Of a stretch of DNA of 51,371 nucleotides, positions 1 through 51,371 are shown piece by piece; position 1 is the stretch's first letter; each line of letters begins with the position of its first letter. This stretch comes from an uncultured Candidatus Saccharibacteria bacterium (GTDB taxonomy: Bacteria > Patescibacteriota > Minisyncoccia > Phycocordibacterales > SW-6-46-9): NCBI GenBank assembly GCA_964534365.1, contig CAZHOI010000001.1:254171-305541 (forward strand), written 5' to 3'. The notes beneath the pieces were generated by a model. It saw nothing but the letters and a program-made list of their open reading frames with translations. It had not been told where the DNA came from and did not search any database. The translations under genes were made by a program, and so were the position numbers.

Positions 1-2073
1 AGCTGCCATGGCTTTGAAATTATTTTTCGATTGATCTAAATTCATTCCCTCGGCAGCTGCCTCGGCGACTTCTAGCACTGCACCGTGCGTTAGTATCAAA
101 ATATTCTTTCCTGGATATTTAATAGCATATTCATCCAAAAACTTATTAATACGATTTTTTACATCTATAAAGGCCTCGCCTTCAGGTGGTCGATATAAAT
201 AATCATCCACATTACTACTATGTCGTGCGTCTCGCCATTCCTGGATATTGCGATTATTGAATTCTCCAAAATTAATCTCGCGAACTAAATCTTCGGTTAC
301 TATTTCTTTATCTGACTTTAATATTTTTAATAAAGTTTTGGCCGTTTGCTGACTGCGTAACAATGGTGAAGATACCACAATATCAAACTGGTCTAGGTTT
401 AAGTTTTTTGATAAATCCTTGATCTCTTGATGTCCCTTGTCGGTAATATCATGAGTTGAGTCTAAACCCGAATCAGCAACATTCGCGACATTATGAGTTG
501 CCTGCGCATGCCGAACGAAAGTAAAACTTGTTTCTGGTAAGTATTTTTTTAGCTCCTCTACTGAATCAATTACAACCCGATCACCATCTTCGGCTTCCCA
601 GATTGGCAAGGGCGTGCCCCAATAGCGCTCACGCGACACTGCCCAGTCCTTGACTCCGCGCAGCCATTCTTCCACTCGCCCGTTTTTTATGTAATCCGGC
701 TCCCAATTAATCTTGTCATTATTTTCCAGCAGACGGGCTCGTAAATCAGACATTCTGATATACCAGCTGTCACGTGCATAGTAGATCAATGGAGTTTTAC
801 AGCGCCAACAATGTGGGTAGGTGTGTTCGTATTTCTCCTTATCAAACAGCAAAGCTGGGCCATTGTTATCTTCCTCTCGCAGTGCTAAATCCCGAATTAT
901 ATCGACGGCTACTTGTTCATCTTTGACAAACCTACCCAACAAGAAATCAGTCCCCTGAATAAAATAACCCTCTTCATTTACCAGATGGAATTTTGGTAAA
1001 CCAATTTTATTACCCAATACAAAGTCATCTTGTCCGTACATAACCGCTGTATGCACAATACCGGTACCATCTTCAGTAGTGACAAAATCAGCTGGATATA
1101 TCTGATAAGCGGTTTGGTCAAGAGCGGTTTTTTCCTCTGCGGTTACAAGATCAGACAGATACGGATAAAGTGGCTTGTACTTTAAACCTACCAATTCAGA
1201 CCCTTTAATTTCATTGATTATTTTATACTCTTTGCTTGCCTTTTGAAAAACTTTTTCTGCCAAATCTTTAGCCAGGATGAAATATTCTTCATTTGGAAGT
1301 CCGACTTCCAAGCTTTTTACTTTGACGTAATCAATCCCTTCCCCAACTGCCAAGGCAACATTACCAGGTAAGGTCCAGGGTGTCGTGGTCCATGCCAACA
1401 CAAAAGTATCTGGATCGTCAATCAGCTGAAATTTTGCAGTCACTGATAAATCTTTGACCGTTTTATAACCTTGGGCTAGTTCATGCGATGACAATGCAGT
1501 GCCACAGCGACTACACCATGGCAGGACTTTGTAGTCTTTATACAATAAATCATTCTTGGCAGCTTGCGAGAATACCCACCACACTGATTCCATATAACCT
1601 GGATTAAAAGTGTAATAGGCAGTGTCGTGATCTAACCAATAACCAATCCGGTCGGTAAAAGCTTGCCATTCATCAACGTACTTTAAAACTGATTCGCGAC
1701 ATTTTTCATTAAACTCGGCAATGCCGTATTTTTCAATATCAGGTTTACCGCTAAATCCCAGTTGCTTTTCTACTTCTAGCTCGACCGGTAGACCATGAGT
1801 GTCCCAGCCAGCCCGTCTGGCCACGTGATAACCTTGCATCGTTTTGTAACGCGGAATCGCGTCTTTGAACGCTCGCGATTCTAGGTGATGAATCCCCGGA
1901 CGACCATTGGCAGTAGGTGGCCCTTCGTAGAACACATATTCGCCCTGTGGAGATGGTTTTTCCAGAGATTTTTCAAAAATATTATTCTGGCGCCAAAATT
2001 CTGAGATTGCTTCCTCGCTTTGGGCAAGTGGTGATTTTTCGAATTCCTGATAATCGTGATCCGACTTGGTCAT
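1..2073 (-). CDS. ileS: Isoleucine--tRNA ligase (IleRS type 2), 5' part, runs off the window edge; contains an inserted histidine-phosphatase domain
   Basis: Missing from the ORF track because it is open-ended. Manual translation from ATG at 2073 gives YVFYEGPPTANGRPGIHH (HIGH region), GWDTHGLPVE, LAWTTTPWTLPGN, DGTGIVHTA and DWAVSRERYWGTPLPIW. Confidence 0.96.
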   Translation of the reverse strand, partial: MTKSDHDYQEFEKSPLAQSEEAISEFWRQNNIFEKSLEKPSPQGEYVFYEGPPTANGRPGIHHLESRAFKDAIPRYKTMQGYHVARRAGWDTHGLPVELEVEKQLGFSGKPDIEKYGIAEFNEKCRESVLKYVDEWQAFTDRIGYWLDHDTAYYTFNPGYMESVWWVFSQAAKNDLLYKDYKVLPWCSRCGTALSSHELAQGYKTVKDLSVTAKFQLIDDPDTFVLAWTTTPWTLPGNVALAVGEGIDYVKVKSLEVGLPNEEYFILAKDLAEKVFQKASKEYKIINEIKGSELVGLKYKPLYPYLSDLVTAEEKTALDQTAYQIYPADFVTTEDGTGIVHTAVMYGQDDFVLGNKIGLPKFHLVNEEGYFIQGTDFLLGRFVKDEQVAVDIIRDLALREEDNNGPALLFDKEKYEHTYPHCWRCKTPLIYYARDSWYIRMSDLRARLLENNDKINWEPDYIKNGRVEEWLRGVKDWAVSRERYWGTPLPIWEAEDGDRVVIDSVEELKKYLPETSFTFVRHAQATHNVANVADSGLDSTHDITDKGHQEIKDLSKNLNLDQFDIVVSSPLLRSQQTAKTLLKILKSDKEIVTEDLVREINFGEFNNRNIQEWRDARHSSNVDDYLYRPPEGEAFIDVKNRINKFLDEYAIKYPGKNILILTHGAVLEVAEAAAEGMNLDQSKNNFKAMAA

Positions 2074-2182
2074 TACTATACTTTACCAAGAACTGGTTAC
2101 TGATGCTAAGAATCTGTTGCATTTGCAGCCTGCTGACCATATATTTATATCGGATTTTCATTCCCACTACTCCCCAGACACC

Positions 2183-2668
2183 ATGTTGCAATTCCTACCC
2201 GGCCGGCCCACTCTGCCCGCTCCGAATTTTCCCGAGTTTCATTATGCTACCGCCCATCAACTGGAATTATTAACTCGCCGAGTCAGACTGACTTATGCTC
2301 TGCGCGAATTAGAACGCGAAGCTGGCGAAACTCTGCCTAGTAGTAATCTAAAAAATTATCTGACCAAAAAGCTCGACCCAATTTCAGGCCCTGCTGCTTG
2401 CCAGGCAGTCAACAGCTTACGTGATGGTCAGACACTTTCAGGCGAAAATAGCGCGAGTCTTCGACCGCTGTACGCCAGTATTGGTATTTACCTGTCTGAT
2501 GGACGGTTCAGCTGGGTATATGAAAAAGCGATCAAACCTCGTGATCAAGTCGCCAGCGTCTTTGCCACGTTGGCAAAATATGGCAACCTGGATATTTCCG
2601 AGGTGCTGGACTGGCTCCAATGTGAAGATTACCTTCGCGCCAAAACTAGAATAAGCTTGCTGACTTGA
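2183..2668 (+). CDS. Orphan helical protein, paralog 1 of a tandem trio
   Basis: ORF track gives 2066-2668, but that TTG overlaps the ileS start. The in-frame ATG at 2183 follows a C-rich leader like those of the two neighbours. Weak similarity to the next two ORFs (LKNYLTKKL..IS...A....NSL). Confidence 0.6.
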   Translation: MLQFLPGRPTLPAPNFPEFHYATAHQLELLTRRVRLTYALRELEREAGETLPSSNLKNYLTKKLDPISGPAACQAVNSLRDGQTLSGENSASLRPLYASIGIYLSDGRFSWVYEKAIKPRDQVASVFATLAKYGNLDISEVLDWLQCEDYLRAKTRISLLT

Positions 2669-2681
2669 AGCGAGCTGTCAT

Positions 2682-2745
2682 GGCAGGGTTGGTAGTAATA
2701 GTTCTTTACCCACCAACCCTGCCTAGTTAACAATAGGCAGTTTTT
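2682..2745 (+). terminator. Alternative hairpins ending in an intrinsic terminator
   Basis: GGCAGGGTTGGT (2682-2693) pairs with ACCAACCCTGCC (2712-2723); the overlapping CTGCCTA/TAGGCAG stem is followed by TTTTT. Confidence 0.7.
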
Positions 2746-2809
2746 ATTTGTGCAACTGTCTAAATTATTTAATAATTGACCTAGTTCCTTCCCACCTACC
2801 CCCAAACCC

Positions 2810-3184
2810 ATGAACCCGGACCTCATTCATTTCTGTTATTGCCTTGGCGTAAGTATTCTCAACGAAGAAGCTAATGTTAGGTTGATTCGAAAAATCACCG
2901 GTTCTGCTGACTATTCTGGCAATAAAATCATACTAGTTAGTAGACTGGGTAGAGTGTATGGCATCAGCGAGCCGATCGCACAGGACTTTATTGACCACCT
3001 ACCCAAGGCAGCCTATATGTCCCAAAGAGAGATTATGAGCAACCTAGGCCGAGAATGGATAGAGTTTTTTGCGGATTCAAATCCACCTAAATCACTTGTA
3101 GAAAACATCTCTGATCGCCTGGCCCTACCTCAAAAAAGAGTGATGAAAATTCTCGAGCAGGTCGAAGCAAGTTCAGCGCCATAA
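2810..3184 (+). CDS. Orphan helical protein, paralog 2
   Basis: 124-aa ORF; aligns by eye with 3344-3706 (FCYCLG/FLITLG, GREWI/AKRWL, RVMKILE/RVIKILQ). Confidence 0.7.
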   Translation: MNPDLIHFCYCLGVSILNEEANVRLIRKITGSADYSGNKIILVSRLGRVYGISEPIAQDFIDHLPKAAYMSQREIMSNLGREWIEFFADSNPPKSLVENISDRLALPQKRVMKILEQVEASSAP

Positions 3185-3206
3185 CGGTTACGCAAAATTA
3201 TAAATG

Positions 3207-3276
3207 GGCAGCGGTAGGAGGATGGTAATTAGTTCTTTATCTCCTACCGCTGCCTGTATCCTAAGTGGCAGTTTTT
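3207..3276 (+). terminator. Second copy of the alternative-hairpin/terminator element
   Basis: GGCAGCGGTAGGAG (3207-3220) pairs with CTCCTACCGCTGCC (3241-3254); CTGCC/GGCAG followed by TTTTT; same loop motif GTAAT(T)AGTTCTTTA as at 2695. Confidence 0.7.
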
Positions 3277-3343
3277 CATTGCTTACTATTAATTTTTATT
3301 ACATAATTTTGTAGGACACCCCTTCCTCACCCTCCCTACCCCG

Positions 3344-3706
3344 ATGCAGATCAAACCTACCACCCCCCAAGAATTCTTGATCACTCTCGGCAGAATGCTT
3401 TTAGGTGAAATATACAGAACCTTTAACCCACCAACACACCGTAGAAATGGTGATATTCATGGAAGCTTGTCACTGTGTCTAAGTAACAAACTAAATATAA
3501 CCGCTCGGCTTGCTGATGATATCGCCAACAAACTAATAGGAGGGAAAAATATCAGACCAGCCCTTCTGACTATCATTGCCAAGCGCTGGCTTCGTAAGGA
3601 ATCAAATAAACGTGGCAACTACGTTACGATTAGAAGAGTAATCAAAATATTGCAGGTAACACCTAAAGATTTGCGTCACATTGTGTCACAACCTCTTGTT
3701 CAATAG
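3344..3706 (+). CDS. Orphan basic helical protein, paralog 3
   Basis: 120-aa ORF with C-rich leader; followed by terminator TGACCACCTAC/GTAGGTGGTCA plus T-run at about 3750-3790. Confidence 0.7.
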   Translation: MQIKPTTPQEFLITLGRMLLGEIYRTFNPPTHRRNGDIHGSLSLCLSNKLNITARLADDIANKLIGGKNIRPALLTIIAKRWLRKESNKRGNYVTIRRVIKILQVTPKDLRHIVSQPLVQ

Positions 3707-3840
3707 ACAACTCTAGTAGGGGTAAAAAACACATGCTCGCTCCTTCCCCTGACCACCTACACTCGCGGTAGGTGGTCACTTTTTTATTTTCAAATTTAGT
3801 TAATTTTGTATAGAATCATATTGGACCTGCCCCTAGACCA

Positions 3841-4164
3841 ATGAAGAAAAAGATAGTAGAGCTCTATGCTATTAGCTTATGCACATTCGGTACCGGCGCC
3901 TTTCTAGTAATACTTAGCTCTTTAGATCCTAGTGAATTAACATTCGTGGCTATTATTTTATTTTTAGTCTATTTATACAACCGCAGGCCAAGGCCAGGCA
4001 ATGGGGGTAATGATAGCCCCGCACTTCCCGTTAGGCCACTTCCACCACGGCCAACACCGCGCAGCTATGCCATAGACAGAAAGCCACAACGTTCCGTGAC
4101 CTCGCCCTTTCCTACCAGAACCCGTCGTCGTGCTATACGATCGGCGGGTTTATTTTTGTCATAA
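3841..4164 (+). CDS. Small two-TM membrane protein with Pro/Arg-rich tail
   Basis: Two hydrophobic stretches followed by low-complexity RPRPG...PVRPLPPRPTPR. Confidence 0.55.
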   Translation: MKKKIVELYAISLCTFGTGAFLVILSSLDPSELTFVAIILFLVYLYNRRPRPGNGGNDSPALPVRPLPPRPTPRSYAIDRKPQRSVTSPFPTRTRRRAIRSAGLFLS

Positions 4165-4207
4165 CTAGTCTATTAAAATTCACTACTCTTATTTTTTAGA
4201 CAAATTA

Positions 4208-5824
4208 CTACATTTTCTCTGGCACTTTAATACCTAACACTTTCAATCCCGCCGAAATAACCTGCGATATTTTGACAATAATAGCCAGTCGATGTGATGA
4301 CGTGACTTTATCCGCAGAATTAACAACCTGATGGTTGGCATAATATGAATTTGCTGCCTGCGATAATTGCAATAAATACTGAACCAATAACTGAGGGGCG
4401 TGTTCTTTCTGGGCTTGTTCCAAAACAATCGGATATCGATATAATAATCGCGCTAATACAACTTCATCTTCTTGCATGCTACCAAGCTTGGGCTCGAGAT
4501 TAAATTCTTGGGCCTTGGCCACAATTGATGCAATCCGAACCACTGTGTACTGCAGATACGGTCCAGAATCGCCTTCAAATGACAGCGAGGTTTCCGGATC
4601 AAAATTAATGTTTGAACCAGGCGAGCTTTTTAACACCACGAATTTTAGAGCCCCGACCGCAATTGTTTCGATATCGGCTGGACTAATATCTTTGATTGAT
4701 CGGTCGCGCACCTCGTCTTTGATTGATTCAATAATTTCCTCGGCGGTTGGCACATTGCCCAATCGCGATGACATTTTTGCGCCCTGAAATTTCATCCTTC
4801 CATGCGCGATATGAACAGTTTTATCATGCCAACTTTTGTCAATTTCGCCCGCTGCCGCGAGCATCACCTTGAAATACTGGCTTTGTTCATAATCAGTAAC
4901 AATGATTGATTTATCGGGGCTATACTGATCAAACTTCAACTTTATTAACCCTAAATCCTTGGCTTCATAAGTGGGATAGCCCGCTGAATTGATAAATACC
5001 CGGGCATGCAATCCCTGATCGGTGGCGTCATAAATCACCGCATTCTGACTTTCTTGAAATATCTGGGGAATATTCTGTTTAACTAACTCTTCACCAATTA
5101 CAGCGGCCTCGGATTCAAAAATCAGTTTATCAAATTGTGATCCTAGTTTATGTGTAATGGCTTTAAAATATTCCAGAGTAATATCTTTGCCAATGTTATA
5201 AGCAGTAGTGTATTCAGAGTCATTTCCCTCGTATAAATCTGTGGTGATGTCGCAGATGGTTTTCTGCAACTCTTCATTATCATCATAAGCTCTGGTCCCG
5301 GCCACATAACAGTCGCCTAAAAATTGTAGTTTTTCTTGTAAAGAAGTTTTATCATTTAACTCATCCAGACCACGCTTATTCAGGGCCCAAACTGCCTTGG
5401 CAATTCCCAATGACACATCAGACGGATACGAAACTGTAATTACTTTATGATTTTGGCTACGATACAAACCAGCAATAGCCTCGCCAATAATATTGTTCAT
5501 AGTATGACCAATGTGAAATGGCTTGAATAAATTTGGACTTGAATGTTCGACCACTATCGTTTGTTTTTCAGAATTTGAACTGAATTGTAATCCGTGAGTT
5601 TGGTTAAAAACTGATTCCAGGGTCTGATCGTCCAGCCAGAAATTGATAAAGCCGGGACCAGCGACCTCTATTTTTTTGAACCCCTCTACCTCCCCTAATT
5701 CATCTACAATTTCCGCTGCCAAATCCTTTGGGTTCTTACCCTCGGCACTGGCACGTTGCATTGCAATATTGGAAGTAAAATCCCCTTTAGTGAGGTCGGT
5801 AGTAAGTATTTTTTCTAAATTCAT
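4208..5824 (-). CDS. argS: Arginine--tRNA ligase
   Basis: GDFTSN, AGPGFINF, SSPNLFKPFHIGH (HIGH), KMSSR, FEGDSGPYLQY, C-terminal PEKM. Confidence 0.97.
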   Translation of the reverse strand: MNLEKILTTDLTKGDFTSNIAMQRASAEGKNPKDLAAEIVDELGEVEGFKKIEVAGPGFINFWLDDQTLESVFNQTHGLQFSSNSEKQTIVVEHSSPNLFKPFHIGHTMNNIIGEAIAGLYRSQNHKVITVSYPSDVSLGIAKAVWALNKRGLDELNDKTSLQEKLQFLGDCYVAGTRAYDDNEELQKTICDITTDLYEGNDSEYTTAYNIGKDITLEYFKAITHKLGSQFDKLIFESEAAVIGEELVKQNIPQIFQESQNAVIYDATDQGLHARVFINSAGYPTYEAKDLGLIKLKFDQYSPDKSIIVTDYEQSQYFKVMLAAAGEIDKSWHDKTVHIAHGRMKFQGAKMSSRLGNVPTAEEIIESIKDEVRDRSIKDISPADIETIAVGALKFVVLKSSPGSNINFDPETSLSFEGDSGPYLQYTVVRIASIVAKAQEFNLEPKLGSMQEDEVVLARLLYRYPIVLEQAQKEHAPQLLVQYLLQLSQAANSYYANHQVVNSADKVTSSHRLAIIVKISQVISAGLKVLGIKVPEKM

Positions 5825-5846
5825 ATATGAAATTAATTTACTACTA

Positions 5847-6287
5847 CTAATTTATATATCCTTTATTAGCAATTTCTTCCCTAGTTAAAGATAGTTTTGC
5901 TCGCATTTCTTTTTCTGCTACCCAGATATCATCTAATACTTCCTTAAATTTATTTTCAATGCGTTTTTTATAGCTTTCTAAAGCGTCCGTTAACAAGTCT
6001 TTTAAAAAAATTCCAAACTCGATGGATTGTTCAGACTCTGGAACTTGTTCAAAATCAGTTATCGATTGTATATCTGGCGAGGATTCAATTAAATCAAAGA
6101 TATCAAGGGGGTCAGTTTGTTTTATTATTTGTAATAGCCTGTCAACATATTCAAGAGTATTACGCTCTCGCCATTGCTCAAATTCAGCTGCCAAGTCTTC
6201 CTCTCGTTTTGCTGCAATGGCTTCTTTAGCTAGTTTTAAGTCTTTTTTAATCCCCGCAGTTAAATCTGGACTAGTTTCTTTATTCAT
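5847..6287 (-). CDS. Hypothetical acidic helical protein
   Basis: 146-aa ORF; TAGTAT -10 box 6 nt before ATG. Confidence 0.7.
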   Translation of the reverse strand: MNKETSPDLTAGIKKDLKLAKEAIAAKREEDLAAEFEQWRERNTLEYVDRLLQIIKQTDPLDIFDLIESSPDIQSITDFEQVPESEQSIEFGIFLKDLLTDALESYKKRIENKFKEVLDDIWVAEKEMRAKLSLTREEIANKGYIN

Positions 6288-6370
6288 ATCTTAATACTAA
6301 ATCAATTTCAACATATAAAAAAGGCTGGCGCTACTACATGTTGCGCCGGCCTCGTGTGGTGGAAAAGAGC

Positions 6371-6676
6371 TTACGCTACTACCATGACCCTCTTTCGTCC
6401 ATTTATTTGGCGATAGATGGACCTAATCATCTCCTCAGCATGAGGGTCAACCATCAGGTCTTCCAGTCCAGCAAAGTCCGGATGATTGGGGATTTGTTCC
6501 AGGATGAATGACATCCTGCTGACTGTTGGCGATGTAATGTCTAACAGAGTTTCCCCGGACATCATAGAGATCAAGTACGCTAAATCGGGTTTCTCCGTGT
6601 CCGAGGAGGTTATGATCGCCAAGGCGATCGCAGCGGCTGTCTTTTGGCAGCGGGTATGAGAGGTGGTGGGAAGCAT
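6371..6676 (-). CDS. Orphan protein with C-rich leader
   Basis: 101-aa ORF; leader CCCACCCCCTCATATCCCCC-ATG; GC-rich terminator hairpin at about 6318-6352. Confidence 0.6.
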   Translation of the reverse strand: MLPTTSHTRCQKTAAAIALAIITSSDTEKPDLAYLISMMSGETLLDITSPTVSRMSFILEQIPNHPDFAGLEDLMVDPHAEEMIRSIYRQINGRKRVMVVA

Positions 6677-6948
6677 GGGGGATATGAGGGGGTGGGAATT
6701 AGCAACTCTAGAATATTTCTAGTGTTGCTTGTCTAGGTTGTATTGTATGACTTAATATAAAACAAGTCAACAAACGTGACAACCCGTCAACTTTACTGTA
6801 ATTAAATTTTATTGCATTATGCATGACAGAAACACGCTCTGGCTTACTTGAGTGATTAAGAAGCTGGGGTCTCGACTCCAACTTCCATCTTATCAAGCAA
6901 CAGCCCGGGCCCCGTTAACGTTCTCCCCTCTCCCCATCCCCCGTTCAC

Positions 6949-7920
6949 ATGAATCGCATCTTTAACCTGATGGTCATAGCGATCATCGCCCTGCTGCCAG
7001 GCATTGCCTCGGCCACCGACCTTCCGGTTGATTTCGGCGACGAGGTTGCGACATACCTCGAACTGTTCGAGGGTTACGACTACGAAGACGAGATGAAGGA
7101 AATCATCTCGGACCCTCGCAACCAAAACCTCTATAACGAGGTTTGTGCAGACCTGCCAAACAAAACTGGTTGGGACTGCACTGAAGTAGGTCAAAGCTTC
7201 TGGATAGGTAATCATAAAGTCACTATCAAATCCGGCGAGCACGGAATCTCGTGGGCGCTCGAGCGCTTTATTGCCGAGAATCCAGAGGTTATCGAGAAGT
7301 CACGTGACCCTCAGCAACCCTGGCCTGACAATCCGGCCGATCGTGACTCAATCGACAGTTCTGATATTACAACCGCTACTGATTCAGCGGTTGTAATCAT
7401 CAATGGACCTGCCGCTGATTCGGTTACTGAAAATACCGGTGATACTCAGGTAGATACTTCTACCTATATCGATAACGACATTTCGACCTCGCCTTCGTGG
7501 ACTCCTGAAAGAAATCAAGCTTGGATTATGTCAACCAGAATTTTCCCAGAACTTTTTATTGCTTTGGTAATTATTGGATTACTGTGCTTTGGATTTATCA
7601 AATACTGGCCCAGAATTCGTTGGGGTAGATCCCACAAAAGACATCGCGGACGACGACGTTCGTATCCTGGAGGCTCAACTGTTAGATCACGTAGATCTAA
7701 AAAAAGTCGAATTCCTAGGCGAGTACGGATTGCTGATTGGTTCGGCAACTTCTTCGGACGATCACGTAGAGTAACTTTGGCAGAGCGAGCCTATAATGAG
7801 CCGCCACCGATTAGTCCGGAAGACATCTGGGTTGAACCAACTGGTGACAGTGCTCCTCACAAACCAGCGAAAATAAGCCGACTTCCTGGCAAGCCTTTGA
7901 AACCTCCTGCGGAAGAATAA
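6949..7920 (+). CDS. Orphan single-pass surface protein (signal peptide, acidic ectodomain, TM, Arg-rich tail)
   Basis: Signal peptide MNRIFNLMVIAIIALLPGIASA; Asp/Thr/Ser-rich linker; TM LFIALVIIGLLCFGFI; RRRRS-type tail. Confidence 0.75.
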   Translation: MNRIFNLMVIAIIALLPGIASATDLPVDFGDEVATYLELFEGYDYEDEMKEIISDPRNQNLYNEVCADLPNKTGWDCTEVGQSFWIGNHKVTIKSGEHGISWALERFIAENPEVIEKSRDPQQPWPDNPADRDSIDSSDITTATDSAVVIINGPAADSVTENTGDTQVDTSTYIDNDISTSPSWTPERNQAWIMSTRIFPELFIALVIIGLLCFGFIKYWPRIRWGRSHKRHRGRRRSYPGGSTVRSRRSKKSRIPRRVRIADWFGNFFGRSRRVTLAERAYNEPPPISPEDIWVEPTGDSAPHKPAKISRLPGKPLKPPAEE

Positions 7921-8010
7921 TAAAGGGCGAGAGGAACAACCCCGACGGAGCAGCGGCAGCACGACCACTGTTGCTGTTCCCAAGGGGTTTTTATTAATCC
8001 TGTTAAATAT

Positions 8011-8712
8011 TTACTTATCAGCTATTGGCGTAAAGATCTCGTGGTCATCATCCCAGAAAAATCTTGCCTGGCCATCAATTATCAATTCTACTCTATTGTT
8101 TTTTATCCGGGTTTCGACAATGATAATAAGTTTTTCACCACTCTCGATTATATATTCTATTGGAGCTTCATCTTTTGGAACAATGTAAATTAGCTTAAAA
8201 TAGCCAACACCTCCGTTTTGATTGTAATCAATTGCTAAAATTGCCGGAATAAGGTCGCTCTCCTTCAACTTATGAATTTCACTAACGATAGACTCTATAT
8301 CATCCACTAGTTCTACAATTGGTGATAGATTAAAATTTTCATACTTATCTTTTACATCAATTCGCACTACTGTTTTTTGGTCGGAGAACTGCACTTCAAA
8401 AGGAGTAGTTTCAATTATTGTGACCAGATATCTAAGGTAATTAATTTTTTCCTCATCAGGTGGGAATCGATCAAGTTCTTCCGCTATTTCTTCTTCAATA
8501 TCTGCGATTGCTTCGTTATTAATTTGTTGCACTTTCTCCCAACATTCTTTCAACCAGGGATAATCTTCGGGATTGAAATATGGTTTATCTCGAAGTAATT
8601 TCCTAGTATCAATCCGACTTTTCTCCTCAGGATTAAAATCTGGATTATGTCGACCACCACTATAGTCAGGTTCTTTGTCAGAATTGAAATCAAAACCTTC
8701 AATATTAATCAT
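8011..8712 (-). CDS. Hypothetical acidic protein
   Basis: 233-aa ORF; TGC-TATGCT -10 box 6 nt before ATG. Confidence 0.7.
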   Translation of the reverse strand: MINIEGFDFNSDKEPDYSGGRHNPDFNPEEKSRIDTRKLLRDKPYFNPEDYPWLKECWEKVQQINNEAIADIEEEIAEELDRFPPDEEKINYLRYLVTIIETTPFEVQFSDQKTVVRIDVKDKYENFNLSPIVELVDDIESIVSEIHKLKESDLIPAILAIDYNQNGGVGYFKLIYIVPKDEAPIEYIIESGEKLIIIVETRIKNNRVELIIDGQARFFWDDDHEIFTPIADK

Positions 8713-8803
8713 AGTAGTAGCATAGCAAAAAACCGCTCTTTGGGCGGCTTTTAGTATTTTATCGGTTGGAAATTCTAGTTAGAAAGTTAGTGGGTTATTT
8801 TAG

Positions 8804-9037
8804 TTAATTTTTATTAGGGTCTATTTTTACGTATCCATCGCGGCCCAGTATGTCCAAAATTTCATTAATCTTTTCTTGATCACCTATATCCTCTAATTCT
8901 TTTAGTCTGGCAAATAGCCCTTTCGAACTTTCATGTTTAAAAGGTGTGCTAGGTAGTGGATCCCCATAATGATCTTTAAAATCTACCGGTTTATTTGGAT
9001 CAAGATCTGGTCCTTCTGGATGCAATGTAAATACCAT
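8804..9037 (-). CDS. Small hypothetical protein
   Basis: ATG at 9037 lies 6 nt after TATAAT; preferred over the ORF-track start at 9076. Confidence 0.6.
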   Translation of the reverse strand: MVFTLHPEGPDLDPNKPVDFKDHYGDPLPSTPFKHESSKGLFARLKELEDIGDQEKINEILDILGRDGYVKIDPNKN

Positions 9038-9166
9038 ATCTGTATTATACCTTATGTCAAAGTGCTCATAACACAAATTCTAATTTTGGATTTAAATTAG
9101 CCAAATTATTTATCAGTATTTTCAGAATTAGCCAAATTCAAAAAATCAATAAGTTTACGCTCATCT

Positions 9167-10090
9167 TCAACCTTGATCATGATGAACTATCATAGTAAAC
9201 AATCTGGCCGTCTGTTCCTCTCGATTAAAATAATATTCTCTATTCCTGACACTGTCCTCTACCCTACGTGGTAGCTGAGTGAATATTTGATCAAGCCAGG
9301 ATTCAAGTTCGGTGGTAATATGGTAAAAAATACTATGGAACAGTTCGTGCGTGGCTGTCATGTAATATTCAACCCCCTCTCTGTCTTCGACCACATTTAA
9401 ATATAGGCTGTTTTCTCTAAAATTATACATCCCTGCCACGCGACCTGATTGAGGTAGGCCTAATTGGTCTTTGTAAAAATCACTGTTAACCCGCGCATCT
9501 ACGTCTCTGAGCTGATGTTCCCAATACCCGATTTCTGATTCATGATAACCCAAGCTAGCTATTAATTGTTGAAAGCCATCAGTTTGTACTAAATTTAGAA
9601 CAGTTTTGCGGGCAAAGCGCTCTTGGACAAACGCTTGATTAACTTCGGTGCTATCGGCCTGAAATAACGAATCAGGGTTAGCCAGATCATAACGTTGAAT
9701 TATTTCTGCCCGGCTTTTTAATTCATGCACAATAACCGCTTGACGTTCATTTTTCAGACGCTGAATATCTTTCTGCTGCCCGGTTTTTTCTGCTCGTTTG
9801 ATAACCTCGTCATAATAATGATCTAGCTCTGCAAAACGGGTGGCATATAAACTATGTAGCGATTCGTCGATATATGATCTAAAGGATTCTTGACTACTCC
9901 AACCGATTTGCTGACGTTTACCCTCGGATTGATTATTGTTTTGAGCCTCCGCATCAGGAGTTGGAACTAAACCGGCCGAGATTACCGCTGCAATTTTAAA
10001 AGCTTTAGCAACTCTGTCCTGATAGTCTTTCAATTTTTCAGGAATGTTTATTTGTTCTGTTGAGCTTTCTTTAGGCTTCGGTTTCTCCAT
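9167..10090 (-). CDS. Hypothetical protein with zincin-like HExxH motif
   Basis: VAGMY...THELFH...EEQTAR; hydrophobic segment near the N terminus. Confidence 0.65.
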   Translation of the reverse strand: MEKPKPKESSTEQINIPEKLKDYQDRVAKAFKIAAVISAGLVPTPDAEAQNNNQSEGKRQQIGWSSQESFRSYIDESLHSLYATRFAELDHYYDEVIKRAEKTGQQKDIQRLKNERQAVIVHELKSRAEIIQRYDLANPDSLFQADSTEVNQAFVQERFARKTVLNLVQTDGFQQLIASLGYHESEIGYWEHQLRDVDARVNSDFYKDQLGLPQSGRVAGMYNFRENSLYLNVVEDREGVEYYMTATHELFHSIFYHITTELESWLDQIFTQLPRRVEDSVRNREYYFNREEQTARLFTMIVHHDQG

Positions 10091-10092
10091 GC

Positions 10093-11412
10093 TTACACAA
10101 AAGTTTTAGGAACTGGGAACCGTTTAGCTAGATCAGTAATTCGAGATTTGGCGGCTTGGCGATGGGTATCGGTCGTATCGCGCAAGTATCCAATCATCGT
10201 GGCAGCAATTTCGCGACATTGTTCTGCGGTCATCCCGCGGGTAGTAATCGCTGGCGTGCCAAAACGGATCCCAGATGGATCCAATGCGGTCTTGCGATCA
10301 TTTGGGATTACATTCATATTGAGCGTAATACCTATTTCGTCTAGTTGTTGTTGCGCTGCTTTGCCACCATTTATTTCACTCGAGAAAGCTTTATTGTTAT
10401 CAGAACCTTGAGTTACATCAACTAATAACAAATGATTATCCGTACCACCATTTACAATCTGAATACCTTCATCGTCAAACACCGCGGCCATTGCCTGTGC
10501 ATTATCGATAATTTGTCTGGCATAATCGCGAAAATTTTTAGTCAGCGCCTCGCCAAATGCCACTGCCTTGGCCGCGACATTGTTCATATGTGGTCCACCT
10601 TGTAAACCTGGAAAGACGGATTTATCAATTTTTTTAGCAATTTCAGCGCTATTTCTGGTCAAAATCATACCACCCCGGGGACCACGCAATGATTTGTGGG
10701 TAGTTAGTGTCATCACATCAAACCCATCGCCGCCTGGAAGTTGCAGTGGATTCTGCAATGCCCGCCCGGCAATTAATCCAGCAATGTGAGCAGCGTCTAT
10801 CATCGCAATGGCATCAACCTCGCGCGCAATATCAACTATTTTTTGATAATCCAGTTCCCGGGAATAGGCGGAAAATCCAGCCAGTACAATTTTTGGTCGG
10901 TGTTCATGGGCAAGAGCGCGCATTTCTTCATAGTCAATCGCACCTGTCGTAGTATCAGCTATACCATAGCGAATAAAATTATAAATCTTGGCCGGATGCG
11001 TAACCGGATGACCATGGGTCAGGTGCCCCCCATGTTCCAGCGACATCCCCAATACAGTTTCACCCGGCTTCAGCAGTGCCGAATACACCGCCAGATTAGC
11101 CGGCGCCCCTGATAATGGCTGAACGTTTGCATATCCACAATCAAATAACTCTTTGGCGCGATCAATAGCCAGCTGTTCAACCTGATCGGTCCACTCTTGG
11201 CCCCCATAATAGCGTTTGCCTGGATAGCCTTCGGAATACTTGTTGGTAAATGATGACGCTAGCGCCTCGCGTACTGCTTCGGATACGTAGTTTTCAGATG
11301 GGATTAATTCTAAACCTTCATGTTGACGCACCTCCTCGCCCACCATAATGTCAAACACCGCTTTGTCTTGTTGCTTGATGTGTCTATATCTTTCTGTATT
11401 TGATCGATCCAT
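10093..11412 (-). CDS. glyA: Serine hydroxymethyltransferase
   Basis: LIPSEN, NKYSEGYPGKRYYGG, GGHLTHG, TTHKSLRGPRGG, FPGLQGGP, SGIRFGTPAITTRG. Confidence 0.98.
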   Translation of the reverse strand: MDRSNTERYRHIKQQDKAVFDIMVGEEVRQHEGLELIPSENYVSEAVREALASSFTNKYSEGYPGKRYYGGQEWTDQVEQLAIDRAKELFDCGYANVQPLSGAPANLAVYSALLKPGETVLGMSLEHGGHLTHGHPVTHPAKIYNFIRYGIADTTTGAIDYEEMRALAHEHRPKIVLAGFSAYSRELDYQKIVDIAREVDAIAMIDAAHIAGLIAGRALQNPLQLPGGDGFDVMTLTTHKSLRGPRGGMILTRNSAEIAKKIDKSVFPGLQGGPHMNNVAAKAVAFGEALTKNFRDYARQIIDNAQAMAAVFDDEGIQIVNGGTDNHLLLVDVTQGSDNNKAFSSEINGGKAAQQQLDEIGITLNMNVIPNDRKTALDPSGIRFGTPAITTRGMTAEQCREIAATMIGYLRDTTDTHRQAAKSRITDLAKRFPVPKTFV

Positions 11413-11430
11413 AGTATTAACTTATTATTT

Positions 11431-11449
11431 ATAACAATAACTGATAACT
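11431..11449. repeat. Left arm of a perfect 19-bp inverted repeat (partner 13698-13716)
   Basis: ATAACAATAACTGATAACT is the exact reverse complement of AGTTATCAGTTATTGTTAT at 13698. Confidence 0.8.
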
Positions 11450-11506
11450 TGCCCTCGAGTTGAAAACTGGATCGAGTAATTAAACCATTAATATATTTTA
11501 ACAGGT

Positions 11507-11917
11507 TTATTGCTTATGTTTTATTAACAATTCTTCAAAGCCAGTAGCTGGATCAATTTCCCTGCTAAATTCTACATCTTCTAATACTCCGATTACCAAC
11601 TCGACAGTATTTTTTACCTTACAACCTGGTTTCAGATGACCACCATAAGATCTGGCTTCTAAATCAGATATTGCAATATGGATATGGCTGTCGCCATAAT
11701 TTACGGTTCCAGTTGCCGATAATAATTCAAATGGGCCCTCGAGTTGTTTAATTTGATGCGGATTTTCACCAACTTTAGGCATTCTCAGGACAGCATTTTG
11801 TAGTCCTCCAACTACTGACAAAATTACCCCGGCTTGGATATTATTTTCAATTGCTATACTCTCAATTGACTCTCTGAAAAGCTCTCCTTCTTTTAATCTA
11901 ACTGCAATTGCTTTCAT
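11507..11917 (-). CDS. PPC/DUF296 domain protein
   Basis: RLKEGE, SVVGGL, FELLSATGTV, HIHIAISD, GGHL. Confidence 0.9.
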   Translation of the reverse strand: MKAIAVRLKEGELFRESIESIAIENNIQAGVILSVVGGLQNAVLRMPKVGENPHQIKQLEGPFELLSATGTVNYGDSHIHIAISDLEARSYGGHLKPGCKVKNTVELVIGVLEDVEFSREIDPATGFEELLIKHKQ

Positions 11918-12882
11918 TACTTACGATCCTTTTCATCAAATCCGCCAGCTACTGTCATATCGCCTCGCAGGGCCGGGTGTGATTCATACCCTTCTAGGGT
12001 TACCTTGTCAGGTTTAAAGTCATTCAGAGTTTTAACAGATTCATCAATAATTAATTTAGGAAACTGCATGGGCTCCCGTTGTATCTGTTCACATACTTGA
12101 TCGAAATGATTGGCATAAATATGAGCGTCACCAAAAGTGTGTACAAAATCTCCTACCTCTCGATTAGTAACATGGGCGATCAATTGAGTCAGCAGTGCGT
12201 AGCTAGCAATATTAAACGGCACTCCTAAAAACATGTCAGCCGATCGCTGGTATAGCTGCAGTGAAACTTTTTCATCTTGGATGTTTACGTGATACAAAAT
12301 ATGACACAGCGGGAATCGCAAGGCCTTCCCCGGCAGGGCCATAGCGTATAGGTATTCAGGATTCCAAGTAGTAACCACAAAGCTTTTTCGGTGAGGAGTA
12401 GTGTTAATCGAATCAACTACCCACTGCAGCTGATCAATTGGTCTACCATCACTGGCGATCCATTTACGCCAGTGCTCGCCATAAATATGTGGTAATTCTC
12501 CCCATTTAACAGCAAAGGCATCATTGGATTTAATTTTTTCGATAAACTCGTCTTGGCTTAGCTCTTCTGTCTCGCCGTCTTTTACTTTATCTTGATAGAT
12601 TTTATATGGATAATCATTCCAAATGTTGACATTATTATCAACCAAATACTTTATATTTGTTTGCCCTGATACAAACCAATAGAGTTCATGTAGAATCCCG
12701 CGCCAGAAAGTTTTTTTAGTAGTCAACAGCGGAAAGCCTTCTGATAGATCAAAACGCATTTGGCGGCCAAAAACACTTTGCAGCCCGATACCAGTATTAT
12801 GGTCATGCTTCATCGATCCGTTCTCCATAATATCTTCCAGTAGATCAAGGTACTGATATTCGGGATGTTTTTTGTTTGACAT
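11917..12882 (-). CDS. thyA: Thymidylate synthase
   Basis: FPLLTTKK, catalytic PLCH, YQRSADMFLGVPFNIASY, GDAHIYANH. Confidence 0.98.
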   Translation of the reverse strand: MSNKKHPEYQYLDLLEDIMENGSMKHDHNTGIGLQSVFGRQMRFDLSEGFPLLTTKKTFWRGILHELYWFVSGQTNIKYLVDNNVNIWNDYPYKIYQDKVKDGETEELSQDEFIEKIKSNDAFAVKWGELPHIYGEHWRKWIASDGRPIDQLQWVVDSINTTPHRKSFVVTTWNPEYLYAMALPGKALRFPLCHILYHVNIQDEKVSLQLYQRSADMFLGVPFNIASYALLTQLIAHVTNREVGDFVHTFGDAHIYANHFDQVCEQIQREPMQFPKLIIDESVKTLNDFKPDKVTLEGYESHPALRGDMTVAGGFDEKDRK

Positions 12883-12972
12883 AATTTTATTTTAACAGAT
12901 TTACCTGTAGAAAGTGACAGGGACCAGAGGTGCCAGCCACTGCGAATATGTATTATAGAATTATATTTAACC

Positions 12973-13656
12973 TTATTCGACAGTAAATACCTTTTCAGTT
13001 CCGTAGTATTCTGCCCAATTTTTATTGTAGAAAGAAAACATCCGATCCAATCTGCCTTGATCTAATTCTTTAAGGTCAAATTCATTCATTAAACTGATGA
13101 TTCTTTCTCGCGCTTGTGACAGCTGATTTTCTTCTTTTACTTCTAGTTCAAACTCGGCTAAATATCCATATCCCGCATTTTTATCAATTGTTATGTAAAA
13201 ATCAGTTTCCTCTGACTCAAATTCTTCGCGCTCTCGCGACCATTTGGCTTGGTATTGCAATCCAGCTGCCAACAGTGCTTTGTCTATTTCTTCCAAAGTC
13301 ATATCGACTTCTTCTTGCACTTCATGACGCAATATTCCATTAGCACTAGAATCATCCCCAACTGATAGTTTAGCAACAAAATAAACTTTACCGTCCGCTT
13401 GCCTGGTTCTAATAGAAACTTTTTTAGCTTCTTGTAATTGATTTTCAAATTGCTCCTGAGGATTTTGATCTAAAAATTCTGAAGTCAGTGCAAGTAAACC
13501 TTCAAAATCATCAGGGGTGTATTCGAAATAATGATTCAATTGCGATCCTTCGCCGGTTTTTTGATAACCTTGGTTAATTAATTTCTGGCGCAGCTGATCT
13601 GCCTTTTCTTTTTCTCCTAAAAGCGTCTTGATTTCGACTTCATATGTTTTTGACAT
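12973..13656 (-). CDS. CYTH / triphosphate tunnel metalloenzyme domain protein
   Basis: N-terminal ExExK (YEVEIK), QLNHYF, SIRTR, REREEF, GYLAEFE. Confidence 0.85.
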   Translation of the reverse strand: MSKTYEVEIKTLLGEKEKADQLRQKLINQGYQKTGEGSQLNHYFEYTPDDFEGLLALTSEFLDQNPQEQFENQLQEAKKVSIRTRQADGKVYFVAKLSVGDDSSANGILRHEVQEEVDMTLEEIDKALLAAGLQYQAKWSREREEFESEETDFYITIDKNAGYGYLAEFELEVKEENQLSQARERIISLMNEFDLKELDQGRLDRMFSFYNKNWAEYYGTEKVFTVE

Positions 13657-13697
13657 GTTTATAGCCTAGCAAATTTTACCTCCAGTTTAAATTTAGT

Positions 13698-13716
13698 AGT
13701 TATCAGTTATTGTTAT
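13698..13716. repeat. Right arm of the 19-bp inverted repeat
   Basis: Reverse complement of 11431-11449. Confidence 0.8.
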
Positions 13717-13722
13717 CAATTA

Positions 13723-14256
13723 TTAACTAACGTGCCAATCGCGGAAGCGATCTTGTAGAAAATGAGTCTTCCATTCACTGCGAACCACCGCTACCGAAGT
13801 AATTATCAACTGTATTATGCTTGATATAATTGCTGGTATTGATGATACGGCGATGGCAAATAACAATGTAAACACAGTCGCGATAAAACTAAAAATCAGC
13901 AATAACTCTAAATTTCCTTGCCAGCGCCCCACCGTTCCCAACAACACACTGGCCATTACCAATAATGTTACCGGGCCCTGCCAACCTACAATTGCCATAA
14001 CTACCGATAGGATTAAAATGCCGTATAAAATAAATACGGGTTGCTGAAATTTCTTACTATTTAAAAATAATATGTTGCGAACAATGGTTACTATGACCTG
14101 CAAAGCACCGGCGACTGCCCCTAACAATATAAAGTGCAAACTAAAAGCCAACGACGAGCTGATTTGAATCAACAGCAATCGGTTGCGTGTTGAGGCCAGT
14201 AAGGCGACTAGATTAAGCGCCAACCCTAAATAACCTAAAATATCTACTAAGAGCAT
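13723..14256 (-). CDS. YgjV-like inner membrane protein
   Basis: Multi-TM; LHFILLGAVAGA...IVRN pattern resembles YgjV family. Confidence 0.7.
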   Translation of the reverse strand: MLLVDILGYLGLALNLVALLASTRNRLLLIQISSSLAFSLHFILLGAVAGALQVIVTIVRNILFLNSKKFQQPVFILYGILILSVVMAIVGWQGPVTLLVMASVLLGTVGRWQGNLELLLIFSFIATVFTLLFAIAVSSIPAIISSIIQLIITSVAVVRSEWKTHFLQDRFRDWHVS

Positions 14257-14291
14257 TAGCCTATGGTAACAAATGAATTTTAAAGATTTTA

Positions 14292-14852
14292 CTAGTCAAT
14301 CAATTTTGACTGATTTTTGGGAACAAAGTGCTGTGAATTAGTCTCATCATAGCGTCCAATTTCTGTGTAATCTTGGGAAGTCGGTGAGGTTAGCCGACCA
14401 AAAATTAATTGGGCAATTTCCATGCCTGGCCGCAGGATGATAGGTACATTGGAATTATTGACCAGTTCAAACGTAGGATAAAAATGATGCCCCGGGTTAA
14501 ATAGCATTGCAGTGTTGTGCACCACTAACCCTATTCGTGCCATTGATGATTTGCCAGACAGCAGGATAAGGTGCTGGTTATCTACCCCAATAAATTCGCG
14601 CTGTTTGCCCAACATATTTTCACCCGGGTGCAGCACCACATAATCATCATTATCAATTTCAAACACCCGGGTTTTGGGATACTGACGATTGGCTGGATCA
14701 GCTGCCTGAATTTGATGCCGGTCGACAATTTCAAATTCATTTCCCAGCGTGACATCATAACTGGCCACCTGAAGCTGCGATTCATTATAGGGATCAATAG
14801 TAATCTGACCCGAATCTATCGCCTGTTTGATATCGATATCAGATAAAAACAT
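14292..14852 (-). CDS. dcd: dCTP deaminase
   Basis: MFLSDIDI start at 14852, QVASYDVTLG, GKSSMARIGL, TFELVN, PGMEIAQL. Confidence 0.93.
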   Translation of the reverse strand: MFLSDIDIKQAIDSGQITIDPYNESQLQVASYDVTLGNEFEIVDRHQIQAADPANRQYPKTRVFEIDNDDYVVLHPGENMLGKQREFIGVDNQHLILLSGKSSMARIGLVVHNTAMLFNPGHHFYPTFELVNNSNVPIILRPGMEIAQLIFGRLTSPTSQDYTEIGRYDETNSQHFVPKNQSKLID

Positions 14853-14928
14853 GACCGTTATAGTATGCCAGCTCACCTATAATAGAGCAAAAAAGTAGTT
14901 TTTCTGGTATAATTTCGCCTACCATTTT

Positions 14929-15441
14929 ATGAAAAAAGTACCGATTTCTGCTATTGCTGCCATAGGGGTCAACCGCGCAATTGGCAAAGGCAATGATTTA
15001 CTGTGGAGTTTGCCCAAGGACATGAAAATGTTTACCGAATTAACCACCGGTCACATAGTGATTATGGGACGAAAAACCTGGGAAGGTATTCCTGACAAGC
15101 ACCGACCGCTAAAGGACCGTTATAACATTGTTATTACCAAACAGGATAATTATGAAGCCGAAGGCGCGTTTGTGGCGTCAAACTTCTTCAAAGCGCTCCA
15201 AGAAGCCCAGAGTCACGCCAATATTCACGATTGTCAGATATTTATTATCGGCGGTGGACAGATTTATGACCTGGCACTGCCCTATACTGATACCCTGCAT
15301 TTAACAGTAGTAGATGACGAACCCAAGGCCGACGTATTTTTCCCACCGTTTGATGAAGGCTTTACCCTAACCAAAGCGGTTGATGACGAAGACAATGGCT
15401 ACCGGCTATCATTTCGTACTTACAAACGCCGCGCTCTTTAA
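14929..15441 (+). CDS. folA: Dihydrofolate reductase
   Basis: AIGKGNDLLWSLPKD, IMGRKTWE, RPLKDRYN, IIGGGQIY, ADVFFP. Confidence 0.98.
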   Translation: MKKVPISAIAAIGVNRAIGKGNDLLWSLPKDMKMFTELTTGHIVIMGRKTWEGIPDKHRPLKDRYNIVITKQDNYEAEGAFVASNFFKALQEAQSHANIHDCQIFIIGGGQIYDLALPYTDTLHLTVVDDEPKADVFFPPFDEGFTLTKAVDDEDNGYRLSFRTYKRRAL

Positions 15442-15654
15442 TCTGACATATATTTGGCCGACAAATCTATTTGCTAATCTGACATGTATCTAAAAATTGC
15501 GTGACATTCACCTGTGGTGGGTGTTTCGCCATTTTTGACTCCAACAAACATAACGGTCCGGTACACAAAATTTATTGTGTAAATTTAACTAATTTTAATA
15601 AAAAAACGGAAGAGTCAGCGTCAGCCAACTCCCCCGCTATCCTCTCAACCACGT

Positions 15655-16587
15655 TCAACTGTCACCCAAACGACCACCTTGAAATAAAACTGCGTCAGCA
15701 AACCAGTCTCGACCCCGATACAGGATCAAGGCATGCGACAGGCTTCCTAGAAGATCCAGTGGTTTGGCTATTACCTTATCAACAAACTCGGCGGTGCGCT
15801 CATCCCAAAATGGCTGGTACACCAACCCATCCCACTGGCGATTAACCGTATGAACTAGGCGACGTTCGGCCTGACGGCTACCTGGACGATCGAGAAAGTG
15901 GCACCAAGCATCGATAACGTAGCCCAGCTTTTCAATCCACGGCCAGAGGCAGACTTCTTGCTGATTAGCCAGCCAGATATGTTGGTATTCAGCCTGAAAT
16001 TGCTCACTCATGGGCGCACTATCAGTCGCCAGCTTGAAATTCCTGGTCCACTGACCTAGGTATGCATAGAGCTTGCGCTGAGCCATAGTCTCATGACCAA
16101 GTAAACACATGGGCTGATAAACATGATCAAGATAGAACCTTAGTTCATCTTCATCGTTATGTGCTCCTTTTTGAAATGAAGCGACATCACAGCCGACGCC
16201 ACCATTTTTCTGACTGCAAAGTACCTCTCCTAGATCATGTTCGTGATTCATCTTATGAATAAATCTCCAATCCAGTTTAATCCCATGTTGGACTGCTAAC
16301 GAACCAAGGATATTGATCAGGATTCTTTGCTGAGCTATGTGATCCGCAACCGTCTGAACTTCAATCGCATAAAGGTTTCTAGCTGCCTCAAGAGCGGCTT
16401 GGACCTCTTGAACCTTGGCTATTTGTTCAGATTCAGATGTGTCCCGTGCATTTACTCCATAAAATTTCCAACGGATTGCATCTTGCGCAATTCCTCGACG
16501 GACGGTAGTTGCACCGATCAGAGAATCTTCAAGCAGGTCCTGAGTATTTCTTTCTAAGTCTATAAGTGTTTTCTCTGAAATAGTCAC
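15655..16587 (-). CDS. Divergent HD-domain phosphohydrolase (YfbR/HD_3-like)
   Basis: RW...TVADH...HDLGE...DV motif order typical of YfbR-like HD nucleotidases; GTG start. Confidence 0.65.
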   Translation of the reverse strand: MTISEKTLIDLERNTQDLLEDSLIGATTVRRGIAQDAIRWKFYGVNARDTSESEQIAKVQEVQAALEAARNLYAIEVQTVADHIAQQRILINILGSLAVQHGIKLDWRFIHKMNHEHDLGEVLCSQKNGGVGCDVASFQKGAHNDEDELRFYLDHVYQPMCLLGHETMAQRKLYAYLGQWTRNFKLATDSAPMSEQFQAEYQHIWLANQQEVCLWPWIEKLGYVIDAWCHFLDRPGSRQAERRLVHTVNRQWDGLVYQPFWDERTAEFVDKVIAKPLDLLGSLSHALILYRGRDWFADAVLFQGGRLGDS

Positions 16588-16652
16588 GGTCTTCAGCGCA
16601 GTAAAGCGCGGTTGTGAAAGAGCAAGGAAAGAACGTCTTTTGTACTATAATC

Positions 16653-16997
16653 CTATTTTAAGGGATAGTACAAGTCTTGAATTACCAACCAGGGAGTCAA
16701 TTGCACTCCTGATGAAACCAAACAACTGCGATTGCTGTTGTGAATAAACCAATCGCCAAACTTAAAGCCTACGTGCCTGCCTCTTTTTTTATTGAGCATT
16801 ACCTTGACGTAATCATTTAAGCCGAGCGGGTCAGTTGCTTCCGAAAACGAGCTGGTCTCTATGAAATCCAGGCCATTTAATTGATTAATTTCGTTTAACA
16901 CTTCACGAACAAAGTGCAAACAATTATAGGTCTGCGGACAATACGGTTTACCGAGTTTTTGCAATGACAAAACGTATAACTGTTTTGCTGGTCTCAT
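16653..16997 (-). CDS. NlpC/P60-like papain-fold protein
   Basis: LGKPY...YNCLHFV...RHVG...FIHNS (Cys-His-His triad pattern). Confidence 0.65.
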   Translation of the reverse strand: MRPAKQLYVLSLQKLGKPYCPQTYNCLHFVREVLNEINQLNGLDFIETSSFSEATDPLGLNDYVKVMLNKKRGRHVGFKFGDWFIHNSNRSCLVSSGVQLTPWLVIQDLYYPLK

Positions 16998-17164
16998 GGG
17001 ATTTTGGTTGGTGTAAAAAAACCGCTCAAATGAGCGGGTGGAGATTTACTATATATTTGAATTAGAAAATACCGTCCGCTCATGAACTAGCGGATAGACG
17101 AATCAAACATCGACCAAATCTTTTTGCCTCGGGCGTGCAACATTATAATTTAAATGATACCAAA

Positions 17165-17320
17165 TTATTCGATAATTGGACACTCGCGATAGATTACCTT
17201 GACCTTGGTATCATTAACCAGTGGATGATCCAGACTGAGTTTGTAGACGTAAATAAAATAAAAGTTTGACAAGCTCATAACCAAAATCAGCAAAACCAAG
17301 ATTTGTTCAGTGGGTTTCAT
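17165..17320 (-). CDS. 51-aa single-TM small protein (below the ORF-track cutoff)
   Basis: MKPTEQILVLLILVMSLSNFYFIYVYK...; TGC-TAAGAT -10 box 6 nt before ATG. Confidence 0.55.
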   Translation of the reverse strand: MKPTEQILVLLILVMSLSNFYFIYVYKLSLDHPLVNDTKVKVIYRECPIIE

Positions 17321-17468
17321 ATCTATATCTTAGCAATAAAAACCTGCCCTGTTGACCAAGTAAGCTGGATTATGGGGATATGGCCAGAGCCCGTGATTGA
17401 TAACGTCTGAATTAATATAAATTGTCTGCTTTTTTCTGCATGAAAAATGAAATTGTTAAGAAAGATAT

Positions 17469-17785
17469 AGTTCGAGGCGCAAAGAAAAACTAACTGGAGG
17501 CGTATATTAATACGATGAGAGTTAGTTTATTCTGCAGCAACAAAGAAGTTCGTCTACTTAGCCATTTTATTAGTTTTAAATTACTTGATGTAGAAACGAA
17601 GCGCAAAAAAAATTGGATAAGGCGTATAAGCAATACGACGCATCCAATTTATTTCGCAGTAACATTAAAATTATAAAAGACTAGAAGTTACAAAATAGGA
17701 TGAAGTTCGAGGAAATAAAAAACTTACGACTAAAATGTATAAATAATACATTGCTGAAGTAAGTTTTGCAGTTGACGAAGAAATT
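17469..17785. repeat. Three tandem copies of an ~80-bp REP/MITE-like hairpin element directly downstream of rplK
   Basis: CGA(G/A)G...AAAAA-stem-(GGC)GTAT..ATAC(G)-stem'-GCAG..AC at about 17469, 17597 and 17705; stems differ but stay complementary. Confidence 0.75.
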
Positions 17786-17788
17786 CGC

Positions 17789-18223
17789 CTATTTTGTAAC
17801 TTCTACGCCCATTGATCGACAAGATCCTTCAATAATCTTGACCGCTGCATCCAGGTCATTGGCTGATAAATCAACCATTTTTCGATTAGCAATATCTTCT
17901 AGTTGAGATCGGGTAATTGAACCAATTTTATTAGTATTTGGTTTGCCACTACCTTGTTTTTTACTAATTGCTTTGAGGATTAGCGATGATGCCGGTGGGG
18001 TTTTGGTAACAAATTCAAACGATCGGTCTTCATAAACTGTGATTACAGTTGGGATAATGTCCCCCATTTGATCTTTGGTACGGTCGTTAAACTGATTGAC
18101 AAATTCGCCAATCGCAACGCCAGCTTGTCCTAGGGCCGGTCCCAGTGGTGGTGCTGGAGTAGCCTTGCCCGCTGGCACCGTTACCTTAACAACCTTTTGT
18201 ACTTTTTTCTTTTTCTTAGGCAT
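17789..18223 (-). CDS. rplK: 50S ribosomal protein L11
   Basis: [37 protein letters not shown]. Confidence 0.98.
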
Positions 18224-18316
18224 TTTACAGTTAAAAATTTTAGAAAATTTTTGCCTTATGGCATAGATTTATCTTTCACACTCTTTTGAAGATCGTTCAA
18301 AAAAGAATCTATTAGC
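18224..18316 (-). promoter_or_regulatory. Structured leader of rplK containing the GCTAATAGA...TCTATGCC motif
   Basis: Motif 18316-18260 followed by ATAAGGCA, an AT-rich hairpin and AACTGTAAA-ATG; shared with nusG, fusA and rpsG leaders. Confidence 0.75.
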
Positions 18317-18481
18317 TCATTCTGACAGAATTTATATTATTAATTTTAAATAACAAAAAAGTTAATTGTTATCGTTATTAGTTATAGGTGAACTTTATTT
18401 GTCCAGAAATAAAGTTCCTTAGAAGCTTGCACACTATACAAAAAAACTACACTTAAGTCGAGTTTGTGAATTTTGACTAAT

Positions 18482-19303
18482 TTAAGGTCGAGCAAATGAA
18501 TTGATAAAATCAAAGCTTGAAATAATATCAATAACTGTTTCTGAATTATCAGATATCATTATTGGTAAAAACTTATTAGGAAAACTGCTATTTATATCAT
18601 CAGTGCTTATTAAATAATATCCCTGACATCCCATTTCTCCACACGACTTTTTCACATAGAAGAATCGATGGTCATTGTGTGTTAGGTTTCCTTCTAAATA
18701 GCGAAACCTGGTGTCATCCTGAAACTCTGTGAATTTTCCGTCAAGACTTAATTCTGCTAATTTATATCTATTTTCTGGGTCTATATCATCCTGATCGTAA
18801 GGAAAATATTGAATCGAGCTTAAGTGACCAATCCAATCAACTAGCTGATAGAATTCAGTGCTTCTGATTATTGATTCCTCTGACAAGTTTATAGTTATCT
18901 CCAGGTCCTTCTTAAAAGGATTATTATCGGCATACATTTGATAAACCAGACCTTCTCCATTCAACTCTAACTCACTACCACTTATTTCAGACTTCCAATT
19001 TTCAGGAATTGCAAAGGTTAAAATAGAAGTTTCATAATCATAACCCTTTGTTTTTCTTATAACCTCACAAGTCTCTTCACAATTCAAAGAGTATTCGTAT
19101 GCGGAATCATCTTTATGCGACGAAGAGCTGCCAGACATAGATGTTAAATTGATATCTTTAGTTGTACTTTTAATATTTAGATTTTCTAATTTATCATTCT
19201 TGTGTTCAACCCCTAACCAAAATCCTACAAACGGCAGGGCGATAAATAACAGCATCGCCAGTGCTTTAGATAGCGGGGTGACTTTATTTAGTGACAAATT
19301 CAT
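18482..19303 (-). CDS. Membrane-anchored extracellular hypothetical protein
   Basis: KVTPLSKALAMLLFIALPFVGFWLG anchor; Cys pairs CEETC and CGEMGC. Confidence 0.8.
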   Translation of the reverse strand: MNLSLNKVTPLSKALAMLLFIALPFVGFWLGVEHKNDKLENLNIKSTTKDINLTSMSGSSSSHKDDSAYEYSLNCEETCEVIRKTKGYDYETSILTFAIPENWKSEISGSELELNGEGLVYQMYADNNPFKKDLEITINLSEESIIRSTEFYQLVDWIGHLSSIQYFPYDQDDIDPENRYKLAELSLDGKFTEFQDDTRFRYLEGNLTHNDHRFFYVKKSCGEMGCQGYYLISTDDINSSFPNKFLPIMISDNSETVIDIISSFDFINSFARP

Positions 19304-19358
19304 AAGCTAATATTACCACAGATTTTGTTTTGGTAAATAACGCGCTAAACTATTCAAT

Positions 19359-20402
19359 ATGACAAAGCTTAAAGTTGGTTTCATCCCAACAATCTCACAT
19401 CCCTTACAAAAAGGCACCAAAGGTTGGGCCAGGTATGCGTATTTTCTGGCCAAGCAGCTGGATCAAAATGATGATATCGACCTAACCATTTTCGGCACAG
19501 ACAACTCTAGCAAAAGAGAATTCCAAAATTTTGTTACCACCCTCCCCTATGAATTAACTAATCCAAATCTTGCACAGCCGCATAAAGCCTGGGAGATGCA
19601 GCAACTCTCAGAAGCTTTTAGTTCCGAGTATGATTTTGATGTTATACACAGCTGGTATACCTGGGAGCATCTACCATTTGCCAAGCTACAGATGACCTCA
19701 ACCCTGGGAACCTTTCACGGTATCGCTACCAAGGATAAACCAGTGATTGATAAATTGTTTTCAGACTTGCCAGATCATATTTGGTTTAATGCAATCTCTG
19801 ACGACAATCGATCATGGCATCCAGAACTGCCCTGGGCCGGCACCACCTATCACGGCATTGATTTGGACGATTTCAAATTTAATCCTGAACCAGATCACTA
19901 CCTATTTATGGCCGCACGAATATGTGCTGAAAAAGGAATTACCCAAGCAATTGAGATAGCTAACCAAACTAACCTTAAATTGATAATTGCGGGTCAAATT
20001 TATGATCAAGACTACTATCAAAATAAAGTTGAACCGCTGCTAAATAATCAGATTCAATACGTCGGCGAAGTTGGCTATCAGGAAGTAATCGAGAGGTTTT
20101 CAAACGCCAAAGCTTCGCTGCACCTGCCTCAACCGCCGTTTCGTGAAGCCTTTGGCATGACATTAATCGAATCAATGGCCGTTGGCACGCCAATTATTGC
20201 GATGTGCAATGGATCAATTCCGGAAATAGTCCAGGGTGGTAAGACTGGATTCGTAGTTAATTCAATTGATGAAGCAGTTGAATCAGTCGGTAAAATTAAT
20301 CAAATAAATCGCCAAGCTTGCCGCACCGGGGTAGCAGACAAATTTAGCTGGAGTAAAGTAGCCGATCGTTACGTCGAAATCTATAAAACTATCGTTAACT
20401 AA
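19359..20402 (+). CDS. Glycosyltransferase family 4
   Basis: YHGID, ARICAEKG, EAFGMTLIESMAVGTPII, GSIPEIV. Confidence 0.93.
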   Translation: MTKLKVGFIPTISHPLQKGTKGWARYAYFLAKQLDQNDDIDLTIFGTDNSSKREFQNFVTTLPYELTNPNLAQPHKAWEMQQLSEAFSSEYDFDVIHSWYTWEHLPFAKLQMTSTLGTFHGIATKDKPVIDKLFSDLPDHIWFNAISDDNRSWHPELPWAGTTYHGIDLDDFKFNPEPDHYLFMAARICAEKGITQAIEIANQTNLKLIIAGQIYDQDYYQNKVEPLLNNQIQYVGEVGYQEVIERFSNAKASLHLPQPPFREAFGMTLIESMAVGTPIIAMCNGSIPEIVQGGKTGFVVNSIDEAVESVGKINQINRQACRTGVADKFSWSKVADRYVEIYKTIVN

Positions 20403-20549
20403 GTATTGTCAAGTACTGCCTGGCATATATGCTGTAGGCTTGGCAAACGCTTGGTAGTATTATATATAATACCCTCTAATGCTTTATGGATAGAGCGCCA
20501 ATATCTTAAATTACTAATAAACAATCCGCTAATCTCTTCTTTGGTGTTT

Positions 20550-20590
20550 CATATGGGATTGACAACCATATGATAATTTAATATGATAAT
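20550..20590 (+). promoter_or_regulatory. TA promoter with operator-like inverted repeat
   Basis: CATATGG...CCATATG brackets TTGACA; GATAAT lies 5 nt before the ATG at 20596. Confidence 0.6.
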
Positions 20591-20595
20591 ATAGT

Positions 20596-20805
20596 ATGAC
20601 CACCCTATCAGTTCCAGTACCAGATAAGCTACGAAAGTTTGTCGAGGAAGAAGCCGAGCGTCGCTGCACTAATAAAGCTGACATTGTTCGCTATGCCATT
20701 AAACGATTAGCTGAAGAAGAGGCTGTCGAGCGTATTTTACGTGCGTCTCGTGAGCCTCGACTGGAGGGCGACTTAGATGAACTAGTTAAACAGTTAGATG
20801 ATTAA
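20596..20805 (+). CDS. Ribbon-helix-helix (CopG-like) antitoxin
   Basis: MTTLSVPV...NKADIVRYAI RHH pattern; overlaps the toxin start. Confidence 0.8.
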   Translation: MTTLSVPVPDKLRKFVEEEAERRCTNKADIVRYAIKRLAEEEAVERILRASREPRLEGDLDELVKQLDD

Positions 20806-21058
20806 GGTTATTTACACTAAAAAATTTATCAAGCAATATTCAAAATTACCTAAAACCCTCCAACAGGCTATAAAAGAAACAATTGTGGAGTTTACCGATA
20901 GTGGCAATCATAAAAAACTAAAGGTACATAAGCTAAAAGGTAAGCTGAAGAATTACTACAGTTTTTCCATTGATTATGCTAACCGAATAGTATTTGAATG
21001 GGATGATAAAAATACGGCTGCGCTGCTAGAAGTTGGCAATCACGATATTTATCAGTAA
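20798..21058 (+). CDS. RelE/YafQ-family toxin
   Basis: YTKKFIKQY...HKLKGKLKNYYSFSI...RIVF...VGNHDIY. Confidence 0.88.
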   Translation: MIKVIYTKKFIKQYSKLPKTLQQAIKETIVEFTDSGNHKKLKVHKLKGKLKNYYSFSIDYANRIVFEWDDKNTAALLEVGNHDIYQ

Positions 21059-21101
21059 AAAATGGCTGTGAAGACAGTCACTGTCAACTATTGCACCTAT
21101 C

Positions 21102-21743
21102 CTAATTTGTCGACATTTGTACTGTACTCAGAACCTCATCAATTCCATCATAAATTGTATGACCAAGTTCATTTGAATCCCCGCTAAAACGGATTACTAC
21201 CATTTGATTATTGTCCGGTACGGCCACTCCTTGACTATACCCTCCAACATCACCGGCCGAGAAACGTAAAATATTTGTGCCCGGTAACGTTTCAACTTCT
21301 CTGGTATCGCTAATCCATCCATTGCCAGTAAATGTATAACTACCAGAAGGGGTGCCCTGTTCAAACCCCATGACATAGTCGTATACGTAAATTTTGAGTG
21401 AGCTAGTTTTTTCTGAATTCGATTCATATACCGCAATTGGCATTGGTCGATAGTTTGGGTTTAATGGTTGCTCTACTGCTGGGATTTCATAACTAGACGG
21501 CAATTTAATTGATAGATTAGTTTCAGGGACAGTATATCTAGTATCGTTAACTAGCGCAGCGTCATTGTTATAATCCAGGTTATCATCGGCGGATATACTT
21601 GCGTTAAACTCTTCATTTGTAGACAAATCACTGGAAACCTCTGATGATCCGGGTATTAAGAAATTGCTGTCGCTGGCTAACACAACAATTCCTAATATTA
21701 TGACTATCAATGATATAGATAGTATTATTATATTTTTATTCAT
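21102..21743 (-). CDS. Membrane-anchored extracellular hypothetical protein
   Basis: N-terminal TM, Ser/Asp-rich linker, beta-rich C-terminal domain. Confidence 0.75.
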   Translation of the reverse strand: MNKNIIILSISLIVIILGIVVLASDSNFLIPGSSEVSSDLSTNEEFNASISADDNLDYNNDAALVNDTRYTVPETNLSIKLPSSYEIPAVEQPLNPNYRPMPIAVYESNSEKTSSLKIYVYDYVMGFEQGTPSGSYTFTGNGWISDTREVETLPGTNILRFSAGDVGGYSQGVAVPDNNQMVVIRFSGDSNELGHTIYDGIDEVLSTVQMSTN

Positions 21744-21805
21744 AAGCTAACTTTATCAGGTTGACGAAACACGTCAAACTAATACTTGAAAAATGACAGC
21801 TTTAT

Positions 21806-22351
21806 TTAAAGCTTTCTAAGTTGCAAAAAATCCAATTCAACTGGAGTTTCGCGTCCGAACATATTTACAAACACCTTTACCTTACCCTCTTCGCGATCGA
21901 CCTCATCCACACGACCCTCCAAATCTTTGAACGGACCATCAGTAATATGAATGTTGTCGCCTTTTTCCAAATCAATCGAGTGTTCGGTTGAATCTGATTT
22001 CATGGCATCAAAAATCTCTTGGACTTCGGCATCGGTCATGGGTACCGCGTTAACTCCTGATCCAACAAATCCGGTAACTCGTGGCGTATTGCGTACCATG
22101 TACCAAGTCTCGTCATCAACCACCATATTTACCAGCACATAACCTGGGAAAACTTTTTCTTCCTCTTCTACTCGCTTGCCCCGTTTTACCTTTACTACTT
22201 TTTTTGCCGGTACCAAAATTTCAAAAATTCGATCTTCTAGTCCAAGTGATTCTACCCGTTGATTTAGGTTGCGTTCAACGGCGCTTTCATAGCCTGCATA
22301 GGTGTGAATAGCATACCAATGTCGTTGTCCATCTGTTTGTTGTTTGGCCAT
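21806..22351 (-). CDS. nusG: Transcription termination/antitermination factor NusG
   Basis: WYAIHTYAGYE, FPGYVLV, VRNTPRVTGFVG, DGPF, MFGRETPVEL. Confidence 0.98.
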   Translation of the reverse strand: MAKQQTDGQRHWYAIHTYAGYESAVERNLNQRVESLGLEDRIFEILVPAKKVVKVKRGKRVEEEEKVFPGYVLVNMVVDDETWYMVRNTPRVTGFVGSGVNAVPMTDAEVQEIFDAMKSDSTEHSIDLEKGDNIHITDGPFKDLEGRVDEVDREEGKVKVFVNMFGRETPVELDFLQLRKL

Positions 22352-22426
22352 AATTCTTTTTCGTTGATAATTCTAGAAAATTATCTGCCTCATGGCATAG
22401 ATTTATAGATAAATCTATGCCATGAG
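22352..22426 (-). promoter_or_regulatory. nusG leader; fully palindromic variant of the motif
   Basis: CTCATGGCATAGATTTAT-AG-ATAAATCTATGCCATGAG at 22389-22426, then GGCA and the AT-rich hairpin. Confidence 0.75.
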
Positions 22427-22464
22427 CTGATAGCTTTTTATAGTAGTTATCTTATCTTAAATCT

Positions 22465-22647
22465 TTAAGTTAAGAAAGGGTCAAATAGTCTAATAAATAT
22501 TGCGTCTAGGGCCCCTAGATAACCGGCAACCAAGAGTGAAATGACAATTACAATAGCCGTATATGCAACTGCTTCGCGCCTAGTTGGCCATTGTATGTAG
22601 GATAACTCACCCTTAACACCACGTAAAAATGTAGAAATGTTTGACAT
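22465..22647 (-). CDS. secE: Preprotein translocase subunit SecE
   Basis: ELSYIQWPTR motif plus one TM; upstream of nusG. Confidence 0.93.
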   Translation of the reverse strand: MSNISTFLRGVKGELSYIQWPTRREAVAYTAIVIVISLLVAGYLGALDAIFIRLFDPFLT

Positions 22648-22716
22648 AATTTTCAGTTATTATTTGCCTTTGAACTATAACTCAAATTCGCTGCAAATTA
22701 AAGGCTGCTATGGAAA

Positions 22717-23715
22717 TTAAACTAATCCTGGGTCGACTTTTTCTTGATCTTGTTTGGTTTTAGCCTCGACTTCGGCATCAGATAGCTGAATGGATTTATC
22801 ACCTGCCAAATATACAAGTAGCGGTGAAGCTAAAAAGATCGATGAATAAGTTCCGGAAATAATTCCCACAATTAACATCAAGGCAAAATGATTGGTTGAC
22901 TCGCCTCCAAAAATATATAAACATATCAATACCACTAGCGTTGTTAGCGAAGTATTCAATGACCGGGCATAGGTTTGTTCCAATGATAATCCGACTACTT
23001 CACCAAAAGTAGATTCAGGAGACACCTTCTTGCCATTGATAACATTAGTAGCTTCATCACCGTCTTGTAGTCGCATCAAATTTTCCCTGGTCCGATCAAA
23101 TACTACAATTGTGTCATTAACCGAATAGCCTAAAATCACCAGCAAGCCCATCACAAACAATAAATCAACTTCAAATCCCAGCATATAGCCTAATAGGGCA
23201 AAAAAACCAGTCGGGATTAAAATGTCATGGATGAGAGCGACCACTGCAACTGCCCCATATTTCCAAGACTGGACCGGCCGCGAAACTCGTCGGAAAGCAA
23301 AGGCGATGAAGGTAATTATCCCAGCCACTACTAACAAAATAGCTACTAAGGCTTTGGTTCGCAGTTCTTGCCCAACTGATGGGCCCACCGCTGATTCGCG
23401 AATAATACGCGCATCATCAGCTTCAAAAACTTCCCGAGCTAATTCTATTTCATTATCAGCTAAAAACGGGGTTCGCAATACGTAGCGATCATCTTCAACT
23501 GGTTGTAAAGTAACTCCTTCTAGGCCTACTGCTTCAAGATTTTGCAGGACTACCTCCCGCGATGGGCGATCGGTAGTATATTCGGCTTCAATTATATTTC
23601 CGCCAGTGAATTCAATAGATAAGTCTAGTCTAAATATAGAAATCAACAATACCGAAGCAATTGCTAGGACCGCCGAAATGATTACAAATATTTTTTTGCG
23701 ATTTATTACAAACAT
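22717..23715 (-). CDS. secF: Protein translocase subunit SecF
   Basis: SIEFTGG, VGPSVGQEL, GYSVNDTIVVFDRTREN, RSLNTS. Confidence 0.97.
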   Translation of the reverse strand: MFVINRKKIFVIISAVLAIASVLLISIFRLDLSIEFTGGNIIEAEYTTDRPSREVVLQNLEAVGLEGVTLQPVEDDRYVLRTPFLADNEIELAREVFEADDARIIRESAVGPSVGQELRTKALVAILLVVAGIITFIAFAFRRVSRPVQSWKYGAVAVVALIHDILIPTGFFALLGYMLGFEVDLLFVMGLLVILGYSVNDTIVVFDRTRENLMRLQDGDEATNVINGKKVSPESTFGEVVGLSLEQTYARSLNTSLTTLVVLICLYIFGGESTNHFALMLIVGIISGTYSSIFLASPLLVYLAGDKSIQLSDAEVEAKTKQDQEKVDPGLV

Positions 23716-23717
23716 AT

Positions 23718-25142
23718 TTAATTATTATTTGACCTAGAGCCCGGATTAATAATCGAATTGGTAGCAAGCCAAGAACGCTTGATTCTGTCGGTGCTGATTG
23801 CCAGCAAGGCGGTTCGAGTAACAAATACAGCAGTGATTACCGACACGATAATACCAATTACAAAAGTGACCGCAAAACCTCGCAATAGCGAAGTTCCAAT
23901 CCAGTACAAAATCACTCCAGTAATCAACGATGACAAGTTTCCATCACGAATTGATGGCCAAGCACGGGCAAAGCCGTCAATAACCGCTTGTCTTAAGGTT
24001 TTAGATTTATCTTGGAGCTCTTCATTTAGTCGCTCGAAAATTAGTACATTAGCATCGACTGCCATTCCGATTGATAGTATAAATCCAGCAATACCAGCAG
24101 CCGTCAACACTACCCCAAAAACTTTAAAAGCAGATAAGATCAGCGCTATATATAGTGCCAGCGCTACAACAGCTACCACACCCGCCAATCGGTAACGTAT
24201 TATCAAAAATAAAGCGACTGCGGCTAGGCCGATAATACCAGCCAGGATACCCCCCTCTCGAGCCTCGGCTCCTAAAGTCGCCCCAATTTTTTGGACCGAA
24301 GAAAGCTCTATTGGTACCGGCAAAGCTCCTAAGTTCAAATCATCGACTAATTGTTTAGCCTCTTCCGCTGTAAACCCACCTGAAATTACCGCTGTACCAC
24401 CGGTTATAGGTTCGTTAATTCTAGGTAGCGAAATCGGTGCACCATCTAAAAATATTGCCAATGTACCGCCGACATTATCGCGGGTGATTTGTTCAAACAA
24501 CTCTTCGCCTTCGTCGTTAAAATTAGCTAATACCACTGGCTCGTTAACGGCATATTGCTGCCCATTACCGAATTGCAAAATGGATCTCTCGAGCAAAGAC
24601 CCGTTCAGTCCGGTTGAAATGAATTGCTCGTCTAGGGCAGCTTCAATATCAGCAACCGGTTCACCGGTATCTGGGTCAATTTCGATAATGGTATCAGCCG
24701 GCGATTCAAAATCTGGATTGAGCAATTTAAATTCCAATACTGGTGTTCGCCCAATTGTTTCGACTGCTTCGGCGACGTCAGTTACCCCAGGTAGTTCTAC
24801 AATCAAACGCTGGTCGACCGCATCGCCCGATCCCAACCCAGCCGATTCTACCTGCACCACTGCCTCGGAAGTTCCTAGCGCATTAACTCGCTGCTCGATT
24901 ACTTGCCTAAGCGATTGCATCGAATCAGAAACCTCGGTCGGGGCCAAATCGGAAGTGTCGGCATCAAATACAAGGTGAGTACCACCCGATAGATCAAGAC
25001 CATATTTGATCTTATAATTTGACGGATAGACTTCGGTTTCGTAAATAAAAGCGCCCAATACTCCTAGTAATACTACCCAAATAGCTAAATAAGTCTGATA
25101 TTTTTTTGCGCTGCTGGCTGGCTGTTTTAGTGATTGCCCCAT
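23718..25142 (-). CDS. secD: Protein translocase subunit SecD
   Basis: GLDLSGG, GALPVP, IGMAVDANVLIFER. Confidence 0.97.
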   Translation of the reverse strand: MGQSLKQPASSAKKYQTYLAIWVVLLGVLGAFIYETEVYPSNYKIKYGLDLSGGTHLVFDADTSDLAPTEVSDSMQSLRQVIEQRVNALGTSEAVVQVESAGLGSGDAVDQRLIVELPGVTDVAEAVETIGRTPVLEFKLLNPDFESPADTIIEIDPDTGEPVADIEAALDEQFISTGLNGSLLERSILQFGNGQQYAVNEPVVLANFNDEGEELFEQITRDNVGGTLAIFLDGAPISLPRINEPITGGTAVISGGFTAEEAKQLVDDLNLGALPVPIELSSVQKIGATLGAEAREGGILAGIIGLAAVALFLIIRYRLAGVVAVVALALYIALILSAFKVFGVVLTAAGIAGFILSIGMAVDANVLIFERLNEELQDKSKTLRQAVIDGFARAWPSIRDGNLSSLITGVILYWIGTSLLRGFAVTFVIGIIVSVITAVFVTRTALLAISTDRIKRSWLATNSIINPGSRSNNN

Positions 25143-25193
25143 ATTATTATTGGTTATCGTATCGTGTTATATCATTAATCTCAATAACTAAAA

Positions 25194-26081
25194 TTATTTA
25201 TACCAAATTGGTGACAATTCTGGTCCCCTTGTGCCTTTTCTACCCACGGCCAATTTCATTACGTTAGCAAATAAACTGGCCAGAGTTAGGGGACCAACCC
25301 CGCCGGGTACGGGGGTGTAAAACCTAGCTTGGTCGTAACATTCGGGATGGATATCTCCAAAACTATCACCTGAATCTGTACTGGTGCCACAATCAATTAA
25401 AATCTGGTCATTTCCAATATGTTCGGGTCGAATAATGTGTTTCGAGCCAACTCCACTAATGATTACTTTGGCTTGAGCAAGCGAACTTAAATCATCGCCT
25501 TTAAGGTAGGTTTTAGGATTGATCCCTTGCGAATTAAACCAATTCGACACTGGCTCGCCTACTAAAAAACCCTGACCAACAATGTGAACCGATTCGGGCC
25601 CGAGTGTAATTAGGTCCGTGAGAGTCATTTCAATCGAATCTAGAATTATAGACACCGCCCCAGCGACCGGTTGTAGGTGATAATGTTTTTCAGTAGTTCG
25701 ATTGAGCTGATCAACATCATTTAGCGGCGGAATTGAAGCGGTGATTGACCTAGGATCAAGATGCGACGCCAATGGTAGTTGCACCATAATTCCGTCCTGG
25801 TCAGCTGACAACTCCTTGATATTATCAATTATTTGATCAGTAGTATCACGGGACGTTATGTTATGAACCAAAGTGTCAATGCCGATTACGGCTGCCCTAG
25901 TCTGTTTAAGTTCAACGTATTTTGCACTGATTTCGTTAGTAGAATCCAAAAAAATATGTAATTTGGGTGCTATGTCTGCGACCTGGATCTGTTGGCGATA
26001 ATTTTGCAATAGCTGATCGGCCATTTTTTGCCCATTGATTCTCTGGTTTGATTTATTATTATCTGAATTTTGGATAGCCAT
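25194..26081 (-). CDS. folD: Methylene-THF dehydrogenase/cyclohydrolase (divergent)
   Basis: YVELK, GIMVQLPL, DVD, GDI, TPVPGGVGPLT. Confidence 0.9.
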   Translation of the reverse strand: MAIQNSDNNKSNQRINGQKMADQLLQNYRQQIQVADIAPKLHIFLDSTNEISAKYVELKQTRAAVIGIDTLVHNITSRDTTDQIIDNIKELSADQDGIMVQLPLASHLDPRSITASIPPLNDVDQLNRTTEKHYHLQPVAGAVSIILDSIEMTLTDLITLGPESVHIVGQGFLVGEPVSNWFNSQGINPKTYLKGDDLSSLAQAKVIISGVGSKHIIRPEHIGNDQILIDCGTSTDSGDSFGDIHPECYDQARFYTPVPGGVGPLTLASLFANVMKLAVGRKGTRGPELSPIWYK

Positions 26082-26083
26082 AA

Positions 26084-27211
26084 TTAATCAACAAAACCTA
26101 ATTCTTTGGTAGCAGTATATCGTTCACGTCGTGACATTGCAGCCGCCAGACCCAAGGCGGCATAACTCGTAATCAAATGAGAACCGCCATAAGACATAAA
26201 CGATAATGTAATTCCGGTCGCGGGTAGCAGGCCTAAATTAATACCAATATGAATTACAAAATGAATTAGTATCAGCGATGCTAAACCCAGAAAATATAAG
26301 GCTTCAAAATTAGTTTCGGCCACTTTAGCTAATGAGGCCAAGCGGTATATTACAATTATGAATAAACTAAATAATAGCAAAGCTCCAGCCAACCCCCATT
26401 CTTCTACAAAGGCGGCGAATATAAAATCAGTCTCGGACTCGGGTAAAAAATCAAGACGTGACTGCGTACCTTCACCCACCCCTCGACCGTACATTCCCCC
26501 GGCTGATACTGCCACCAGTGATTGATACACATTGTAGCCAGAACCAGATATATCAGCGTATGGGTCAAAAAATGTCTTGATTCGATCACGTTGGTAGTCC
26601 ATAAATACAAAATTCCAAGCTATCACCAGTAGAGTCAACCCAATCATGAACAAGGCTAGTAATTTTCTTAAAGGAATACCAGATACAACTAATAGCGCCA
26701 GCCACAGAGCCAAAACCACCATCGCCGAACCAAAGTCAGGTTGCAGAATCAGCAACAATACCAGCGGCATAGTATATAGAAACGATACGACTAAATGCCG
26801 CAATGAGGCAATTTCAACGTGTCGGCGCGAGAAGTATCTGGCCAATACAATGATCAATACAATTTTAGCTGGATCAGCCGGTTGCAGAGCAAAAAATCCT
26901 AAATCAAACCAAGACTGCGCGCCTTGAAAAGCCGAGCCGACTATAAAAAGCGCCAGTAAAATTATAATAATTGCCAAATACAAGCTAAATACAAAACCCT
27001 GTCGACGAATGGGTCGATGGTCATAATTAGCCGCTAAAAAATACGTTCCAATTCCTACAATCAACCAAATGACTTGGCGTGAAAAGAAATCGTTTGCTAC
27101 CCCAATGTCGTTCATGGTTATCATTCCGGCTAAAGATATTAAGACTGCCGGCACTAGCAACCACCAAAAATTAGTATTCAAAGCTGATCTATTAATTAAT
27201 TTATTTGACAT
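26084..27211 (-). CDS. rodA: SEDS family peptidoglycan polymerase (RodA-like)
   Basis: GAQSWF, LQPDFG, GYNVYQS, FLPESETDFIF, EEWG, SYGGS. Confidence 0.9.
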   Translation of the reverse strand: MSNKLINRSALNTNFWWLLVPAVLISLAGMITMNDIGVANDFFSRQVIWLIVGIGTYFLAANYDHRPIRRQGFVFSLYLAIIIILLALFIVGSAFQGAQSWFDLGFFALQPADPAKIVLIIVLARYFSRRHVEIASLRHLVVSFLYTMPLVLLLILQPDFGSAMVVLALWLALLVVSGIPLRKLLALFMIGLTLLVIAWNFVFMDYQRDRIKTFFDPYADISGSGYNVYQSLVAVSAGGMYGRGVGEGTQSRLDFLPESETDFIFAAFVEEWGLAGALLLFSLFIIVIYRLASLAKVAETNFEALYFLGLASLILIHFVIHIGINLGLLPATGITLSFMSYGGSHLITSYAALGLAAAMSRRERYTATKELGFVD

Positions 27212-27269
27212 AATTATGACAACTTATCACTACCGCAAAACTATAACTCAACTGTCAATTTCAAACCAA

Positions 27270-28625
27270 TTACAGTCCAGAGTTTGGATATATCTCGACA
27301 TTGTAGGGGCTTCTAACACATACCGCTGAGGCAATTTGTGAATAAATAGTTGATAGTTCTGACACGTCTGAAGTTTTAAAGACTCGTGAGGATTCCTGGT
27401 CCACTAATTTAGTCAAAAAACCCTCGTTAACCGAACTTCCTAGTCCGATAGCAAATAATTCTATCCCCCGAGATGCTACAGTATCAGCCGCTGTTATAGC
27501 GGATAATTCTGGATCGGGCGCATAATCTGGAGCCGTGGGAAGACCATCAGTTAGTAGAATAATTGCCTGACGACTGTTGTTGCCGTCTTGTAATAGCGAT
27601 ACCGCGGTGTTTAGGGCAGAGGCTAAATTAGTGTAGCCCACTTCGGCTTCGGGGGTAATCACAACGGAATTAACCCCCGCTATTCTATTGTTTAAATTCT
27701 GGGTTAAGGATTGTTTGACTTCTGCTTGATTGGCAAAAGACACGACTGCCATTTGATCAGTTTCAGAGAATAATCCGATGAATCGCTTGGCAGCTTGTTT
27801 GACGCTGGTTAAAGGTTCTGGAGGATCACTGCTAATCGAATTCATGGAACCTGATGCATCTATTGCTAATACAACGTCAACTGGCTGCTGACAAACGCTA
27901 TTTGTGGTCGGAAAAGCCCGGGGCCAAGTATAAACAACCTCTGCTGTTTCATCTTTAGCTATTGTTACCTTGGTAGCAGAAGCCGCCACTGGACGGCCAC
28001 CCTCATCTAATACTAAAGCAATTGCTGAGACTTCTTCAGCTAATTGATTGCTTACATTATTTAGTACCGCTTCAACTCTTGGTTCGGTTTGAGTACCCAC
28101 CACCCGCTTTGACATCACCTGTAGTTCTGGTGAAAGATTGGTTAGCTGGATCGTTTTCCATTCATCCGAGCTAATATCTAGTAGAACCGATACTTTTGCT
28201 GGTGCCTCTGGTAGTTGAACTGGACCATCGAAGGCTATTGATTTGCTAGACGGTCGCAAATCTAGTAAAACGTTATTTTCATAGATTAATTCTTCGGCGT
28301 CATTATATACCTTAAAATTTACCGAGGCGTTTTCTGCCCCAATGTCACTATTTAAATTCTCTATTCCGGCGGCTAAATTATATGTTCCTGGCAAGGTTGG
28401 AAAGGCATTAGACCATTCGATTTGCGGGGGCAGAATCCTGGCGGCACAAATTTGTGGACATGGTCCCTCGCAATCAATTCCTCGCTCGCCTTGATTTAAC
28501 CGCCCATCATTACAGGTGGCCGTAGTTAATTGTTTAACTAGCAGATAGCCCCCAAATAATAATACGGGTACGATCGGAATCGCCAGGTATCCAAGTTGCC
28601 TACGCTGCCGCCAAGTAAGGTTCAT
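27270..28625 (-). CDS. Membrane-anchored VWA-domain protein
   Basis: TM, Cys motif CNDGRLNQGERGIDCEGPC, MIDAS DASGS...T...LLTDG. Confidence 0.88.
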   Translation of the reverse strand: MNLTWRQRRQLGYLAIPIVPVLLFGGYLLVKQLTTATCNDGRLNQGERGIDCEGPCPQICAARILPPQIEWSNAFPTLPGTYNLAAGIENLNSDIGAENASVNFKVYNDAEELIYENNVLLDLRPSSKSIAFDGPVQLPEAPAKVSVLLDISSDEWKTIQLTNLSPELQVMSKRVVGTQTEPRVEAVLNNVSNQLAEEVSAIALVLDEGGRPVAASATKVTIAKDETAEVVYTWPRAFPTTNSVCQQPVDVVLAIDASGSMNSISSDPPEPLTSVKQAAKRFIGLFSETDQMAVVSFANQAEVKQSLTQNLNNRIAGVNSVVITPEAEVGYTNLASALNTAVSLLQDGNNSRQAIILLTDGLPTAPDYAPDPELSAITAADTVASRGIELFAIGLGSSVNEGFLTKLVDQESSRVFKTSDVSELSTIYSQIASAVCVRSPYNVEIYPNSGL

Positions 28626-28668
28626 AAAGTAATGTCATTATACTAAAGAAATAGGTAGAATATGTTTT

Positions 28669-30504
28669 ATGAAATTAAATAAAAATATTTCAATCACTCT
28701 ATTATTGACTTTAGTTTATATTGGTGCAGTCAGCATAACGACAGCAGAAATTAATTATGCCACTATTGACGAAACTCACGGAGATGAAGTTTTCATCCAG
28801 TATCGTAGTCCAGATTTAAATAAAATCGATGATGGCAAGCGATTATACGCATGTAACATTGATAATCAAAAGTGCCGCAAAATCAGCGACGAAGATACTC
28901 GAATAATTGATGAAGATAAATTTATTAAAACAATTGCGGCCGTATATCCAGACACGGCAATTACCTCGTCCCCTAATGGGAAAATCAATGCAGCAATTAT
29001 ACCCACGCCAGACAATCAGTCAGCGGTTTTATTTCTAAGAGATGGTGGCACCTCCAACCTATATAAGTTGGAAAGATTAAATCCCAATAATATTGAAAAG
29101 TTAATACTTGGTAATAATAAAAAACTTACCGTCTTTACAAATAATCAAATTATGACAATCGGCTCTGGAGGTATTATTGTACGCTTTGACCTACCACCCG
29201 CCAGTGACTATCGATCGTATCAAACCAGCCTTAACGGAAGGGCTGCAGCTGTATTTAGCCCGAATTTAGAAAAACTCTTCGTCACCGATTCTGAAAACAA
29301 CCAACTTCATACTATTCCAGTAACTAATAGCTCACTTCCAGAGTTTTCTCCAAACGGTCAGTACATTATGTATATAAGAAGAGGTAATTTTGGTGAAATA
29401 AACGTGGCCCAACTTACTAATGCTGGCTTAGAAATACTTAATTCAAGTGTCAATGAAGCTGGGGTTTTAGCTGATTACCTTTGGTCAGGAAATAAACTGT
29501 ATTATGCCGGTAATACTATGAGAGACCCCTATGAATGGAATTTGTATTCTTACGATCCAGTAACTAATGGGGTTAAAGAGATTGATGAAGATTTCTCACG
29601 TAATGATTGGATGACAAGGATAGGCAATAAGCTTGCTTACCTAAAGGTTGACGAAGAAAATACAGATTTAGTAGTCATGGATGAGACTGGCAAACAAACT
29701 ATAGTTAGGCCACAAGAAATTAATATTTCGAATCGTCAGTCAATTGATCGCGAGGAAGTTGTAATTGAAAATCAATATTATGGAGTAGATCTAAAACAAC
29801 AATCGGATTCAATTCCTGAAACTTATATCATTTGGCTCCACGGAGGTCCGCAACGACAAACATCACTGAATTATCACCCTTTCTTCTCTTACGCGATTTA
29901 TGATCAAATACTTGAAAAATTAGTGGCAGAGAAAGGTTTAGGGGTGCTAAAGTTTGATTACCACGGATCATATGGCTATGGTCAACAATTTATTCAAGAA
30001 TTATATGGAAATATAGGCGTAAAGGATATTGATAGTGTAGACTTGGCAATTGATTATCTAAAAGATCAAGGGGTAGAGAACATCTTTATTATGGGAAACT
30101 CTCATGGTGGTTACCTAGCTATGAAGTCACTTTCAACATTAAATGAATCAATTGATGGTGCAATTTCGATTAATGGAGTTGACGACTGGATCAAGTTAAT
30201 CACCAGAACAGGTTTTCCTAGCACTTATTTTAACGGTGAACCTAATCTAGAGAATATAAGTCTATACCTTCAAGCAACCACATATTCTGATGTAGATAAA
30301 GTAGATGATCCAATTTTACTAATACATGGTGCAAATGACGAAACAGTGCCGGTGAGTTCATCTATTAGCTTTAATAACCATCTACAAAAACACGGCAAGC
30401 AATCTAAATTGGTAATAATTGAAAACGAAGGTCATATCTTTACCTTTAGAAATAGCCTCGATAGAATTTATAAGGAAGTTCAAAAGTTTGTTAATAGTAA
30501 CTAA
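28669..30504 (+). CDS. Secreted S9 (prolyl oligopeptidase-type) peptidase
   Basis: Signal peptide, propeller-like region, LHGGP, GNSHGG, DETVP, EGH. Confidence 0.9.
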   Translation: MKLNKNISITLLLTLVYIGAVSITTAEINYATIDETHGDEVFIQYRSPDLNKIDDGKRLYACNIDNQKCRKISDEDTRIIDEDKFIKTIAAVYPDTAITSSPNGKINAAIIPTPDNQSAVLFLRDGGTSNLYKLERLNPNNIEKLILGNNKKLTVFTNNQIMTIGSGGIIVRFDLPPASDYRSYQTSLNGRAAAVFSPNLEKLFVTDSENNQLHTIPVTNSSLPEFSPNGQYIMYIRRGNFGEINVAQLTNAGLEILNSSVNEAGVLADYLWSGNKLYYAGNTMRDPYEWNLYSYDPVTNGVKEIDEDFSRNDWMTRIGNKLAYLKVDEENTDLVVMDETGKQTIVRPQEINISNRQSIDREEVVIENQYYGVDLKQQSDSIPETYIIWLHGGPQRQTSLNYHPFFSYAIYDQILEKLVAEKGLGVLKFDYHGSYGYGQQFIQELYGNIGVKDIDSVDLAIDYLKDQGVENIFIMGNSHGGYLAMKSLSTLNESIDGAISINGVDDWIKLITRTGFPSTYFNGEPNLENISLYLQATTYSDVDKVDDPILLIHGANDETVPVSSSISFNNHLQKHGKQSKLVIIENEGHIFTFRNSLDRIYKEVQKFVNSN

Positions 30505-31250
30505 GTTTTTGCGGCAATTGACCAGAGATAATCAAAGTTATTATTATAACTCTCGACTACTGCTAAATTACCAATCTCAATTACAATCGGGTTTTTCCCC
30601 CACACCGACAACAAAACTCGGTTGGCGGTGATGTCATAGGCCGTTGGTCCAAAATAGGACTTGTCTAAAAATCTCAGCTCAAAATGCTTTAAATGATGGC
30701 CGCGATCTTGCTTTGCTTGTTCGAACGTATGCCGATCAATCAAAAATTTGGCTGTGATCCCCCGATCAATAATATTCTGATCAACTTCATTAAACAGATT
30801 TCGTAAGCTTTTAGGGTAATTATCAATTCCGCCATAAGATATTACCTTCATCTCATTTATTCCTTCGTCCGTTATTAACTCCCTCATCGCCTTTTTAAAA
30901 GCTCGTTTGCCGTGATGTAGATTTGTATCGTACTTGGTGGATCTACTTTCGGTGATTACTTTTTTAATTTCTTGATTTGCAGCTTGTAAACCCGTTAAAT
31001 TTTCGAAGGTTTTGTCAATCAACCCAGTAAGGTCTTGGGGCGAATAGTATCTAACATTATTTCTTACTTGATAGGTAATCAACCCATCAGCCAATAAATG
31101 CTTCAGCGATTCATAGGTCTGTGAACTCACAACGTTTGATTCTTTTATTATCTTTCCTGACTTAGCCTCGCCTAGATTCAAAATAGCCTCATAAACTTTT
31201 ATGTCATTAAAACTCAATCCTAAATTACGCAAAAAATTCATAACGTACAT
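30501..31250 (-). CDS. TrmB-family transcriptional regulator
   Basis: LRNLGLSFNDIKVYEAIL...YESLKHLLADGLI wHTH; C-terminal FDYLW; start may be the second ATG. Confidence 0.85.
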   Translation of the reverse strand: MYVMNFLRNLGLSFNDIKVYEAILNLGEAKSGKIIKESNVVSSQTYESLKHLLADGLITYQVRNNVRYYSPQDLTGLIDKTFENLTGLQAANQEIKKVITESRSTKYDTNLHHGKRAFKKAMRELITDEGINEMKVISYGGIDNYPKSLRNLFNEVDQNIIDRGITAKFLIDRHTFEQAKQDRGHHLKHFELRFLDKSYFGPTAYDITANRVLLSVWGKNPIVIEIGNLAVVESYNNNFDYLWSIAAKT

Positions 31251-31373
31251 ACTCTCCCAAAAATTAGAGTTTTACGCAAGCTTAATATTAGTTTATAAAT
31301 TCCTCGGACGCCATCTCGGTGCCTGTTCCATCTCCCTCGTCGACCGCGAGAATATAAATAAAGGCATAAATCT

Positions 31374-31628
31374 ATGTCTCAATCCCAAAATCTTAAAGAG
31401 GCTGTTTGTAAGCTGTATAAATTACAACAAAGGAGAAAAGAGGTGTTAGAGCCTATTGATAGTGAGATTAAAAAACTAAATTCAGAAGTAAATGGTATTA
31501 GATTTCGCTGCAAACATGAAATTATCGAGTTGTTTCCTGCTGGCACGGGCTTGGATGGCCTAGCTCAGATCAGATATTATATGTGTCATAAATGCTTTCT
31601 TTCAAGCACTACTAACCCGCGTCATTGA
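31374..31628 (+). CDS. Small orphan with coiled coil and CxH...CxxC
   Basis: 84 aa; RCKHE...MCHKC. Confidence 0.6.
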   Translation: MSQSQNLKEAVCKLYKLQQRRKEVLEPIDSEIKKLNSEVNGIRFRCKHEIIELFPAGTGLDGLAQIRYYMCHKCFLSSTTNPRH

Positions 31629-31756
31629 TAAGTTCGAAAACTTGCAATGTTATAGGGCAAGGACTGCAAACTTGCCTACCTTTTACAGTAATTAATTTTG
31701 ATTGATTATTGTTAGGGTTAAAAAATCTAATACGCCTAATGATTAAAACTGTCATT

Positions 31757-31786
31757 TACACTATGGCGATATATCGCCATAGTGTA
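31757..31786. repeat. Perfect 30-bp palindrome downstream of the TrpR-like gene
   Basis: TACACTATGGCGATATATCGCCATAGTGTA. Confidence 0.9.
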
Positions 31787-31837
31787 TTTACCTGATATAT
31801 CAGCTAGTTTAAAATAATCTCAAATAACTACTTACTT

Positions 31838-32269
31838 TTATTTAAATTTGTTTTGCTTATCTCGTTGCAACTGTTGCCACTCGTCCAATGGCAGCCACTT
31901 TTTTCTAATGAAAGCTCGCTTGGGTAATGCTCCACCAGCTGTTAATATTCCTTCAATCACATCAAGTATCCCACTTCGATTTGACTGCTTTTCCCAGTAG
32001 CTAATTAAATTACTAAAATCCCCCTGCCATAATTGTTTTTGCAGTCGCCTGACCGTGGAACCACTTACCTTGAGTGTATTAATGATGTAATAACTTGATT
32101 CCCCTATTCGTAGAAGGTAAATAATACTAATTCGCTTAGCCAGCATTATTTTTTCAGTTTCAGTTAATATCTCTGCTTGTAAAGGTGATTTAGATAAAGT
32201 TCGCCTCAATTCTTCATTTGCGATTCTATTAATCTTTTGACCCATTTTGTGTTTTGAAACATGAGGCAT
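31838..32269 (-). CDS. TrpR/YerC-like HTH protein
   Basis: MPHVSK start 7 nt after TATAAT; ILTETEKIMLAKR...SSYYIINTLKVSGSTVRR Trp-repressor-like pattern. Confidence 0.8.
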   Translation of the reverse strand: MPHVSKHKMGQKINRIANEELRRTLSKSPLQAEILTETEKIMLAKRISIIYLLRIGESSYYIINTLKVSGSTVRRLQKQLWQGDFSNLISYWEKQSNRSGILDVIEGILTAGGALPKRAFIRKKWLPLDEWQQLQRDKQNKFK

Positions 32270-32288
32270 ATATACAATTATATCAGTA

Positions 32289-32308
32289 TATAGCGATATA
32301 TCGCCATA
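32289..32308. repeat. Second copy of the palindrome, in the promoter of the TrpR-like gene
   Basis: TATAGCGATATATCGCCATA, 19/20 identical to the core of 31757-31786. Confidence 0.85.
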
Positions 32309-32475
32309 CATTTAATGTACTGAACTTGTATTCATATTTAAAATTTAGCTAAAAACATTTACCTCTAGACTGATCAAAGTAAGAGGTTTTTTGTAAGGTT
32401 CAAAGAATAATTCTTGTAAGACTCGACTCCGGACTTGGCCGCGGGTGAGTATTCAAAAAGGATTTATTACTCGGC

Positions 32476-33309
32476 TTAGCTTAGGCTCAATACTGACAGA
32501 TCAAGGGTTTGGCCGGTGAAGATCAGATCCTCGTCGCCTGAAGTTAATCCCAGGTCATCATAATCGCCAGTATTTAAGTTTTGCAGCGCAGTCGCTGCTT
32601 GTGCATCTGTATAATCAAGTTCTGTCTTCATAATATTCCACAAATTATCTCCAGATTTAACCACATAACTATCGATAGTCATATCAGAGTCATTTACAGC
32701 ATCTTCAGTACTGCCGCCAATGTCGGCTATATCATTATCATCTTCGTTATCGCCACCAAATAAATTACTAAAGAACTGGGACACACGGCCAGGTCGGCTT
32801 TGTTCAGTATCAATTTCGGTCTCGGCCTCTATGCTGTCGGCTAACTCTTCTTCTACTTCGTCAGTTAATTCTTCGCTTTCGATTTCTACCTCCTTTTGCT
32901 CATCACCAGAAACATTTATTTCCACCTCGGAATCTTCAGAAGTTAAGGTGTCAATCAGCTCTTCGCGGGCACTAGGGTCAGTTCCCTGTAAAAAATTCTC
33001 TACCCCGCTTCTAATTTCTTCGGGGGTTACACCAGCTAGCAAATCAGTTTGGGTCAATTGTTCGGTCACCTCATCCAAAACCGCTTCATCGTTTTCGATC
33101 GGCACGGCAATTTCGTCTTCGTCTTCTAAAGTTACTATTTCTTCTTCGGTCAATTCATCATTGGTAGTGGTCAACAAATCTTCGTCTTGTTGAGTTAATT
33201 GTGAAGTGTCGAGTTCGCTATTACTAGTGGGGCCAGCAAAAGCAAAAAAGGCGAGTAATACAAACCCTAGCACTGCAAAAGCTCCTAATATTGTATCGGT
33301 TGATTTCAT
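32476..33309 (-). CDS. Very acidic membrane-anchored protein with C-terminal LysM domain
   Basis: N-terminal TM; YVVKSGDNLWNI...LIFTGQTL. Confidence 0.85.
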   Translation of the reverse strand: MKSTDTILGAFAVLGFVLLAFFAFAGPTSNSELDTSQLTQQDEDLLTTTNDELTEEEIVTLEDEDEIAVPIENDEAVLDEVTEQLTQTDLLAGVTPEEIRSGVENFLQGTDPSAREELIDTLTSEDSEVEINVSGDEQKEVEIESEELTDEVEEELADSIEAETEIDTEQSRPGRVSQFFSNLFGGDNEDDNDIADIGGSTEDAVNDSDMTIDSYVVKSGDNLWNIMKTELDYTDAQAATALQNLNTGDYDDLGLTSGDEDLIFTGQTLDLSVLSLS

Positions 33310-33496
33310 ATACTAACTAATGTAGAAAAAGCTATAAGACATTGCCACGTCTTTTAGCTAAATTGACCTTTAATTCAGCGATAAACCGCTATAAATGGCG
33401 GTTTATATCACTTTTGGCTGATCCACATAGGGGTAGCAATTACTTGCCCGAATTAGCGCTTATTAAAATAAAATTATAAAAAAATCAGCTTTTAAA

Positions 33497-33606
33497 GTTG
33501 GCACCTACCTACTCTCCCGCGTGACGCAGTACCATCGGCTCTGGAGGGCTTAACTGCCGGGTTCGGAATGGGACCGGGTGTTTCCCCTCTGACAAAGTAC
33601 CAACTT
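33497..33606 (-). rRNA. rrf: 5S rRNA
   Basis: Reverse strand has ACACCCGGTCCCATTCCGAACCCGGCAGTTAAG, GCCGATGGTACT and GAGAGTAGGT; flanked by a perfect 19-bp stem (33483-33501/33600-33618). Ends approximate. Confidence 0.95.
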
Positions 33607-33746
33607 TAAAAGCTGATTAATATTAAAGGCCCATCCAACCTCTGAGTGTGAACCAGTTCAAGGCACAAGGCCTGGTCACCAGTTCACACTTAGAAGCTAG
33701 ATCTAGTTACGTTCGACAATTCCGCAAGTTGGGATTATCTCACTAG

Positions 33747-33802
33747 GGCATAGATTTATCTTTTTAACGCTTTTAACAATTGTGTAAAAGAAATCTATTA
33801 GC
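33747..33802 (-). repeat. GCTAATAGA...TCTATGCC motif copy in the 23S-5S spacer
   Basis: GGCATAGATTTATCTTT...AAAGAAATCTATTAGC on +; long-loop form like the rplK copy. Confidence 0.8.
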
Positions 33803-34005
33803 CAAGCCTCGAAAATCATTATGAATACGAATGTGAATTATCAAATCCCTTGGTTTGACTTTCGTCTCGCTAGGGATCAATAGCAATAGCATTTGAGAAC
33901 CAAATCCTTTGATTCGATACTTACGTATCTTACTCGGGACAAGTAAATAATTATAGTAGGTACTCTACTTTCGCTTTAAAATTTTAGAAAATTTATAAAG
34001 CTTAT

Positions 34006-34032
34006 GGCATAGATTTTTAAAAATCTATTAGC
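34006..34032 (-). repeat. Motif copy just 3' of the 23S
   Basis: GGCATAGATTTTTAAAAATCTATTAGC, adjacent to the same AAAATTTTAGAAAATTT hairpin seen in rplK and rpsG leaders. Confidence 0.85.
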
Positions 34033-34311
34033 ATTTACTTTCGAGTAAATACTTGTTTTGCCGTAGAAAGTAGATTGACCTGATGCGCACTTTTCCTACA
34101 AAGAAGCATGTGCGTCGACGAATTAGTACGCCACGGCTCAATACATTACTGTACTTCCACCTAGCGCCTATCAACCTGATCATCTCTCAGGGGTCTCAAA
34201 CGATATCTAATCTTGGAGGCGGCTTCGGACTTAGATGCTTTCAGCCCTTATCCGGTCCGAACATAGCTACTCGGCGGTGCCACTGGCGTGACAGCCGATA
34301 GACCAGAGGTT

Positions 34312-34343
<32 letters not shown>

Positions 34344-34382
34344 CTCTCCTCAAATATCAACGCCTACAGTAGATCAAGACCA

Positions 34383-34419
<37 letters not shown>

Positions 34420-34420
34420 T

Positions 34421-34454
<34 letters not shown>

Positions 34455-34530
34455 TCTCCAGCCCCAGGATGAGATGAGCCGACATCGAGGTGCCGAACAC
34501 CGCCGTCGCTCTGGACGCTTAGGCGGTACC

Positions 34531-34561
<31 letters not shown>

Positions 34562-35051
34562 GTGATCTCGAGCACCATCTGAAGGTTACTCTCGGTTCAC
34601 TAAGCTCTGCTTTCGCACCTGCTTGCGCTGTCACGCTCGCAGTCAAGCCGACTTATGCCCTTACACTATCGTCACGGTTTCCATCCGCAACTAGTCGACC
34701 TTTAGGCTCCTCCGTTACTCTTTAGGAGGAGAGCGCCCCACTCAAACTACCCAGCACAGTATGTCCCGATACGTTTTTGCCGTATAGGTTAGAATCTACA
34801 GAAGACAGGGGGAGTATCTCACTGGCGGCTCCAGTTCAGCTAGCGCTGAACCTTCAAAGCCTCCTCCCTATGCTGCACAAGCCCTCCATAGACCCAAACT
34901 GAACCTGTAGTAAAGCTCCCGGGGTCTTTTCGTCCCACTGCAGGTAACCGGCATCTTCACCGGTATAGCATTTTCACCGAGCTCTTCCTCGAGACAGTTC
35001 TCCAGTCGTTACGCCATTCGTGCACGTCGGAACTTACCCGACAAGGAATTA

Positions 35052-35090
<39 letters not shown>

Positions 35091-35113
35091 CGGGGCTTAT
35101 ATAGCCCAGCCCA

Positions 35114-35227
35114 ACAACACGCGAAGCACGTGTTGACAAACAACCAACTACAAACAACTTACGACAATTGGTTTTTGTCGTAAGTGGTAAGTTGTTAGTG
35201 GTAAGTAAACACATGTTCCATGTGTTG
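35114..35227 (-). other. 23S insertion, about helix 68
   Basis: Non-conserved ~114 nt with terminal AACAC/GTGTT hairpins and 7-nt-periodic arms. Confidence 0.8.
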
Positions 35228-35351
35228 CAGGACCGTCCATACTTAACCTTCCGGCATTGGTCAGGCGTCACCCCCTATACAGCCTCTTTCGAGTTCGCAG
35301 GGAGCTGTGTTTTTGGTAAACAGTCGCCAGAGAATCTTTAGCTGCGGCCCA

Positions 35352-35473
35352 GGTATCACGCTAGGCGTGATACACGGATAACTAATGACTCGGACTTATA
35401 ACCGGCACCATTTTGCTTGGGTTATAGGTTATTGTTATCAGTTACTCGTTAGTATCACACGCAGTGTGATACC
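35352..35473 (-). other. 23S insertion, about helix 63
   Basis: GTATCAC..GTGATAC hairpins at both ends; shares 24 identical nt with the helix-45 insertion. Confidence 0.8.
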
Positions 35474-36005
35474 CAGGCAGACCTTATCCCGAAGTTACGG
35501 TCGCTTTTTTGCCGAGTTCCTTGAGGAAGAATCACTCGTTCGCCTTGGTCTACTCGACCTGAACACCTGTGTTGGTTTGCGGTACGGACAATACAAATTT
35601 ATGCTTAGAAGTTTTTCTCGGCTAATTGCTCACTAGTTTTAGATCACCTAAAAGGCTCACGTCATGACATGCGTTGCGGTATATGGTATCCGGATTTGCC
35701 TAAATACCCCACTTCAGCTGCCAACCCCAATCCAATAAGGGGCACTAGCTACTAATCAGCGTCACTCCATCGCAACTTGCATTGGCCAGGGAATATTAAC
35801 CCTGTGTCCATCGCCTCCCCCTTTAGGGATCGGCTTAGGCCCGGCTAACCCGACTCTGATTAACATCGAATCGGAAACCTGGTTCTTTCGGCGTGTGGGA
35901 ATCTCACCCACATTGCGGTTACTCGTGCCAACATTCTCTCTTGTATCCGCTCCACCCCCGCTTACGCGTTAGGCTTCGGCGCTGAATACAATGCTCTCCT
36001 ACCAC

Positions 36006-36145
36006 TAGCGCACCTCACTCAAGTTCGGTTCGCTAACTAATAACTTATAACTTGAACTTATAACCGGCACCATTTTGCTATTTGGTTTTATTATTAGTCA
36101 TTGTTATCAGTTATTAGTTGCATCGAACCTCAGTGAGATGCACTA
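36006..36145 (-). other. 23S insertion, about helix 45
   Basis: Closing stem GCACCTCACT/AGTGAGATGC; TAAC-periodic arms. Confidence 0.8.
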
Positions 36146-36764
36146 ATCCGCAGTTTCGGTACTACACTTAGCCCCGATCATCTTCGGCGCGAAGTCCCTG
36201 AATCAGTGAGCTGTTACGCTATCTTTAACAGGTGGCTGCTTCTAAGCCAACTGCCTGATTGTCTATGGAACTTCACCTCCTTCATTGCACTTAGTGTAGA
36301 TTTAGGGACCTTAACTAGCGATCTGGGCTGTTTCCCTTTTGACCTGCGGAGCTTAGCCCCCGCGGTCTGACTCCCATGTTCTTGACCTCTCGGTATTCGG
36401 AGTTTGATTGGTCTAACGAGCTTGCGCCCTATTTAGACCATCCAGTGCTCTACCCCCGGAGGGAACACATGAGGCTAGTCCTAAAACTATTTCGGAGAGA
36501 ACCAGCTATTACCAGGCTCGATTAGCTTTTCACTGCTATCCACAGCTCATCCCCTCGCTTTGAACGACGAGTGGGTGCGGGCCTCCAGCGACATCTCTGT
36601 CGCCTTCACCCTGGCCATGGATAGATCGCCTGGTTTCGGGTCCGATACTTACGACGTTAATTTTCGCGCTTTCACACTTGCTTTCGCTCTGGCTCCAGAC
36701 CTTTTAGCCTTTAGCCCGCCATAAATATCGACTCGTTGGCTCATTCTTCAATAGGCACGCCGTC

Positions 36765-36872
36765 GAGGACATCACGCTACGCGCGATTGTCAAATAACAC
36801 ATATCATGGAGCAAATTGTTCCATGTTTTATGATTTGTGCTTTATGGCTATCACCCACAGGGTGATGCCCTC
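36765..36872 (-). other. 23S insertion, about helix 25
   Basis: ATCAC/GTGAT ends; 55/60 identity with the 37177-37291 insertion. Confidence 0.8.
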
Positions 36873-36923
36873 TCCGACTCCTTGTAGACACACGGTTTCA
36901 GGTCTATTTCACTCCCTTTGCCA

Positions 36924-36965
<42 letters not shown>

Positions 36966-37176
36966 ATCTCTAAAGATATTTAGCCTTACCAGTCAGTACT
37001 GGCAGATTCCTCCCGGCTATTCATGTCCGGAAGTACTCAGGAACAGAGACTATAGAGTTCTCGTAATTTCGCATACAGGACTATCACCCTCTATGGTTAA
37101 CCTTTCCAGGTTATTTTGCTATCACGAGAATTTGTAACTCTACCTACGTGAACGCAGAGTCTCTGCCCTACAACCC

Positions 37177-37291
37177 CGACGCATCACGCGAAGCATGATG
37201 CTCATGTAGCACATAACACGTATCTTGGAGCAAATTGTTCCATGTTTTATGATTTATGCTTCATGGCGATCACATTCCATGTGATGCGCCG
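37177..37291 (-). other. 23S insertion, about helix 16-18 region
   Basis: GCATCAC/GTGATGC ends with terminal hairpins. Confidence 0.8.
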
Positions 37292-37633
37292 GTTTGGGCT
37301 CTTCCCGTTTCGCTCGCCGCTACTCGGGGAATCGATTTTTCTTTCTATTCCTCTTGGTACTGAGATGTTTCACTTCCCAAGGTCAGCTTCCCGATGACTT
37401 ATGCATCGGAATTACGAGGTTTTACCTCGTAGGGTTTCCCCATTCGGAAATCCCGGGGTAAGTTTGTTAGGCAACTAACCCGGGCTTATCGCAGCCGTAC
37501 CACGTCCTTCATCGCTCTTTAGAGTCAAGGCATCCGCCGTGTGCCCTTAGTCGCAGACACTTCCTTATAGGAAAGCTGCGCACCAAGTCTTTTCTACACT
37601 CAACGATCCCGCTAGTCGGGATTGTTTCGTTAT

Positions 37634-37661
37634 GGCATAGAAATCAGTGATTTCTATTAGC
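37634..37661 (-). repeat. Motif copy in the pre-23S leader
   Basis: GGCATAGAAATCAGTGATTTCTATTAGC on +. Confidence 0.85.
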
Positions 37662-37774
37662 GCACATAGACCAGTTGAGTGTAAAAATTTGATCGCTCCG
37701 CCTAGGGCGGAACTTGTAACACTACAATTATTTTCTACTTCCGCTTGGCAAAATTTAATTTTGCCGGCGCTTAT

Positions 37775-37803
37775 GGCATAGATTCTTTGGAGAATCTATT
37801 AGC
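37775..37803 (-). repeat. Motif copy in the pre-23S leader
   Basis: GGCATAGATTCTTTGGAGAATCTATTAGC on +. Confidence 0.85.
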
Positions 37804-38189
37804 CGCAACGCTTTTTAACGAAAGTGGTGATTCTGATACTTTTATAAAAAAATGTATCAAAAATTAAATGCTTTTGCTTTTGAGACGTTATCGATTCAAA
37901 TGAATCGAACATTTTTGTTTGGTTGCCCCTCCCTCAGGCTGAGTGAGGGGCGGATAACAAGATGTCGTGCTAAATTAATTAAAATTAATCGCACGTAACG
38001 TTTGTCATCCCGACATTTCGTCGGGACAAACGTTGATATTCTCATTCGTATTCAATTGTCAATGATCTCCCCGTGATTGCAGAAGCTAATGAAAACGACC
38101 GCGGCAAGCGGTCGTTGGTCAGTCTTGAAGACTTACCGTTAACTACTTGTCAGTTGTTTTCTTGTAATCTTCTTTAACACGTGGGTGAT

Positions 38190-38218
38190 AATATAACCGA
38201 TGCCAATTTATAAGTCAA
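38190..38218 (-). promoter_or_regulatory. Likely sigma70 promoter of the 23S-5S transcript
   Basis: TTGACT-17 nt-TATATT on the minus strand; boxA-like GATCATTGACAATTGAATA at about 38068-38049. Confidence 0.7.
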
Positions 38219-38366
38219 ACATTTAGTAAAAATTCTTATATCTTGCCTTGTTTAGCTTCAAAAATTATTGTATTATCACTTTGAACTCACACGCAAGTTG
38301 CCGCATTAATAGCAGTGCGAGCTTGCCCTTTTCACCCCCCCCAACTACCGCCTCGGCGGCAAAATC

Positions 38367-38930
38367 ATGTATGACCCTGAGAAAAACCAGGTCAGAGTAA
38401 CTACTCTTGAAGCCGCACAGTATCAAGACTTACTACGACAAGGTTTGTTGCGAAAAAAGGCTTGGGACATTGCCCGGCTTGTTAAATTATACCGAGAAGA
38501 AAAACCTATTCCTGTAGGTCAATTTTATGAACTTATTACTAGTCATGAAAATCTTCTATTTAAAGTGTTTATTGCAGGAATGTTATCAGGTATCGCATTG
38601 GCAACAATCCTATTTACACTAGGCTACCAAAACCTAGCATGGACCGCTGTTCTTATCGCTATTGCATTTTTATGCTGTTACATGCTTTTGATAATGGCTT
38701 TTTCATTAATTTATAAAGCCATAGAAGAAGACCTTAAAGACATCAGGAAAACCAAACCTGTTTCTGTTGACGAGATACTAGAAGATCTGGCTAAACTCTT
38801 TGAGCAACAAAGTGAAGATGCTTGGCATGAGTCTCAGCGATTGCAATTGGTTGTAGAGGACGAAAGAGAAAGGTTTCGCATCTGTAATGACCTCTCAGTA
38901 ATGATTGAAGAAGAACTCAAACAGGCATAG
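38367..38930 (+). CDS. Orphan two-TM membrane protein
   Basis: 187 aa, two central TMs, coiled-coil-like C terminus; structured C-rich leader. Confidence 0.75.
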   Translation: MYDPEKNQVRVTTLEAAQYQDLLRQGLLRKKAWDIARLVKLYREEKPIPVGQFYELITSHENLLFKVFIAGMLSGIALATILFTLGYQNLAWTAVLIAIAFLCCYMLLIMAFSLIYKAIEEDLKDIRKTKPVSVDEILEDLAKLFEQQSEDAWHESQRLQLVVEDERERFRICNDLSVMIEEELKQA

Positions 38931-38999
38931 TTATGGTTGAGGCTATCGAGAATTGGGACACTGCTAGCTTTCGAGTTAGCACCTCCCTCTCCTCGGTTT

Positions 39000-39926
39000 T
39001 TATTTACCAAAATTTTTCAGCAGCCAATCCTGGGCATTTTCATAAAACAGCTTGTCTGCCAATGATTTACTAAAGGATTTTACAACTGCTTGATACAAAT
39101 TTGGCAAATCACTTACCCGCTCTAAATCCTGAATTGCTACCTCGTGCAGACAACCGCCAAAATCGGTTCCCAGCGCGAGGCTATTGTCCCCTAATTTATT
39201 TGTCAAGTAATCGATTTGTTGCAAGACATCTTCAATTGTTACCTGTCTAGAAACTTTTACAAAATTACGCGATAACATTAATCCTACCAAACCATTTGAT
39301 TGCTTGATTGTTTCCAGTTGCTTATCAGTCAAATTACGATGTTGTCCGGTATCAGATATAGCTCTGGCATTGGCATGTGAAACTAGTATGGGCTGGTCGT
39401 AGTGTCGCGCTGTCTGCTCGAAACTGGTGTCATTTAGATGCGCAAAATCCACTAATATCCGATTGTCCTTGCACCATTTAATTACCTGTTTTCCTTTATC
39501 AGTTAGCTTGCCTTCCCCTTCATTTCCACCGGCAAATGAATTATTCGAAGTATGAGTAAGCGATAATGACCTCATTCCTGCCTCAAACAAATAATCAAGA
39601 ACCCTCAGTAGATCGGTTTCGGCAAAACTATCTAGGGATTTCAAACCCTCTATATGGTAAATAAATCCTCGAAACTCATTGTTATTCAAACATTTCTGCA
39701 AATCTGATTTGCAACATACAATTTGCCATCCATGTTGAGATCGGTAAAAGCTTACTTGCCTTTGGGTTTGAGTCGGCAGAGATTCAGCAAGCGATAGCTC
39801 ACCAGTTGTAAAAATAACTCTTGCATCCGAATTTTCTAATTGCTGAATTGAAGTCTGATTTTGAATTGGGTAGCTTATTGGCCACCGCTGATGTCGATGC
39901 AAATCTTGATGTAAGTCAATAAACAT
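39000..39926 (-). CDS. Membrane dipeptidase (M19) family protein
   Basis: IDLHQD, HIEG, LVDFAH, VSHAN, RNLTD, GTDFGG. Confidence 0.9.
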   Translation of the reverse strand: MFIDLHQDLHRHQRWPISYPIQNQTSIQQLENSDARVIFTTGELSLAESLPTQTQRQVSFYRSQHGWQIVCCKSDLQKCLNNNEFRGFIYHIEGLKSLDSFAETDLLRVLDYLFEAGMRSLSLTHTSNNSFAGGNEGEGKLTDKGKQVIKWCKDNRILVDFAHLNDTSFEQTARHYDQPILVSHANARAISDTGQHRNLTDKQLETIKQSNGLVGLMLSRNFVKVSRQVTIEDVLQQIDYLTNKLGDNSLALGTDFGGCLHEVAIQDLERVSDLPNLYQAVVKSFSKSLADKLFYENAQDWLLKNFGK

Positions 39927-40005
39927 TATGATTAATTATAGCTTTACGATTCAATAATTATACCTCTAACCAATTAAACCATTAATAATTTGTTAAAATA
40001 AATTT

Positions 40006-40596
40006 ATGATCTTACGACACGGTTTTACCTTGCTAGAGCTATTAGTTGTGATTGCTATTATTGGTATTTTATCCACAATTATATTAGCAGCTCTTAACGG
40101 TGCTCGTGGGAACGCTTACGAAACCAAGGTTGCTCAAACTCTGGATAGTGCTAATAAAGCGATTGAAATTTATCGGCTTCAAAACGGACATATTCCATTT
40201 GGTAATTTTGCCGGAGATGATTTGGGTGCTAGTGATCTATATAAAATTGGTGAGTGTAAAAACGGGATGTCTTTTGTTAATTCACCAACTCCATTAACTT
40301 CGATTGACAATGAAATAAGAGATTTGATAGCAGTTGAAAACCTTAATCTCGACAATGGTTGTATTTTGTATTTGATACCTACTCATTCCTATGGGGTAGA
40401 AGAATGCCTGGATGAGCCAGCTGCAAATGCTACTTTTTGTAGTTATGAATACCTACTACTACACCTACCATATGAAATTGGAGATGAGATAGATTTTAAT
40501 AATGAAAATTTTGAGTGTGTATTTGCCTATTCGCCAGCTGATGATAGTTTAAAGTACTCAGATTATGGTTATATTTGCCTGCCCTCACGAAATTAA
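40006..40596 (+). CDS. Type IV pilin / prepilin
   Basis: GFTLLELLVVIAIIGILS N-methylation motif; six Cys in the head domain. Confidence 0.92.
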   Translation: MILRHGFTLLELLVVIAIIGILSTIILAALNGARGNAYETKVAQTLDSANKAIEIYRLQNGHIPFGNFAGDDLGASDLYKIGECKNGMSFVNSPTPLTSIDNEIRDLIAVENLNLDNGCILYLIPTHSYGVEECLDEPAANATFCSYEYLLLHLPYEIGDEIDFNNENFECVFAYSPADDSLKYSDYGYICLPSRN

Positions 40597-40802
40597 AGTG
40601 TTAAAGCCATATTTACTGCTTTTGGGGCTGTAGTTTAAAATCTATGCTGATAAATACTTGTCTTTAGCCAAGTACTTATTAACAAAGATTTTTTATCGAG
40701 AATCAGCTCGGTTCATTTACCTTAATGCTTACATTTTATCCAACAGAGCGGGCGGCTGGGATCGGGGTTTGAACCCGACCCATGCCGCCAGCTATTGCCG
40801 TG

Positions 40803-41015
40803 CTAGTCACCTGGTCTCAAGCCATTATGGTAATGAGAATGTCGTTCTGTCGCACTTTCTGCTTCAACCTCTGGTACAAAGGTACCACCAATAATTCTCC
40901 CGTAGCGTCCAGTGTTATTTTCAAAGGCGCGATTAGAGTCAGGGTCGATAGTGAATTCTGGTCGATATGACCCTTTTCCTGAATAAGGTTCAGGGCCGTT
41001 GTTGTAGCAAGACAT
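40803..41015 (-). CDS. Possible 70-aa orphan with structured pyrimidine-rich leader
   Basis: In-frame ATG at 41015 within ORF-track 40803-41078; GC-rich hairpin GGGCGGCTGGGATCGGG at 40749-40790 lies downstream. Confidence 0.35.
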   Translation of the reverse strand: MSCYNNGPEPYSGKGSYRPEFTIDPDSNRAFENNTGRYGRIIGGTFVPEVEAESATERHSHYHNGLRPGD

Positions 41016-41237
41016 TTTTTTGGGAGAAAGAGCAAGACGAAGGGTTCGACCTGCTCGGGTGTGAGAAGGTCGGACCATTGCGGTCCATCGGGTTAAAGAC
41101 GATCCCTTTCCCGATTAGAATTTCCACAATGTTGAAACTTTAATCGGGATTCTATCCGATAAATTTGATAGAAATAAAAAAGCCGACTCAATCCTGATGG
41201 ACTGGCCGGTTCGTCGAGTTTTTATTCTTTCTCTAGT

Positions 41238-41372
41238 TTAGTTTTTAGAGAAATCCCCATGAACCGGCCTGATTGCATAAGTGCGGACAATAATGAAGTC
41301 GAGCACCATAAAGCACACTACGTCTGTAAACGTATTCCACATTTTGCTGACGTGAGTTTGCGGCTGATTCAT
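41238..41372 (-). CDS. Possible 44-aa hydrophobic peptide, or a structured ncRNA
   Basis: MNQPQTHVSKMWNTFTDVVCFMVLDFIIVRTYAIRPVHGDFSKN; TTGACA upstream at 41413; terminator with T6 at about 41177-41206. Confidence 0.4.
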   Translation of the reverse strand: MNQPQTHVSKMWNTFTDVVCFMVLDFIIVRTYAIRPVHGDFSKN

Positions 41373-41501
41373 GGGTGTATTTATAAAGTAGCTTAATTTT
41401 TCAGCTATTGTCAACCGATATTTTGAAACTGGGGATAACCTGGAGCATGGAGAGTATATACGTATTACGAGTTACGAGAATGTATGATATAATTTTCATA
41501 T

Positions 41502-41801
41502 ATGAGTAAATTAAAAATTAAAAAGATTGCCGAGGCAGCCGATTTGCTTAAAACCCTGTCAGGTTCATTCAGGATGGAAATCATTTGCCTGCTTTGCAGT
41601 AATCAGGCAATGACCGTTACCGAAATTACCCAGCAGCTTAAAAGTGAGCAATCGGCCACCTCGCATCAACTAGCTAAGTTACGGGCCGATAAAATAGTTC
41701 AGGCCCAAAAAGATGGCCAAACTACAAAGTACCAACTAGCCAAAACAGCTGAAGCTAAATTGGCTAAAAAAATCATCACTAACTGTGACTGCCTTAAATA
41801 A
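41502..41801 (+). CDS. ArsR/SmtB-family regulator
   Basis: LKTLS...RMEII...QSATSHQLAKLR. Confidence 0.9.
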   Translation: MSKLKIKKIAEAADLLKTLSGSFRMEIICLLCSNQAMTVTEITQQLKSEQSATSHQLAKLRADKIVQAQKDGQTTKYQLAKTAEAKLAKKIITNCDCLK

Positions 41802-41818
41802 CAATAATCAATCATATT

Positions 41819-42073
41819 ATGACTACAAACAATACTGACAATAAAAAAGTTATCATTTATTCAACCCCAACCTGCCATTACTGCAATGTCGCCAAGGATT
41901 ATTTTACTGATAACCAGATCGATTACACTGAACACAATGTTGCCGAAAATCCAGTGGCGCGAACTGAAATGGTTCAATTAACCGGACAATTAGGGGTTCC
42001 GGTTATTAAAATTGGTGACGAGGTTGTAGTAGGGTTCTCGGAACCGCACATCCGCGCCTTGTTAGAAGCTTAA
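41819..42073 (+). CDS. Glutaredoxin / NrdH-like redoxin
   Basis: IYSTPTCHYC, TGQLGVPVI, VVGF. Confidence 0.93.
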   Translation: MTTNNTDNKKVIIYSTPTCHYCNVAKDYFTDNQIDYTEHNVAENPVARTEMVQLTGQLGVPVIKIGDEVVVGFSEPHIRALLEA

Positions 42074-42102
42074 GTCTTAATATCTTTACTCGCAATAAAT
42101 TT

Positions 42103-42131
42103 GCTAATAGATTTTGTAAAAAATCTATGCC
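42103..42131 (+). repeat. Motif copy on the + strand, 12 nt before ATG 42144
   Basis: GCTAATAGATTTTGTAAAAAATCTATGCC. Confidence 0.85.
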
Positions 42132-42143
42132 ATTCTATAAATA

Positions 42144-42401
42144 ATGCCAAATTCTAAAAAAGATACTACTAAAAGAACTCGTGATCGAACCCTGGTTTAC
42201 TGGGCGTTTGGATTAATTCTGGCTGCCCTAGCTTTATTAATCTTGGGTAGATTAATGACCGACAGTCTTGAAAATGAAACTACCACCCAAGAGATTAGAC
42301 TGGATTCAGAACCGAATGGATTAGAAATTACCACTGATGGACTTGAAAATGCAACTGGTAGCACTCTTCCTGATCTATCAACTGAAATTAACGTTGAATA
42401 A
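42144..42401 (+). CDS. Small bitopic membrane protein (FtsL-like topology)
   Basis: Basic N terminus, one TM, acidic Thr-rich tail. Confidence 0.7.
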   Translation: MPNSKKDTTKRTRDRTLVYWAFGLILAALALLILGRLMTDSLENETTTQEIRLDSEPNGLEITTDGLENATGSTLPDLSTEINVE

Positions 42402-42433
42402 GATAGTTTCTAATTAATACTCAGTGAAATAGA

Positions 42434-42733
42434 CTAAAAATCACCGTTTTTTAAATTTAGGACATTGATTAAATAAGCTTTTGCAGCCAACCAGCTTTCA
42501 TCAAGTTTATCTTTTTCTTCGGCAATAGTTATCGCTACATAAATCCGTTCCAAAAAAATTCCAAGGTTTCTACGAGCTTTCACGTGAACTTGGTTTTGAT
42601 AAAATTCTTCTAAACTACCGTAAGTTTCTTGGAACCTAGAATATGAACTAGAGAAAAATCCGTTTTCGAATCTTCTTATCGCTTCGGTGACGTAAATATC
42701 CTCGCCAGGAGTTAAATGTGGACTTTCAAACAT
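42434..42733 (-). CDS. Hypothetical protein
   Basis: ATG at 42733 lies 6 nt after TGT-TACAAT; 99 aa. Confidence 0.6.
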   Translation of the reverse strand: MFESPHLTPGEDIYVTEAIRRFENGFFSSSYSRFQETYGSLEEFYQNQVHVKARRNLGIFLERIYVAITIAEEKDKLDESWLAAKAYLINVLNLKNGDF

Positions 42734-42775
42734 ATGTTGATTGTAACAAAAAAACCCCATCATTGGGGTAATGTC

Positions 42776-44953
42776 CTAGCTACGGCTTTTGATGATTTCG
42801 CCTGCCACATTATCCGGCACTACCGCATAGTGGTCGAATTCCATCGTCATATTTCCCCGCCCCGATGTCATTGACCGCAGTTCAGTCGTATAACCAAACA
42901 TCTCGGACAGTGGCACCTTGGCATTAATTGCGGTATTTAACCCACGCTGTTCGCTGGCTTCTACCAATCCCCGCTTTGATGCCAAGTTTCCGGTAATATC
43001 ACCAATATATTCGTCTGGCACGACCACCTCGACTTTCATCATTGGCTCTAATAGTGCTGGCTTTGCTCGCTTGACACCCTGTTGAAATGCTTGGGAGCCA
43101 GCAATTTTAAAGGCGACCTCGGACGAGTCTACGTCATGGTAAGAACCATCAAACAGATCAACGGCAATATTCACCATTTTATAACCAGCCAATACTCCTC
43201 GATCCATAGCTTCTAGAATTCCTTTTTTAACTGCTGGAATAAACTCTTGAGGAATCACGCCGCCTTTGATGCTATTGGTAAATTCAAACACATCATCGCG
43301 ATCCACATTTTTAGGCACTTCTTCGTCTGCAACCGCCGCTGGATCGAATGGAGTAATCCGGATTTTTACGTGACCGTACTGACCCCTACCACCAGATTGC
43401 TTTATGTATTTCTCTTCCGCTTCGGCATCAGCTAAAATGGTTTCACGATAAGCAACTTGAGGCTTGCCAACATTTGCATCCACGCTAAATTCGCGCTTCA
43501 TTCGATCTACAATAATATCCAAGTGCAACTCGCCCATTCCCGAGATAATAGTTTCGTTAGTTTCTTCGTCAGAGGACACGCGGAAAGTCGGATCTTCGTC
43601 GGATAGTTTAGCCAGGGCAATTCCCATCTTTTCCTGATCAGCTTTCGTCTTTGGTTCGATTCGAAGCGAAATTACCGGTTGTCGGAATTTGATCTCTTCT
43701 AATATTACCGGATTATCTTCGTCACATAACGTATGGCCGATTTTGGCATCTTTCATCCCTACCATAGCCGCAATTTCACCCGCAAATACTTCTTTAACTT
43801 CCTCGCGTTTATCAGCCTGTAGTCGCACAATTCTACCGACTCGCTCTTTGGATCCAGTAGAGGCATTATAGACATATGAACCGGCCTCAACTTTTCCGGA
43901 ATAAACGCGGAAAAATGACAGCTGACCAACAAAAGGATCGGTTTGAAGTTTAAATACTAGGGCCGAAAACGGCTCGGCTGGATCAGAGGTTCTGGTAACT
44001 TCTTCTTCAGTTTCGGGATTTTTACCTTTGGCAGGTGGTAAATCTAGTGGTGATGGCAGGTAATCAACTACCGCATCCAGTACTAATTGAACCCCCTTAT
44101 TTTTTAGAGCAGAACCACAGTAAACTGGGAAAATAGCGTTGTTGATAACCGCTTTGCGCATTAGTCTTTTGAATTCTGCTAGATCAGGCTCATTGCCCTC
44201 CAAATATGCATTCATTGCCTCGTCATCTTGTTCTACTACTTTTTCCAACAGCTCGGCCCGATATTTTTCTGCTTGTGCGCGTAGCTCATCAGGAATCTCG
44301 GCCTGGCGTACCTCCATCCCCATATCACCTTCAAAATAATAGGCTTTCATCTCGACTAGGTTAATCACACCTTCATGCGCCTCTTCTTCACCAATAGGGA
44401 TTTGGGCGCGAATCGCATTTGGAGACAATCGATCTATAATCGACTGAAATGATCGATCGAATGATGCGCCGGTACGGTCCAGTTTATTGATAAAACACAA
44501 CCTTGGCACTTGTGCCTCCTCGGCGTAGCGCCAGTTGGTTTCTGATTGTGGCTCTACCCCAGCTACCGCATCAAATACCACTACCCCACCATCCAAAACA
44601 CGCATTGAACGCTGTACTTCGGATGTAAAGTCAATATGTCCCGGCGTGTCAATGATGTTAAACCGATGCCTAGCATCAGAATCACCATCAGTTGCCTGGG
44701 CAACCCCTTCTTCGTTTAACCTAGCGTGGGTCGGAGTCCAAAAACAGGTAATAGCCGCAGCCGTAATGGTAATGCCACGCTCGCGTTCTTGTTCCATCCA
44801 GTCGGTGGTTGTTTCACCATCGTGAACCTCACCAATTTTATGTGACATTCCGGTGTAAAACAGAATTCGTTCCGAAGTAGTGGTTTTACCTGCATCTACG
44901 TGGGCCACGATTCCAAAGTTGCGTACTTTTTCTAGAGGGTAATCTTTACTCAT
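42776..44953 (-). CDS. fusA: Elongation factor G
   Basis: AHVDAGKTT, ERERGITI, DTPGHIDF, NKLD, GMGELHL, PQVAYRE, KQSGGRGQYGH, GSYHDVDSS. Confidence 0.99.
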   Translation of the reverse strand: MSKDYPLEKVRNFGIVAHVDAGKTTTSERILFYTGMSHKIGEVHDGETTTDWMEQERERGITITAAAITCFWTPTHARLNEEGVAQATDGDSDARHRFNIIDTPGHIDFTSEVQRSMRVLDGGVVVFDAVAGVEPQSETNWRYAEEAQVPRLCFINKLDRTGASFDRSFQSIIDRLSPNAIRAQIPIGEEEAHEGVINLVEMKAYYFEGDMGMEVRQAEIPDELRAQAEKYRAELLEKVVEQDDEAMNAYLEGNEPDLAEFKRLMRKAVINNAIFPVYCGSALKNKGVQLVLDAVVDYLPSPLDLPPAKGKNPETEEEVTRTSDPAEPFSALVFKLQTDPFVGQLSFFRVYSGKVEAGSYVYNASTGSKERVGRIVRLQADKREEVKEVFAGEIAAMVGMKDAKIGHTLCDEDNPVILEEIKFRQPVISLRIEPKTKADQEKMGIALAKLSDEDPTFRVSSDEETNETIISGMGELHLDIIVDRMKREFSVDANVGKPQVAYRETILADAEAEEKYIKQSGGRGQYGHVKIRITPFDPAAVADEEVPKNVDRDDVFEFTNSIKGGVIPQEFIPAVKKGILEAMDRGVLAGYKMVNIAVDLFDGSYHDVDSSEVAFKIAGSQAFQQGVKRAKPALLEPMMKVEVVVPDEYIGDITGNLASKRGLVEASEQRGLNTAINAKVPLSEMFGYTTELRSMTSGRGNMTMEFDHYAVVPDNVAGEIIKSRS

Positions 44954-45023
44954 GTCTTTTTTCGTTAAATAATTTTATAAAAATTATTTGCCTCATGGCA
45001 TAGAAATTGTAATTTCTATTAGC
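44954..45023 (-). promoter_or_regulatory. fusA leader with the motif
   Basis: GCTAATAGAAATTACAATTTCTATGCC-ATGAGGCA-AT-rich hairpin-AACGAAAAAAGAC-ATG. Confidence 0.75.
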
Positions 45024-45192
45024 ATGTGCATTTAATCTTTTGTTTAATAATTTTAATAAATAGGTGTTATTGACGCGCTCGCTGTTATTAATAATAAAGG
45101 AGGCTAGTGTCAGGCCTGCACTATACCCGAAAAGGCTTGATTTTTGAAGTTTTATAGTTCACTATTTGACTGAACCACTAGCCAAGACACAC

Positions 45193-45605
45193 ATGTTGTC
45201 AAATTATCTCTCGCTGGAAATGTTCCTTGAGGCAAAAGCACGAGCATTATTAAGACTAGAAATAGACCAGAATTTTAATTTACGGGACCTACAATCTAAA
45301 GGTAGATATGGCCAAACTCTATATAGCCTTTTGTATTATATAAAACATCTATCGACTCCGGATTTTATGCAATTACAGAGTTTTCAATGGCATTTCTCGA
45401 CCTTAGAAAATTGGTAAGAGAATACCTTAAATTTAGACCCCATCCTTGCCCGCGAAGCTCTTCAAAGGCTTATTCAAGACTTGAAAAAAAAGGGCTGTTT
45501 AGGAAGAATGTCGAGCTTGTTGAACGCCCCGACACTGTGTTCGGGGCGTATTTTATTCTTTTAAATATTTACTCTAAATCCTGTATACTAATAACCAATG
45601 GGTAG
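45193..45605 (+). pseudogene. Two overlapping short ORFs (45193-45417 and 45387-45605), possibly one frameshifted orphan
   Basis: 31-nt overlap in different frames; a terminator-like CGCCCCGA/TCGGGGCG hairpin lies inside the second ORF. Confidence 0.3.
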
Positions 45606-45921
45606 ATTCGTTTACAATCAGCAGCAAAATAAAACCACTGTAGATGAAAATTTATTGCGGCAATCTGATGCCGACAAAGATATAGTGCAATATCACTCAC
45701 AAACCGAACCTTATGTGAGTAATAATTCTGGATTTAAACCAGGCAATCAAATTCAAAAATCAAATAATGTCAGCCACCAGAAACTATCATACTTAAAGAG
45801 CGAGATTGATTTCATGGTTGATGGATTTATGCGTGAATTAATTGATTTCGATTCATTTGGAAATCTGGACCCTCAAATTCAATCCGAAATCGCTAACCGC
45901 TACCCACAATTTTTCAATTAG
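45598..45921 (+). CDS. Hypothetical protein
   Basis: 107 aa; TG-TATACT 8 nt before ATG. Confidence 0.6.
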   Translation: MGRFVYNQQQNKTTVDENLLRQSDADKDIVQYHSQTEPYVSNNSGFKPGNQIQKSNNVSHQKLSYLKSEIDFMVDGFMRELIDFDSFGNLDPQIQSEIANRYPQFFN

Positions 45922-46014
45922 TTTTCAGCTAGAATATAACTGAATTTTGATTTAATAAATAAGAGCCTTGGGCTGGCAATTCCCTAGGCTCTATTAGTAA
46001 TTCTTCATGATGGT

Positions 46015-46329
46015 TTAGGTTAGCGGATCTTTTTCGATTATTTGCGAGACCTCGTAGGCGCTTAGCATGACATCATTGTCGCAATATTGCGCCTGATACG
46101 CTGTCGGATTATTTAACCATATCCTTAGATCGGCCGGATGCAAACCCAAATAGTGACAGCAACCATCGAAGAATTCTTGGGTAGGCTGTTTTTGCATGCA
46201 TTGTTTTCTGACGTAACCAAAACTATTTCCAAAACTCCTCTCAAATGCGGCAAAATCCATGCCACCTGATTCGGCGGCGCGAATTAGGTATAACCAAAAT
46301 CTACCAAGGTGCGTGATTTTCTTCATCAT
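46015..46329 (-). CDS. Orphan, possibly XRE-like HTH
   Basis: FAAFERSFGNSFGYVRK...QPTQEFF...YLGL resembles the XRE fold. Confidence 0.55.
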   Translation of the reverse strand: MMKKITHLGRFWLYLIRAAESGGMDFAAFERSFGNSFGYVRKQCMQKQPTQEFFDGCCHYLGLHPADLRIWLNNPTAYQAQYCDNDVMLSAYEVSQIIEKDPLT

Positions 46330-46420
46330 TTCAAAGAATGTATTAACCCCAACGATTGTAAGGTTAAAGGATGAAGGAGTTCCGAGTATTTATTATAGCA
46401 ATAAACTGGCTGGCTGGGGG

Positions 46421-46987
46421 TTAATTTGAAATTGAGTGCAATACAATTTTAAGCTGCGTAATCAACCTAGAAATCGAACTGCGCAATCTGGCAATTTTGT
46501 CAGAATCACCTTCAATCTCAGCGCGATCAGCAACTGAATGGTCAAGGTAAAATTGTCCAATTTCAGAATCGGTTGAGTAAAACTGACCATAACTAAATAC
46601 ATTGGTTTGGTAGTCGCGAACAACTTCAAATACCCCTTCTTCCCCTAAGCCACCAGTACTGTCGCATTGATCAGCAGTAGTGTCATCTTCATTTGGATCA
46701 GGCAACCGATGTTTGACCCAGAATTTTGCTGGGACTCTACCTTTGAGCACTTTTTTAGTCTCGATCTGATGTAATTCATAATTATCAATCACTTTTTCAG
46801 CTATGACTACTCCATGTAAAACTTGAGTATTAAAGTATTCACCCAAATAATCATCGTGCATTATTTCGTGAGCTCTTTCAGTAGTTTTGTCCCCGCAGTC
46901 CAATGCAAAGGTGGTCATTGGAGTTAAAATGGTAATTGCTAATCCCAGACTTAATAATATTGTTAAATAATTTATTTTTAATGTCAT
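46421..46987 (-). CDS. Secreted protein, possibly TIMP/NTR-like fold
   Basis: Signal peptide then ALDC; VLHGVVI...KKVLKG...C pattern. Confidence 0.65.
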   Translation of the reverse strand: MTLKINYLTILLSLGLAITILTPMTTFALDCGDKTTERAHEIMHDDYLGEYFNTQVLHGVVIAEKVIDNYELHQIETKKVLKGRVPAKFWVKHRLPDPNEDDTTADQCDSTGGLGEEGVFEVVRDYQTNVFSYGQFYSTDSEIGQFYLDHSVADRAEIEGDSDKIARLRSSISRLITQLKIVLHSISN

Positions 46988-47166
46988 AATTATCTAGACG
47001 AATGAAAGCCAAGTTTATTACAGGTGACCATAAGTTTACCAAATAAATTAATCTATAAGCCGGAAGGCTTAGTATCTTGATGAAGTAAGAGGAATTGAAA
47101 ATCTGCGTCGGATACATACCATGTAAATGTTTAACTGTGGGTGTATTTAGAATGAATATTTTGATT

Positions 47167-47247
47167 AGTTCAAGGCATAAAGAAAAACTAACCCGAGGCG
47201 TATACGTAATACGATGAGGGTCAGTTTTTCTGCAGTAACGCAGAAAT
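47167..47247. repeat. Fourth copy of the ~80-bp REP/MITE-like element, downstream of rpsG
   Basis: GTTCAAGGCATAAAGAAAAACTAACCCGAGGCGTATACGTAATACGATGAGGGTCAGTTTTTCTGCAGTAACGCAGAA closely matches 17469-17547. Confidence 0.85.
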
Positions 47248-47267
47248 CATTAAAATAGGCTTCTAAA

Positions 47268-47750
47268 TTACCAGGCGAAGTGGGCAAAGGCCTTGTTTGC
47301 CTCAGCCATACGATGAGTTTCTTCTTTCTTTTTAACCGCTGAACCTTCGTTGTTTGAAGCGGCTAAAATCTCGGCGGCTAGTACCTTTGAAAAGGCTTTG
47401 CCTTGAGATTTTCTAGTTTTTCGCGCGGCATCAGTAATCCAACGGAAAGCCAGCGATAATCGGCGATTTTGTTTGACCTCGCGAGGTACTTGGTAGTTGG
47501 CACCACCGACTCGGCGCGACCGGACTTCCATCATTGGTCCAACGTTTTTAATCGCTTCATTAAAGACTTGTAGGGGTTCATCATTTTTGGATTCTTTGGC
47601 TACAATGTCTAGTGCATCATAAACAATTGATCGGGCCAGGTTCTTTTTCCCGTCGAGCATGATGTAATTGATAAATCGGGCCAGGTTTTCTGATCCATAT
47701 TTAGGATCTGGTTTAATCGGGTCTTTCTTTTTAAGTGGTCGTCGTGGCAT
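47268..47750 (-). CDS. rpsG: 30S ribosomal protein S7
   Basis: MPRR start at 47750, [32 protein letters not shown]. Confidence 0.98.
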
Positions 47751-47822
47751 AACTTTTTTTACAGTTAGAAATTTTAGAAAATTTCTGCCTTGTGGCATAG
47801 ATTCTTTGCAGAATCTATTAGC
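47751..47822 (-). promoter_or_regulatory. rpsG leader with the motif
   Basis: GCTAATAGATTCTGCAAAGAATCTATGCC-ACAAGGCA-GAAATTTTCTAAAATTTC-TAACTGTAAA; nearly the same as the rplK leader. Confidence 0.78.
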
Positions 47823-48092
47823 TTTTGCTAACAATTTTCATTTGTTAATACGAAACGTGATTCAATAGATTAGGTTAAGAGCTGTTTCACCAACCTGGGA
47901 AATTATTTAAGCGGTCGCACCCCTTAATAATAGTTGATTACTACTAATCCTACTGATATTGAGTCAAGTTCGAGTGTTAATATACTTGAAAATTGTCGTT
48001 CAAACAAGCATATTACTAATGAACCTCCCTGCTCGATTCGAGCAATCACTTTCTGGGACGGCTCGCTCGTTTCCAGGTTTTCCCTAATACGA

Positions 48093-48425
48093 ATGTGGCT
48101 ACCAGACTGGATCATCAAACTTCTTCCTCATAAACCTCATGTCATTAATGCTGAAGTTGAATCAATAAAGCATTCTCTTGAAAAAAGAAGGCTCTATTAT
48201 ATTTGTAATATTGGGTTTGCTTTGCCACTAAGCTTAACCGAAAGGAAAAAACGTCGAAGTTCAGGAATGATACATAGAACTATTAAGTTTCCTAGTTGGC
48301 GGTATTATGGATTTAAGGTATTTAAACCACATGGTTACATGATGATTAGCTGTATAGAACTTTTTCCTGGAAGCAATACATGGAACGGGAAACCAATAGT
48401 GTTGAACATTACGCCTTTGTTCTAG
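48093..48425 (+). CDS. Basic orphan, cassette unit 1
   Basis: In-frame ATG at 48093 follows a promoter (TTGAAA-17-CATATT) and a leader homologous to that of 48601. Confidence 0.55.
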   Translation: MWLPDWIIKLLPHKPHVINAEVESIKHSLEKRRLYYICNIGFALPLSLTERKKRRSSGMIHRTIKFPSWRYYGFKVFKPHGYMMISCIELFPGSNTWNGKPIVLNITPLF

Positions 48426-48471
48426 ACCCACGACAGAACTCACATCAGTGAATTATGTTCGTGGGTTTTGT
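48426..48471 (+). terminator. Conserved 46-nt 3' hairpin, copy 1
   Basis: ACCCACGA...TCGTGGGT plus TTT; 42/46 identical to 48947-48992. Confidence 0.8.
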
Positions 48472-48600
48472 CAATTTCAGCGTTTGACAATTACTTACTA
48501 AATAAGCCATATTTGATTTAAACCGTCCCCAGTTCCGTTTTGCACGGACACCATTTGTCTGGGACGAGAACGCTCGTTTCAGATATTTTCCAACGTCAAT

Positions 48601-48891
48601 ATGTCCCCCTTGGCAATTACCCTTATTGCAAGTGTCTTATCGTATATTATTGCCAAAATCATCTCTGGTTACATTTTAGGTGATGGCCTTCCAGATCGCT
48701 ATCCAGTACTTACTAAAAATGAATGGCAGAAGTTAAAAATGCAACTGAGATTCATCAATCTTTTAGATTTGTATATCCCCCTGAACGTCTACCTTGTTTT
48801 AAGGCCTGAGAAACACGACAATTATACGATCAGTCTGATATTTATATGTTTGACCTGTTTTGTGGGCTTCATATTGGGCCGAATTACTTGA
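48601..48891 (+). CDS. Small membrane orphan, cassette unit 2
   Basis: 96 aa with N- and C-terminal hydrophobic helices. Confidence 0.65.
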   Translation: MSPLAITLIASVLSYIIAKIISGYILGDGLPDRYPVLTKNEWQKLKMQLRFINLLDLYIPLNVYLVLRPEKHDNYTISLIFICLTCFVGFILGRIT

Positions 48892-48946
48892 GAAGCCACG
48901 GTAGATAAATTCTACCCACTATACGGAGGAAATTATCTGTAAAAAA

Positions 48947-48992
48947 ACCCGCGACAGAACTCACGTCTGTGGATTATGTTCGTGGGTTTTGT
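48947..48992 (+). terminator. Conserved 46-nt 3' hairpin, copy 2
   Basis: ACCCGCGACAGAACTCACGTCTGTGGATTATGTTCGTGGGTTTTGT. Confidence 0.8.
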
Positions 48993-49040
48993 TGTTTTCG
49001 ATGTAAGTTATAATAAAAATATAAACGTTAAGAAAATTTT

Positions 49041-49694
49041 ATGCCATTAGGAAACTATAGTTTTGGAAAAGGAGGTGCCGAGAAAAATCCGATTAGCCAT
49101 CCCCATACTGAAGAGTCTAAACCTGAAGGTCAGGAAGGAGTTCATAGAGGCTACGTTAATAGTGATACAGGAGAAGATGAATTCATCCAGGATATTGAGA
49201 GACCGCCTTCTCAGGATGACTTTGAGCGTTCTAATGAGCGAGCGTCGGAATGGTGGTTGGAAAAAATAACGGTTTTACAAGAAAGGTTGACTAAAATGAG
49301 AGAAGCGCGCGCTGAAGCTGAGGAGCTTGAAGATCAATTACTGTCCCAAATTGATGACGTATTAAAAGATGCACGCAAATTTGATTCTAGAAAAACTACC
49401 TACCCTGGTCATAAAATAGTTTATAAAGATGAAAAGGGCAAAACTAACAAAGTTGAATACGAAATAAATGCTAGAATCCCAACCATTAGAGGCCACGAAT
49501 CGGATAATCGCACTCCTGGGGAGAAAAATCGTGACAGAGGTAGAAAAGAAAAAACCAATTGGCGTGAAAATCAAAAATTCGCTGAAAGCCATACCTCGAT
49601 AAGTTCGAACGGAGTGGAGGTTAGTTCATTGGAAAGCTTAATCGATGAAGACAATGGCGATTACATTCCTCTAAGCAATTTTAGAAAAAATTAA
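49041..49694 (+). CDS. Charged hypothetical protein with coiled coil
   Basis: 217-aa hydrophilic ORF. Confidence 0.7.
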   Translation: MPLGNYSFGKGGAEKNPISHPHTEESKPEGQEGVHRGYVNSDTGEDEFIQDIERPPSQDDFERSNERASEWWLEKITVLQERLTKMREARAEAEELEDQLLSQIDDVLKDARKFDSRKTTYPGHKIVYKDEKGKTNKVEYEINARIPTIRGHESDNRTPGEKNRDRGRKEKTNWRENQKFAESHTSISSNGVEVSSLESLIDEDNGDYIPLSNFRKN

Positions 49695-49747
49695 AAACCA
49701 ACTTGGTGTCGGTTATTTGTCATAATCATTAGTTAAAAGTTACCCCT

Positions 49748-50161
49748 CTAATCGCCTTTTGGTTTTTTAGTTCCGTATCGTGATCGCGCATTTTGCCGAC
49801 CCTCTACCCCGGTGGCGTCCAGTTTTCCTCGTACCACAGTATAGCGAACCCCAATATCTTTTACACGACCGCCTCTGATCAGCACTACCGAGTGTTCCTG
49901 AATCTTGTGACCCTCCCCAGGAATGTAGGCAGTTACCTCGGCCCCGTTAGTTAAACGAACCCTAGCAATTTTACGTACTGCCGAGTTAGGTTTTTTAGGA
50001 GTTTTAGTAGTCACTTTGGTACAAACCCCGCGTTTAAAAGGAGAAGGATAAAAGGTTGGTCGGTTTTCCAAGGTATTATAACCGCGGTTTAATGCCACCG
50101 TTTTGGATTTACGGGTTTTTGATTTGCGACCTTTGCGAACTAGCTGATTTATTGTGGCCAT
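49748..50161 (-). CDS. rpsL: 30S ribosomal protein S12
   Basis: [44 protein letters not shown]. Confidence 0.98.
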
Positions 50162-50179
50162 ATGTAGGCACTCAAGATA

Positions 50180-50590
50180 CTACGAAAGTCGCTGATTATC
50201 AAGAGCTTCGTCTAGTCGCCTTGCGTATCGCTGATATTGCGTTTCCAAGGCTTGGCTAATACCGTCAAGATTTAAATCACGGTTAATTAGTCTTGATTCT
50301 GCCTTGCGGTAATGATCAAAAAACGCTGACTGTGTCATGTTAGTAATTTTACCTTGATCATTTGCAATTGGGCTACCACTATCTACATAGCGCAACTTAA
50401 AAGCGCTCACCATTTGAAGTCCGTTGCCAATATGTCTACCGAACTTGTCCAAGAAACCTCTAGTTTCAATATTGTTCAAATAATCTTGATCAAAAGCTGC
50501 TAGTTGACCACTAGCAGCAAAGTTTTCATATGAAGCTAAACTGGTTTTATACGGTTGTGGTCCATGTTCTGGTCCATGTTCAGGAGTCAT
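50180..50590 (-). CDS. Hypothetical protein
   Basis: 136 aa; start overlaps the S2P stop; N-terminal PEHG duplication. Confidence 0.65.
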   Translation of the reverse strand: MTPEHGPEHGPQPYKTSLASYENFAASGQLAAFDQDYLNNIETRGFLDKFGRHIGNGLQMVSAFKLRYVDSGSPIANDQGKITNMTQSAFFDHYRKAESRLINRDLNLDGISQALETQYQRYARRLDEALDNQRLS

Positions 50591-51183
50591 TACCCAATTA
50601 TCAACTGACCTAAACCATAAATCAATGGTGCTATTAATTGGAAGCCAAAAAAGATAAATGCCAGTAATACAATTGGACCAAACTGCTCGAGCTGTTGTCG
50701 TAATTTTTGGTATTGACTAGGCAACAGTTCAAATAAAATTTTCGATCCGTCTAGTGGCGGAATTGGCACAAGATTAAATATTGCCAAAGCACAGTTTATT
50801 AATACTCCATAAATGAATAACTCATTTAGCTCGGTAAATAAATTTACCCTGATCAAGACACCAAACATAATTGCTAGAATTATATTCGCGATAGGTCCAG
50901 CAATAGCTACTTTCAGTTCCGCAAATTTACCTTGCAGATTGTAAGGATTATATGGCACTGGCTTTGCCCAGCCAAATAAAATAGAGCTGCCACTGGCGAT
51001 CAAAATTCCGGGAATTAATAGTGATCCGATAGGATCAATGTGCGGCAACGGATTAAGGGTCAAACGGCCTTGTAATTTAGCAGTGGGGTCCCCTAGTTTA
51101 TCAGCTACCCATCCGTGCGCGACTTCATGAATTACAATTGAAAATATTAAAATTGCGATCGAGAGAAATAAAAATGAAGTCAT
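50590..51183 (-). CDS. Site-2 protease (M50) family protein
   Basis: HEVAH, GDPTA..GRLTLNP, FGWAKPVP, AGP, FNLVPIPPLDG. Confidence 0.95.
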   Translation of the reverse strand: MTSFLFLSIAILIFSIVIHEVAHGWVADKLGDPTAKLQGRLTLNPLPHIDPIGSLLIPGILIASGSSILFGWAKPVPYNPYNLQGKFAELKVAIAGPIANIILAIMFGVLIRVNLFTELNELFIYGVLINCALAIFNLVPIPPLDGSKILFELLPSQYQKLRQQLEQFGPIVLLAFIFFGFQLIAPLIYGLGQLIIG

Positions 51184-51202
51184 TGCCTTCCAGCATAAAT
51201 GG

Positions 51203-51371
51203 ACAAATCACAAATCACAAATCACAAATCACAAATCACAAATCACAAATCACAAATCACAAATCACAAATCACAAATCACAAATCACAAATCACAAATC
51301 ACAAATCACAAATCACAAATCACAAATCACAAATCACAAATCACAAATCACAAATCACAAATCACAAATCA
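51203..51371. repeat. Perfect heptamer tandem repeat (ACAAATC)n, about 24 copies, running off the window end
   Basis: Read directly from the sequence. Confidence 0.97.

Follow-up and report, generated by a model that had tools for sequence, protein, structure and literature searches.

Two diverged copies of a candidate terminator-promoter junction module between small orphan genes of a Candidatus Saccharibacteria genome

In the window analysed here, a stretch of 51,371 nucleotides from an uncultured Candidatus Saccharibacteria bacterium, two small orphan genes are each followed by an element in which a long and perfect stem-loop (arm A paired with arm B, hereafter A:B) shares the 3' foot of its stem with a short hairpin that abuts a run of five T (hereafter B':C, in which the foot pairs with a downstream GGCAG word). 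The reading that I favour, tentatively and with a confidence that stops short of calling it probable, is that these are two diverged copies of a terminator-promoter junction module, in which the dominant hairpin would mask a weak terminator and termination would be leaky. Two copies that share ancestry, in one metagenome-assembled genome, give the covariation between them little statistical power.

The genome around the window comprises 755,701 bp in 15 contigs (roughly 40% G+C, 97% complete), and the stretch is present in contigs assembled from a single microbial-mat sample by DNA sequencing; no RNA run was listed as containing it. Both elements lie in an island of 2.1 kb that holds four small plus-strand ORFs, g1 to g4, with ileS on one side and argS on the other:

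1-2073, minus strand: ileS (ORF call)
2183-2668, plus strand: g1, orphan ORF of 161 aa, with a C-rich, G-poor leader ahead of it at about 2153-2182
2810-3184, plus strand: g2, orphan ORF, 124 aa; its C-rich leader lies at about 2784-2809
3344-3706, plus strand: g3, orphan ORF, 120 aa; its leader is likewise C-rich
3841-4164, plus strand: g4, small ORF (ORF call)
4208-5824, minus strand: argS (ORF call)

The argS and ileS genes are adjacent, and oriented as here, in three genomes of the same family (G001, G003 and G005); they are separated by about 130 nt in G001, about 0.9 kb in G003 and about 1.3 kb in G005, the latter two gaps containing other small opposite-strand ORFs. Since the gap differs among relatives, the island is an insertion at a variable slot. 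Its 2.1 kb of DNA gave zero matches among 60 related genomes. Among 5.8 billion clustered proteins g1, g2 and g3 each match themselves only, none of g1 to g4 reaches a Pfam family at cut-off, g3 has no look-alike in the protein atlas, and the AlphaFold model of g2 is all-helical and of low confidence (pLDDT 58.8). In-frame codon scores are 0.15, 0.10, 0.03 and -0.06 for g1 to g4, the housekeeping mean being 0.31. An earlier reading, made from the sequence only, spoke of read-through from one paralog into the next; BLASTP detects no paralogy for g2 and g3 (E 0.27) or for g1 and g2 (E 21), and the term is dropped here. Leaders of the C-rich, G-poor class found ahead of g1 to g4 (about 28 nt each, as read from the sequence) precede 20 ORFs genome-wide, the majority being small orphans that carry canonical terminators made of a GC-rich hairpin and a T-run.

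The two copies, at 2682-2745 and 3207-3276, are located where the sequence-only reading had put them, and consist of the following parts:

2682-2693, plus strand: arm A of copy 1, GGCAGGGTTGGT; an ATG at 2680-2682 overlaps the stem foot
2694-2711, plus strand: loop of copy 1, 18 nt, with the conserved core GTAATAGTTCTTTA at 2695-2708
2712-2723, plus strand: arm B of copy 1, ACCAACCCTGCC; its last 5 nt, CTGCC (2719-2723), are common to the terminator helix
2724-2735, plus strand: spacer of copy 1, 12 nt
2736-2740, plus strand: GGCAG of copy 1
2741-2745, plus strand: T5 run of copy 1
2719-2745, plus strand: weak terminator B':C of copy 1, made of CTGCCTA, an 8-nt loop, TAGGCAG and then T5; flagged by the terminator scan
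3207-3220, plus strand: arm A of copy 2, GGCAGCGGTAGGAG; an ATG lies directly 5' of it at 3204-3206
3221-3240, plus strand: loop of copy 2, 20 nt, with the conserved core GTAATTAGTTCTTTA at 3225-3239
3241-3254, plus strand: arm B of copy 2, CTCCTACCGCTGCC; its CTGCC (3250-3254) is common to the terminator helix
3255-3266, plus strand: spacer of copy 2, 12 nt
3267-3271, plus strand: GGCAG of copy 2
3272-3276, plus strand: T5 run of copy 2
3250-3276, plus strand: weak terminator B':C of copy 2, made of CTGCC, a 12-nt loop, GGCAG and then T5

Arms A and B are 100% complementary over 12 bp in copy 1 and 14 bp in copy 2, with differing internal sequences, and one inserted T is the sole difference between the two versions of the loop core, GTAAT(T)AGTTCTTTA. 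This core is confined to these two sites in the genome; its next-nearest matches carry 1-2 substitutions and none is flanked by arms. The alternative pairing of CTGCC with GGCAG-TTTTT, which had been proposed along with the perfect stem and the conserved loop, is likewise seen in both copies and with an identical 12-nt spacing. The resulting helix has 7 bp and an 8-nt loop in copy 1. That of copy 2 has 5 bp, or 6 if a G-U is counted, and its loop of 12 nt keeps it from being flagged by the terminator scan, which accepts loops of at most 8 nt. Both copies thereby present a G+C-rich hairpin directly before a U-run, as intrinsic terminators do, and because the CTGCC strand is common to A:B and B':C, the two helices are mutually exclusive and one of them is a terminator. 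In folding, the 3' regions beat 200 of 200 of their own dinucleotide shuffles, with z values of -4.5 (copy 1) and -4.1 (copy 2). The hairpin structure and the anatomy of the element are confirmed.

At an offset of 531 the copies align without gaps all the way from their loops to the next gene's -10 hexamer, and identity is gathered into islands: 11/13 in the loop, 5/5 in CTGCC, 10/10 in GGCAGTTTTT (GGCAG-T5) and 6/6 in the -10 hexamer. Between these islands identity is close to random, at 4/12 in the spacer, 4/10 in inner arm B and 6/17 in the promoter spacer. All three GGCAG/CTGCC words are unchanged, as is the T5 run. In the structural alignment, which was taken from the covariance model, MAFFT having left the 5' arms out of register, 9 of the 14 stem pairs are invariant, 4 are changed on both sides and none is changed on one side only, the remaining pair being an A.C, unpaired, in copy 1. 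A covariance model built from copy 2 alone recovers copy 1 with 35.9 bits (E 1.9e-8). The covariation values observed between the two sequences are reached by 32 of 500 shuffles and are suggestive but not significant, given n=2 and shared ancestry. A word locked in two alternative helices is expected to be invariant and a single helix to be free to covary, which is the pattern observed: the invariant 5-nt words, the covarying inner stem and the scrambled spacer fit selection on both pairings, and, as far as a sequence comparison goes, they speak for an RNA element that can pair in two alternative ways rather than for a simple hairpin. Given the covarying stem, the fixed length of the spacer, the invariant words and the invariant loop, both helices and the loop sequence would be expected to matter.

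Perfect arms have another possible source, as template-switch correction of quasipalindromes in replication can keep them perfect without selection on an RNA. On a DNA-level account the copies would be scars or recognition sites at the boundaries of inserted orphan-gene cassettes, made or kept perfect by template switching, or else sites of a structure-specific recombinase acting on single-stranded DNA, with no function in RNA. They are direct repeats about 530 bp apart that flank g2, and the argS-ileS gap, short in G001 and holding other small ORFs in G003 and G005, looks like an insertion hot spot. This account has to reckon, however, with the presence of 2 copies only in the genome, with the lack of any transposase, integrase or recombinase family in g1-g4, and with 4 DNA runs, all of one sample, that display no other letters, variants, indels, deletions or joints. 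Integron attC sites have the core words GTTRRRY/RYYYAAC, which are absent from copy 2; an integron attC site, a REP element and an IS200/IS605 end were rejected on the grounds of copy number, gene content and, for attC, these missing words. Furthermore, the hairpins have a T-run beside them on the plus strand only and sit exactly between a stop codon and a promoter, as would suit signals for transcription. A DNA-level origin of the whole pattern is accordingly rated as distinctly unlikely.

The two helices are of very unequal predicted strength. In isolation, A:B amounts to -24.8 (copy 1) and -29.0 kcal/mol (copy 2), and B':C to -11.0 and -8.9 kcal/mol, respectively. The realistic alternative fold that is competent for termination arises when strands are exchanged at the hairpin's foot, so that the inner part of A:B is kept and B':C forms beside it (energies in kcal/mol):

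Copy 1: full A:B -22.6; inner A:B with B':C -19.2; cost 3.4; barrier 6.2
Copy 2: full A:B -28.7; inner A:B with B':C -21.9; cost 6.8; barrier 9.7

In ensembles of the full-length mRNAs, A:B has a probability of 0.98 in both, and B':C of 0.027 (copy 1) and 0.000 (copy 2). Nascent RNAs whose 3' end lies at GGCAG or at T5 give B':C probabilities of 0.059 and 0.026 in copy 1 and of 0.000 in copy 2, so that the terminator hairpin is not the predicted nascent fold at the U-tract in either copy; all these figures are equilibrium predictions that contain neither ribosomes nor proteins, and kinetic trapping is possible. The sequence-only reading had itself named a single populated fold, along with termination that does not depend on the leader, as evidence against it; in silico, a single fold, A:B, is what folding returns. 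As a control, 77 T5-adjacent terminator candidates downstream of ORFs, a crude genome-wide set, were folded in a 100-nt context: 58 hold a probability >0.5 and 10 fall <0.1, the latter comprising both copies and eight irregular weak hairpins. Masking of a T5-adjacent hairpin is therefore, by these predictions, not unique to the two copies in this genome. A terminator that is formed in 0-3% of molecules may, moreover, not terminate at all.

The argument that B':C is nonetheless the terminator of the module comes from its position with respect to the signals around it:

2117-2145, plus strand: inferred promoter of g1, TTGCAT (2117-2122), 17-nt spacer, TATATT (2140-2145); 8/12 consensus positions
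2748-2776, plus strand: inferred promoter of g2, TTGTGC (2748-2753), 17-nt spacer, AATAAT (2771-2776)
3279-3307, plus strand: inferred promoter of g3, TTGCTT (3279-3284), 17-nt spacer, CATAAT (3302-3307)
3750-3785, plus strand: canonical terminator after g3, with an 11-bp stem (3750-3778 with the loop), a 7-nt loop and T6

A promoter-like hexamer pair with a 17-nt spacer lies ahead of each of g1-g4, the pairs of g1-g3 being read by eye at 8/12 positions, below the threshold of the scan, which only the g4 promoter passes. Those of g2 and g3 stand in the same register at the offset of 531. The T-run of the g3 terminator adjoins the -35 hexamer of g4 in a register that matches GGCAG-T5 of both copies. 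Because CTGCC...GGCAG-T5 occupies the same position as this canonical terminator, it would be the terminator of the module, and arm A with the loop would be an upstream addition. Two further small terminators in the genome have the same CTGCC/GGCAG stem with a T-run. A terminator on the minus strand was ruled out, as no T-run follows the hairpins there. A survey of 98 perfect inverted repeats yielded no second example that combines a masked short terminator with a conserved large loop. The other terminators of the genome are of the ordinary kind, a hairpin followed by a U-tract, and the Rho RNA-binding domain was not found (genome 97% complete), which leaves hairpin terminators as the only recognised termination route seen in the genome.

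The same position admits a different interpretation, since GGCAG-T5 could be kept for another reason, for instance as an element upstream of the promoter, spanning roughly -47 to -38. The element might then be static and switch nothing: A:B would be a 3' stabilising or processing hairpin or an intercistronic stability hairpin, GGCAG-T5 would belong to the promoter, and the fit of CTGCC to it would be incidental. That A:B dominates every ensemble agrees with this interpretation, as does the fixed register in which GGCAG-T5 adjoins the inferred -35 in both copies, and a protective or processed 3' hairpin is plausible because the genome encodes both an RNB-family 3' exonuclease and RNase III. However, a static element leaves three features unexplained, namely the invariance of the GGCAG/CTGCC foot beside a freely varying inner stem, the downstream word that is an exact complement of the 3' foot at a conserved distance of 12 nt, and the invariant 14-nt loop. 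In addition, GGCAG is absent upstream of the g1 and g4 promoters. I regard a static element as unlikely, while still according it real weight.

The sequence-only reading went further and described a switch that senses the leader. Arm A would pair with the 5' leader and start codon of its own gene, freeing arm B to terminate, and occupation of the leader would allow A:B to form and transcription to read through. Parts of this proposal hold up. The two helices are exclusive, as noted, and in nascent RNA, before arm B has emerged, the own leader is the best partner of arm A in both mRNAs (P 0.56-0.68). When B':C is enforced, arm A and the leader are paired in the best structure, which costs +1.8 (g1) and +8.0 (g2) kcal/mol; in g2 the predicted duplex takes in the A and U of the start codon, while the start codon of g1 lies outside it. 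The organism has neither an anti-Shine-Dalgarno sequence nor SD motifs, a setting in which leader structure could matter for initiation.

What does not hold up is the specific complementarity of arm A to its own leader. The duplex energies, -10.0 (copy 1) and -15.9 kcal/mol (copy 2), compare with shuffle means of -10.8 and -13.1 kcal/mol, and among 1000 shuffled arms of the same composition 61% (copy 1) and 17.6% (copy 2) do as well as the real arm; in nascent ensembles the corresponding counts are 18/25 (g1) and 2/25 (g2). Among 714 background upstream regions, the own-leader duplexes rank at 15% and 2.4%, and the arms pair about equally well with the leader of the next gene. Since a G-rich arm here meets a C-rich, G-poor leader and shuffled arms do equally well, the complementarity is best described as an effect of composition. 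Once arm B has been transcribed, the probability that arm A is paired with the leader falls to at most 0.004, and in the full-length mRNA it is 0.01 (g1) and 0.000 (g2), against the 0.98 of A:B. Moreover, a separate promoter seems to lie between each element and the ORF that follows, and the next gene could then be expressed without read-through. A leader-sensing switch of this form is thus very unlikely.

A precedent for such pairing is icaR (PMC3868564), in which a UCCCCUG motif in the 3' UTR pairs with the SD sequence and blocks initiation, as proven by compensatory mutants. The elements described here resemble icaR and the B. subtilis hbs mRNA (PMC5737220) in that part of the 3' UTR is predicted to pair with the region where translation of that mRNA begins; this genome, too, has an RNase III gene. 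By contrast, relative to icaR the polarity is reversed, a G-rich 3' arm meeting a C-rich leader without SD. Also in contrast to icaR, the pairing is no better than that of shuffled arms, so that sequence specificity is lacking, and the arm is tied up in a local hairpin of greater strength.

Two broader versions of the idea involve the whole leader class. In one, the element would be a leader-sensing 3'-end riboregulator, whose G-rich arm would probe C-rich leaders that lack an SD, either that of its own mRNA or those of the class (~20 genes); a free, untranslated leader would capture the arm and unmask the terminator, and an occupied leader would leave the hairpin intact and permit read-through. 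If true, this would couple transcript extension to translation status without Rho or SD pairing, but I give it only a slim chance. In the other, the released hairpin and its tail would act as a 3'-UTR-derived small RNA that pairs in trans with the leaders of about 20 orphan genes. Twenty ORFs do share C-rich, G-poor leaders, and the G-rich arm is predicted to pair with leaders of this kind; yet the arm is locked in a helix of -25 to -29 kcal/mol, the complement of the loop was not found in the genome at up to 2 substitutions, and no promoter was read from the sequence directly upstream of the hairpins. A small RNA is correspondingly improbable, to a degree that places it among the least credible of these explanations.

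Relatives of the element were sought at several levels, and it was found only twice, in one genome, among the collections searched. A strict pattern (loop end, CTGCC, GGCAGTTT) met 18 metagenome-contig and 16 genome-contig loci, in two global contig collections that may leave out records of the window's own genome, and none is a true match: the 34 loci have neither an arm A nor the GTAAT half of the loop, and every one is either an ordinary terminator or part of a coding sequence. The loop pattern gave 10 hits, none of them flanked by arms, across 400 genomes of the order, where a reversed-pattern control gave about 22. The covariance model built on both copies, R2, gave two chance-level hits in 149 relatives (E 0.022 and 0.055 per genome), which proved to be unrelated sequence, and a 19-bit covariance hit at 6697-6750 of the window is a different palindrome. 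Rfam at gathering thresholds found rRNAs only within the window, and a permissive scan of 2640-3320 returned only sub-threshold matches to hairpins of the miRNA-precursor type. The loop core GTTCTTTA resembles the boxA consensus. A NusB/NusE site of the boxA type was rejected upon comparison with the boxA-like words of the organism's own rrn leaders, ..CTTTGACAATTT in the 16S leader and ..CATTGACAATTG in the 23S leader, with which the loop core has only CTTT/TT in common. A conserved small peptide starting at the ATG of the stem foot was also rejected, as the loops differ by a 1-base indel that puts the copies out of frame with each other, and the two peptides, of 16 and 36 codons, are unrelated. 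A loop-like word at 2086-2100, upstream of ileS, has 3 mismatches; it coincides in part with the promoter inferred for ileS and is regarded as a chance match.

Among known systems, the element would work most like terminator/antiterminator attenuators, yet with neither a family match nor, among the CAT_RBD and TRAP types sought, a cognate protein found. The pyr and bgl operons carry several attenuators of this sort, built, as here, as a repeated module with a conserved recognition sequence and variable stems. In the Bgl/Sac RAT and PyrR-controlled pyr attenuators, which are protein-controlled terminator/antiterminator systems, a strand of the upstream hairpin doubles as the 5' arm of the terminator and the helices are exclusive, as PMC4347634 describes them and as observed for A:B and B':C. 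Several features differ. Here the antiterminator is far stronger than the terminator (-25/-29 versus -11/-9 kcal/mol), so that it would be stable without the help of a factor; instead of residing in a leader, the element follows a stop codon and precedes a promoter distinct from that of the upstream gene; and it matches no Rfam family. CAT_RBD and TrpBP/TRAP domains were not found in the genome (97% complete). With Rho-independent terminators and mRNA-stabilising 3' stem-loops the element has in common a hairpin and a U-tract after the stop codon. In contrast to ordinary terminators, the hairpin at its U-tract is short, with an 8-12-nt loop, and is masked by a 12-14-bp hairpin with a conserved loop of 18-20 nt.

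Taken as a duplicated junction module, the element would join the small orphan genes of the island between argS and ileS and would have three parts in RNA: the stable stem-loop A:B, the weak terminator B':C with its U5, which uses the 3' foot of that stem-loop as its own 5' arm, and, right after the U-tract, the promoter of the next gene. Since A:B emerges first during transcription and outweighs the terminator-competent fold by a predicted 3-7 kcal/mol, B':C would be masked most of the time. The module would then behave as a built-in antiterminated, leaky terminator, probably serving in addition as a 3' protective hairpin, and g1 and g2 transcripts would largely continue to the canonical terminator after g3. 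If a putative RNA-binding factor shifts the balance between A:B and B':C, its likeliest contact would be the loop GUAAU(U)AGUUCUUUA, whose conservation makes a factor-binding site possible. The genome yielded no candidate for such a factor, its CAT_RBD and TRAP searches being negative.

At present the element is of value mainly in two ways: it offers a clearly delimited construct on which termination can be assayed, and it illustrates that composition alone, a G-rich arm facing a C-rich leader, can mimic long-range regulatory pairing. If the junction-module reading is true, a terminator/antiterminator design at the 3' end of genes would join a class known almost only from 5' leaders, and an ultra-small bacterium would be tuning termination between its orphan genes by RNA structure alone.

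The 16S rRNA sequence that follows helix 45, at the 3' end, is ...GGTCGTGGAGTATTTCAATT (about 1501-1530 of L042, the stretch carrying the organism's own 16S rRNA gene; own genome C2:6451-8143, minus strand), and it lacks the anti-Shine-Dalgarno word CCTCC. Shine-Dalgarno-like tetramers are rarer upstream of long ORFs than inside genes (2.9% versus 9.3%, genome-wide, n=526 ORFs). Words like the -10 hexamer are enriched genome-wide at positions -20 to -4, which suggests leaderless mRNAs or very short leaders. By contrast, in G003 and G005, two relatives from the same family, AGGAG/GAGG is present before small ORFs.

A class of genes with C-rich leaders was delimited by requiring an ORF of at least 40 aa and, in the 24 nt before its ATG, at least 12 C and at most 2 G. 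Twenty ORFs form this class genome-wide, the majority of them small orphans whose terminators are strong and GC-rich. The C-rich stretch begins immediately 3' of a promoter-like -10, and a word resembling CCACCTACC recurs in the class. Within the window, the leaders, the first three belonging to the orphan ORFs g1-g3 between ileS and argS, are:

2153-2182, plus strand, C-rich leader of g1
2784-2809, plus strand, C-rich leader of g2
3316-3343, plus strand, C-rich leader of g3
about 6677-6700, minus strand, C-rich leader
6920-6948, C-rich leader

A palindrome, AGCAACTCTAGAA...TTCTAGTGTTGCT, lies at window 6697-6750 between two divergent genes of this class (6371-6676, minus strand; 6949-7920, plus strand) and looks like an operator. 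Elsewhere in the genome, at C1:7007-7088, a perfect 11-bp hairpin whose loop spans 30 nt has GGGGCAGTTTTTAT 20 nt downstream of it; this contains GGCAGTTTTTAT, a word also present in copy 1, the hairpin with overlapping weak terminator at window 2682-2745. Two palindromic repeat families, of the types GGCATAGAAATT...AATTTCTATTAGC and AGAAGTCCGACTTCC / ATTTGGAAGTCGGACTTCCAAAT, recur in rRNA leaders and spacers and at many other intergenic sites; the rrn leaders with such repeats are at window 37560-38200 (minus strand) and in L042.

The 23S rRNA gene (window 34104-37560, minus strand) measures 3457 nt against a model of 2925 positions, and the 16S rRNA gene (C2:6451-8143) 1693 nt against 1533; both therefore contain insertions, among them an AT-rich one in the 16S sequence. 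Isoleucyl-tRNA synthetase (window 1-2073, minus strand) has a histidine-phosphatase domain (His_Phos_1, E 6.4e-30) within its catalytic domain, at residues 518-682 of the 691 visible. In three relatives from the same family the ileS ORF is 1165-1202 aa long, so this insert may be shared.

The argS-ileS gap of G003 and G005 contains small ORFs on the opposite strand (L055 5303-6300 and L057 1-1364, stretches from these relatives), each with a Shine-Dalgarno sequence, a canonical terminator and a promoter-like sequence of its own. Judged by eye from a shared LRAAY...GHGQ, the ORFs of the two gaps look homologous to each other. The argS-ileS slot seems to gather small accessory genes throughout the family.

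Follow-up and report, generated by a model that had tools for sequence, protein, structure and literature searches.

A repeated structured element, placed mostly at genes of the translation apparatus and confined to one lineage, was found in the genome of an uncultured Candidatus Saccharibacteria bacterium. We hold with middling confidence that it is an RNA element for boundaries, processing or stability, with RNase III as a possible enzyme. The motif noticed in a preliminary description of one 51,371-nt stretch of this genome (the window) is the first hairpin, HP1, of a larger modular structured unit of ~70–95 nt. HP1 is a fixed-sequence 30-base hairpin, GCUAAUAGA..UCUAUGCC, with 11 pairs, a predicted 2-nt bulge and 17 conserved bases; the distance between its halves varies from 27 to 58 nt, and it is usually followed by a second hairpin, HP2. 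In 5′ leaders, the order is HP1, a linker of 3–4 nt, HP2 and an A-rich single-stranded tail that reads GCGUAAAYAG or AACGAAAAAAG. The downstream module matches the gene type and its spacing is fixed: in mRNA-type units the tail reaches the start codon, 36–46 nt past HP1, and in stable-RNA-type units the mature tRNA 5′ end, 40–43 nt past HP1. HP2 comes in two classes, one AU-rich with a TAAAAT loop and one GC-rich without a −10-like hexamer at that position, the latter including the units of 16S, 23S, 5S and both tRNA-Ala genes. The conserved loop of the AU-rich class, UUUUCUAAAAU, equals the −10 consensus of the genome, and TAAAAT is invariant in ~16 units of the host genome (G000) and in those of four related metagenome contigs (L205, L210, L220 and L222).

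All nine copies of HP1 claimed for the window could be located with their half-sites paired. The window contains 10 copies of the half-site TCTATGCC (1.56 expected) and nine of GCTAATAGA (0.55 expected); neither count was reached in any of 100 shuffles. An extra 5′ half at 30361-30369(−) is partnerless and lies inside a coding frame, and we take it as a chance occurrence. The mRNA-type unit before rplK (18224..18316, −; model match C1:272391-272486) starts with a long-variant HP1 at 18260-18316, followed by a GCC-AUAA-GGC mini-hairpin, an AU-rich HP2 and an A-rich tail to the ATG (18223). A −10-like hexamer, TAAAAT, lies 26 nt upstream of this HP1 (18343..18348, −) and another 26 nt upstream of the HP1 of fusA (45050..45055, −); they are the putative promoters of the rplK leader and of fusA, respectively, and 5 of 10 mRNA-type units have TAAAAT 25–28 nt upstream of HP1. 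Between secE and nusG, the HP1 (22394-22421) of the mRNA-type unit at 22352..22421 (−) is bulge-free, as had been described; it is a perfect palindrome, hence readable on both strands, and the covariance model matches both. Before fusA, the mRNA-type unit at 44954..45023 (−; HP1 44997-45023) has its ATG (44953) 43 nt past HP1 and a fold z of −3.46, and before rpsG, that at 47751..47822 (−; HP1 47794-47822) has its ATG 42 nt past HP1 and a fold z of −5.13. An HP1-only copy (42103..42131, +) stands 12 nt ahead of an ORF (42144-42401) for a small membrane protein, to which a Pfam search assigned no family; the identities of L11, NusG, EF-G, S7 and SecE were confirmed by Pfam.

Four further units of the window surround the 23S gene (34104-37560, −). 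One lies 71 nt past its 3′ end (33965..34032, −), with HP1 at 34006-34032, an AU-rich HP2 and the tail GCGAAAGUAG, and another, of the stable-RNA type, in the spacer towards 5S (33496-33604, −), at 33703..33802 (−), with a long-variant HP1 (33747-33802), an HP2 with a GA/GA loop and a tail ending in ..GUAACUAG. In the pre-23S leader, the proximal copy, again of the stable-RNA type (37594..37661, −; HP1 37634-37661), has a tail that stops 4 nt before the leader arm GACUUGGUGCGCA, which by its sequence can pair with the 23S trailer; the distal copy is at 37735..37803 (−; HP1 37775-37803). A promoter-like TTGACT-17 nt-TATATT (38190..38218, −), a consensus match only, is found ~390 nt upstream of the distal unit, and if this site is used, both leader units would be part of the pre-23S transcript. 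Together with a site ~520 nt upstream of the 16S 5′ end, it is the only promoter-like site before these two genes, and the units probably lie inside transcripts. Mature 16S and 23S contain no HP1-like hairpin. The motif had not been recognised as any of the known r-protein leaders, and it matches no family of Rfam 15: in the whole window only 23S and 5S pass the gathering threshold, and a search of the units at E up to 10 gave at most 19 bits, against gathering thresholds of 40–127 bits.

The upper stem of HP1 had been seen to change while staying paired, and the whole genome upholds this observation: among 42 short copies, 98.6% of cells are paired, with 44 double-change cells at 5 pairs, and the observed covariation score was reached in 0 of 500 shuffles. 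The UA bulge, on the other hand, remains a prediction only, as its two closing G-C pairs never covary; in mRNA-type copies, the minimum-free-energy fold puts the terminal GCC into a small GCC-AUGA-GGC hairpin instead. HP2 is 85.6% paired, with double changes at 8 of 9 pairs around a conserved GA/GA internal loop, and its covariation score was likewise not reached in 500 shuffles. Four of five units fold better than shuffled sequence (z −3.5 to −5.1). At the nine scored HP1 stem pairs G.U is present and A.C absent (6 G.U cells across all 11 pairs), that is, HP1 mismatches favour one strand. Compensation is also seen at orthologous sites, before tRNA-Glu(ctc) (L205 versus G000) and before rplX (L211, L208 and G000), where pairing is kept in every case although the upper stems are not the same (UUUG/CAAA, AAAU/AUUU, UUUU/AAAA). 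This pattern of substitution suggests that the structure of both hairpins is under selection.

In the 756-kb, 97%-complete host genome, HP1 has 35 exact copies and 47 covariance-model matches. Of 50 candidate copies, 47 are intergenic, and addition of those at nusG and tRNA-Trp gives 49 intergenic copies. The claim that all copies are in the sense orientation holds within the window (9/9 with respect to the downstream gene) and fails genome-wide, where 31 of the 49 are sense and 18 are convergent with or antisense to a neighbour. The enrichment at translation genes, by contrast, was borne out: 37 of the 49 adjoin tRNA, rRNA, ribosomal-protein or translation-factor genes, a count that rests on our reading of the translations, with six proteins checked by Pfam. 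Even among the 18 non-sense copies, 14 are at translation-apparatus genes, either at the 3′ ends of tRNAs, 16S, tuf, rplD and rplW or in the 16S leader, which has three HP1 copies in both orientations in one precursor. The inverted units sit directly past these 3′ ends, where an intrinsic terminator is found elsewhere in the genome; no hairpin-plus-T-run terminator occurs within 100 nt of the six tRNAs with an inverted unit, while many other tRNAs have one. At tRNA-His and tRNA-Arg(tcg), the inverted unit separates the tRNA from a further structured repeat that is on the same strand. The unit does not have the make-up of an intrinsic terminator: both hairpins are A+U-rich and a T run is absent after either orientation, whereas ordinary terminators with a G+C-rich hairpin and a U run occur elsewhere in the genome.

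An inverted HP1 folds into a nearly identical hairpin because the stem is palindromic and the TA bulge is self-complementary. The inverted units next to tRNAs keep the features of the unit strand: both the GA/GA loop and G.U pairs are preserved (as U.C and A.C when read on the tRNA strand). Function on the strand antisense to the tRNA would fit this, and so would recent copying there; no consistent promoter was found for them on that strand. Both rplD and 16S are bracketed by inward-pointing copies, back-to-back inverted pairs occur at C2 92248/92279 and in L223, and opposite orientations are found within 1–2 kb of one another, following no replication-strand rule. Some units are within classical operons (secE-nusG, groES-groEL and the S10-spc cluster).

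A scan of relatives, of the kind suggested at the outset, speaks against a wide distribution: the motif is present in none of 40 relatives (5 of the same family and 35 of the same order), by exact pattern or by covariance model, and the family is not Patescibacteria-wide but confined to one lineage. Copies of the unit are present in related metagenome contigs. In L222 the unit after 23S has the opposite orientation, in L223 a unit precedes rpsS that is absent in G000, and the L225 unit adjoins a different tRNA; unit sites thus turn over between related organisms. Upstream of fusA, the unit is absent in all four relatives examined. At the orthologous NYN locus, relatives have ordinary hairpin-plus-T-run terminators where G000 has the unit, and at least one of them (G001) has TATAAT just before the start codon.

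These traits (both orientations, restriction to one lineage, turnover of sites) are those of REP/REPIN elements, which are propagated by RAYT transposases in Escherichia coli and Pseudomonas. Random orientation, named beforehand as a mark of such repeats, is in part what is seen, given the 18 copies that are not sense. The unit might be a selfish palindromic repeat or MITE, copied by a single-strand DNA transposase or by gene conversion and tolerated, or secondarily co-opted, near highly transcribed genes. Like REP elements, which have tens to hundreds of intergenic copies and are species- or genus-specific, HP1 is a short imperfect palindrome of conserved sequence with a polarity-giving asymmetry, its bulge. 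Besides other small palindrome families, the genome has genes for five Y1_Tnp (PF01797) proteins, of which we read four as RAYT-like, and single-strand DNA transposases also read strand-specific hairpins with G.T pairs and bulges. Transcription would not set the unit apart, as REP elements are transcribed within mRNAs and can stabilise their 3′ ends. Yet the flanks of all five Y1_Tnp genes are free of HP1 and carry a different palindrome at each gene, and placement is not indifferent to the function of the neighbour, with three-quarters of the copies at translation-apparatus genes and many of these on the 5′ side. HP1 is joined to a second hairpin, and the tail behind it meets the start codon or tRNA end at a fixed distance, the module follows gene type, compensatory changes occur at orthologous sites and orientation is independent of the replication strand. 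We consider this origin unlikely.

Two other readings fare worse. A transcription-initiation module, with the 3′ half of HP1 (ATGCCA) as −35 and the TAAAAT of the HP2 loop 17 bp downstream as −10, would start transcripts ~8–11 nt before the start codon or tRNA. Its attraction is that TAAAAT fits the genome's −10 consensus (TAnAAT) and is invariant where it occurs, that its spacing from ATGCCA is 15–17 bp, that the unit stands where relatives have a terminator plus a promoter, and that the associated genes are strongly expressed. A sigma-70 promoter with a fixed −10 TAnAAT in every member does not describe the family, however, with TAAAAT limited to the AU-rich HP2 class; the genome's own promoters mostly follow TGnTAnAAT (TGn in 37 of 55) and have no −35 signal, and the unit has TTC at the TGn position. 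Nor would a promoter that starts within HP2 require the HP2 arms to stay complementary, and their covariation would be unexplained if one arm alone were transcribed. Furthermore, 18 of the 49 units would fire antisense into tRNA, 16S or tuf, several are inside classical operons, and the 56-nt long HP1 variants leave the module undisturbed, which leaves the 5′ half of HP1 without a promoter role. We regard such a module as quite improbable, and still more so a palindrome or cruciform site for an architectural, topological or polar road-block protein (a gyrase-type site, for example, or an insulator as formed by mTERF or TTF-I), which would flank highly transcribed genes on both sides, pointing inward each time. 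Units do aim at rplD and 16S from either side, inverted copies replace terminators at tRNA 3′ ends, the 17 conserved bases imply sequence-specific recognition, and both orientations are found; against this, a half-to-half distance of 27 to 58 nt argues against a dimer on duplex DNA, compensatory changes and an excess of G.U over A.C are unexpected for duplex recognition, and the conserved GA/GA loop is meaningful only in a folded single strand.

An element that acts as RNA is suggested by the structure together with the strand asymmetry, both of which single-stranded DNA would satisfy as well. The host offers a suitable setting. Its genes are typically leaderless: among 341 upstream regions, 49 have TGnTAnAAT with its start 12–15 nt ahead of the ATG, and no Shine-Dalgarno peak is seen. 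The 16S 3′ end is without CCUCC, that is, without the anti-Shine-Dalgarno sequence. RNase III is encoded (PF14622 match, G000:C1:54756-55142, E 1.1e-39), and searches of the 97%-complete genome gave no match for RNase E/G, the RNase Y N-domain or the Rho RNA-binding domain. RNase III processing hairpins are known between cistrons of phage T7 (R1.1 and others), in pre-rRNA stems and in the secE-nusG, rplJL-rpoBC and rpsO-pnp transcripts. They, too, are hairpins that resemble one another, contain an internal loop or bulge and occur around rRNAs and between cistrons; through them one nuclease ties rRNA to translation-gene transcripts, and its cut leaves a protective terminal hairpin. HP1 differs in its far more uniform sequence and in its length, 11 pairs being short for a classical RNase III substrate, and its cleavage is only predicted. 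To our knowledge RNase III is to be expected throughout the order, and the lack of the motif in relatives that presumably have it means that the enzyme alone leaves the fixed 17-nt sequence unexplained; nor does a pure hairpin model explain why the AU-rich HP2 loop is conserved and matches the −10 consensus. In mitochondria, tRNAs punctuate polycistronic transcripts and yield leaderless mRNAs. Here too a leaderless host lacking the anti-Shine-Dalgarno sequence has a structured element that abuts start codons and mature RNA ends, where a cut would free ready-to-use RNAs, but the punctuating structure is not a tRNA and the cut would have to fall 3′ of it. Processive antitermination RNAs, such as rrn boxB-boxA-boxC and the two-hairpin put RNAs of phage HK022, resemble the unit in their two adjacent leader stem-loops and in its copies in the rRNA leader and spacer; no boxA-like U-rich sequence was seen in the tails, compared by eye with the boxA consensus, and the 18 of 49 copies that are inverted, at 3′ ends, are where antitermination would be senseless. 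Operon-specific ribosomal-protein leaders (L1/rplK, S7/str, L10 and others) stand at the sites taken by the unit before rplK and rpsG and, in contig L210, before rplJ, but here one shared motif replaces the protein-specific rRNA mimics.

We therefore favour an RNA boundary element. Such a unit would act on transcripts, as RNA, at the edges of the genes with the highest expression. As in the first proposal of a single binding protein or nuclease, one double-strand-specific factor, for which the encoded RNase III is the simplest candidate, would bind or cut HP1. Units would thus punctuate polycistronic or long-leader transcripts and leave protective terminal hairpins behind, and the levels of translation-apparatus RNAs may be set in this way. 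In this lineage, the unit probably marks how the RNAs of translation genes are cut, protected or expressed.

The hairpin noted in the preliminary description is real, and it proves to be only part of a larger unit, in which HP1, the first hairpin with its two conserved half-sites, is followed by a linker, a second hairpin (HP2) and an A-rich tail. In the window, the 5' half-site TCTATGCC occurs 10 times against 1.56 expected, a count reached by 0 of 100 shuffles, and the 3' half-site GCTAATAGA occurs 9 times against 0.55 expected. The half-sites pair at all nine positions for which a copy had been named; the tenth 5' half, at 30361-30369 (-), is unpaired and lies inside a coding frame. The identities of L11, NusG, EF-G, S7 and SecE among the window genes were borne out by Pfam. 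The host genome (756 kb in 15 contigs, here C1, C2 and so on, the window being C1:254171-305541; completeness estimate 97%) holds 50 5' halves and 52 3' halves, with 35 exact full copies (15 forward and 20 reverse) and none of the reversed control pattern, while a covariance model trained on 29 units gives 47 matches at E <= 0.01. In unrelated taxa, a loose-pattern scan of the genome collection gave at least 117 matches, all of them single and attributable to chance. Immediately outside the left edge of the window, a 1180-aa ORF contains a complete HP1 (C1:253929-253957, minus strand) whose stem includes two G.U pairs; it is either a chance match or an in-frame insertion.

As had been proposed, the stem varies while staying paired. 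Over 42 copies, 98.6% of HP1 cells are paired, and pairing falls to ~40% when the partner column is shifted by one. Double changes fill 44 cells at five pairs, and the covariation score was reached by 0 of 500 shuffles, a figure that, like its HP2 counterpart, is not a probability, because the aligned copies are paralogues of one genome. In the GA-loop class of HP2, 85.6% of cells are paired, with double changes at 8 of 9 pairs and an observed score reached by 0 of 500 shuffles, in an alignment of 10 units that includes one from a metagenome relative and one row off by one column. Mismatches in the nine scored HP1 stem pairs are G.U or non-pairs and never A.C; over all 11 HP1 pairs there are six G.U cells. 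The comparison of HP2 fold energies between strands is noisy and serves qualitatively only. The UA bulge stays a prediction, because its two closing G-C pairs are invariant. HP1 is nearly identical when read in either orientation, since it has a palindromic stem and a bulge, TA, that equals its own complement. Mimicry of rRNA by HP1 was dropped, no HP1-like hairpin being present in mature 16S or 23S, and pairing at long range between a sense unit on the 5' side and an inverted one on the 3' side was set aside, as by our reading it offers only 9+8 bp and is weaker than the local hairpins.

Units of the mRNA type number ten and precede rplK, nusG, fusA, rpsG, prfA, rpsR, rplP, rplB, groEL and a gene for a NYN-domain protein, the last six names being our own reading of the translations. 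Here HP1 is followed by AUGAGGCA, which is able to form a GCC-AUGA-GGC mini-hairpin, then by an AU-rich HP2 with the loop UUUUCUAAAAU and by a tail, AAC(G/UGU)AAAAAAG.., that runs up to the AUG. The distance from HP1 to the AUG is 36-46 nt, with the sole exception of the NYN-gene copy (72 nt), whose HP2 is disrupted. A conserved upstream mini-ORF starting at AUGAGG was ruled out by AUA and ACA variants that have no AUG. In the stable-RNA type, AUAG comes next after HP1, HP2 has two outer pairs around a GA/GA internal loop, and the tail, GCGUAAAYAG, stops at a tRNA end. Copies at rplX, rplR, fpg and a small membrane ORF consist of HP1 only, placed 6-13 nt ahead of the start codon, and in four copies (rplK, 5S, tsf and C10) the HP1 loop is extended by a conserved insert of ~28 nt.

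Placement was judged against a crude scripted ORF call, aragorn and, for 16S, Rfam. On this basis 47 of 50 candidate copies are intergenic, or 49 in total once the nusG palindrome and a degenerate copy ahead of tRNA-Trp are added. The suggested concentration at translation genes is upheld: 37 of the 49 adjoin genes of the translation apparatus, as read from the translations, with Pfam for a few. The claim that all copies are sense holds within the window (9 of 9 relative to the following gene or RNA) but not for the genome, where 31 of 49 are sense to the downstream feature and 18 are not. Seven of these inverted copies, convergent with or antisense to their neighbour, stand at the 3' ends of six tRNAs (Phe, Thr twice in tandem, Met, His, Leu and Arg), with HP1 38-45 nt away; two follow the 16S 3' end, and two are antisense within the 16S leader, which thus contains HP1 in both orientations. 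Three more lie just past the 3' ends of tuf, rplD and rplW, the tail of the tuf copy overlapping the stop codon, and the remaining four are found after ftsE, after a thioredoxin-reductase-like gene or abutting another structured repeat. The tail of an inverted unit always faces the gene end. None of the six tRNAs with an inverted unit has a hairpin-plus-T-run terminator within the next 100 nt; many other tRNAs have one. Inverted units beside tRNAs retain the GA/GA loop and G.U pairs of the unit strand, for which no promoter is evident. Opposite orientations within 1-2 kb exclude a replication-strand rule, and independent small-RNA genes were likewise rejected, with a -10 hexamer abutting HP1 in only 3 of 47 copies and inverted copies lacking a fixed promoter.

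Classical operons in this genome are broken up or internally punctuated (window 42776-47834; C2, 82-94 kb). The rpsG-fusA gap measures ~2.3 kb and has small ORFs on both strands, and units separate secE from nusG and groES from groEL and occupy six places within the S10-spc cluster. An HP1 copy divergent from rpsB (C1:167468-167800) faces a sequence conserved in the metagenome contig L213, ..GAUAAUUGUCUUGUG..; the 305 nt around it hold no ORF and no Rfam match, and the conserved sequence may be an unannotated RNA gene.

Most host genes look leaderless, with the unit-bearing genes as the leadered exception. This view follows from -10 hexamers close to start codons (TAnAAT peaks starting 12-15 nt ahead, in 49 of 341 upstream regions), from the absence of a Shine-Dalgarno peak in the upstream regions of the genome and from a 16S 3' end (C2:6451-8143, minus strand) that reads ..GGAGUAUUUCAAUU and has no CCUCC anti-Shine-Dalgarno. 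The consensus of 55 aligned promoters is TGnTAnAAT, with G at -14 in 37 of them and no -35 signal. TAAAAT lies 25-28 nt upstream of HP1 in five of ten mRNA-type units, and promoter-like sites precede the distal 23S unit by ~390 nt and the 16S 5' end by ~520 nt, so that the units there would be inside transcripts. RNase III is encoded (C1:54756-55142); searches for RNase E/G, the RNase Y N-domain and the Rho RNA-binding domain gave no match in the genome as assembled.

None of 40 relatives (5 from other genera within the host's family, 35 from its order) gave a match to the exact pattern or to the covariance model, and the unit upstream of fusA was absent in all four relatives examined. At the orthologous NYN locus relatives carry ordinary hairpin-plus-T-run terminators, with TATAAT just ahead of the start codon in at least one genome. 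A metagenome scan gave 23 loci, with 21 covariance-model matches in them; 16 loci are true hairpins by inspection, from organisms 74-95% identical to the host in conserved genes. Ahead of tRNA-Glu(ctc) (contig L205) and rplX (L211, L208), upper stems and HP2 arms differ from the host and yet pair, which from the alignments is compensatory change at orthologous sites, the orthology calls being based on short metagenome contigs. Sites also turn over: the post-23S unit is inverted in L222, which brings its tail up against the trailer arm of the 23S processing stem, the host lacks a unit that stands ahead of rpsS in L223, and in L225 a unit is convergent to a different tRNA. The NYN-domain gene (C4:16346-16891), which has its own unit and was considered as a cognate nuclease, is present in 39 of 41 genomes searched and does not co-occur with the motif; no lineage-specific partner protein was found. 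The motif matches no Rfam family, as had been anticipated: only 23S and 5S pass gathering thresholds in the window, permissive searches over the units gave a best match of 19 bits, and ORF-free stretches downstream of units yielded tRNAs only. No paper describing it came up in literature searches, judged by titles and abstract openings. We place the motif among elements already known, either intergenic hairpin repeats or processing signals of the RNase III type, as a form new to Rfam.

Other repeats are present as well. Five Y1_Tnp (PF01797) genes (C1:235281-235919, C2:34920-35495, C1:43694-44359, C5:5747-6349 and C3:17843-18286) appear by our reading to be one IS200-like and four RAYT-like; some of their flanking palindromes are dispersed in about 3-10 copies, one near window 1292-1312. 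A second structured repeat of ~150 nt, with the core ..GAAAGACGGAA.., hairpins and a T-arm/acceptor-like segment at its end, follows tRNAs and tmRNA (C1:65564, C1:141273, C2:51431, C2:116775, C4:12063 and C5:45184). It recurs at about 9-12 sites on one contig of a relative of another genus (G003:C2) and has no Rfam match in the stretches searched; some HP1 units abut its end. Directly downstream of rplK, the expected place of rplA, window 17000-17789 (~790 nt) contains on neither strand an ORF that reaches 60 aa, and it has no Rfam match at E <= 0.1. The 23S rRNA gene (window 34104-37560, minus strand) spans 3457 nt against a 2925-position model and therefore carries ~530 nt of insertions.

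The reading that we prefer, and to which we give about even credence, is that the unit acts in transcripts at gene borders, by cleavage, protection or attenuation, a mechanism that we infer. It is preferred because pairing appears to be selected, with compensation at orthologous sites, because the GA/GA loop exists only in single strand, because G.U mismatches exceed A.C, and because units sit inside long leaders and spacers and replace terminators at 3' ends. It does not account for the conservation of the HP2 loop sequence across organisms, nor for the unit-strand features that inverted units beside tRNAs retain. A REP-like repeat, which we consider unlikely, would fit the two orientations, the restriction to one lineage, the site turnover and the presence of Y1_Tnp genes, yet none of those genes has HP1 at its flanks, each having a different palindrome of its own there, and neither the bias in gene class nor the fixed spacing resembles REPs. 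The succession of ATGCCA, 15-17 bp and TAAAAT in the AU-rich class is striking and would suit a promoter module; such a module is nevertheless very unlikely, as the GC-rich class (16S, 23S, 5S and tRNA-Ala) has no -10 at that position, the complementarity of the HP2 arms would go unexplained and 18 units would fire antisense. A duplex-DNA site or insulator is highly improbable in view of the covariation and of a half-site distance that varies from 27 to 58 nt.

If the unit does act in transcripts, a double-strand-specific binder or nuclease could use HP1 in both orientations, HP1 being nearly the same in either, and RNase III would be the simplest candidate for the factor that recognises it. 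A bolder proposal, which we hold to be distinctly unlikely, is that the units are punctuation marks of an otherwise leaderless gene-expression system: one hairpin-specific nuclease, RNase III or some unknown partner, would recognise HP1 in both orientations and cut at the unit end, freeing mature tRNA and rRNA ends from long transcripts and, by the same cut, ribosomal-protein mRNAs that begin close to the start codon. Such a system would parallel, in a bacterium, the tRNA punctuation of mitochondria, and through its one factor the output of the entire translation apparatus would depend on a single regulator.

Whether the units act on RNA or are selfish, the 47-copy family and its metagenome relatives offer an alignment from which a new RNA family can be built directly. 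If they are selfish repeats, their near-exclusive survival at translation-gene borders would make an exceptionally clear example of domesticated repeats or of targeted insertion. Action on RNA would mean that one cis-element serves rRNA, tRNA and ribosomal-protein transcripts, where textbook bacteria have many leaders, each specific to an operon, and it would offer a concrete, testable answer to how an ultra-small bacterium, without Shine-Dalgarno pairing and with RNase E/G, RNase Y and Rho not found, expresses its internal and highly expressed genes and matures its stable RNAs.

Follow-up and report, generated by a model that had tools for sequence, protein, structure and literature searches.

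What kind of element precedes four translation genes in a 51,371-nt stretch of a Candidatus Saccharibacteria genome (the window), and how might it work? Pfam identifies the downstream products as L11, NusG, EF-G, and S7; the true start of rpsG is the ATG at 47750, and a TTG at 47834 was discarded. The original prediction described an extended motif, an AU-rich hairpin, AAC(U)G, and an A-rich run in all four leaders, 36–43 nt from motif to AUG, and this was borne out. UCUAUGCC-NNNN-GGCA, the AU-rich hairpin, AAC(U)G, and the A-rich run are common to the rplK, nusG, fusA, and rpsG leaders, with TCTATGCC-to-ATG distances of 36, 42, 43, and 43 nt. TCTATGCCNNNNGGCA occurs four times in the window, always on the minus strand (18252–18267, 22386–22401, 44989–45004, and 47786–47801), against a mean of 0.22 in the shuffled window, where four copies were reached in 0 of 100 shuffles. 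The pairs rplK/rpsG and nusG/fusA had been called almost identical, which is too strong: pairwise identity among the four leaders is 72–81%, with 41/51 aligned columns identical for rplK/rpsG, 42/52 for nusG/fusA, and 43/53 for nusG/rpsG.

The four leaders and their family

All four cassettes lie on the minus strand. The rpsG cassette (copy M19, 47751..47822; gene at 47268..47750) comprises hairpin 1 (47794–47822, GCTAATAGA ... TCTATGCC), UGCC-ACAA-GGCA (47786–47797), hairpin 2 (47768–47785), and a tail of AACTG and an A-run (47751–47767). Before fusA (42776..44953), copy M18 (44954..45023) has hairpin 1 at 44997–45023, UGCC-AUGA-GGCA at 44989–45000, hairpin 2 at 44968–44988, and a tail of AACG and an A-run at 44954–44967. 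The nusG cassette (22352..22426; gene at 21806..22351) is a variant, in which the bulged hairpin 1 is replaced by a perfect 17-bp palindrome (22389–22426), formed by the 3' arm together with an inverted duplicate of it, followed by GGCA (22386–22389), hairpin 2 (22366–22385), and the tail (22352–22365). The rplK cassette (18224..18316; gene at 17789..18223) carries a long hairpin 1 with a 40-nt inner insert (18260–18316), UGCC-AUAA-GGCA (18252–18263), hairpin 2 (18234–18251), and a tail (18224–18233); it falls outside the range of 22352–47822 originally given for the module.

These leaders are the mRNA-type members of a two-hairpin cassette of about 50 copies that is private to this bacterium. 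The 0.76-Mb genome holds 49 copies (47 strict ones plus the rplK and nusG forms), with a cassette length of about 70–120 nt. An exact pattern has 31 matches here, none for the reversed control pattern, and none in 40 relatives; a covariance model finds 41 matches here, none in 120 genomes of the same order, and a single marginal one (E = 0.004) in 150 genomes of the same phylum. No Rfam family matches the cassette, and the organism's own 16S and 23S rRNAs contain no look-alike. The predicted modular element on highly expressed genes stands to the extent that 40 of the 49 copies are neighbours of genes for rRNA, tRNA, ribosomal proteins, or translation factors; 18 of the 49 are antisense to their neighbours. 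All 12 mRNA-type copies, full or variant, are sense and end at an ATG, and an identical 42-nt 3' part reaches the ATG of prfA, rpsR, and rplB. At murC, rplX, fpg, rplR, and an 85-aa ORF, hairpin 1 stands alone, 8–13 nt upstream of the start codon.

The tails stop exactly at the ATG or where a mature tRNA or rRNA ends, and their type follows the gene. An A-rich tail accompanies protein genes in 12/12 copies, and a GAGCGUAAAYAG-type tail accompanies stable RNAs in every copy except M32, which has protein-gene neighbours; M37, M39, and M42, with the latter tail, directly abut no annotated RNA gene. The tails of M01 and M36 abut the 3' ends of tRNA-Phe and tRNA-Leu at the same 38–45 nt. Within the window, on the minus strand, M16 is the first copy upstream of 23S rRNA (hairpin 1 at 37775..37803; second hairpin GGCAAAAUUAAAUUUUGCC), and M15, also upstream of 23S (37634..37661), has a G+C-rich second hairpin and a tail ending where the 23S processing stem begins. 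M14 lies directly downstream of 23S (34006..34032), with an AU-type second hairpin containing TAAAAT, and M13 lies upstream of 5S rRNA (long hairpin 1, 33747..33802), with a G+C-rich second hairpin. GGCA is absent from these four rRNA-flank copies, as predicted. M17 (42103..42131, plus strand) consists of hairpin 1 alone and lies 12 nt upstream of the ATG that opens the 85-aa ORF, which has no Pfam match.

The base of hairpin 1 is conserved (GC / UAA bulge / UAGA...UCUA / U / GC) and its tip covaries freely; the second hairpin begins 8–12 nt after hairpin 1. Counted among paralogous copies of one genome, 98.8% of 400 cells in hairpin 1 are paired and 4 pairs change on both sides; in hairpin 2, over 28 copies chosen because the hairpin was visible, 82.7% of 231 cells are paired and 10/10 pairs change on both sides. 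These values were reached in 0/500 shuffles for either hairpin. Gene conversion between the arms of inverted repeats could mimic selection here, and copying of this inverted kind does occur in this genome, as seen in the nusG palindrome. Seven copies keep a G+C-rich second hairpin with no -10 box, which makes a folded single strand, and not a promoter, the common feature of the family.

The four leaders have no SD-like purine run, in line with the original prediction; the missing SD, however, is a genome-wide trait and not a property of the module. The anti-SD has not been kept: the 3' end of 16S rRNA reads ...GGAGUAUUUCAAUU, without CCUCC. Of 424 ORFs, 2.6% have an SD 4-mer at -20..-3, less than the 6–7% found further upstream, and a -10 box lies 4–10 nt before the ATG in 148/507 ORFs (~29%). 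The SD absence and leaderless-type pattern have already been published for the lineage (PMC9297842).

A candidate promoter inside hairpin 2

A -10 profile derived from 148 leaderless-type genes of this genome reads tGnTAtAAT and contains no -35 signal. Promoters in this organism appear to require a -10 box only. We tentatively propose, at somewhat less than even confidence, that the cassette is a portable promoter and short-leader unit for 5' expression. Most likely, the loop and 3' arm of hairpin 2 in mRNA-type copies form a strong -10 box, TAAAAT or TAGAAT, and RNA polymerase would begin at the conserved AAC|(U)G 6–8 nt past it, giving an mRNA with an A-rich, G-poor leader of 6–15 nt. On the minus strand, the predicted boxes are TAAAAT at 47771..47776 for rpsG (ATGCCA-16-TAAAAT; 8.4 bits; start at ~47762–47764, within AAC|UG), TAAAAT at 44972..44977 for fusA (ATGCCA-18-TAAAAT; 7.0 bits; start at 44963–44965), TAGAAT at 22370..22375 for nusG (7.5 bits; start at ~22361–22363), and TAAAAT at 18237..18242 for rplK (8.4 bits; start at ~18228–18230), the last three starts likewise at AAC|(U)G.

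The hairpin 2 box ranks in the top 0.1–0.2% of the genome, with the conserved AAC(U)G at its predicted start. At 8.4 bits, ATTTTCTAAAAT exceeds the genomic 99.9th percentile (7.31); it occupies a fixed place in 14/47 strict copies, and an independent consensus scan picks the same -10 sites. In M33, the segment of -10 box, AACUG, and A-run recurs beside an ATG without its hairpin partner. The cassette box reads TTC-TAAAAT and lacks the TG extension present in 56% of the genome's promoters, and elsewhere in this genome leaders of 6–15 nt show no enrichment. M01 and M36 carry a strong candidate -10 box that faces the 3' ends of tRNA-Phe and tRNA-Leu; both tRNAs have TATAAT boxes of their own. With the best box inside hairpin 2, the predicted start falls downstream of most of the module, which leans against its reading as a leader.

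The whole might instead be an RNA element, transcribed from upstream, whose hairpins act in RNA as a cleavage or trimming signal (leaving a short leader or none), a 5' stabiliser, or a co-regulating factor's binding mark, the -10 look-alike being incidental. We regard this as possible but on balance unlikely. The covariation in both hairpins and the G+C-rich hairpin 2 variants speak for it, as do the hairpin-1-only copies, whose 8–13 nt before the ATG leave no promoter room, and the tails, which stop precisely where a mature tRNA begins or at the foot of the 23S processing stem. Candidate upstream promoters also exist: among the 18 sense copies that precede protein genes, 9 show a -10-like box scoring 5 bits or more no further than 30 nt upstream of the cassette, the sole good box of rplX, rpsA, and fpg is upstream of hairpin 1 (at -157, -21, and -20), and in the two tRNA-Ala copies TGT-TATATT ends 3 nt before hairpin 1. 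Against this, the runner-up box within 300 nt upstream of rpsG reaches just 5.3 bits versus 8.4 inside the cassette, and nothing is conserved at a fixed distance before hairpin 1 (<=0.33 bit per position), with a -10 box 0–4 nt before it in just 6/47 copies. Antisense copies, moreover, could not show the same bulge to an RNA-binding factor, and no candidate nuclease or binding protein was found.

Less surely, under the promoter reading, some transcripts may come from upstream, by operon read-through or from the -10-like box seen ~26 nt before hairpin 1 at rplK and fusA, and these would contain both hairpins as RNA. Hairpin 1 would then probably be a structure near the 5' end that stabilises the RNA, directs its processing, or binds a factor; for the hairpin-1-only copies, an RNA-structure role would be the only one open. 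Tandem rrn P1–P2 promoters and a boxB-boxA-boxC leader form a repeated promoter-plus-hairpin unit before rRNA operons and in rRNA spacers. The cassette may similarly have two starts, one from the upstream box and one from the box inside hairpin 2; it differs in having no boxA-like sequence by eye and in also serving single protein genes in former operons.

Selfish repeats and riboswitches

A less probable view is that the cassette is a selfish or neutral repeat (MITE-, REP-, or PATE-like) that spread recently, is not maintained for a host function, and is tolerated near highly expressed genes through a chance start signal. REP sequences and REPINs have a conserved stem base, a variable tip, both orientations, and inverted pairs, as the cassette does (M30/M31, the M23–M26 cluster, nusG). 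Correia elements (NEMIS) of Neisseria, Rickettsia palindromic elements, and ERIC are likewise small structured repeats beside or between genes, some of which supply a promoter or an RNase processing site and are transcribed along with their neighbours. Restriction to one lineage, near-identical subfamilies (hairpin AATCACTGATT is common to M15, M29, and M43), a copy within the ileS reading frame (M12), and public DNA contigs that break or misjoin at copies, as at any repeat, all fit this view, as do the genome's genes for one IS200 transposase and four RAYT-like Y1 transposases. The cassette shares with REP/RAYT systems (PMC8049555) short extragenic imperfect palindromes in many copies and the presence of RAYT-like genes, but each Y1-transposase gene here is flanked by its own, different G+C-rich hairpins. 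The cassette differs from those systems further in its second hairpin, its gene-type-specific tail ending at the ATG or mature RNA end, and its strong bias to the 5' side of highly expressed genes. It is smaller than the Correia, Rickettsia, and ERIC elements and keeps a constant distance from start codons and mature RNA ends, and we saw by eye no terminal inverted repeats in its copies and found no conserved target sequence on its 5' side. The subfamily follows the kind of gene served, and an insertion between closely packed ribosomal-protein genes would do damage if the element did not restore expression.

UGCC/GGCA is a subfamily sequence and not a demonstrated switch. The original prediction had it compete with the G-C pairs below the bulge, in an element for translation initiation or a switch that depends on a ligand. 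The two pairings do exclude each other, GGCA is confined to copies before protein genes, and GCC-NNNN-GGC does replace two sub-bulge G-C pairs in the minimum-free-energy folds of 7 mRNA-type copies, but we consider this reading very improbable, since neither pairing covaries, the competing alternative is only two G-C pairs (G1-C33 and C2-G32) invariant in 40/40 distinct rows, the U-A pair is lost uncompensated in 2/12 mRNA-type copies (M29 and M30), and the nusG UGCC is locked within the 17-bp palindrome. Although riboswitches and ribosomal-protein autoregulatory leaders in Rfam are also structured 5' regions before ribosomal-protein genes, the cassette serves many unrelated operons without a common metabolite logic, and has no expression platform, with neither a terminator nor start-codon sequestration downstream. 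A ligand-sensing or translation-specific role is unsupported, as it does not fit the 18 antisense copies or those before tRNAs and rRNAs, which carry the same hairpin 1.

Known promoter reuse and a proposed splitting of operons

Promoter reuse, in which highly similar upstream regions precede non-homologous genes of one genome, has been described in prokaryotes (PMC3575422). Like these reused or mobile promoters, the cassette places similar upstream regions, with a candidate -10 box and leader, before different genes, but it contains two hairpins that covary and numbers ~50 copies in 0.76 Mb. Almost all of these serve the translation apparatus, to which the stable RNA genes are counted; a third of the copies are antisense, and the promoter is a predicted one.

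In relatives, the same genes form tight operons in which the cassette is absent. The genes rpsL and rpsG are contiguous in 5/5 genomes of the same family, and the rpsC–rplP gap is 2–10 nt in 4/4 relatives versus 101 nt here, cassette included. Opposite-strand ORFs lie upstream of rpsG and fusA, so these genes need a promoter of their own. The cassette would let genes such as rpsG, fusA, and rplP be expressed alone after ancestral operons were split or interrupted.

The four leaders and the family they belong to

Upstream of four minus-strand genes, whose products are L11 (rplK), NusG, EF-G (fusA) and S7 (rpsG) by Pfam, the same layout recurs: TCTATGCC, four bases (ATAA, ATGA, ATGA and ACAA), GGCA, an AU-rich hairpin centred on AATTTTCTAAAATT, AAC(T)G, and an A-rich run reaching the ATG. 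The original prediction had described this arrangement, and it was borne out in all four leaders, as was the distance from TCTATGCC to the ATG (36, 42, 43 and 43 nt). The range it gave began at 22352, leaving out the rplK leader (18224-18316). The pattern TCTATGCCNNNNGGCA has four matches in the window, exactly the four leaders, against a shuffle mean of 0.22, and four or more matches occurred in none of 100 shuffles. The rplK and rpsG leaders, and likewise those of nusG and fusA, had been called almost identical; pairwise identity among the four is 72-81%, and neither pairing is special. In the nusG variant, hairpin 1 is a perfect 17-bp palindrome, composed of the 3' arm and its own inverted copy.

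The upstream half of each leader consists of GCTAATAGA, a variable stem and loop, and TCTATGCC, and more copies of this two-hairpin cassette lie in the window, flanking the 23S and 5S genes and ahead of one small ORF. Allowing at most two mismatches across 17 fixed bases, we counted 47 strict copies in the whole 755,701-bp source assembly (G000); with the rplK long form and the nusG variant included, the family has 49 members. A filter on the inner pairs failed only one of 50 raw matches, the rplK long form, so the pairing in hairpin 1 was not produced by the filter. The base of this hairpin is invariant (G-C, C-G, a UAA bulge, UAGA/UCUA, and one U facing the bulge) and its tip covaries. In the 41 normal-length copies, pairing holds in 98.8% of 400 cells, and four pairs are altered on both sides (42 cells), with double changes such as AUUUU/AAAAU, AAAUU/AAUUU, AUUUC/GAAAU and AAUC/GAUU; none of 500 shuffles matched these values. 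Hairpin 2 begins 8-12 nt farther on. Among 28 copies, selected for having a visible hairpin, 82.7% of 231 cells are paired and ten of ten pairs are altered on both sides, which again no shuffle of 500 matched, and shifting the partner columns reduces every measure. This column-wise count supersedes a crude tally of hairpins in the 3' extensions, in which the copies (36/49) did not separate from control sequence (28/47). The covariation counts compare paralogues of one genome, so that conversion between inverted-repeat arms could also explain them.

Hairpin 2 comes in an AU type with a AAUUUUCUAAAAUU core, a G+C-rich type (AAUCCCG...CGGGAUU and relatives) and several unique forms. The tails differ with the gene that follows. 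Copies ending at the ATG of a protein gene (mRNA-type) carry CUAAC(U)G and an A-run to the ATG, as seen in all 12 full or variant copies, each of them sense; the stable-RNA-type tail, GAGCGUAAAYAG, stops precisely at the 5' end of the mature tRNA or at the base of the 23S processing stem. Copies reduced to hairpin 1 stand 8-13 nt before the ATG or GTG of murC, rplX, fpg, rplR and an ORF of 85 aa. The 23S processing stem is formed by flanks of about 28 nt (37561-37590 and about 34075-34103) just inside the neighbouring cassette copies, and the 23S gene itself (34104-37560) contains insertions, at 3457 nt compared with 2925 model positions. By eye, hairpin 1 lacks the tandem G.A pairs of a K-turn, and no hammerhead core was seen in the cassette.

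In the genomes searched, the family did not turn up outside G000, where the exact pattern has 31 matches and its reversed control none; in 40 relatives, five same-family genomes among them, the pattern has no match. A covariance model built on 22 copies recovered 41 sites in G000, including an extra copy before tRNA-Trp. It found nothing in 120 further genomes of the order, and its single hit among 150 from the phylum was marginal (E = 0.004). Scanning all species-representative genomes with the pattern gave single matches only, in unrelated taxa, and the four such loci inspected (two from Saccharimonadales) were apparent chance matches within coding sequence. None of 79 EF-G loci from metagenomes (identity 73% or lower) carries the motif. 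By eye, no analogous common hairpin module was seen beside the tRNA genes of two same-family genomes, and Rfam returned no family at gathering scores, with nothing up to E = 10 for the rpsG leader. A literature search on leaderless expression and the (anti-)SD in CPR, Patescibacteria and Saccharibacteria found neither leaderless expression nor such a cassette in CPR.

Placement and broken operons

Forty of the 49 copies adjoin rRNA (10), tRNA (14), or ribosomal-protein or translation-factor genes (16). Nineteen are sense copies no more than 165 nt ahead of a protein gene: rplK, nusG, tsf, prfA, rpsR, fusA, rpsG, rplR, rplX, rplP, rplB, rplD, rpsA, groEL, murC, fpg, the 85-aa ORF, an NYN-domain gene that follows rpsO, and a CAP-domain gene, whose copy is at the same time divergent from nusA and 108 nt upstream of it. 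Eleven more are sense copies before stable RNA genes (tRNA-Ala and tRNA-Glu twice each, tRNA-Val, and six flanking 16S, 23S and 5S). Antisense copies number 18. Eleven are on the 3' side of stable RNA genes, where seven abut tRNA-Phe, Thr (twice), Met, His, Leu and Arg, two are farther from a tRNA, and two follow the 16S gene; the other seven occupy the 5' regions of rpsB, rplW, rpsJ and ftsX, two sites upstream of 16S, and a site paired with the rplB copy. The last copy, M12 (C1:253929-253957), falls within the ileS reading frame. This ORF (G000:C1:252701-256243, minus strand; window 1-2073 and upstream) encodes an isoleucyl-tRNA synthetase of 1180 aa with a histidine-phosphatase (His_Phos_1) domain inserted at residues 518-703, and the complete hairpin 1 of M12 sits in frame about 60 residues past that domain. 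Replication direction does not set the orientation, as plus and minus copies alternate, by eye, within 165-170 kb of contig 1.

Six of the seven antisense copies abutting tRNA 3' ends stand at 38-45 nt, equal to the distance of the sense copies from tRNA 5' ends. One idea, and only that, is that a placement mechanism reading the tRNA end as a structure could not distinguish the 5' from the 3' side, because the antisense of a tRNA 3' end is equivalent to the 5' acceptor strand. The 16S gene (contig 2, about 6451-8143, minus strand; locus L205:1572-3264), which is unlinked from 23S-5S, has a sense copy, M24, upstream and two antisense copies, M21 and M22, downstream; inspection suggests some 25 bp of potential pairing between M24 and M21, similar to an rRNA processing stem.

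Several other features accompany the tRNA genes. At C2:121946-122066 (locus L209), M37 is followed by an 11-nt copy of the tRNA-Val 5' end, an inserted stretch of some 70 nt bounded by inverted ends (CACCCAGGAC...GTCTGGGTG), and the real tRNA-Val. Directly beside M42 is an 8-nt duplicate of the tRNA-Arg(GCG) antisense 3' end, tRNA-Arg(GCG) itself being about 200 nt away. These duplicated tRNA ends appear to be the product of later insertions. A 104-aa GIY-YIG nuclease gene (G000:C1:165475-165789) lies between tsf and tRNA-Thr, and a 104-aa ORF without a Pfam match (C1:18794-19108) holds the equivalent position before tRNA-Phe; both tRNAs are then followed by an antisense cassette copy. A different recurring trailer stands behind several tRNAs and the tmRNA in G000, for example at C1:141216-141290 and C5:45127-45200, and consists of a hairpin followed by ...GA(A/G)AGACGGA(A/G).... 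In the same-family genome G003 (loci L223-L251), hairpins of the GCAAATTTCTTTGC type precede GAAAG(A/G)CG(G/C)AG, a pattern that points to an element following tRNA genes across the family.

The cassette has been inserted into operons that are otherwise tight. While rpsL directly adjoins rpsG in all five same-family genomes, the two are 1.9 kb apart in G000, and the interval (47823-49747) holds opposite-strand ORFs without a Pfam match (49041-49694 and 48601-48891), a cassette at the rpsG end, and a hairpin repeat some 45 nt long that is present twice (around 48940-48990 and 48430-48475; AAAACCCACGAACATAAT...GGGTTTT), both copies resembling cassette-end terminators. Between rpsG and fusA there are three further small ORFs without a Pfam match, together with another cassette. 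In four of four relatives, rpsC and rplP are 2-10 nt apart; in G000 the gap is 101 nt and includes a cassette. According to an excerpt of PMC10666635, termination-reinitiation coupling requires overlaps or very short gaps; with gaps widened in this way, the downstream genes must start independently. Since the ORFs upstream of them run on the opposite strand, rpsG and fusA need a promoter of their own. Beyond these genes, the last 170 or so bases of the window (51203-51371) are highly repetitive.

Routes of spread

Identical 42-nt 3' parts, hairpin tips shared within subfamilies, inverted pairs and the in-frame copy in ileS speak for recent copying or gene conversion. The identical 42-nt part stands before the non-homologous prfA, rpsR and rplB, and the rpsG and groEL cassettes are near-identical, as would be seen in a reused or mobile promoter. 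DNA contigs assembled from four runs of one sample over 38000-51150 end or misjoin at cassette copies, in one case fusing the rpsG cassette to the copy upstream of 23S, and no presence/absence variant of the cassette was found in these runs.

The family also shares features with known small repeats. Similar to REP/REPIN-RAYT systems, it comprises many short, extragenic, imperfect palindromes in both orientations, with inverted pairs in M30/M31, M25/M26 and the nusG copy. The 0.76-Mb genome encodes five Y1 transposases, four RAYT-like and one an IS200 tnpA (C1:235281-235919, C2:34920-35495, C1:43694-44359, C5:5747-6349 and C3:17843-18286), each flanked by its own G+C-rich inverted repeats (e.g., GGTGCCAGGGACGTTTG / CAAATGTCCCTGGCACC), and these look like separate small REP-like systems. 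The RAYT-like genes, however, are not flanked by cassette copies; the hairpins beside the Y1 genes differ from the cassette and no copy lies within 2.5 kb of any of them, so we rejected a link to these transposases. With two hairpins on one strand, and with element ends that on inspection are not inverse repeats of one another, the cassette recalls the PATEs derived from IS200/IS605 elements, but no fixed target sequence precedes it (at most 0.33 bit per position over 60 nt upstream), and the hairpins of the resident IS200 (CCACGG...CCGTGG) are unlike it. Terminal inverted repeats of the classical MITE or Correia-like kind were not seen, the empty sites for comparison being those of distant relatives only.

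Promoter, RNA element or switch

The leaders had been described as lacking a Shine-Dalgarno sequence, and that absence turns out to be a property of the genome and not of the module. The suggested check of the 16S gene showed that its 3' end, ...GGUCGUGGAGUAUUUCAAUU (model end) or ...GGAGUAUUUCAAUU, is without the CCUCC core; in G003, the only genome of the family in which this region is assembled, the gene ends in GGAAUGUAUCCUAAUC. SD-like 4-mers occur at -20 to -3 in 2.6% of 424 ORFs, compared with 6-7% farther upstream, and the G content there falls to 8-11%. By eye, the A-rich tail of the cassette has only 4 nt of pairing with the 16S 3' tail. G000, which is 97% complete, yielded no uL1 gene. 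In an excerpt of Tsurumaki et al. 2022 (PMC9297842), a Parcubacteria subgroup without the anti-SD motif overlaps the group lacking uL1; G000 fits that description, and SD loss is a genome trait already published for the lineage. An RNase P RNA candidate (G000:C1:21573-22022) scores 56.9 bits over the full model, where the Rfam gathering score is 100.

Predicted promoters across the genome also lie close to their genes. In 210 genes with at least 70 nt upstream, -10-like hexamers concentrate 5-9 nt before the ATG (62 matches in that bin), and 148 of 507 ORFs have a -10-like box 4-10 nt before the ATG, compared with 41 and 28 in control windows; many leaderless mRNAs are therefore predicted. Transfer RNAs without a cassette have a TATAAT-like box 7-9 nt ahead of position +1, and their transcripts are predicted to be near-leaderless. 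The profile derived from the 148 leaderless-type genes is tGnTAtAAT, in the manner of a sigma-70-type promoter with an extended -10, and a -35 signal is absent.

Scored on this profile, the core of the AU-type hairpin 2, ATTTTCTAAAAT, reaches 8.4 bits (genomic 12-mers: 99th percentile 1.93 bits, 99.9th 7.31 bits), and it occupies a fixed spot, +23 to +25 after TCTATGCC, in 14 of the 47 strict copies. The four leaders score 8.4 (rplK), 7.5 (nusG), 7.0 (fusA) and 8.4 bits (rpsG), and the second-best box within 300 nt upstream of rpsG scores 5.3 bits. An independent consensus scan picked identical sites, ATGCCA-16/18-TAAAAT; ATGCCA was rejected as a -35 element because G000 promoters show no -35 signal. 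The cassette box (TTC-TAAAAT) is without the TG extension, the G of which is present in 56% of the 148 training promoters. Six to eight nt downstream of the candidate -10 box, AAC(U)G is conserved, the expected site for a start at a purine after a pyrimidine, and a start there would yield an mRNA whose A-rich leader is just 6-15 nt long. The -10/AACUG/A-run segment of the rplD copy is repeated beside the ATG with no hairpin partner, which suggests that this segment matters by itself. Together, these features make a private, portable promoter-plus-leader cassette, whose hairpins would also be present as RNA in read-through transcripts, our preferred, though tentative, reading.

The main rival, a leader acting purely at the RNA level in processing, stabilising or factor binding, seems to us somewhat less likely. 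Several copies argue for it. Seven keep a G+C-rich hairpin 2 with no -10 box, the hairpin-1-only copies have no space for a promoter ahead of the ATG, and the only good -10 boxes of rplX, rpsA and fpg are upstream of hairpin 1. In both tRNA-Ala copies, TGT-TATATT ends 3 nt ahead of hairpin 1, and a -10-like box of at least 5 bits lies within 30 nt upstream in nine of 18 sense copies before protein genes. With boxes upstream of hairpin 1 and box-less forms of hairpin 2, at least part of the family is predicted to be transcribed with hairpin 1 near the 5' end. A similar TTAT(A/T)AAAAT box is found at -25 or -26 in rplK, fusA, prfA and rplP, and a two-start arrangement is possible in the four leaders, judging from these motifs. 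However, the region ahead of hairpin 1 shows no sequence conserved at a constant spacing (no more than 0.33 bit at any position across 60 nt), and a -10 box 0-4 nt before this hairpin occurs in only six of 47 copies.

A further possibility, which we consider improbable, is that the cassette marks a whole regulon in cis: one trans-acting factor would recognise hairpin 1 by its bulged base on rRNA, tRNA and translation-gene transcripts. Such a factor, either a protein or a nuclease, would co-ordinate the output of the marked transcripts; alternatively, polycistronic RNA would be cut or trimmed so that internal genes gain a 5' end near the AUG. In a host with no Shine-Dalgarno system and mostly leaderless mRNAs, the cassette would then be a punctuation device, a bacterial counterpart of eukaryotic 5'-TOP logic or of mitochondrial tRNA punctuation.

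The original prediction had also proposed that UGCC and GGCA form a switch. They can indeed pair, to the exclusion of the two G-C pairs under the bulge, and minimum-free-energy folds of seven mRNA-type copies contain a GCC/GGC hairpin; the competition is between two invariant G-C pairs and a hairpin of 3-4 bp. Both alternatives are invariant, so covariation supports neither, the U-A pair of UGCC/GGCA is lost in two copies, and in nusG the UGCC is locked in the long palindrome. Nor is there a downstream part through which refolding could alter expression: the element is not followed by a terminator, and in the folds both the AUG and the A-run are unpaired. As a riboswitch aptamer, the element has no Rfam family and was not found in other genomes for cross-species comparison. 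We therefore regard GGCA as subfamily sequence of the mRNA type. The picture of a modular element serving highly expressed genes thus stands, and that of a translation-specific or ligand-dependent switch does not. A ribosomal-protein autoregulatory leader mimicking rRNA was rejected, as a relaxed pattern search of the G000 16S and 23S returned no stretch resembling hairpin 1, and hairpin 1 stands before at least 19 protein genes as well as tRNAs and rRNAs, at odds with single-operon specificity.

To our knowledge, gene regulation in candidate-phyla-radiation bacteria is almost unstudied. In this genome, one small cassette stands before rRNAs, tRNAs, ribosomal proteins, EF-G, EF-Ts, RF1, NusG and GroEL, and the classical str and S10 operons are split. 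The finding is relevant to how operon-internal genes are expressed in anti-SD-less members of this radiation. If a dedicated factor binds or cuts hairpin 1, the copies would mark a translation-apparatus regulon, none being known in the lineage. Should the cassette prove to be promoter and leader in one unit, it would be a compact natural part for SD-independent expression and a route by which a minimal genome can rewire its most conserved operons.

Follow-up and report, generated by a model that had tools for sequence, protein, structure and literature searches.

Phage morons are autonomous promoter-ORF-terminator units inserted between conserved genes. Most integron cassettes lack a promoter of their own and rely on a common Pc promoter for expression; integron attC sites carry the core motifs R''/R' (RYYYAAC ... 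GTTRRRY). A further design is the promoter-early stem-loop (PeSL) of T4-type phages (Arbiol et al., 2010, PMC2839356). In that report, PeSLs consist of a promoter and a terminator stem-loop, lie mostly upstream of ORFans, number about 50 per phage genome and recombine to give mini-circles.

The window considered here, a stretch of 51,371 nt from an uncultured Candidatus Saccharibacteria bacterium, holds two tandem units of 486 nt (unit 1, 47986-48471) and 509 nt (unit 2, 48484-48992). Both contain a sigma-70-like promoter box, a leader core of about 35 nt and a terminator hairpin with a T-tract, in the same order and the same orientation (Table 1). The twin flanks are homologous and the bodies that they enclose (333 nt in unit 1, 346 nt in unit 2; ORFs of 110 and 96 aa) are unrelated; the units lie within an insertion, and their elements are unique within the searched data. 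The original prediction had described such tandem units with a common promoter, leader and 3' hairpin, and had called them an expression or mobility frame with exchangeable cargo. The description and the expression frame hold up in the comparisons below, with homologous flanks around unrelated bodies; the mobility frame with exchangeable cargo finds no support.

Table 1. Features of the two units and of the insertion that contains them (positions in the window).
Feature	Position	Strand	Basis or detail
rpsG (ribosomal protein S7), start taken as ATG 47750	47268..47750	-	relatives at E 1e-50 to 1e-60; ORF list
Genome-specific 2.0-kb insertion between rpsG and rpsL	47751..49747		gene spacing versus relatives
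Copy of housekeeping promoter/leader module, directly upstream of rpsG	47754..47831	-	repeat families D2, D3, D7; nhmmer
Unit 1 promoter-like site, TTGAAA-17-CATATT	47986..48014	+	promoter scan; aligned with unit 2 site
Unit 1 leader	48021..48092	+	helix P1 (UCCC/GGGA) around hairpin P2; core 48051-48083 = hairpin + UUUUCC
ORF1, 110 aa, basic, orphan	48093..48425	+	ORF list; protein searches; codon score -0.037
3' element 1, hairpin 48426-48466 + T-tract, intrinsic-terminator type	48426..48471	+	repeat comparison, folding
Unit 2 promoter-like site, TTGACA-18-CATATT	48484..48513	+	promoter scan; starts 12 nt past 3' element 1
Unit 2 leader	48520..48600	+	helices P1, P2; core 48557-48591 = hairpin + UUUUCC
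ORF2, 96 aa, three predicted helices, orphan	48601..48891	+	ORF list; protein searches; codon score -0.001
3' element 2, hairpin + T-tract	48947..48992	+	42/46 positions identical to element 1; folding
ORF3, 217 aa, orphan, own TATAAT box 49011-49016	49041..49694	+	codon score 0.250; ORF list
Terminator-like hairpin just downstream of rpsL	49696..49714	-	motif scan
rpsL (ribosomal protein S12)	49748..50161	-	relatives at E 1e-52 to 1e-73; ORF list

The insertion separates a gene pair that is otherwise kept together. rpsL and rpsG are neighbours in every one of the 81 relatives that allowed a check: the gap measures 7-150 nt in all of the 11 related genomes where both were found and an estimated -7 to 413 nt in all of the 70 metagenome loci holding both, as against 1997 nt here; the contig of the closest relative found (L032, S7 96% identical) ends inside rpsG, before the junction. 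The inserted DNA comprises the two units, both running head-on to rpsL and rpsG, and ORF3, which has native-like codon usage and stands outside the frame shared by units 1 and 2. At the edge of the insertion lies one copy of a housekeeping module (GCTAATAGATT..AATCTATGCCAT..TTTTCTAAAATTT; 80-100 nt) that has 30 matches in the genome (nhmmer, E <= 1e-3), before unrelated genes. Like the twin flanks, this module is an extended promoter and leader common to unrelated genes; unlike them, it has another sequence, about 30 copies, a position before translation and rRNA genes and no shared terminator. Since some 30 unrelated genes carry it, shared regulatory modules need no mobility in this organism.

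Conservation of the twin flanks is graded, from the terminator (91%) through the leader core (about 80%) to the promoter (lower). Each 3' element is a long hairpin followed by a U-tract (UUUUGU), with folding energies of -20.2 and -20.3 kcal/mol and z-scores of -3.9 and -4.1. As the original prediction had it, the differences between the two preserve pairing: two of the four fall in stems (A-U to G-U, wobble-compatible, one side only changed) and two in the inner loop, and the hairpin loop positions are largely kept. With a GC-rich hairpin, a U-tract and a place at the end of a gene, both elements are predicted intrinsic (Rho-independent) terminators.

In the leaders, the blocks TCTGGGACG and then CGCTCGTTTC occur in the same order. 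Local alignment of the two 5' regions scores 30, a value reached by none of 2000 dinucleotide shuffles (14.6 +/- 2.2) and none of 3987 random genome windows put through the same comparison (14.5 +/- 2.2). Exactly 9 nt separate the TTTTCC motif (48078-48083 in unit 1, 48586-48591 in unit 2) from the ATG in either unit, a spacing earlier given as about 9 nt; the ATG of ORF1 is at 48093, correcting 48094, and that of ORF2 at 48601. The leader alignment contains indels of 1 and 2 nt, and a stop at 48514 closes the frame upstream of ORF2; leader conservation is therefore non-coding. A conserved uORF was considered and rejected, a 22-codon uORF being present in leader 1 only. Promoter boxes alone are weak evidence, because the 2.1 kb scanned holds 10 promoter-like sites where shuffles hold 5.8 +/- 2.2. 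Such boxes are frequent in the AT-rich DNA of this region. Both promoters and both terminators are probably active.

Between the flanks, no trace of similarity is found. Global alignment of body against body gives -68, where shuffles give -59 +/- 8 and 886 of 1000 score as well or better; blastn and tblastx matches between the units are confined to the flanks, leaving the bodies without similarity in any frame; and BLASTP detects no similarity between the two proteins (E 0.8). ORF1 encodes a basic, predicted soluble protein (pI 10.07, GRAVY -0.14) and ORF2 a predicted membrane protein (GRAVY 0.68), so that both the unrelatedness of the cargo and its two types are as first described.

Could the units still be a plain tandem duplication of one fast-evolving gene, its coding part saturated and its regulatory ends held by purifying selection? 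The similar lengths of units and bodies, the common order and orientation and the graded conservation of the flanks would all fit. Simple divergence is nevertheless hard to square with a 91% terminator beside fully dissimilar bodies: a 333-nt body would have lost every residual similarity while hairpin loop positions were largely kept, and the predictions for the two products differ, a basic soluble protein for the one and a membrane protein with three helices for the other. We regard this explanation as improbable. The combination of a conserved terminator and dissimilar bodies requires that bodies were replaced, that gene conversion acted or that the sequence of the hairpin itself has a role.

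Are the two ORFs genes at all? Both occupy the leader-to-terminator space on the sense strand, and they are too long for chance, because an ORF of the length of ORF1 arises in 2 of 3000 shuffles and one of the length of ORF2 in 19 of 3000. We take both as probably translated. It is unlikely that the units instead represent non-coding transcripts of about 455 and 475 nt, or decaying remnants with conserved ends, in which the frames are incidental. That reading draws on codon usage: the scores of ORF1 and ORF2 (Table 1) resemble those of 84 spurious ORFs, which average -0.016 (sd 0.087), and not those of 1311 real gene segments, which average 0.212 (sd 0.075). It draws also on the lack of homologues: none for ORF1 among 1.84 billion representative proteins; none for ORF2 in a word-indexed protein search; and, for ORF2 in 300 same-order genomes, five weak matches, two of them broken by stops and none credible given the number of genomes. 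In the ESM Atlas, ORF1 has no usable match and ORF2 only scores of 0.83 or lower. Nothing credible is found for ORF1, ORF2 or ORF3 in Pfam, PHROGs, PADLOC or NCBIfam. Language-model recognition is low (1590 for ORF1 and 1707 for ORF2, where 91 of 100 known-family proteins reach 2300), as is the confidence of single-sequence structure models (pLDDT 43.6 and 59.7).

Against untranslated ORFs stand the rarity of such sense frames in shuffles, the ATG placed exactly 9 nt past TTTTCC in both units, ordinary whole-unit RNA folds (z -0.6 and -1.75) and the lack of a matching Rfam family. A structured non-coding RNA was rejected on the same folds. The missing Shine-Dalgarno sequence is normal in this genome, because only 10 of its 411 long ORFs have one. 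The frame of ORF1 stays open for 53 codons further upstream, across its own promoter and leader, and one public annotation has the resulting 163-aa form. A 211-nt contig from an RNA library matches 48215-48425 exactly, within ORF1, though it carries no strand information and could stem from carried-over DNA; elsewhere in the 3-kb stretch, rpsL, rpsG, ORF2 and ORF3 included, the library has no exact cover and is uninformative either way.

What would the shared leader do? Most likely it would place both genes under one common control. The 5' P1/P2 fold is of similar energy in the two units (-13.3 kcal/mol in unit 1, -13.9 kcal/mol in unit 2), and the P2 stems differ in sequence, with pairing possible in both. 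The core hairpin is weak in unit 1 (-8.6 kcal/mol versus -15.8 kcal/mol in unit 2), and the two leaders differ in their minimum-energy folds. The 5' helix, formed around the small hairpin, may compete with the downstream hairpin for GGGACG, ahead of UUUUCC and the start codon; the leader could then attenuate transcription or work as a switch that masks the start site. Rfam 15 gives no match at gathering score in the whole window, and the four matches at E <= 10 in 47900-49060 are all far under their gathering scores, none of them in the leaders. Because there are just two copies, no check by covariation or by relatives is possible.

Control by antisense RNA, as in toxin-antitoxin-like modules, has also been considered. 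Boxes on the minus strand at homologous positions (CTGAAA-17-CATAAT, 48480..48452, and TCGAAA-17-CATAAT, 49001..48973) would place a promoter over each hairpin and yield a transcript complementary to the 3' end of each ORF, and ORF2 is small and hydrophobic. Each box agrees with the consensus at 9 of 12 positions, however, and boxes of this kind are frequent here; ORF1 is not hydrophobic, the defence-system library gives no match, and both ORFs exceed the length of typical type I toxins. Such modules are highly improbable.

The reading that we prefer has about an even chance: an expression frame, duplicated locally, that surrounds two orphan genes of recent or foreign origin within the rpsL-rpsG insertion. 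A lineage-specific 2.0-kb insertion has split the rpsL-rpsG pair, and one unit, or its regulatory flanks, would have been duplicated locally to give paralogous flanks. The bodies would afterwards have been replaced or have diverged past recognition, while selection or gene conversion preserved promoter, leader core and terminator. The outcome would be two adjacent, self-contained transcription units, in each of which a single orphan ORF is preceded by a sigma-70-type promoter and a leader and followed by an intrinsic terminator. Near-equal body lengths are easier to explain if one unit was duplicated than if arbitrary cargo was captured.

Is the frame used elsewhere? In the 756-kb genome itself, blastn and nhmmer recover two copies each of leader and hairpin and no third. 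A DNA search of 40 relatives gives no copy of either, and a pattern search of 400 same-order genomes gives 42 matches, versus about 70 for a reversed control pattern, with no copy among them. The terminator pattern has no match in metagenome contigs or in viral contigs, the leader pattern has five in viral contigs, none in a leader context, and the leader-plus-TTTTCC pattern has none in species-representative genomes, records of the present genome or very near ones being possibly missing from these scans. The five viral matches read as coding sequence, and four of them are copies of one sequence. A hairpin-arm pattern picked out 45 loci in the species-representative genomes, none with a similar interior, and these were set aside as generic terminators or chance. 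Phage and plasmid records give no match at blastn sensitivity, and a literature search for comparable chromosomal cases, in sources available in part, found no such twin units. The exchangeable cargo of the original prediction thus has no counterpart: in the genome itself, the relatives and the species-representative, metagenome, viral, phage and plasmid searches, the flanks are found around no other genes.

Nor does anything show that the units move. The window contains no integrase, transposase or reverse transcriptase gene, the nearest found being 66 kb or more away, and none of its 37 ORFs of at least 110 aa has a recombinase domain; the co-occurring recombinase or reverse transcriptase that might have accompanied a mobile frame is absent on this count. 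Phage_integrase matches of the genome occur on C4 and C5 and at C1:189-194 kb; their distance to the locus exceeds 100 kb. Contigs from three DNA runs of one sample cross the locus unbroken, with no repeat joint, excised circle or empty site, although contigs hide rare forms and two of the three runs may underlie the assembly.

These results bear on portable expression cassettes, in which the hairpin-promoter-leader stretch would be a recombination joint (PeSL-like, and loosely attC-like) and orphan genes would be swapped, possibly via small circles. Speaking for such cassettes are a compact terminator-promoter-leader junction (48426-48600, about 175 nt) that separates the two orphan genes, direct hairpin copies 521 nt apart that bracket unit 2, the insertion of the locus between genes that otherwise stay together, and the PeSL precedent of recombining promoter and stem-loop modules mostly upstream of ORFans (PMC2839356). 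They are unlikely all the same, given the want of a third copy in any search, the contrast between two copies and the PeSL number per phage genome, near-equal bodies that suggest one duplicated unit, a window without a recombinase gene and unbroken contigs. A stronger version makes the junction a chromosomal counterpart of the PeSL, whose copies would recombine to load, express and exchange new or foreign ORFs, an orphan-gene nursery in ultra-small genomes inside a highly conserved operon; we hold this to be very unlikely. If the flanks do recombine, they would link promoter-plus-hairpin junctions of ultra-small bacteria to the phage PeSL mechanism and suggest, in concrete and testable form, how orphan genes arise and are exchanged.

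If the frame is a local duplication only, as we favour, the locus is a small, neat case of orphan genes acquiring ready-made regulation. It also documents a rare break between rpsL and rpsG, where a copy of the housekeeping promoter module equips rpsG anew, and its leader is a candidate regulatory RNA in a bacterial group whose gene regulation is almost unknown.

How, then, does the locus compare with known systems? It resembles integron cassettes in its tandem single-ORF units, each with a similar imperfect hairpin at its end. Unlike those cassettes, the units have a promoter-like box each, count two members only and have no variable cargo elsewhere, and no IntI-type tyrosine recombinase lies beside the array. 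The hairpin arms read ACCCACGAC ... GTTCGTGGGT, and GTTCGTG has C and T at positions where a purine is required, so that attC cores are absent, as originally stated together with the lack of a visible integrase. In REP/RAYT and IS200/IS605 systems, hairpins that share one sequence flank a Y1 HUH transposase or are dispersed along with it; the hairpin studied here is found nowhere else in the genome. Five Y1_Tnp matches occur in the genome, one of them flanked by a different, 30-nt hairpin. With riboswitch and attenuator leaders the twin leaders have in common mutually exclusive helices that may compete for one segment, and a downstream hairpin with a U-tract just before the start codon; they differ in having no Rfam family, two examples, no known ligand or protein partner and a weak hairpin in unit 1.

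Phage morons come closer. The units are not in a prophage setting, with no credible PHROG or phage DNA match and ribosomal and housekeeping genes on both sides, and homologous flanks of two units fall outside the moron definition. Like morons, however, they are autonomous, with their own promoter and terminator, they lie between genes that are adjacent in relatives, and they would encode accessory proteins of unknown function. From PeSLs the units differ in their two copies in a 756-kb genome, where PeSLs have many dispersed copies that cluster in hyperplastic regions, in their place on a bacterial chromosome, in an additional conserved leader hairpin and in the lack of evidence for recombination (no repeat joint in the contigs of three DNA runs, from which rare forms are dropped); they also show no similarity to phage records at the DNA level. 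The likeness is one of design: a compact intergenic terminator stem-loop with a sigma-70-type promoter just upstream of an orphan gene (here the hairpin at 48426-48466, its T-tract and the -35 box at 48484, ahead of ORF2), in a variable region where repeated copies flank unrelated genes. Of the known designs, these T4-type phage cassettes lie closest to the twin units, together with phage morons.

The window belongs to contig C1 of a 755,701-base genome (15 contigs, 40% G+C, completeness listed as 97%) and carries two units of 486 and 509 nt arranged head-to-tail on the plus strand at 47986-48992, the second beginning 12 nt past the end of the first. Their bodies, of 333 and 346 nt, lie between a promoter and leader region and a 3' element made of a hairpin and a T-tract.

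Features of the twin units and of the genes around them (window coordinates)
Feature	Position	Strand	Remarks
Unit 1 promoter-like site	47986-48014	+	TTGAAA-17-CATATT; sequence scan
ORF1	48093..48425	+	110 codons
Unit 1 hairpin with T-tract	48426-48471	+	3' element 1
Unit 2 promoter-like site	48484-48513	+	TTGACA-18-CATATT; sequence scan
ORF2	48601..48891	+	96 codons
Unit 2 hairpin with T-tract	48947-48992	+	3' element 2
ORF3	49041..49694	+	orphan, 217 aa, own TATAAT box
rpsL	49748..50161	-	flanks units
rpsG	47268..47750	-	flanks units
fusA	42776..44953		follows rpsG
Housekeeping-type promoter/leader module	47754-47831		directly upstream of rpsG, at insertion's left edge
Further module copies	44955-45032, 37770-37803, 33964-34041, 22357-22403, 18223-18269		

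The proposal of homologous leaders and 3' hairpins around unrelated ORFs is confirmed. Local alignment of the two 5' regions scores 30, a value reached by none of 2000 dinucleotide shuffles (14.6 +/- 2.2) and none of 3987 random genome windows (14.5 +/- 2.2). Both regions contain TCTGGGACG, CGCTCGTTTC and TTTTCC in the same order, and the spacing from TTTTCC to the ATG, put at about 9 nt in the original prediction, is exactly 9 nt in each. The 3' elements, identical at 42 of 46 positions, each form a long hairpin followed by UUUUGU (-20.2 and -20.3 kcal/mol, z -3.9 and -4.1). The four differences are compatible with pairing, as had been claimed, because two change A-U pairs to G-U and two lie in the inner loop, but there are no compensatory double changes. 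The predicted likeness of the promoters holds for the boxes themselves, but taken alone these would be weak evidence: the 2.1 kb scanned contains 10 sites of this kind, where 5.8 are expected. Between the flanks, the ORF1 and ORF2 proteins show no similarity (BLASTP E 0.8), blastn and tblastx of the two units match the flanks alone, and the bodies, aligned end to end, score no higher than shuffles do (886 of 1000 reach or exceed their score). On the minus strand, promoter-like boxes at 48452-48480 and 48973-49001 overlap both hairpins at homologous positions and could give rise to RNAs antisense to the 3' ends of ORF1 and ORF2.

Both leaders can be folded as a 5' helix (UCCC/GGGA) around a small hairpin (-13.3 and -13.9 kcal/mol), whose stem differs in sequence between the leaders and is paired in both. 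A competing hairpin uses the same GGGACG segment in each (-8.6 and -15.8 kcal/mol), with UUUUCC after it and the ATG 9 nt further on. Leader 1 and leader 2 do not share a minimum-energy fold, and neither matches an Rfam family. The layout makes the leader a candidate terminator/antiterminator attenuator or start-site-occluding switch, which two sequences cannot prove.

Are ORF1 and ORF2 genes? The evidence is mixed. Sense-strand ORFs of such length arise in only 2 of 3000 dinucleotide shuffles of unit 1 and 19 of 3000 of unit 2; each ORF spans from just past the leader to just ahead of the terminator, and the identical TTTTCC-ATG spacing points the same way. A 211-nt RNA-library contig matching 48215-48425 exactly is a weak hint of ORF1 expression, because its strand is not recorded and it may stem from carried-over DNA. 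The units have no Shine-Dalgarno sequence, which is normal here, since such tetramers precede only 10 of 411 long ORFs genome-wide, less often than they occur in random 15-mers (6%). The sequence around starts is rich in A/U and poor in G. That the ORFs are non-coding is nevertheless a real possibility. On codon usage, ORF1 (-0.037) and ORF2 (-0.001) score like spurious ORFs (-0.016 +/- 0.087, n=84) and far below segments of real genes (0.212 +/- 0.075, n=1311); ORF3 scores 0.250. Language-model recognition and structure-model confidence are low for ORF1 and ORF2. No homologue was found for ORF1 among 1.84 billion representative proteins, for ORF2 or ORF3 in a word-indexed search, or, with any credibility, for ORF2 in 300 genomes of the order. 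ORF1 and ORF2 are read here as young or foreign protein genes. The ORF1 frame is open for 53 codons 5' of its ATG, across promoter and leader (47934-48092), and one public annotation calls a 163-aa form from the TTG at 47934.

The distance from rpsL to rpsG is 1997 nt in this genome. The gap is 7 to 150 nt in each of the 11 related genomes that yielded both genes (a 12th, with no S7 match, is outside the count) and an estimated -7 to 413 nt in 70 of 70 metagenome loci with both genes (80 were fetched with S7; the other 10 have too little upstream DNA). Therefore, by this comparison, 47751-49747 is a genome-specific insertion holding both units and ORF3. A promoter/leader module stands ahead of rpsG and a terminator-like hairpin lies downstream of rpsL; thus the operon is rewired around the insertion. 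The module, of 80-100 nt, consists of GCTAATAGATT, 6-8 nt, AATCTATGCCAT.AGGC and then TTTTCTAAAATTT, and contains a 7-nt inverted repeat. Its copies sit ahead of rpsG, fusA, the 23S and 5S rRNA genes, nusG and L11, with 30 nhmmer matches genome-wide, and it is probably a housekeeping promoter/operator of this lineage. Long promoter/leader sequences common to unrelated genes are thus ordinary in this genome.

A second break in the str operon consists of about 2.3 kb of orphan ORFs between rpsG and fusA (44954-47267). One of these (46421..46987, minus strand, 188 aa) has a signal-peptide-like start; judged by eye, unaligned, it resembles a 184-aa ORF (L032:445-999) that occupies this position in L032, the nearest relative found (S7 96% identical). 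Elsewhere in the window, the 23S rRNA gene (34104-37560) measures 3457 nt against a 2925-position model and so carries insertions; within it lie paired 78-nt repeats at 36791 and 37210 and a 133-codon ORF (36736..37137). A perfect tandem repeat of ACAAATC runs from 51203 to 51371, the end of window and contig, and reads as QITNHKS repeats in two frames.

The flanks had also been proposed to form an expression or mobility frame with exchangeable cargo; mobility, though it may occur, found no support here. Neither leader nor hairpin has a third copy in the genome (blastn, nhmmer), and flank DNA gives only chance-level matches of 15-38 nt in 40 relatives. The leader core pattern (up to 2 mismatches) has 42 matches in 37 of 400 genomes of the order, against about 70 for the reversed control. 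Exact patterns gave no terminator in metagenome or viral contigs, five leader matches in viral contigs, none in leader context (they read as coding sequence), and no leader with TTTTCC in species-representative genomes, where the hairpin-arm pattern occurs at 45 loci, all with dissimilar interiors. Phage and plasmid records contain no match to the flanks. As far as searched, then, the flanks do not seem to form a family. Genes for a recombinase, transposase or reverse transcriptase are absent from the window; in this genome the tyrosine recombinases, the Y1 transposases and the single reverse transcriptase are at least 66 kb off or on other contigs. Contigs crossing the locus (three DNA runs, one sample), which cannot show rare forms, have no joint at the repeats.

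The 756-kb genome has five Y1_Tnp matches. One, at contig C5:5702-6350, is a Y1 (HUH) transposase-like gene with the motif HYHLL; it lies between two copies of a 30-nt hairpin and adjoins a gene whose product has a GSGKTT P-loop motif and may be TsaE-like. At contig C7:49-634 and 1293-1919, the reverse transcriptase gene adjoins two 116-nt repeats, 84% identical, with many differences at positions where one copy has A; the pair looks like the template and variable repeats of a diversity-generating retroelement.

How, then, did the twin units arise? The most economical account is local duplication, favoured because the units and bodies are nearly equal in length and the parts share order, orientation and tandem position. 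One self-contained unit, or its regulatory flanks, would have been duplicated; the bodies would then have been replaced or have diverged in runaway fashion, the regulatory parts being kept, so that both orphan genes would be expressed and controlled alike. A 91%-identical terminator beside bodies without residual similarity is still odd; to account for it, the bodies must have been replaced, gene conversion must have acted, or the hairpin must have a role that depends on its sequence. The feature is real and modest: an expression frame in two copies, probably duplicated locally, that surrounds orphan ORFs in a rare insertion splitting rpsL from rpsG.

Among known systems, an integron cassette array does not fit with respect to integrase, attC cores and promoterless cassettes, the units here having promoter-like sites of their own. 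Phage morons are similar in design. The promoter-early stem-loop (PeSL) cassettes of T4-type phages are described as numbering about 50 per genome, recombining, shuffling genes and giving mini-circles (PMC2839356). With two copies and no sign of recombination in the contigs, the twin units differ from the PeSL cassettes so described and are not placed among them, but they resemble them in combining a terminator stem-loop with a sigma-70 promoter upstream of ORFans at a variable spot.
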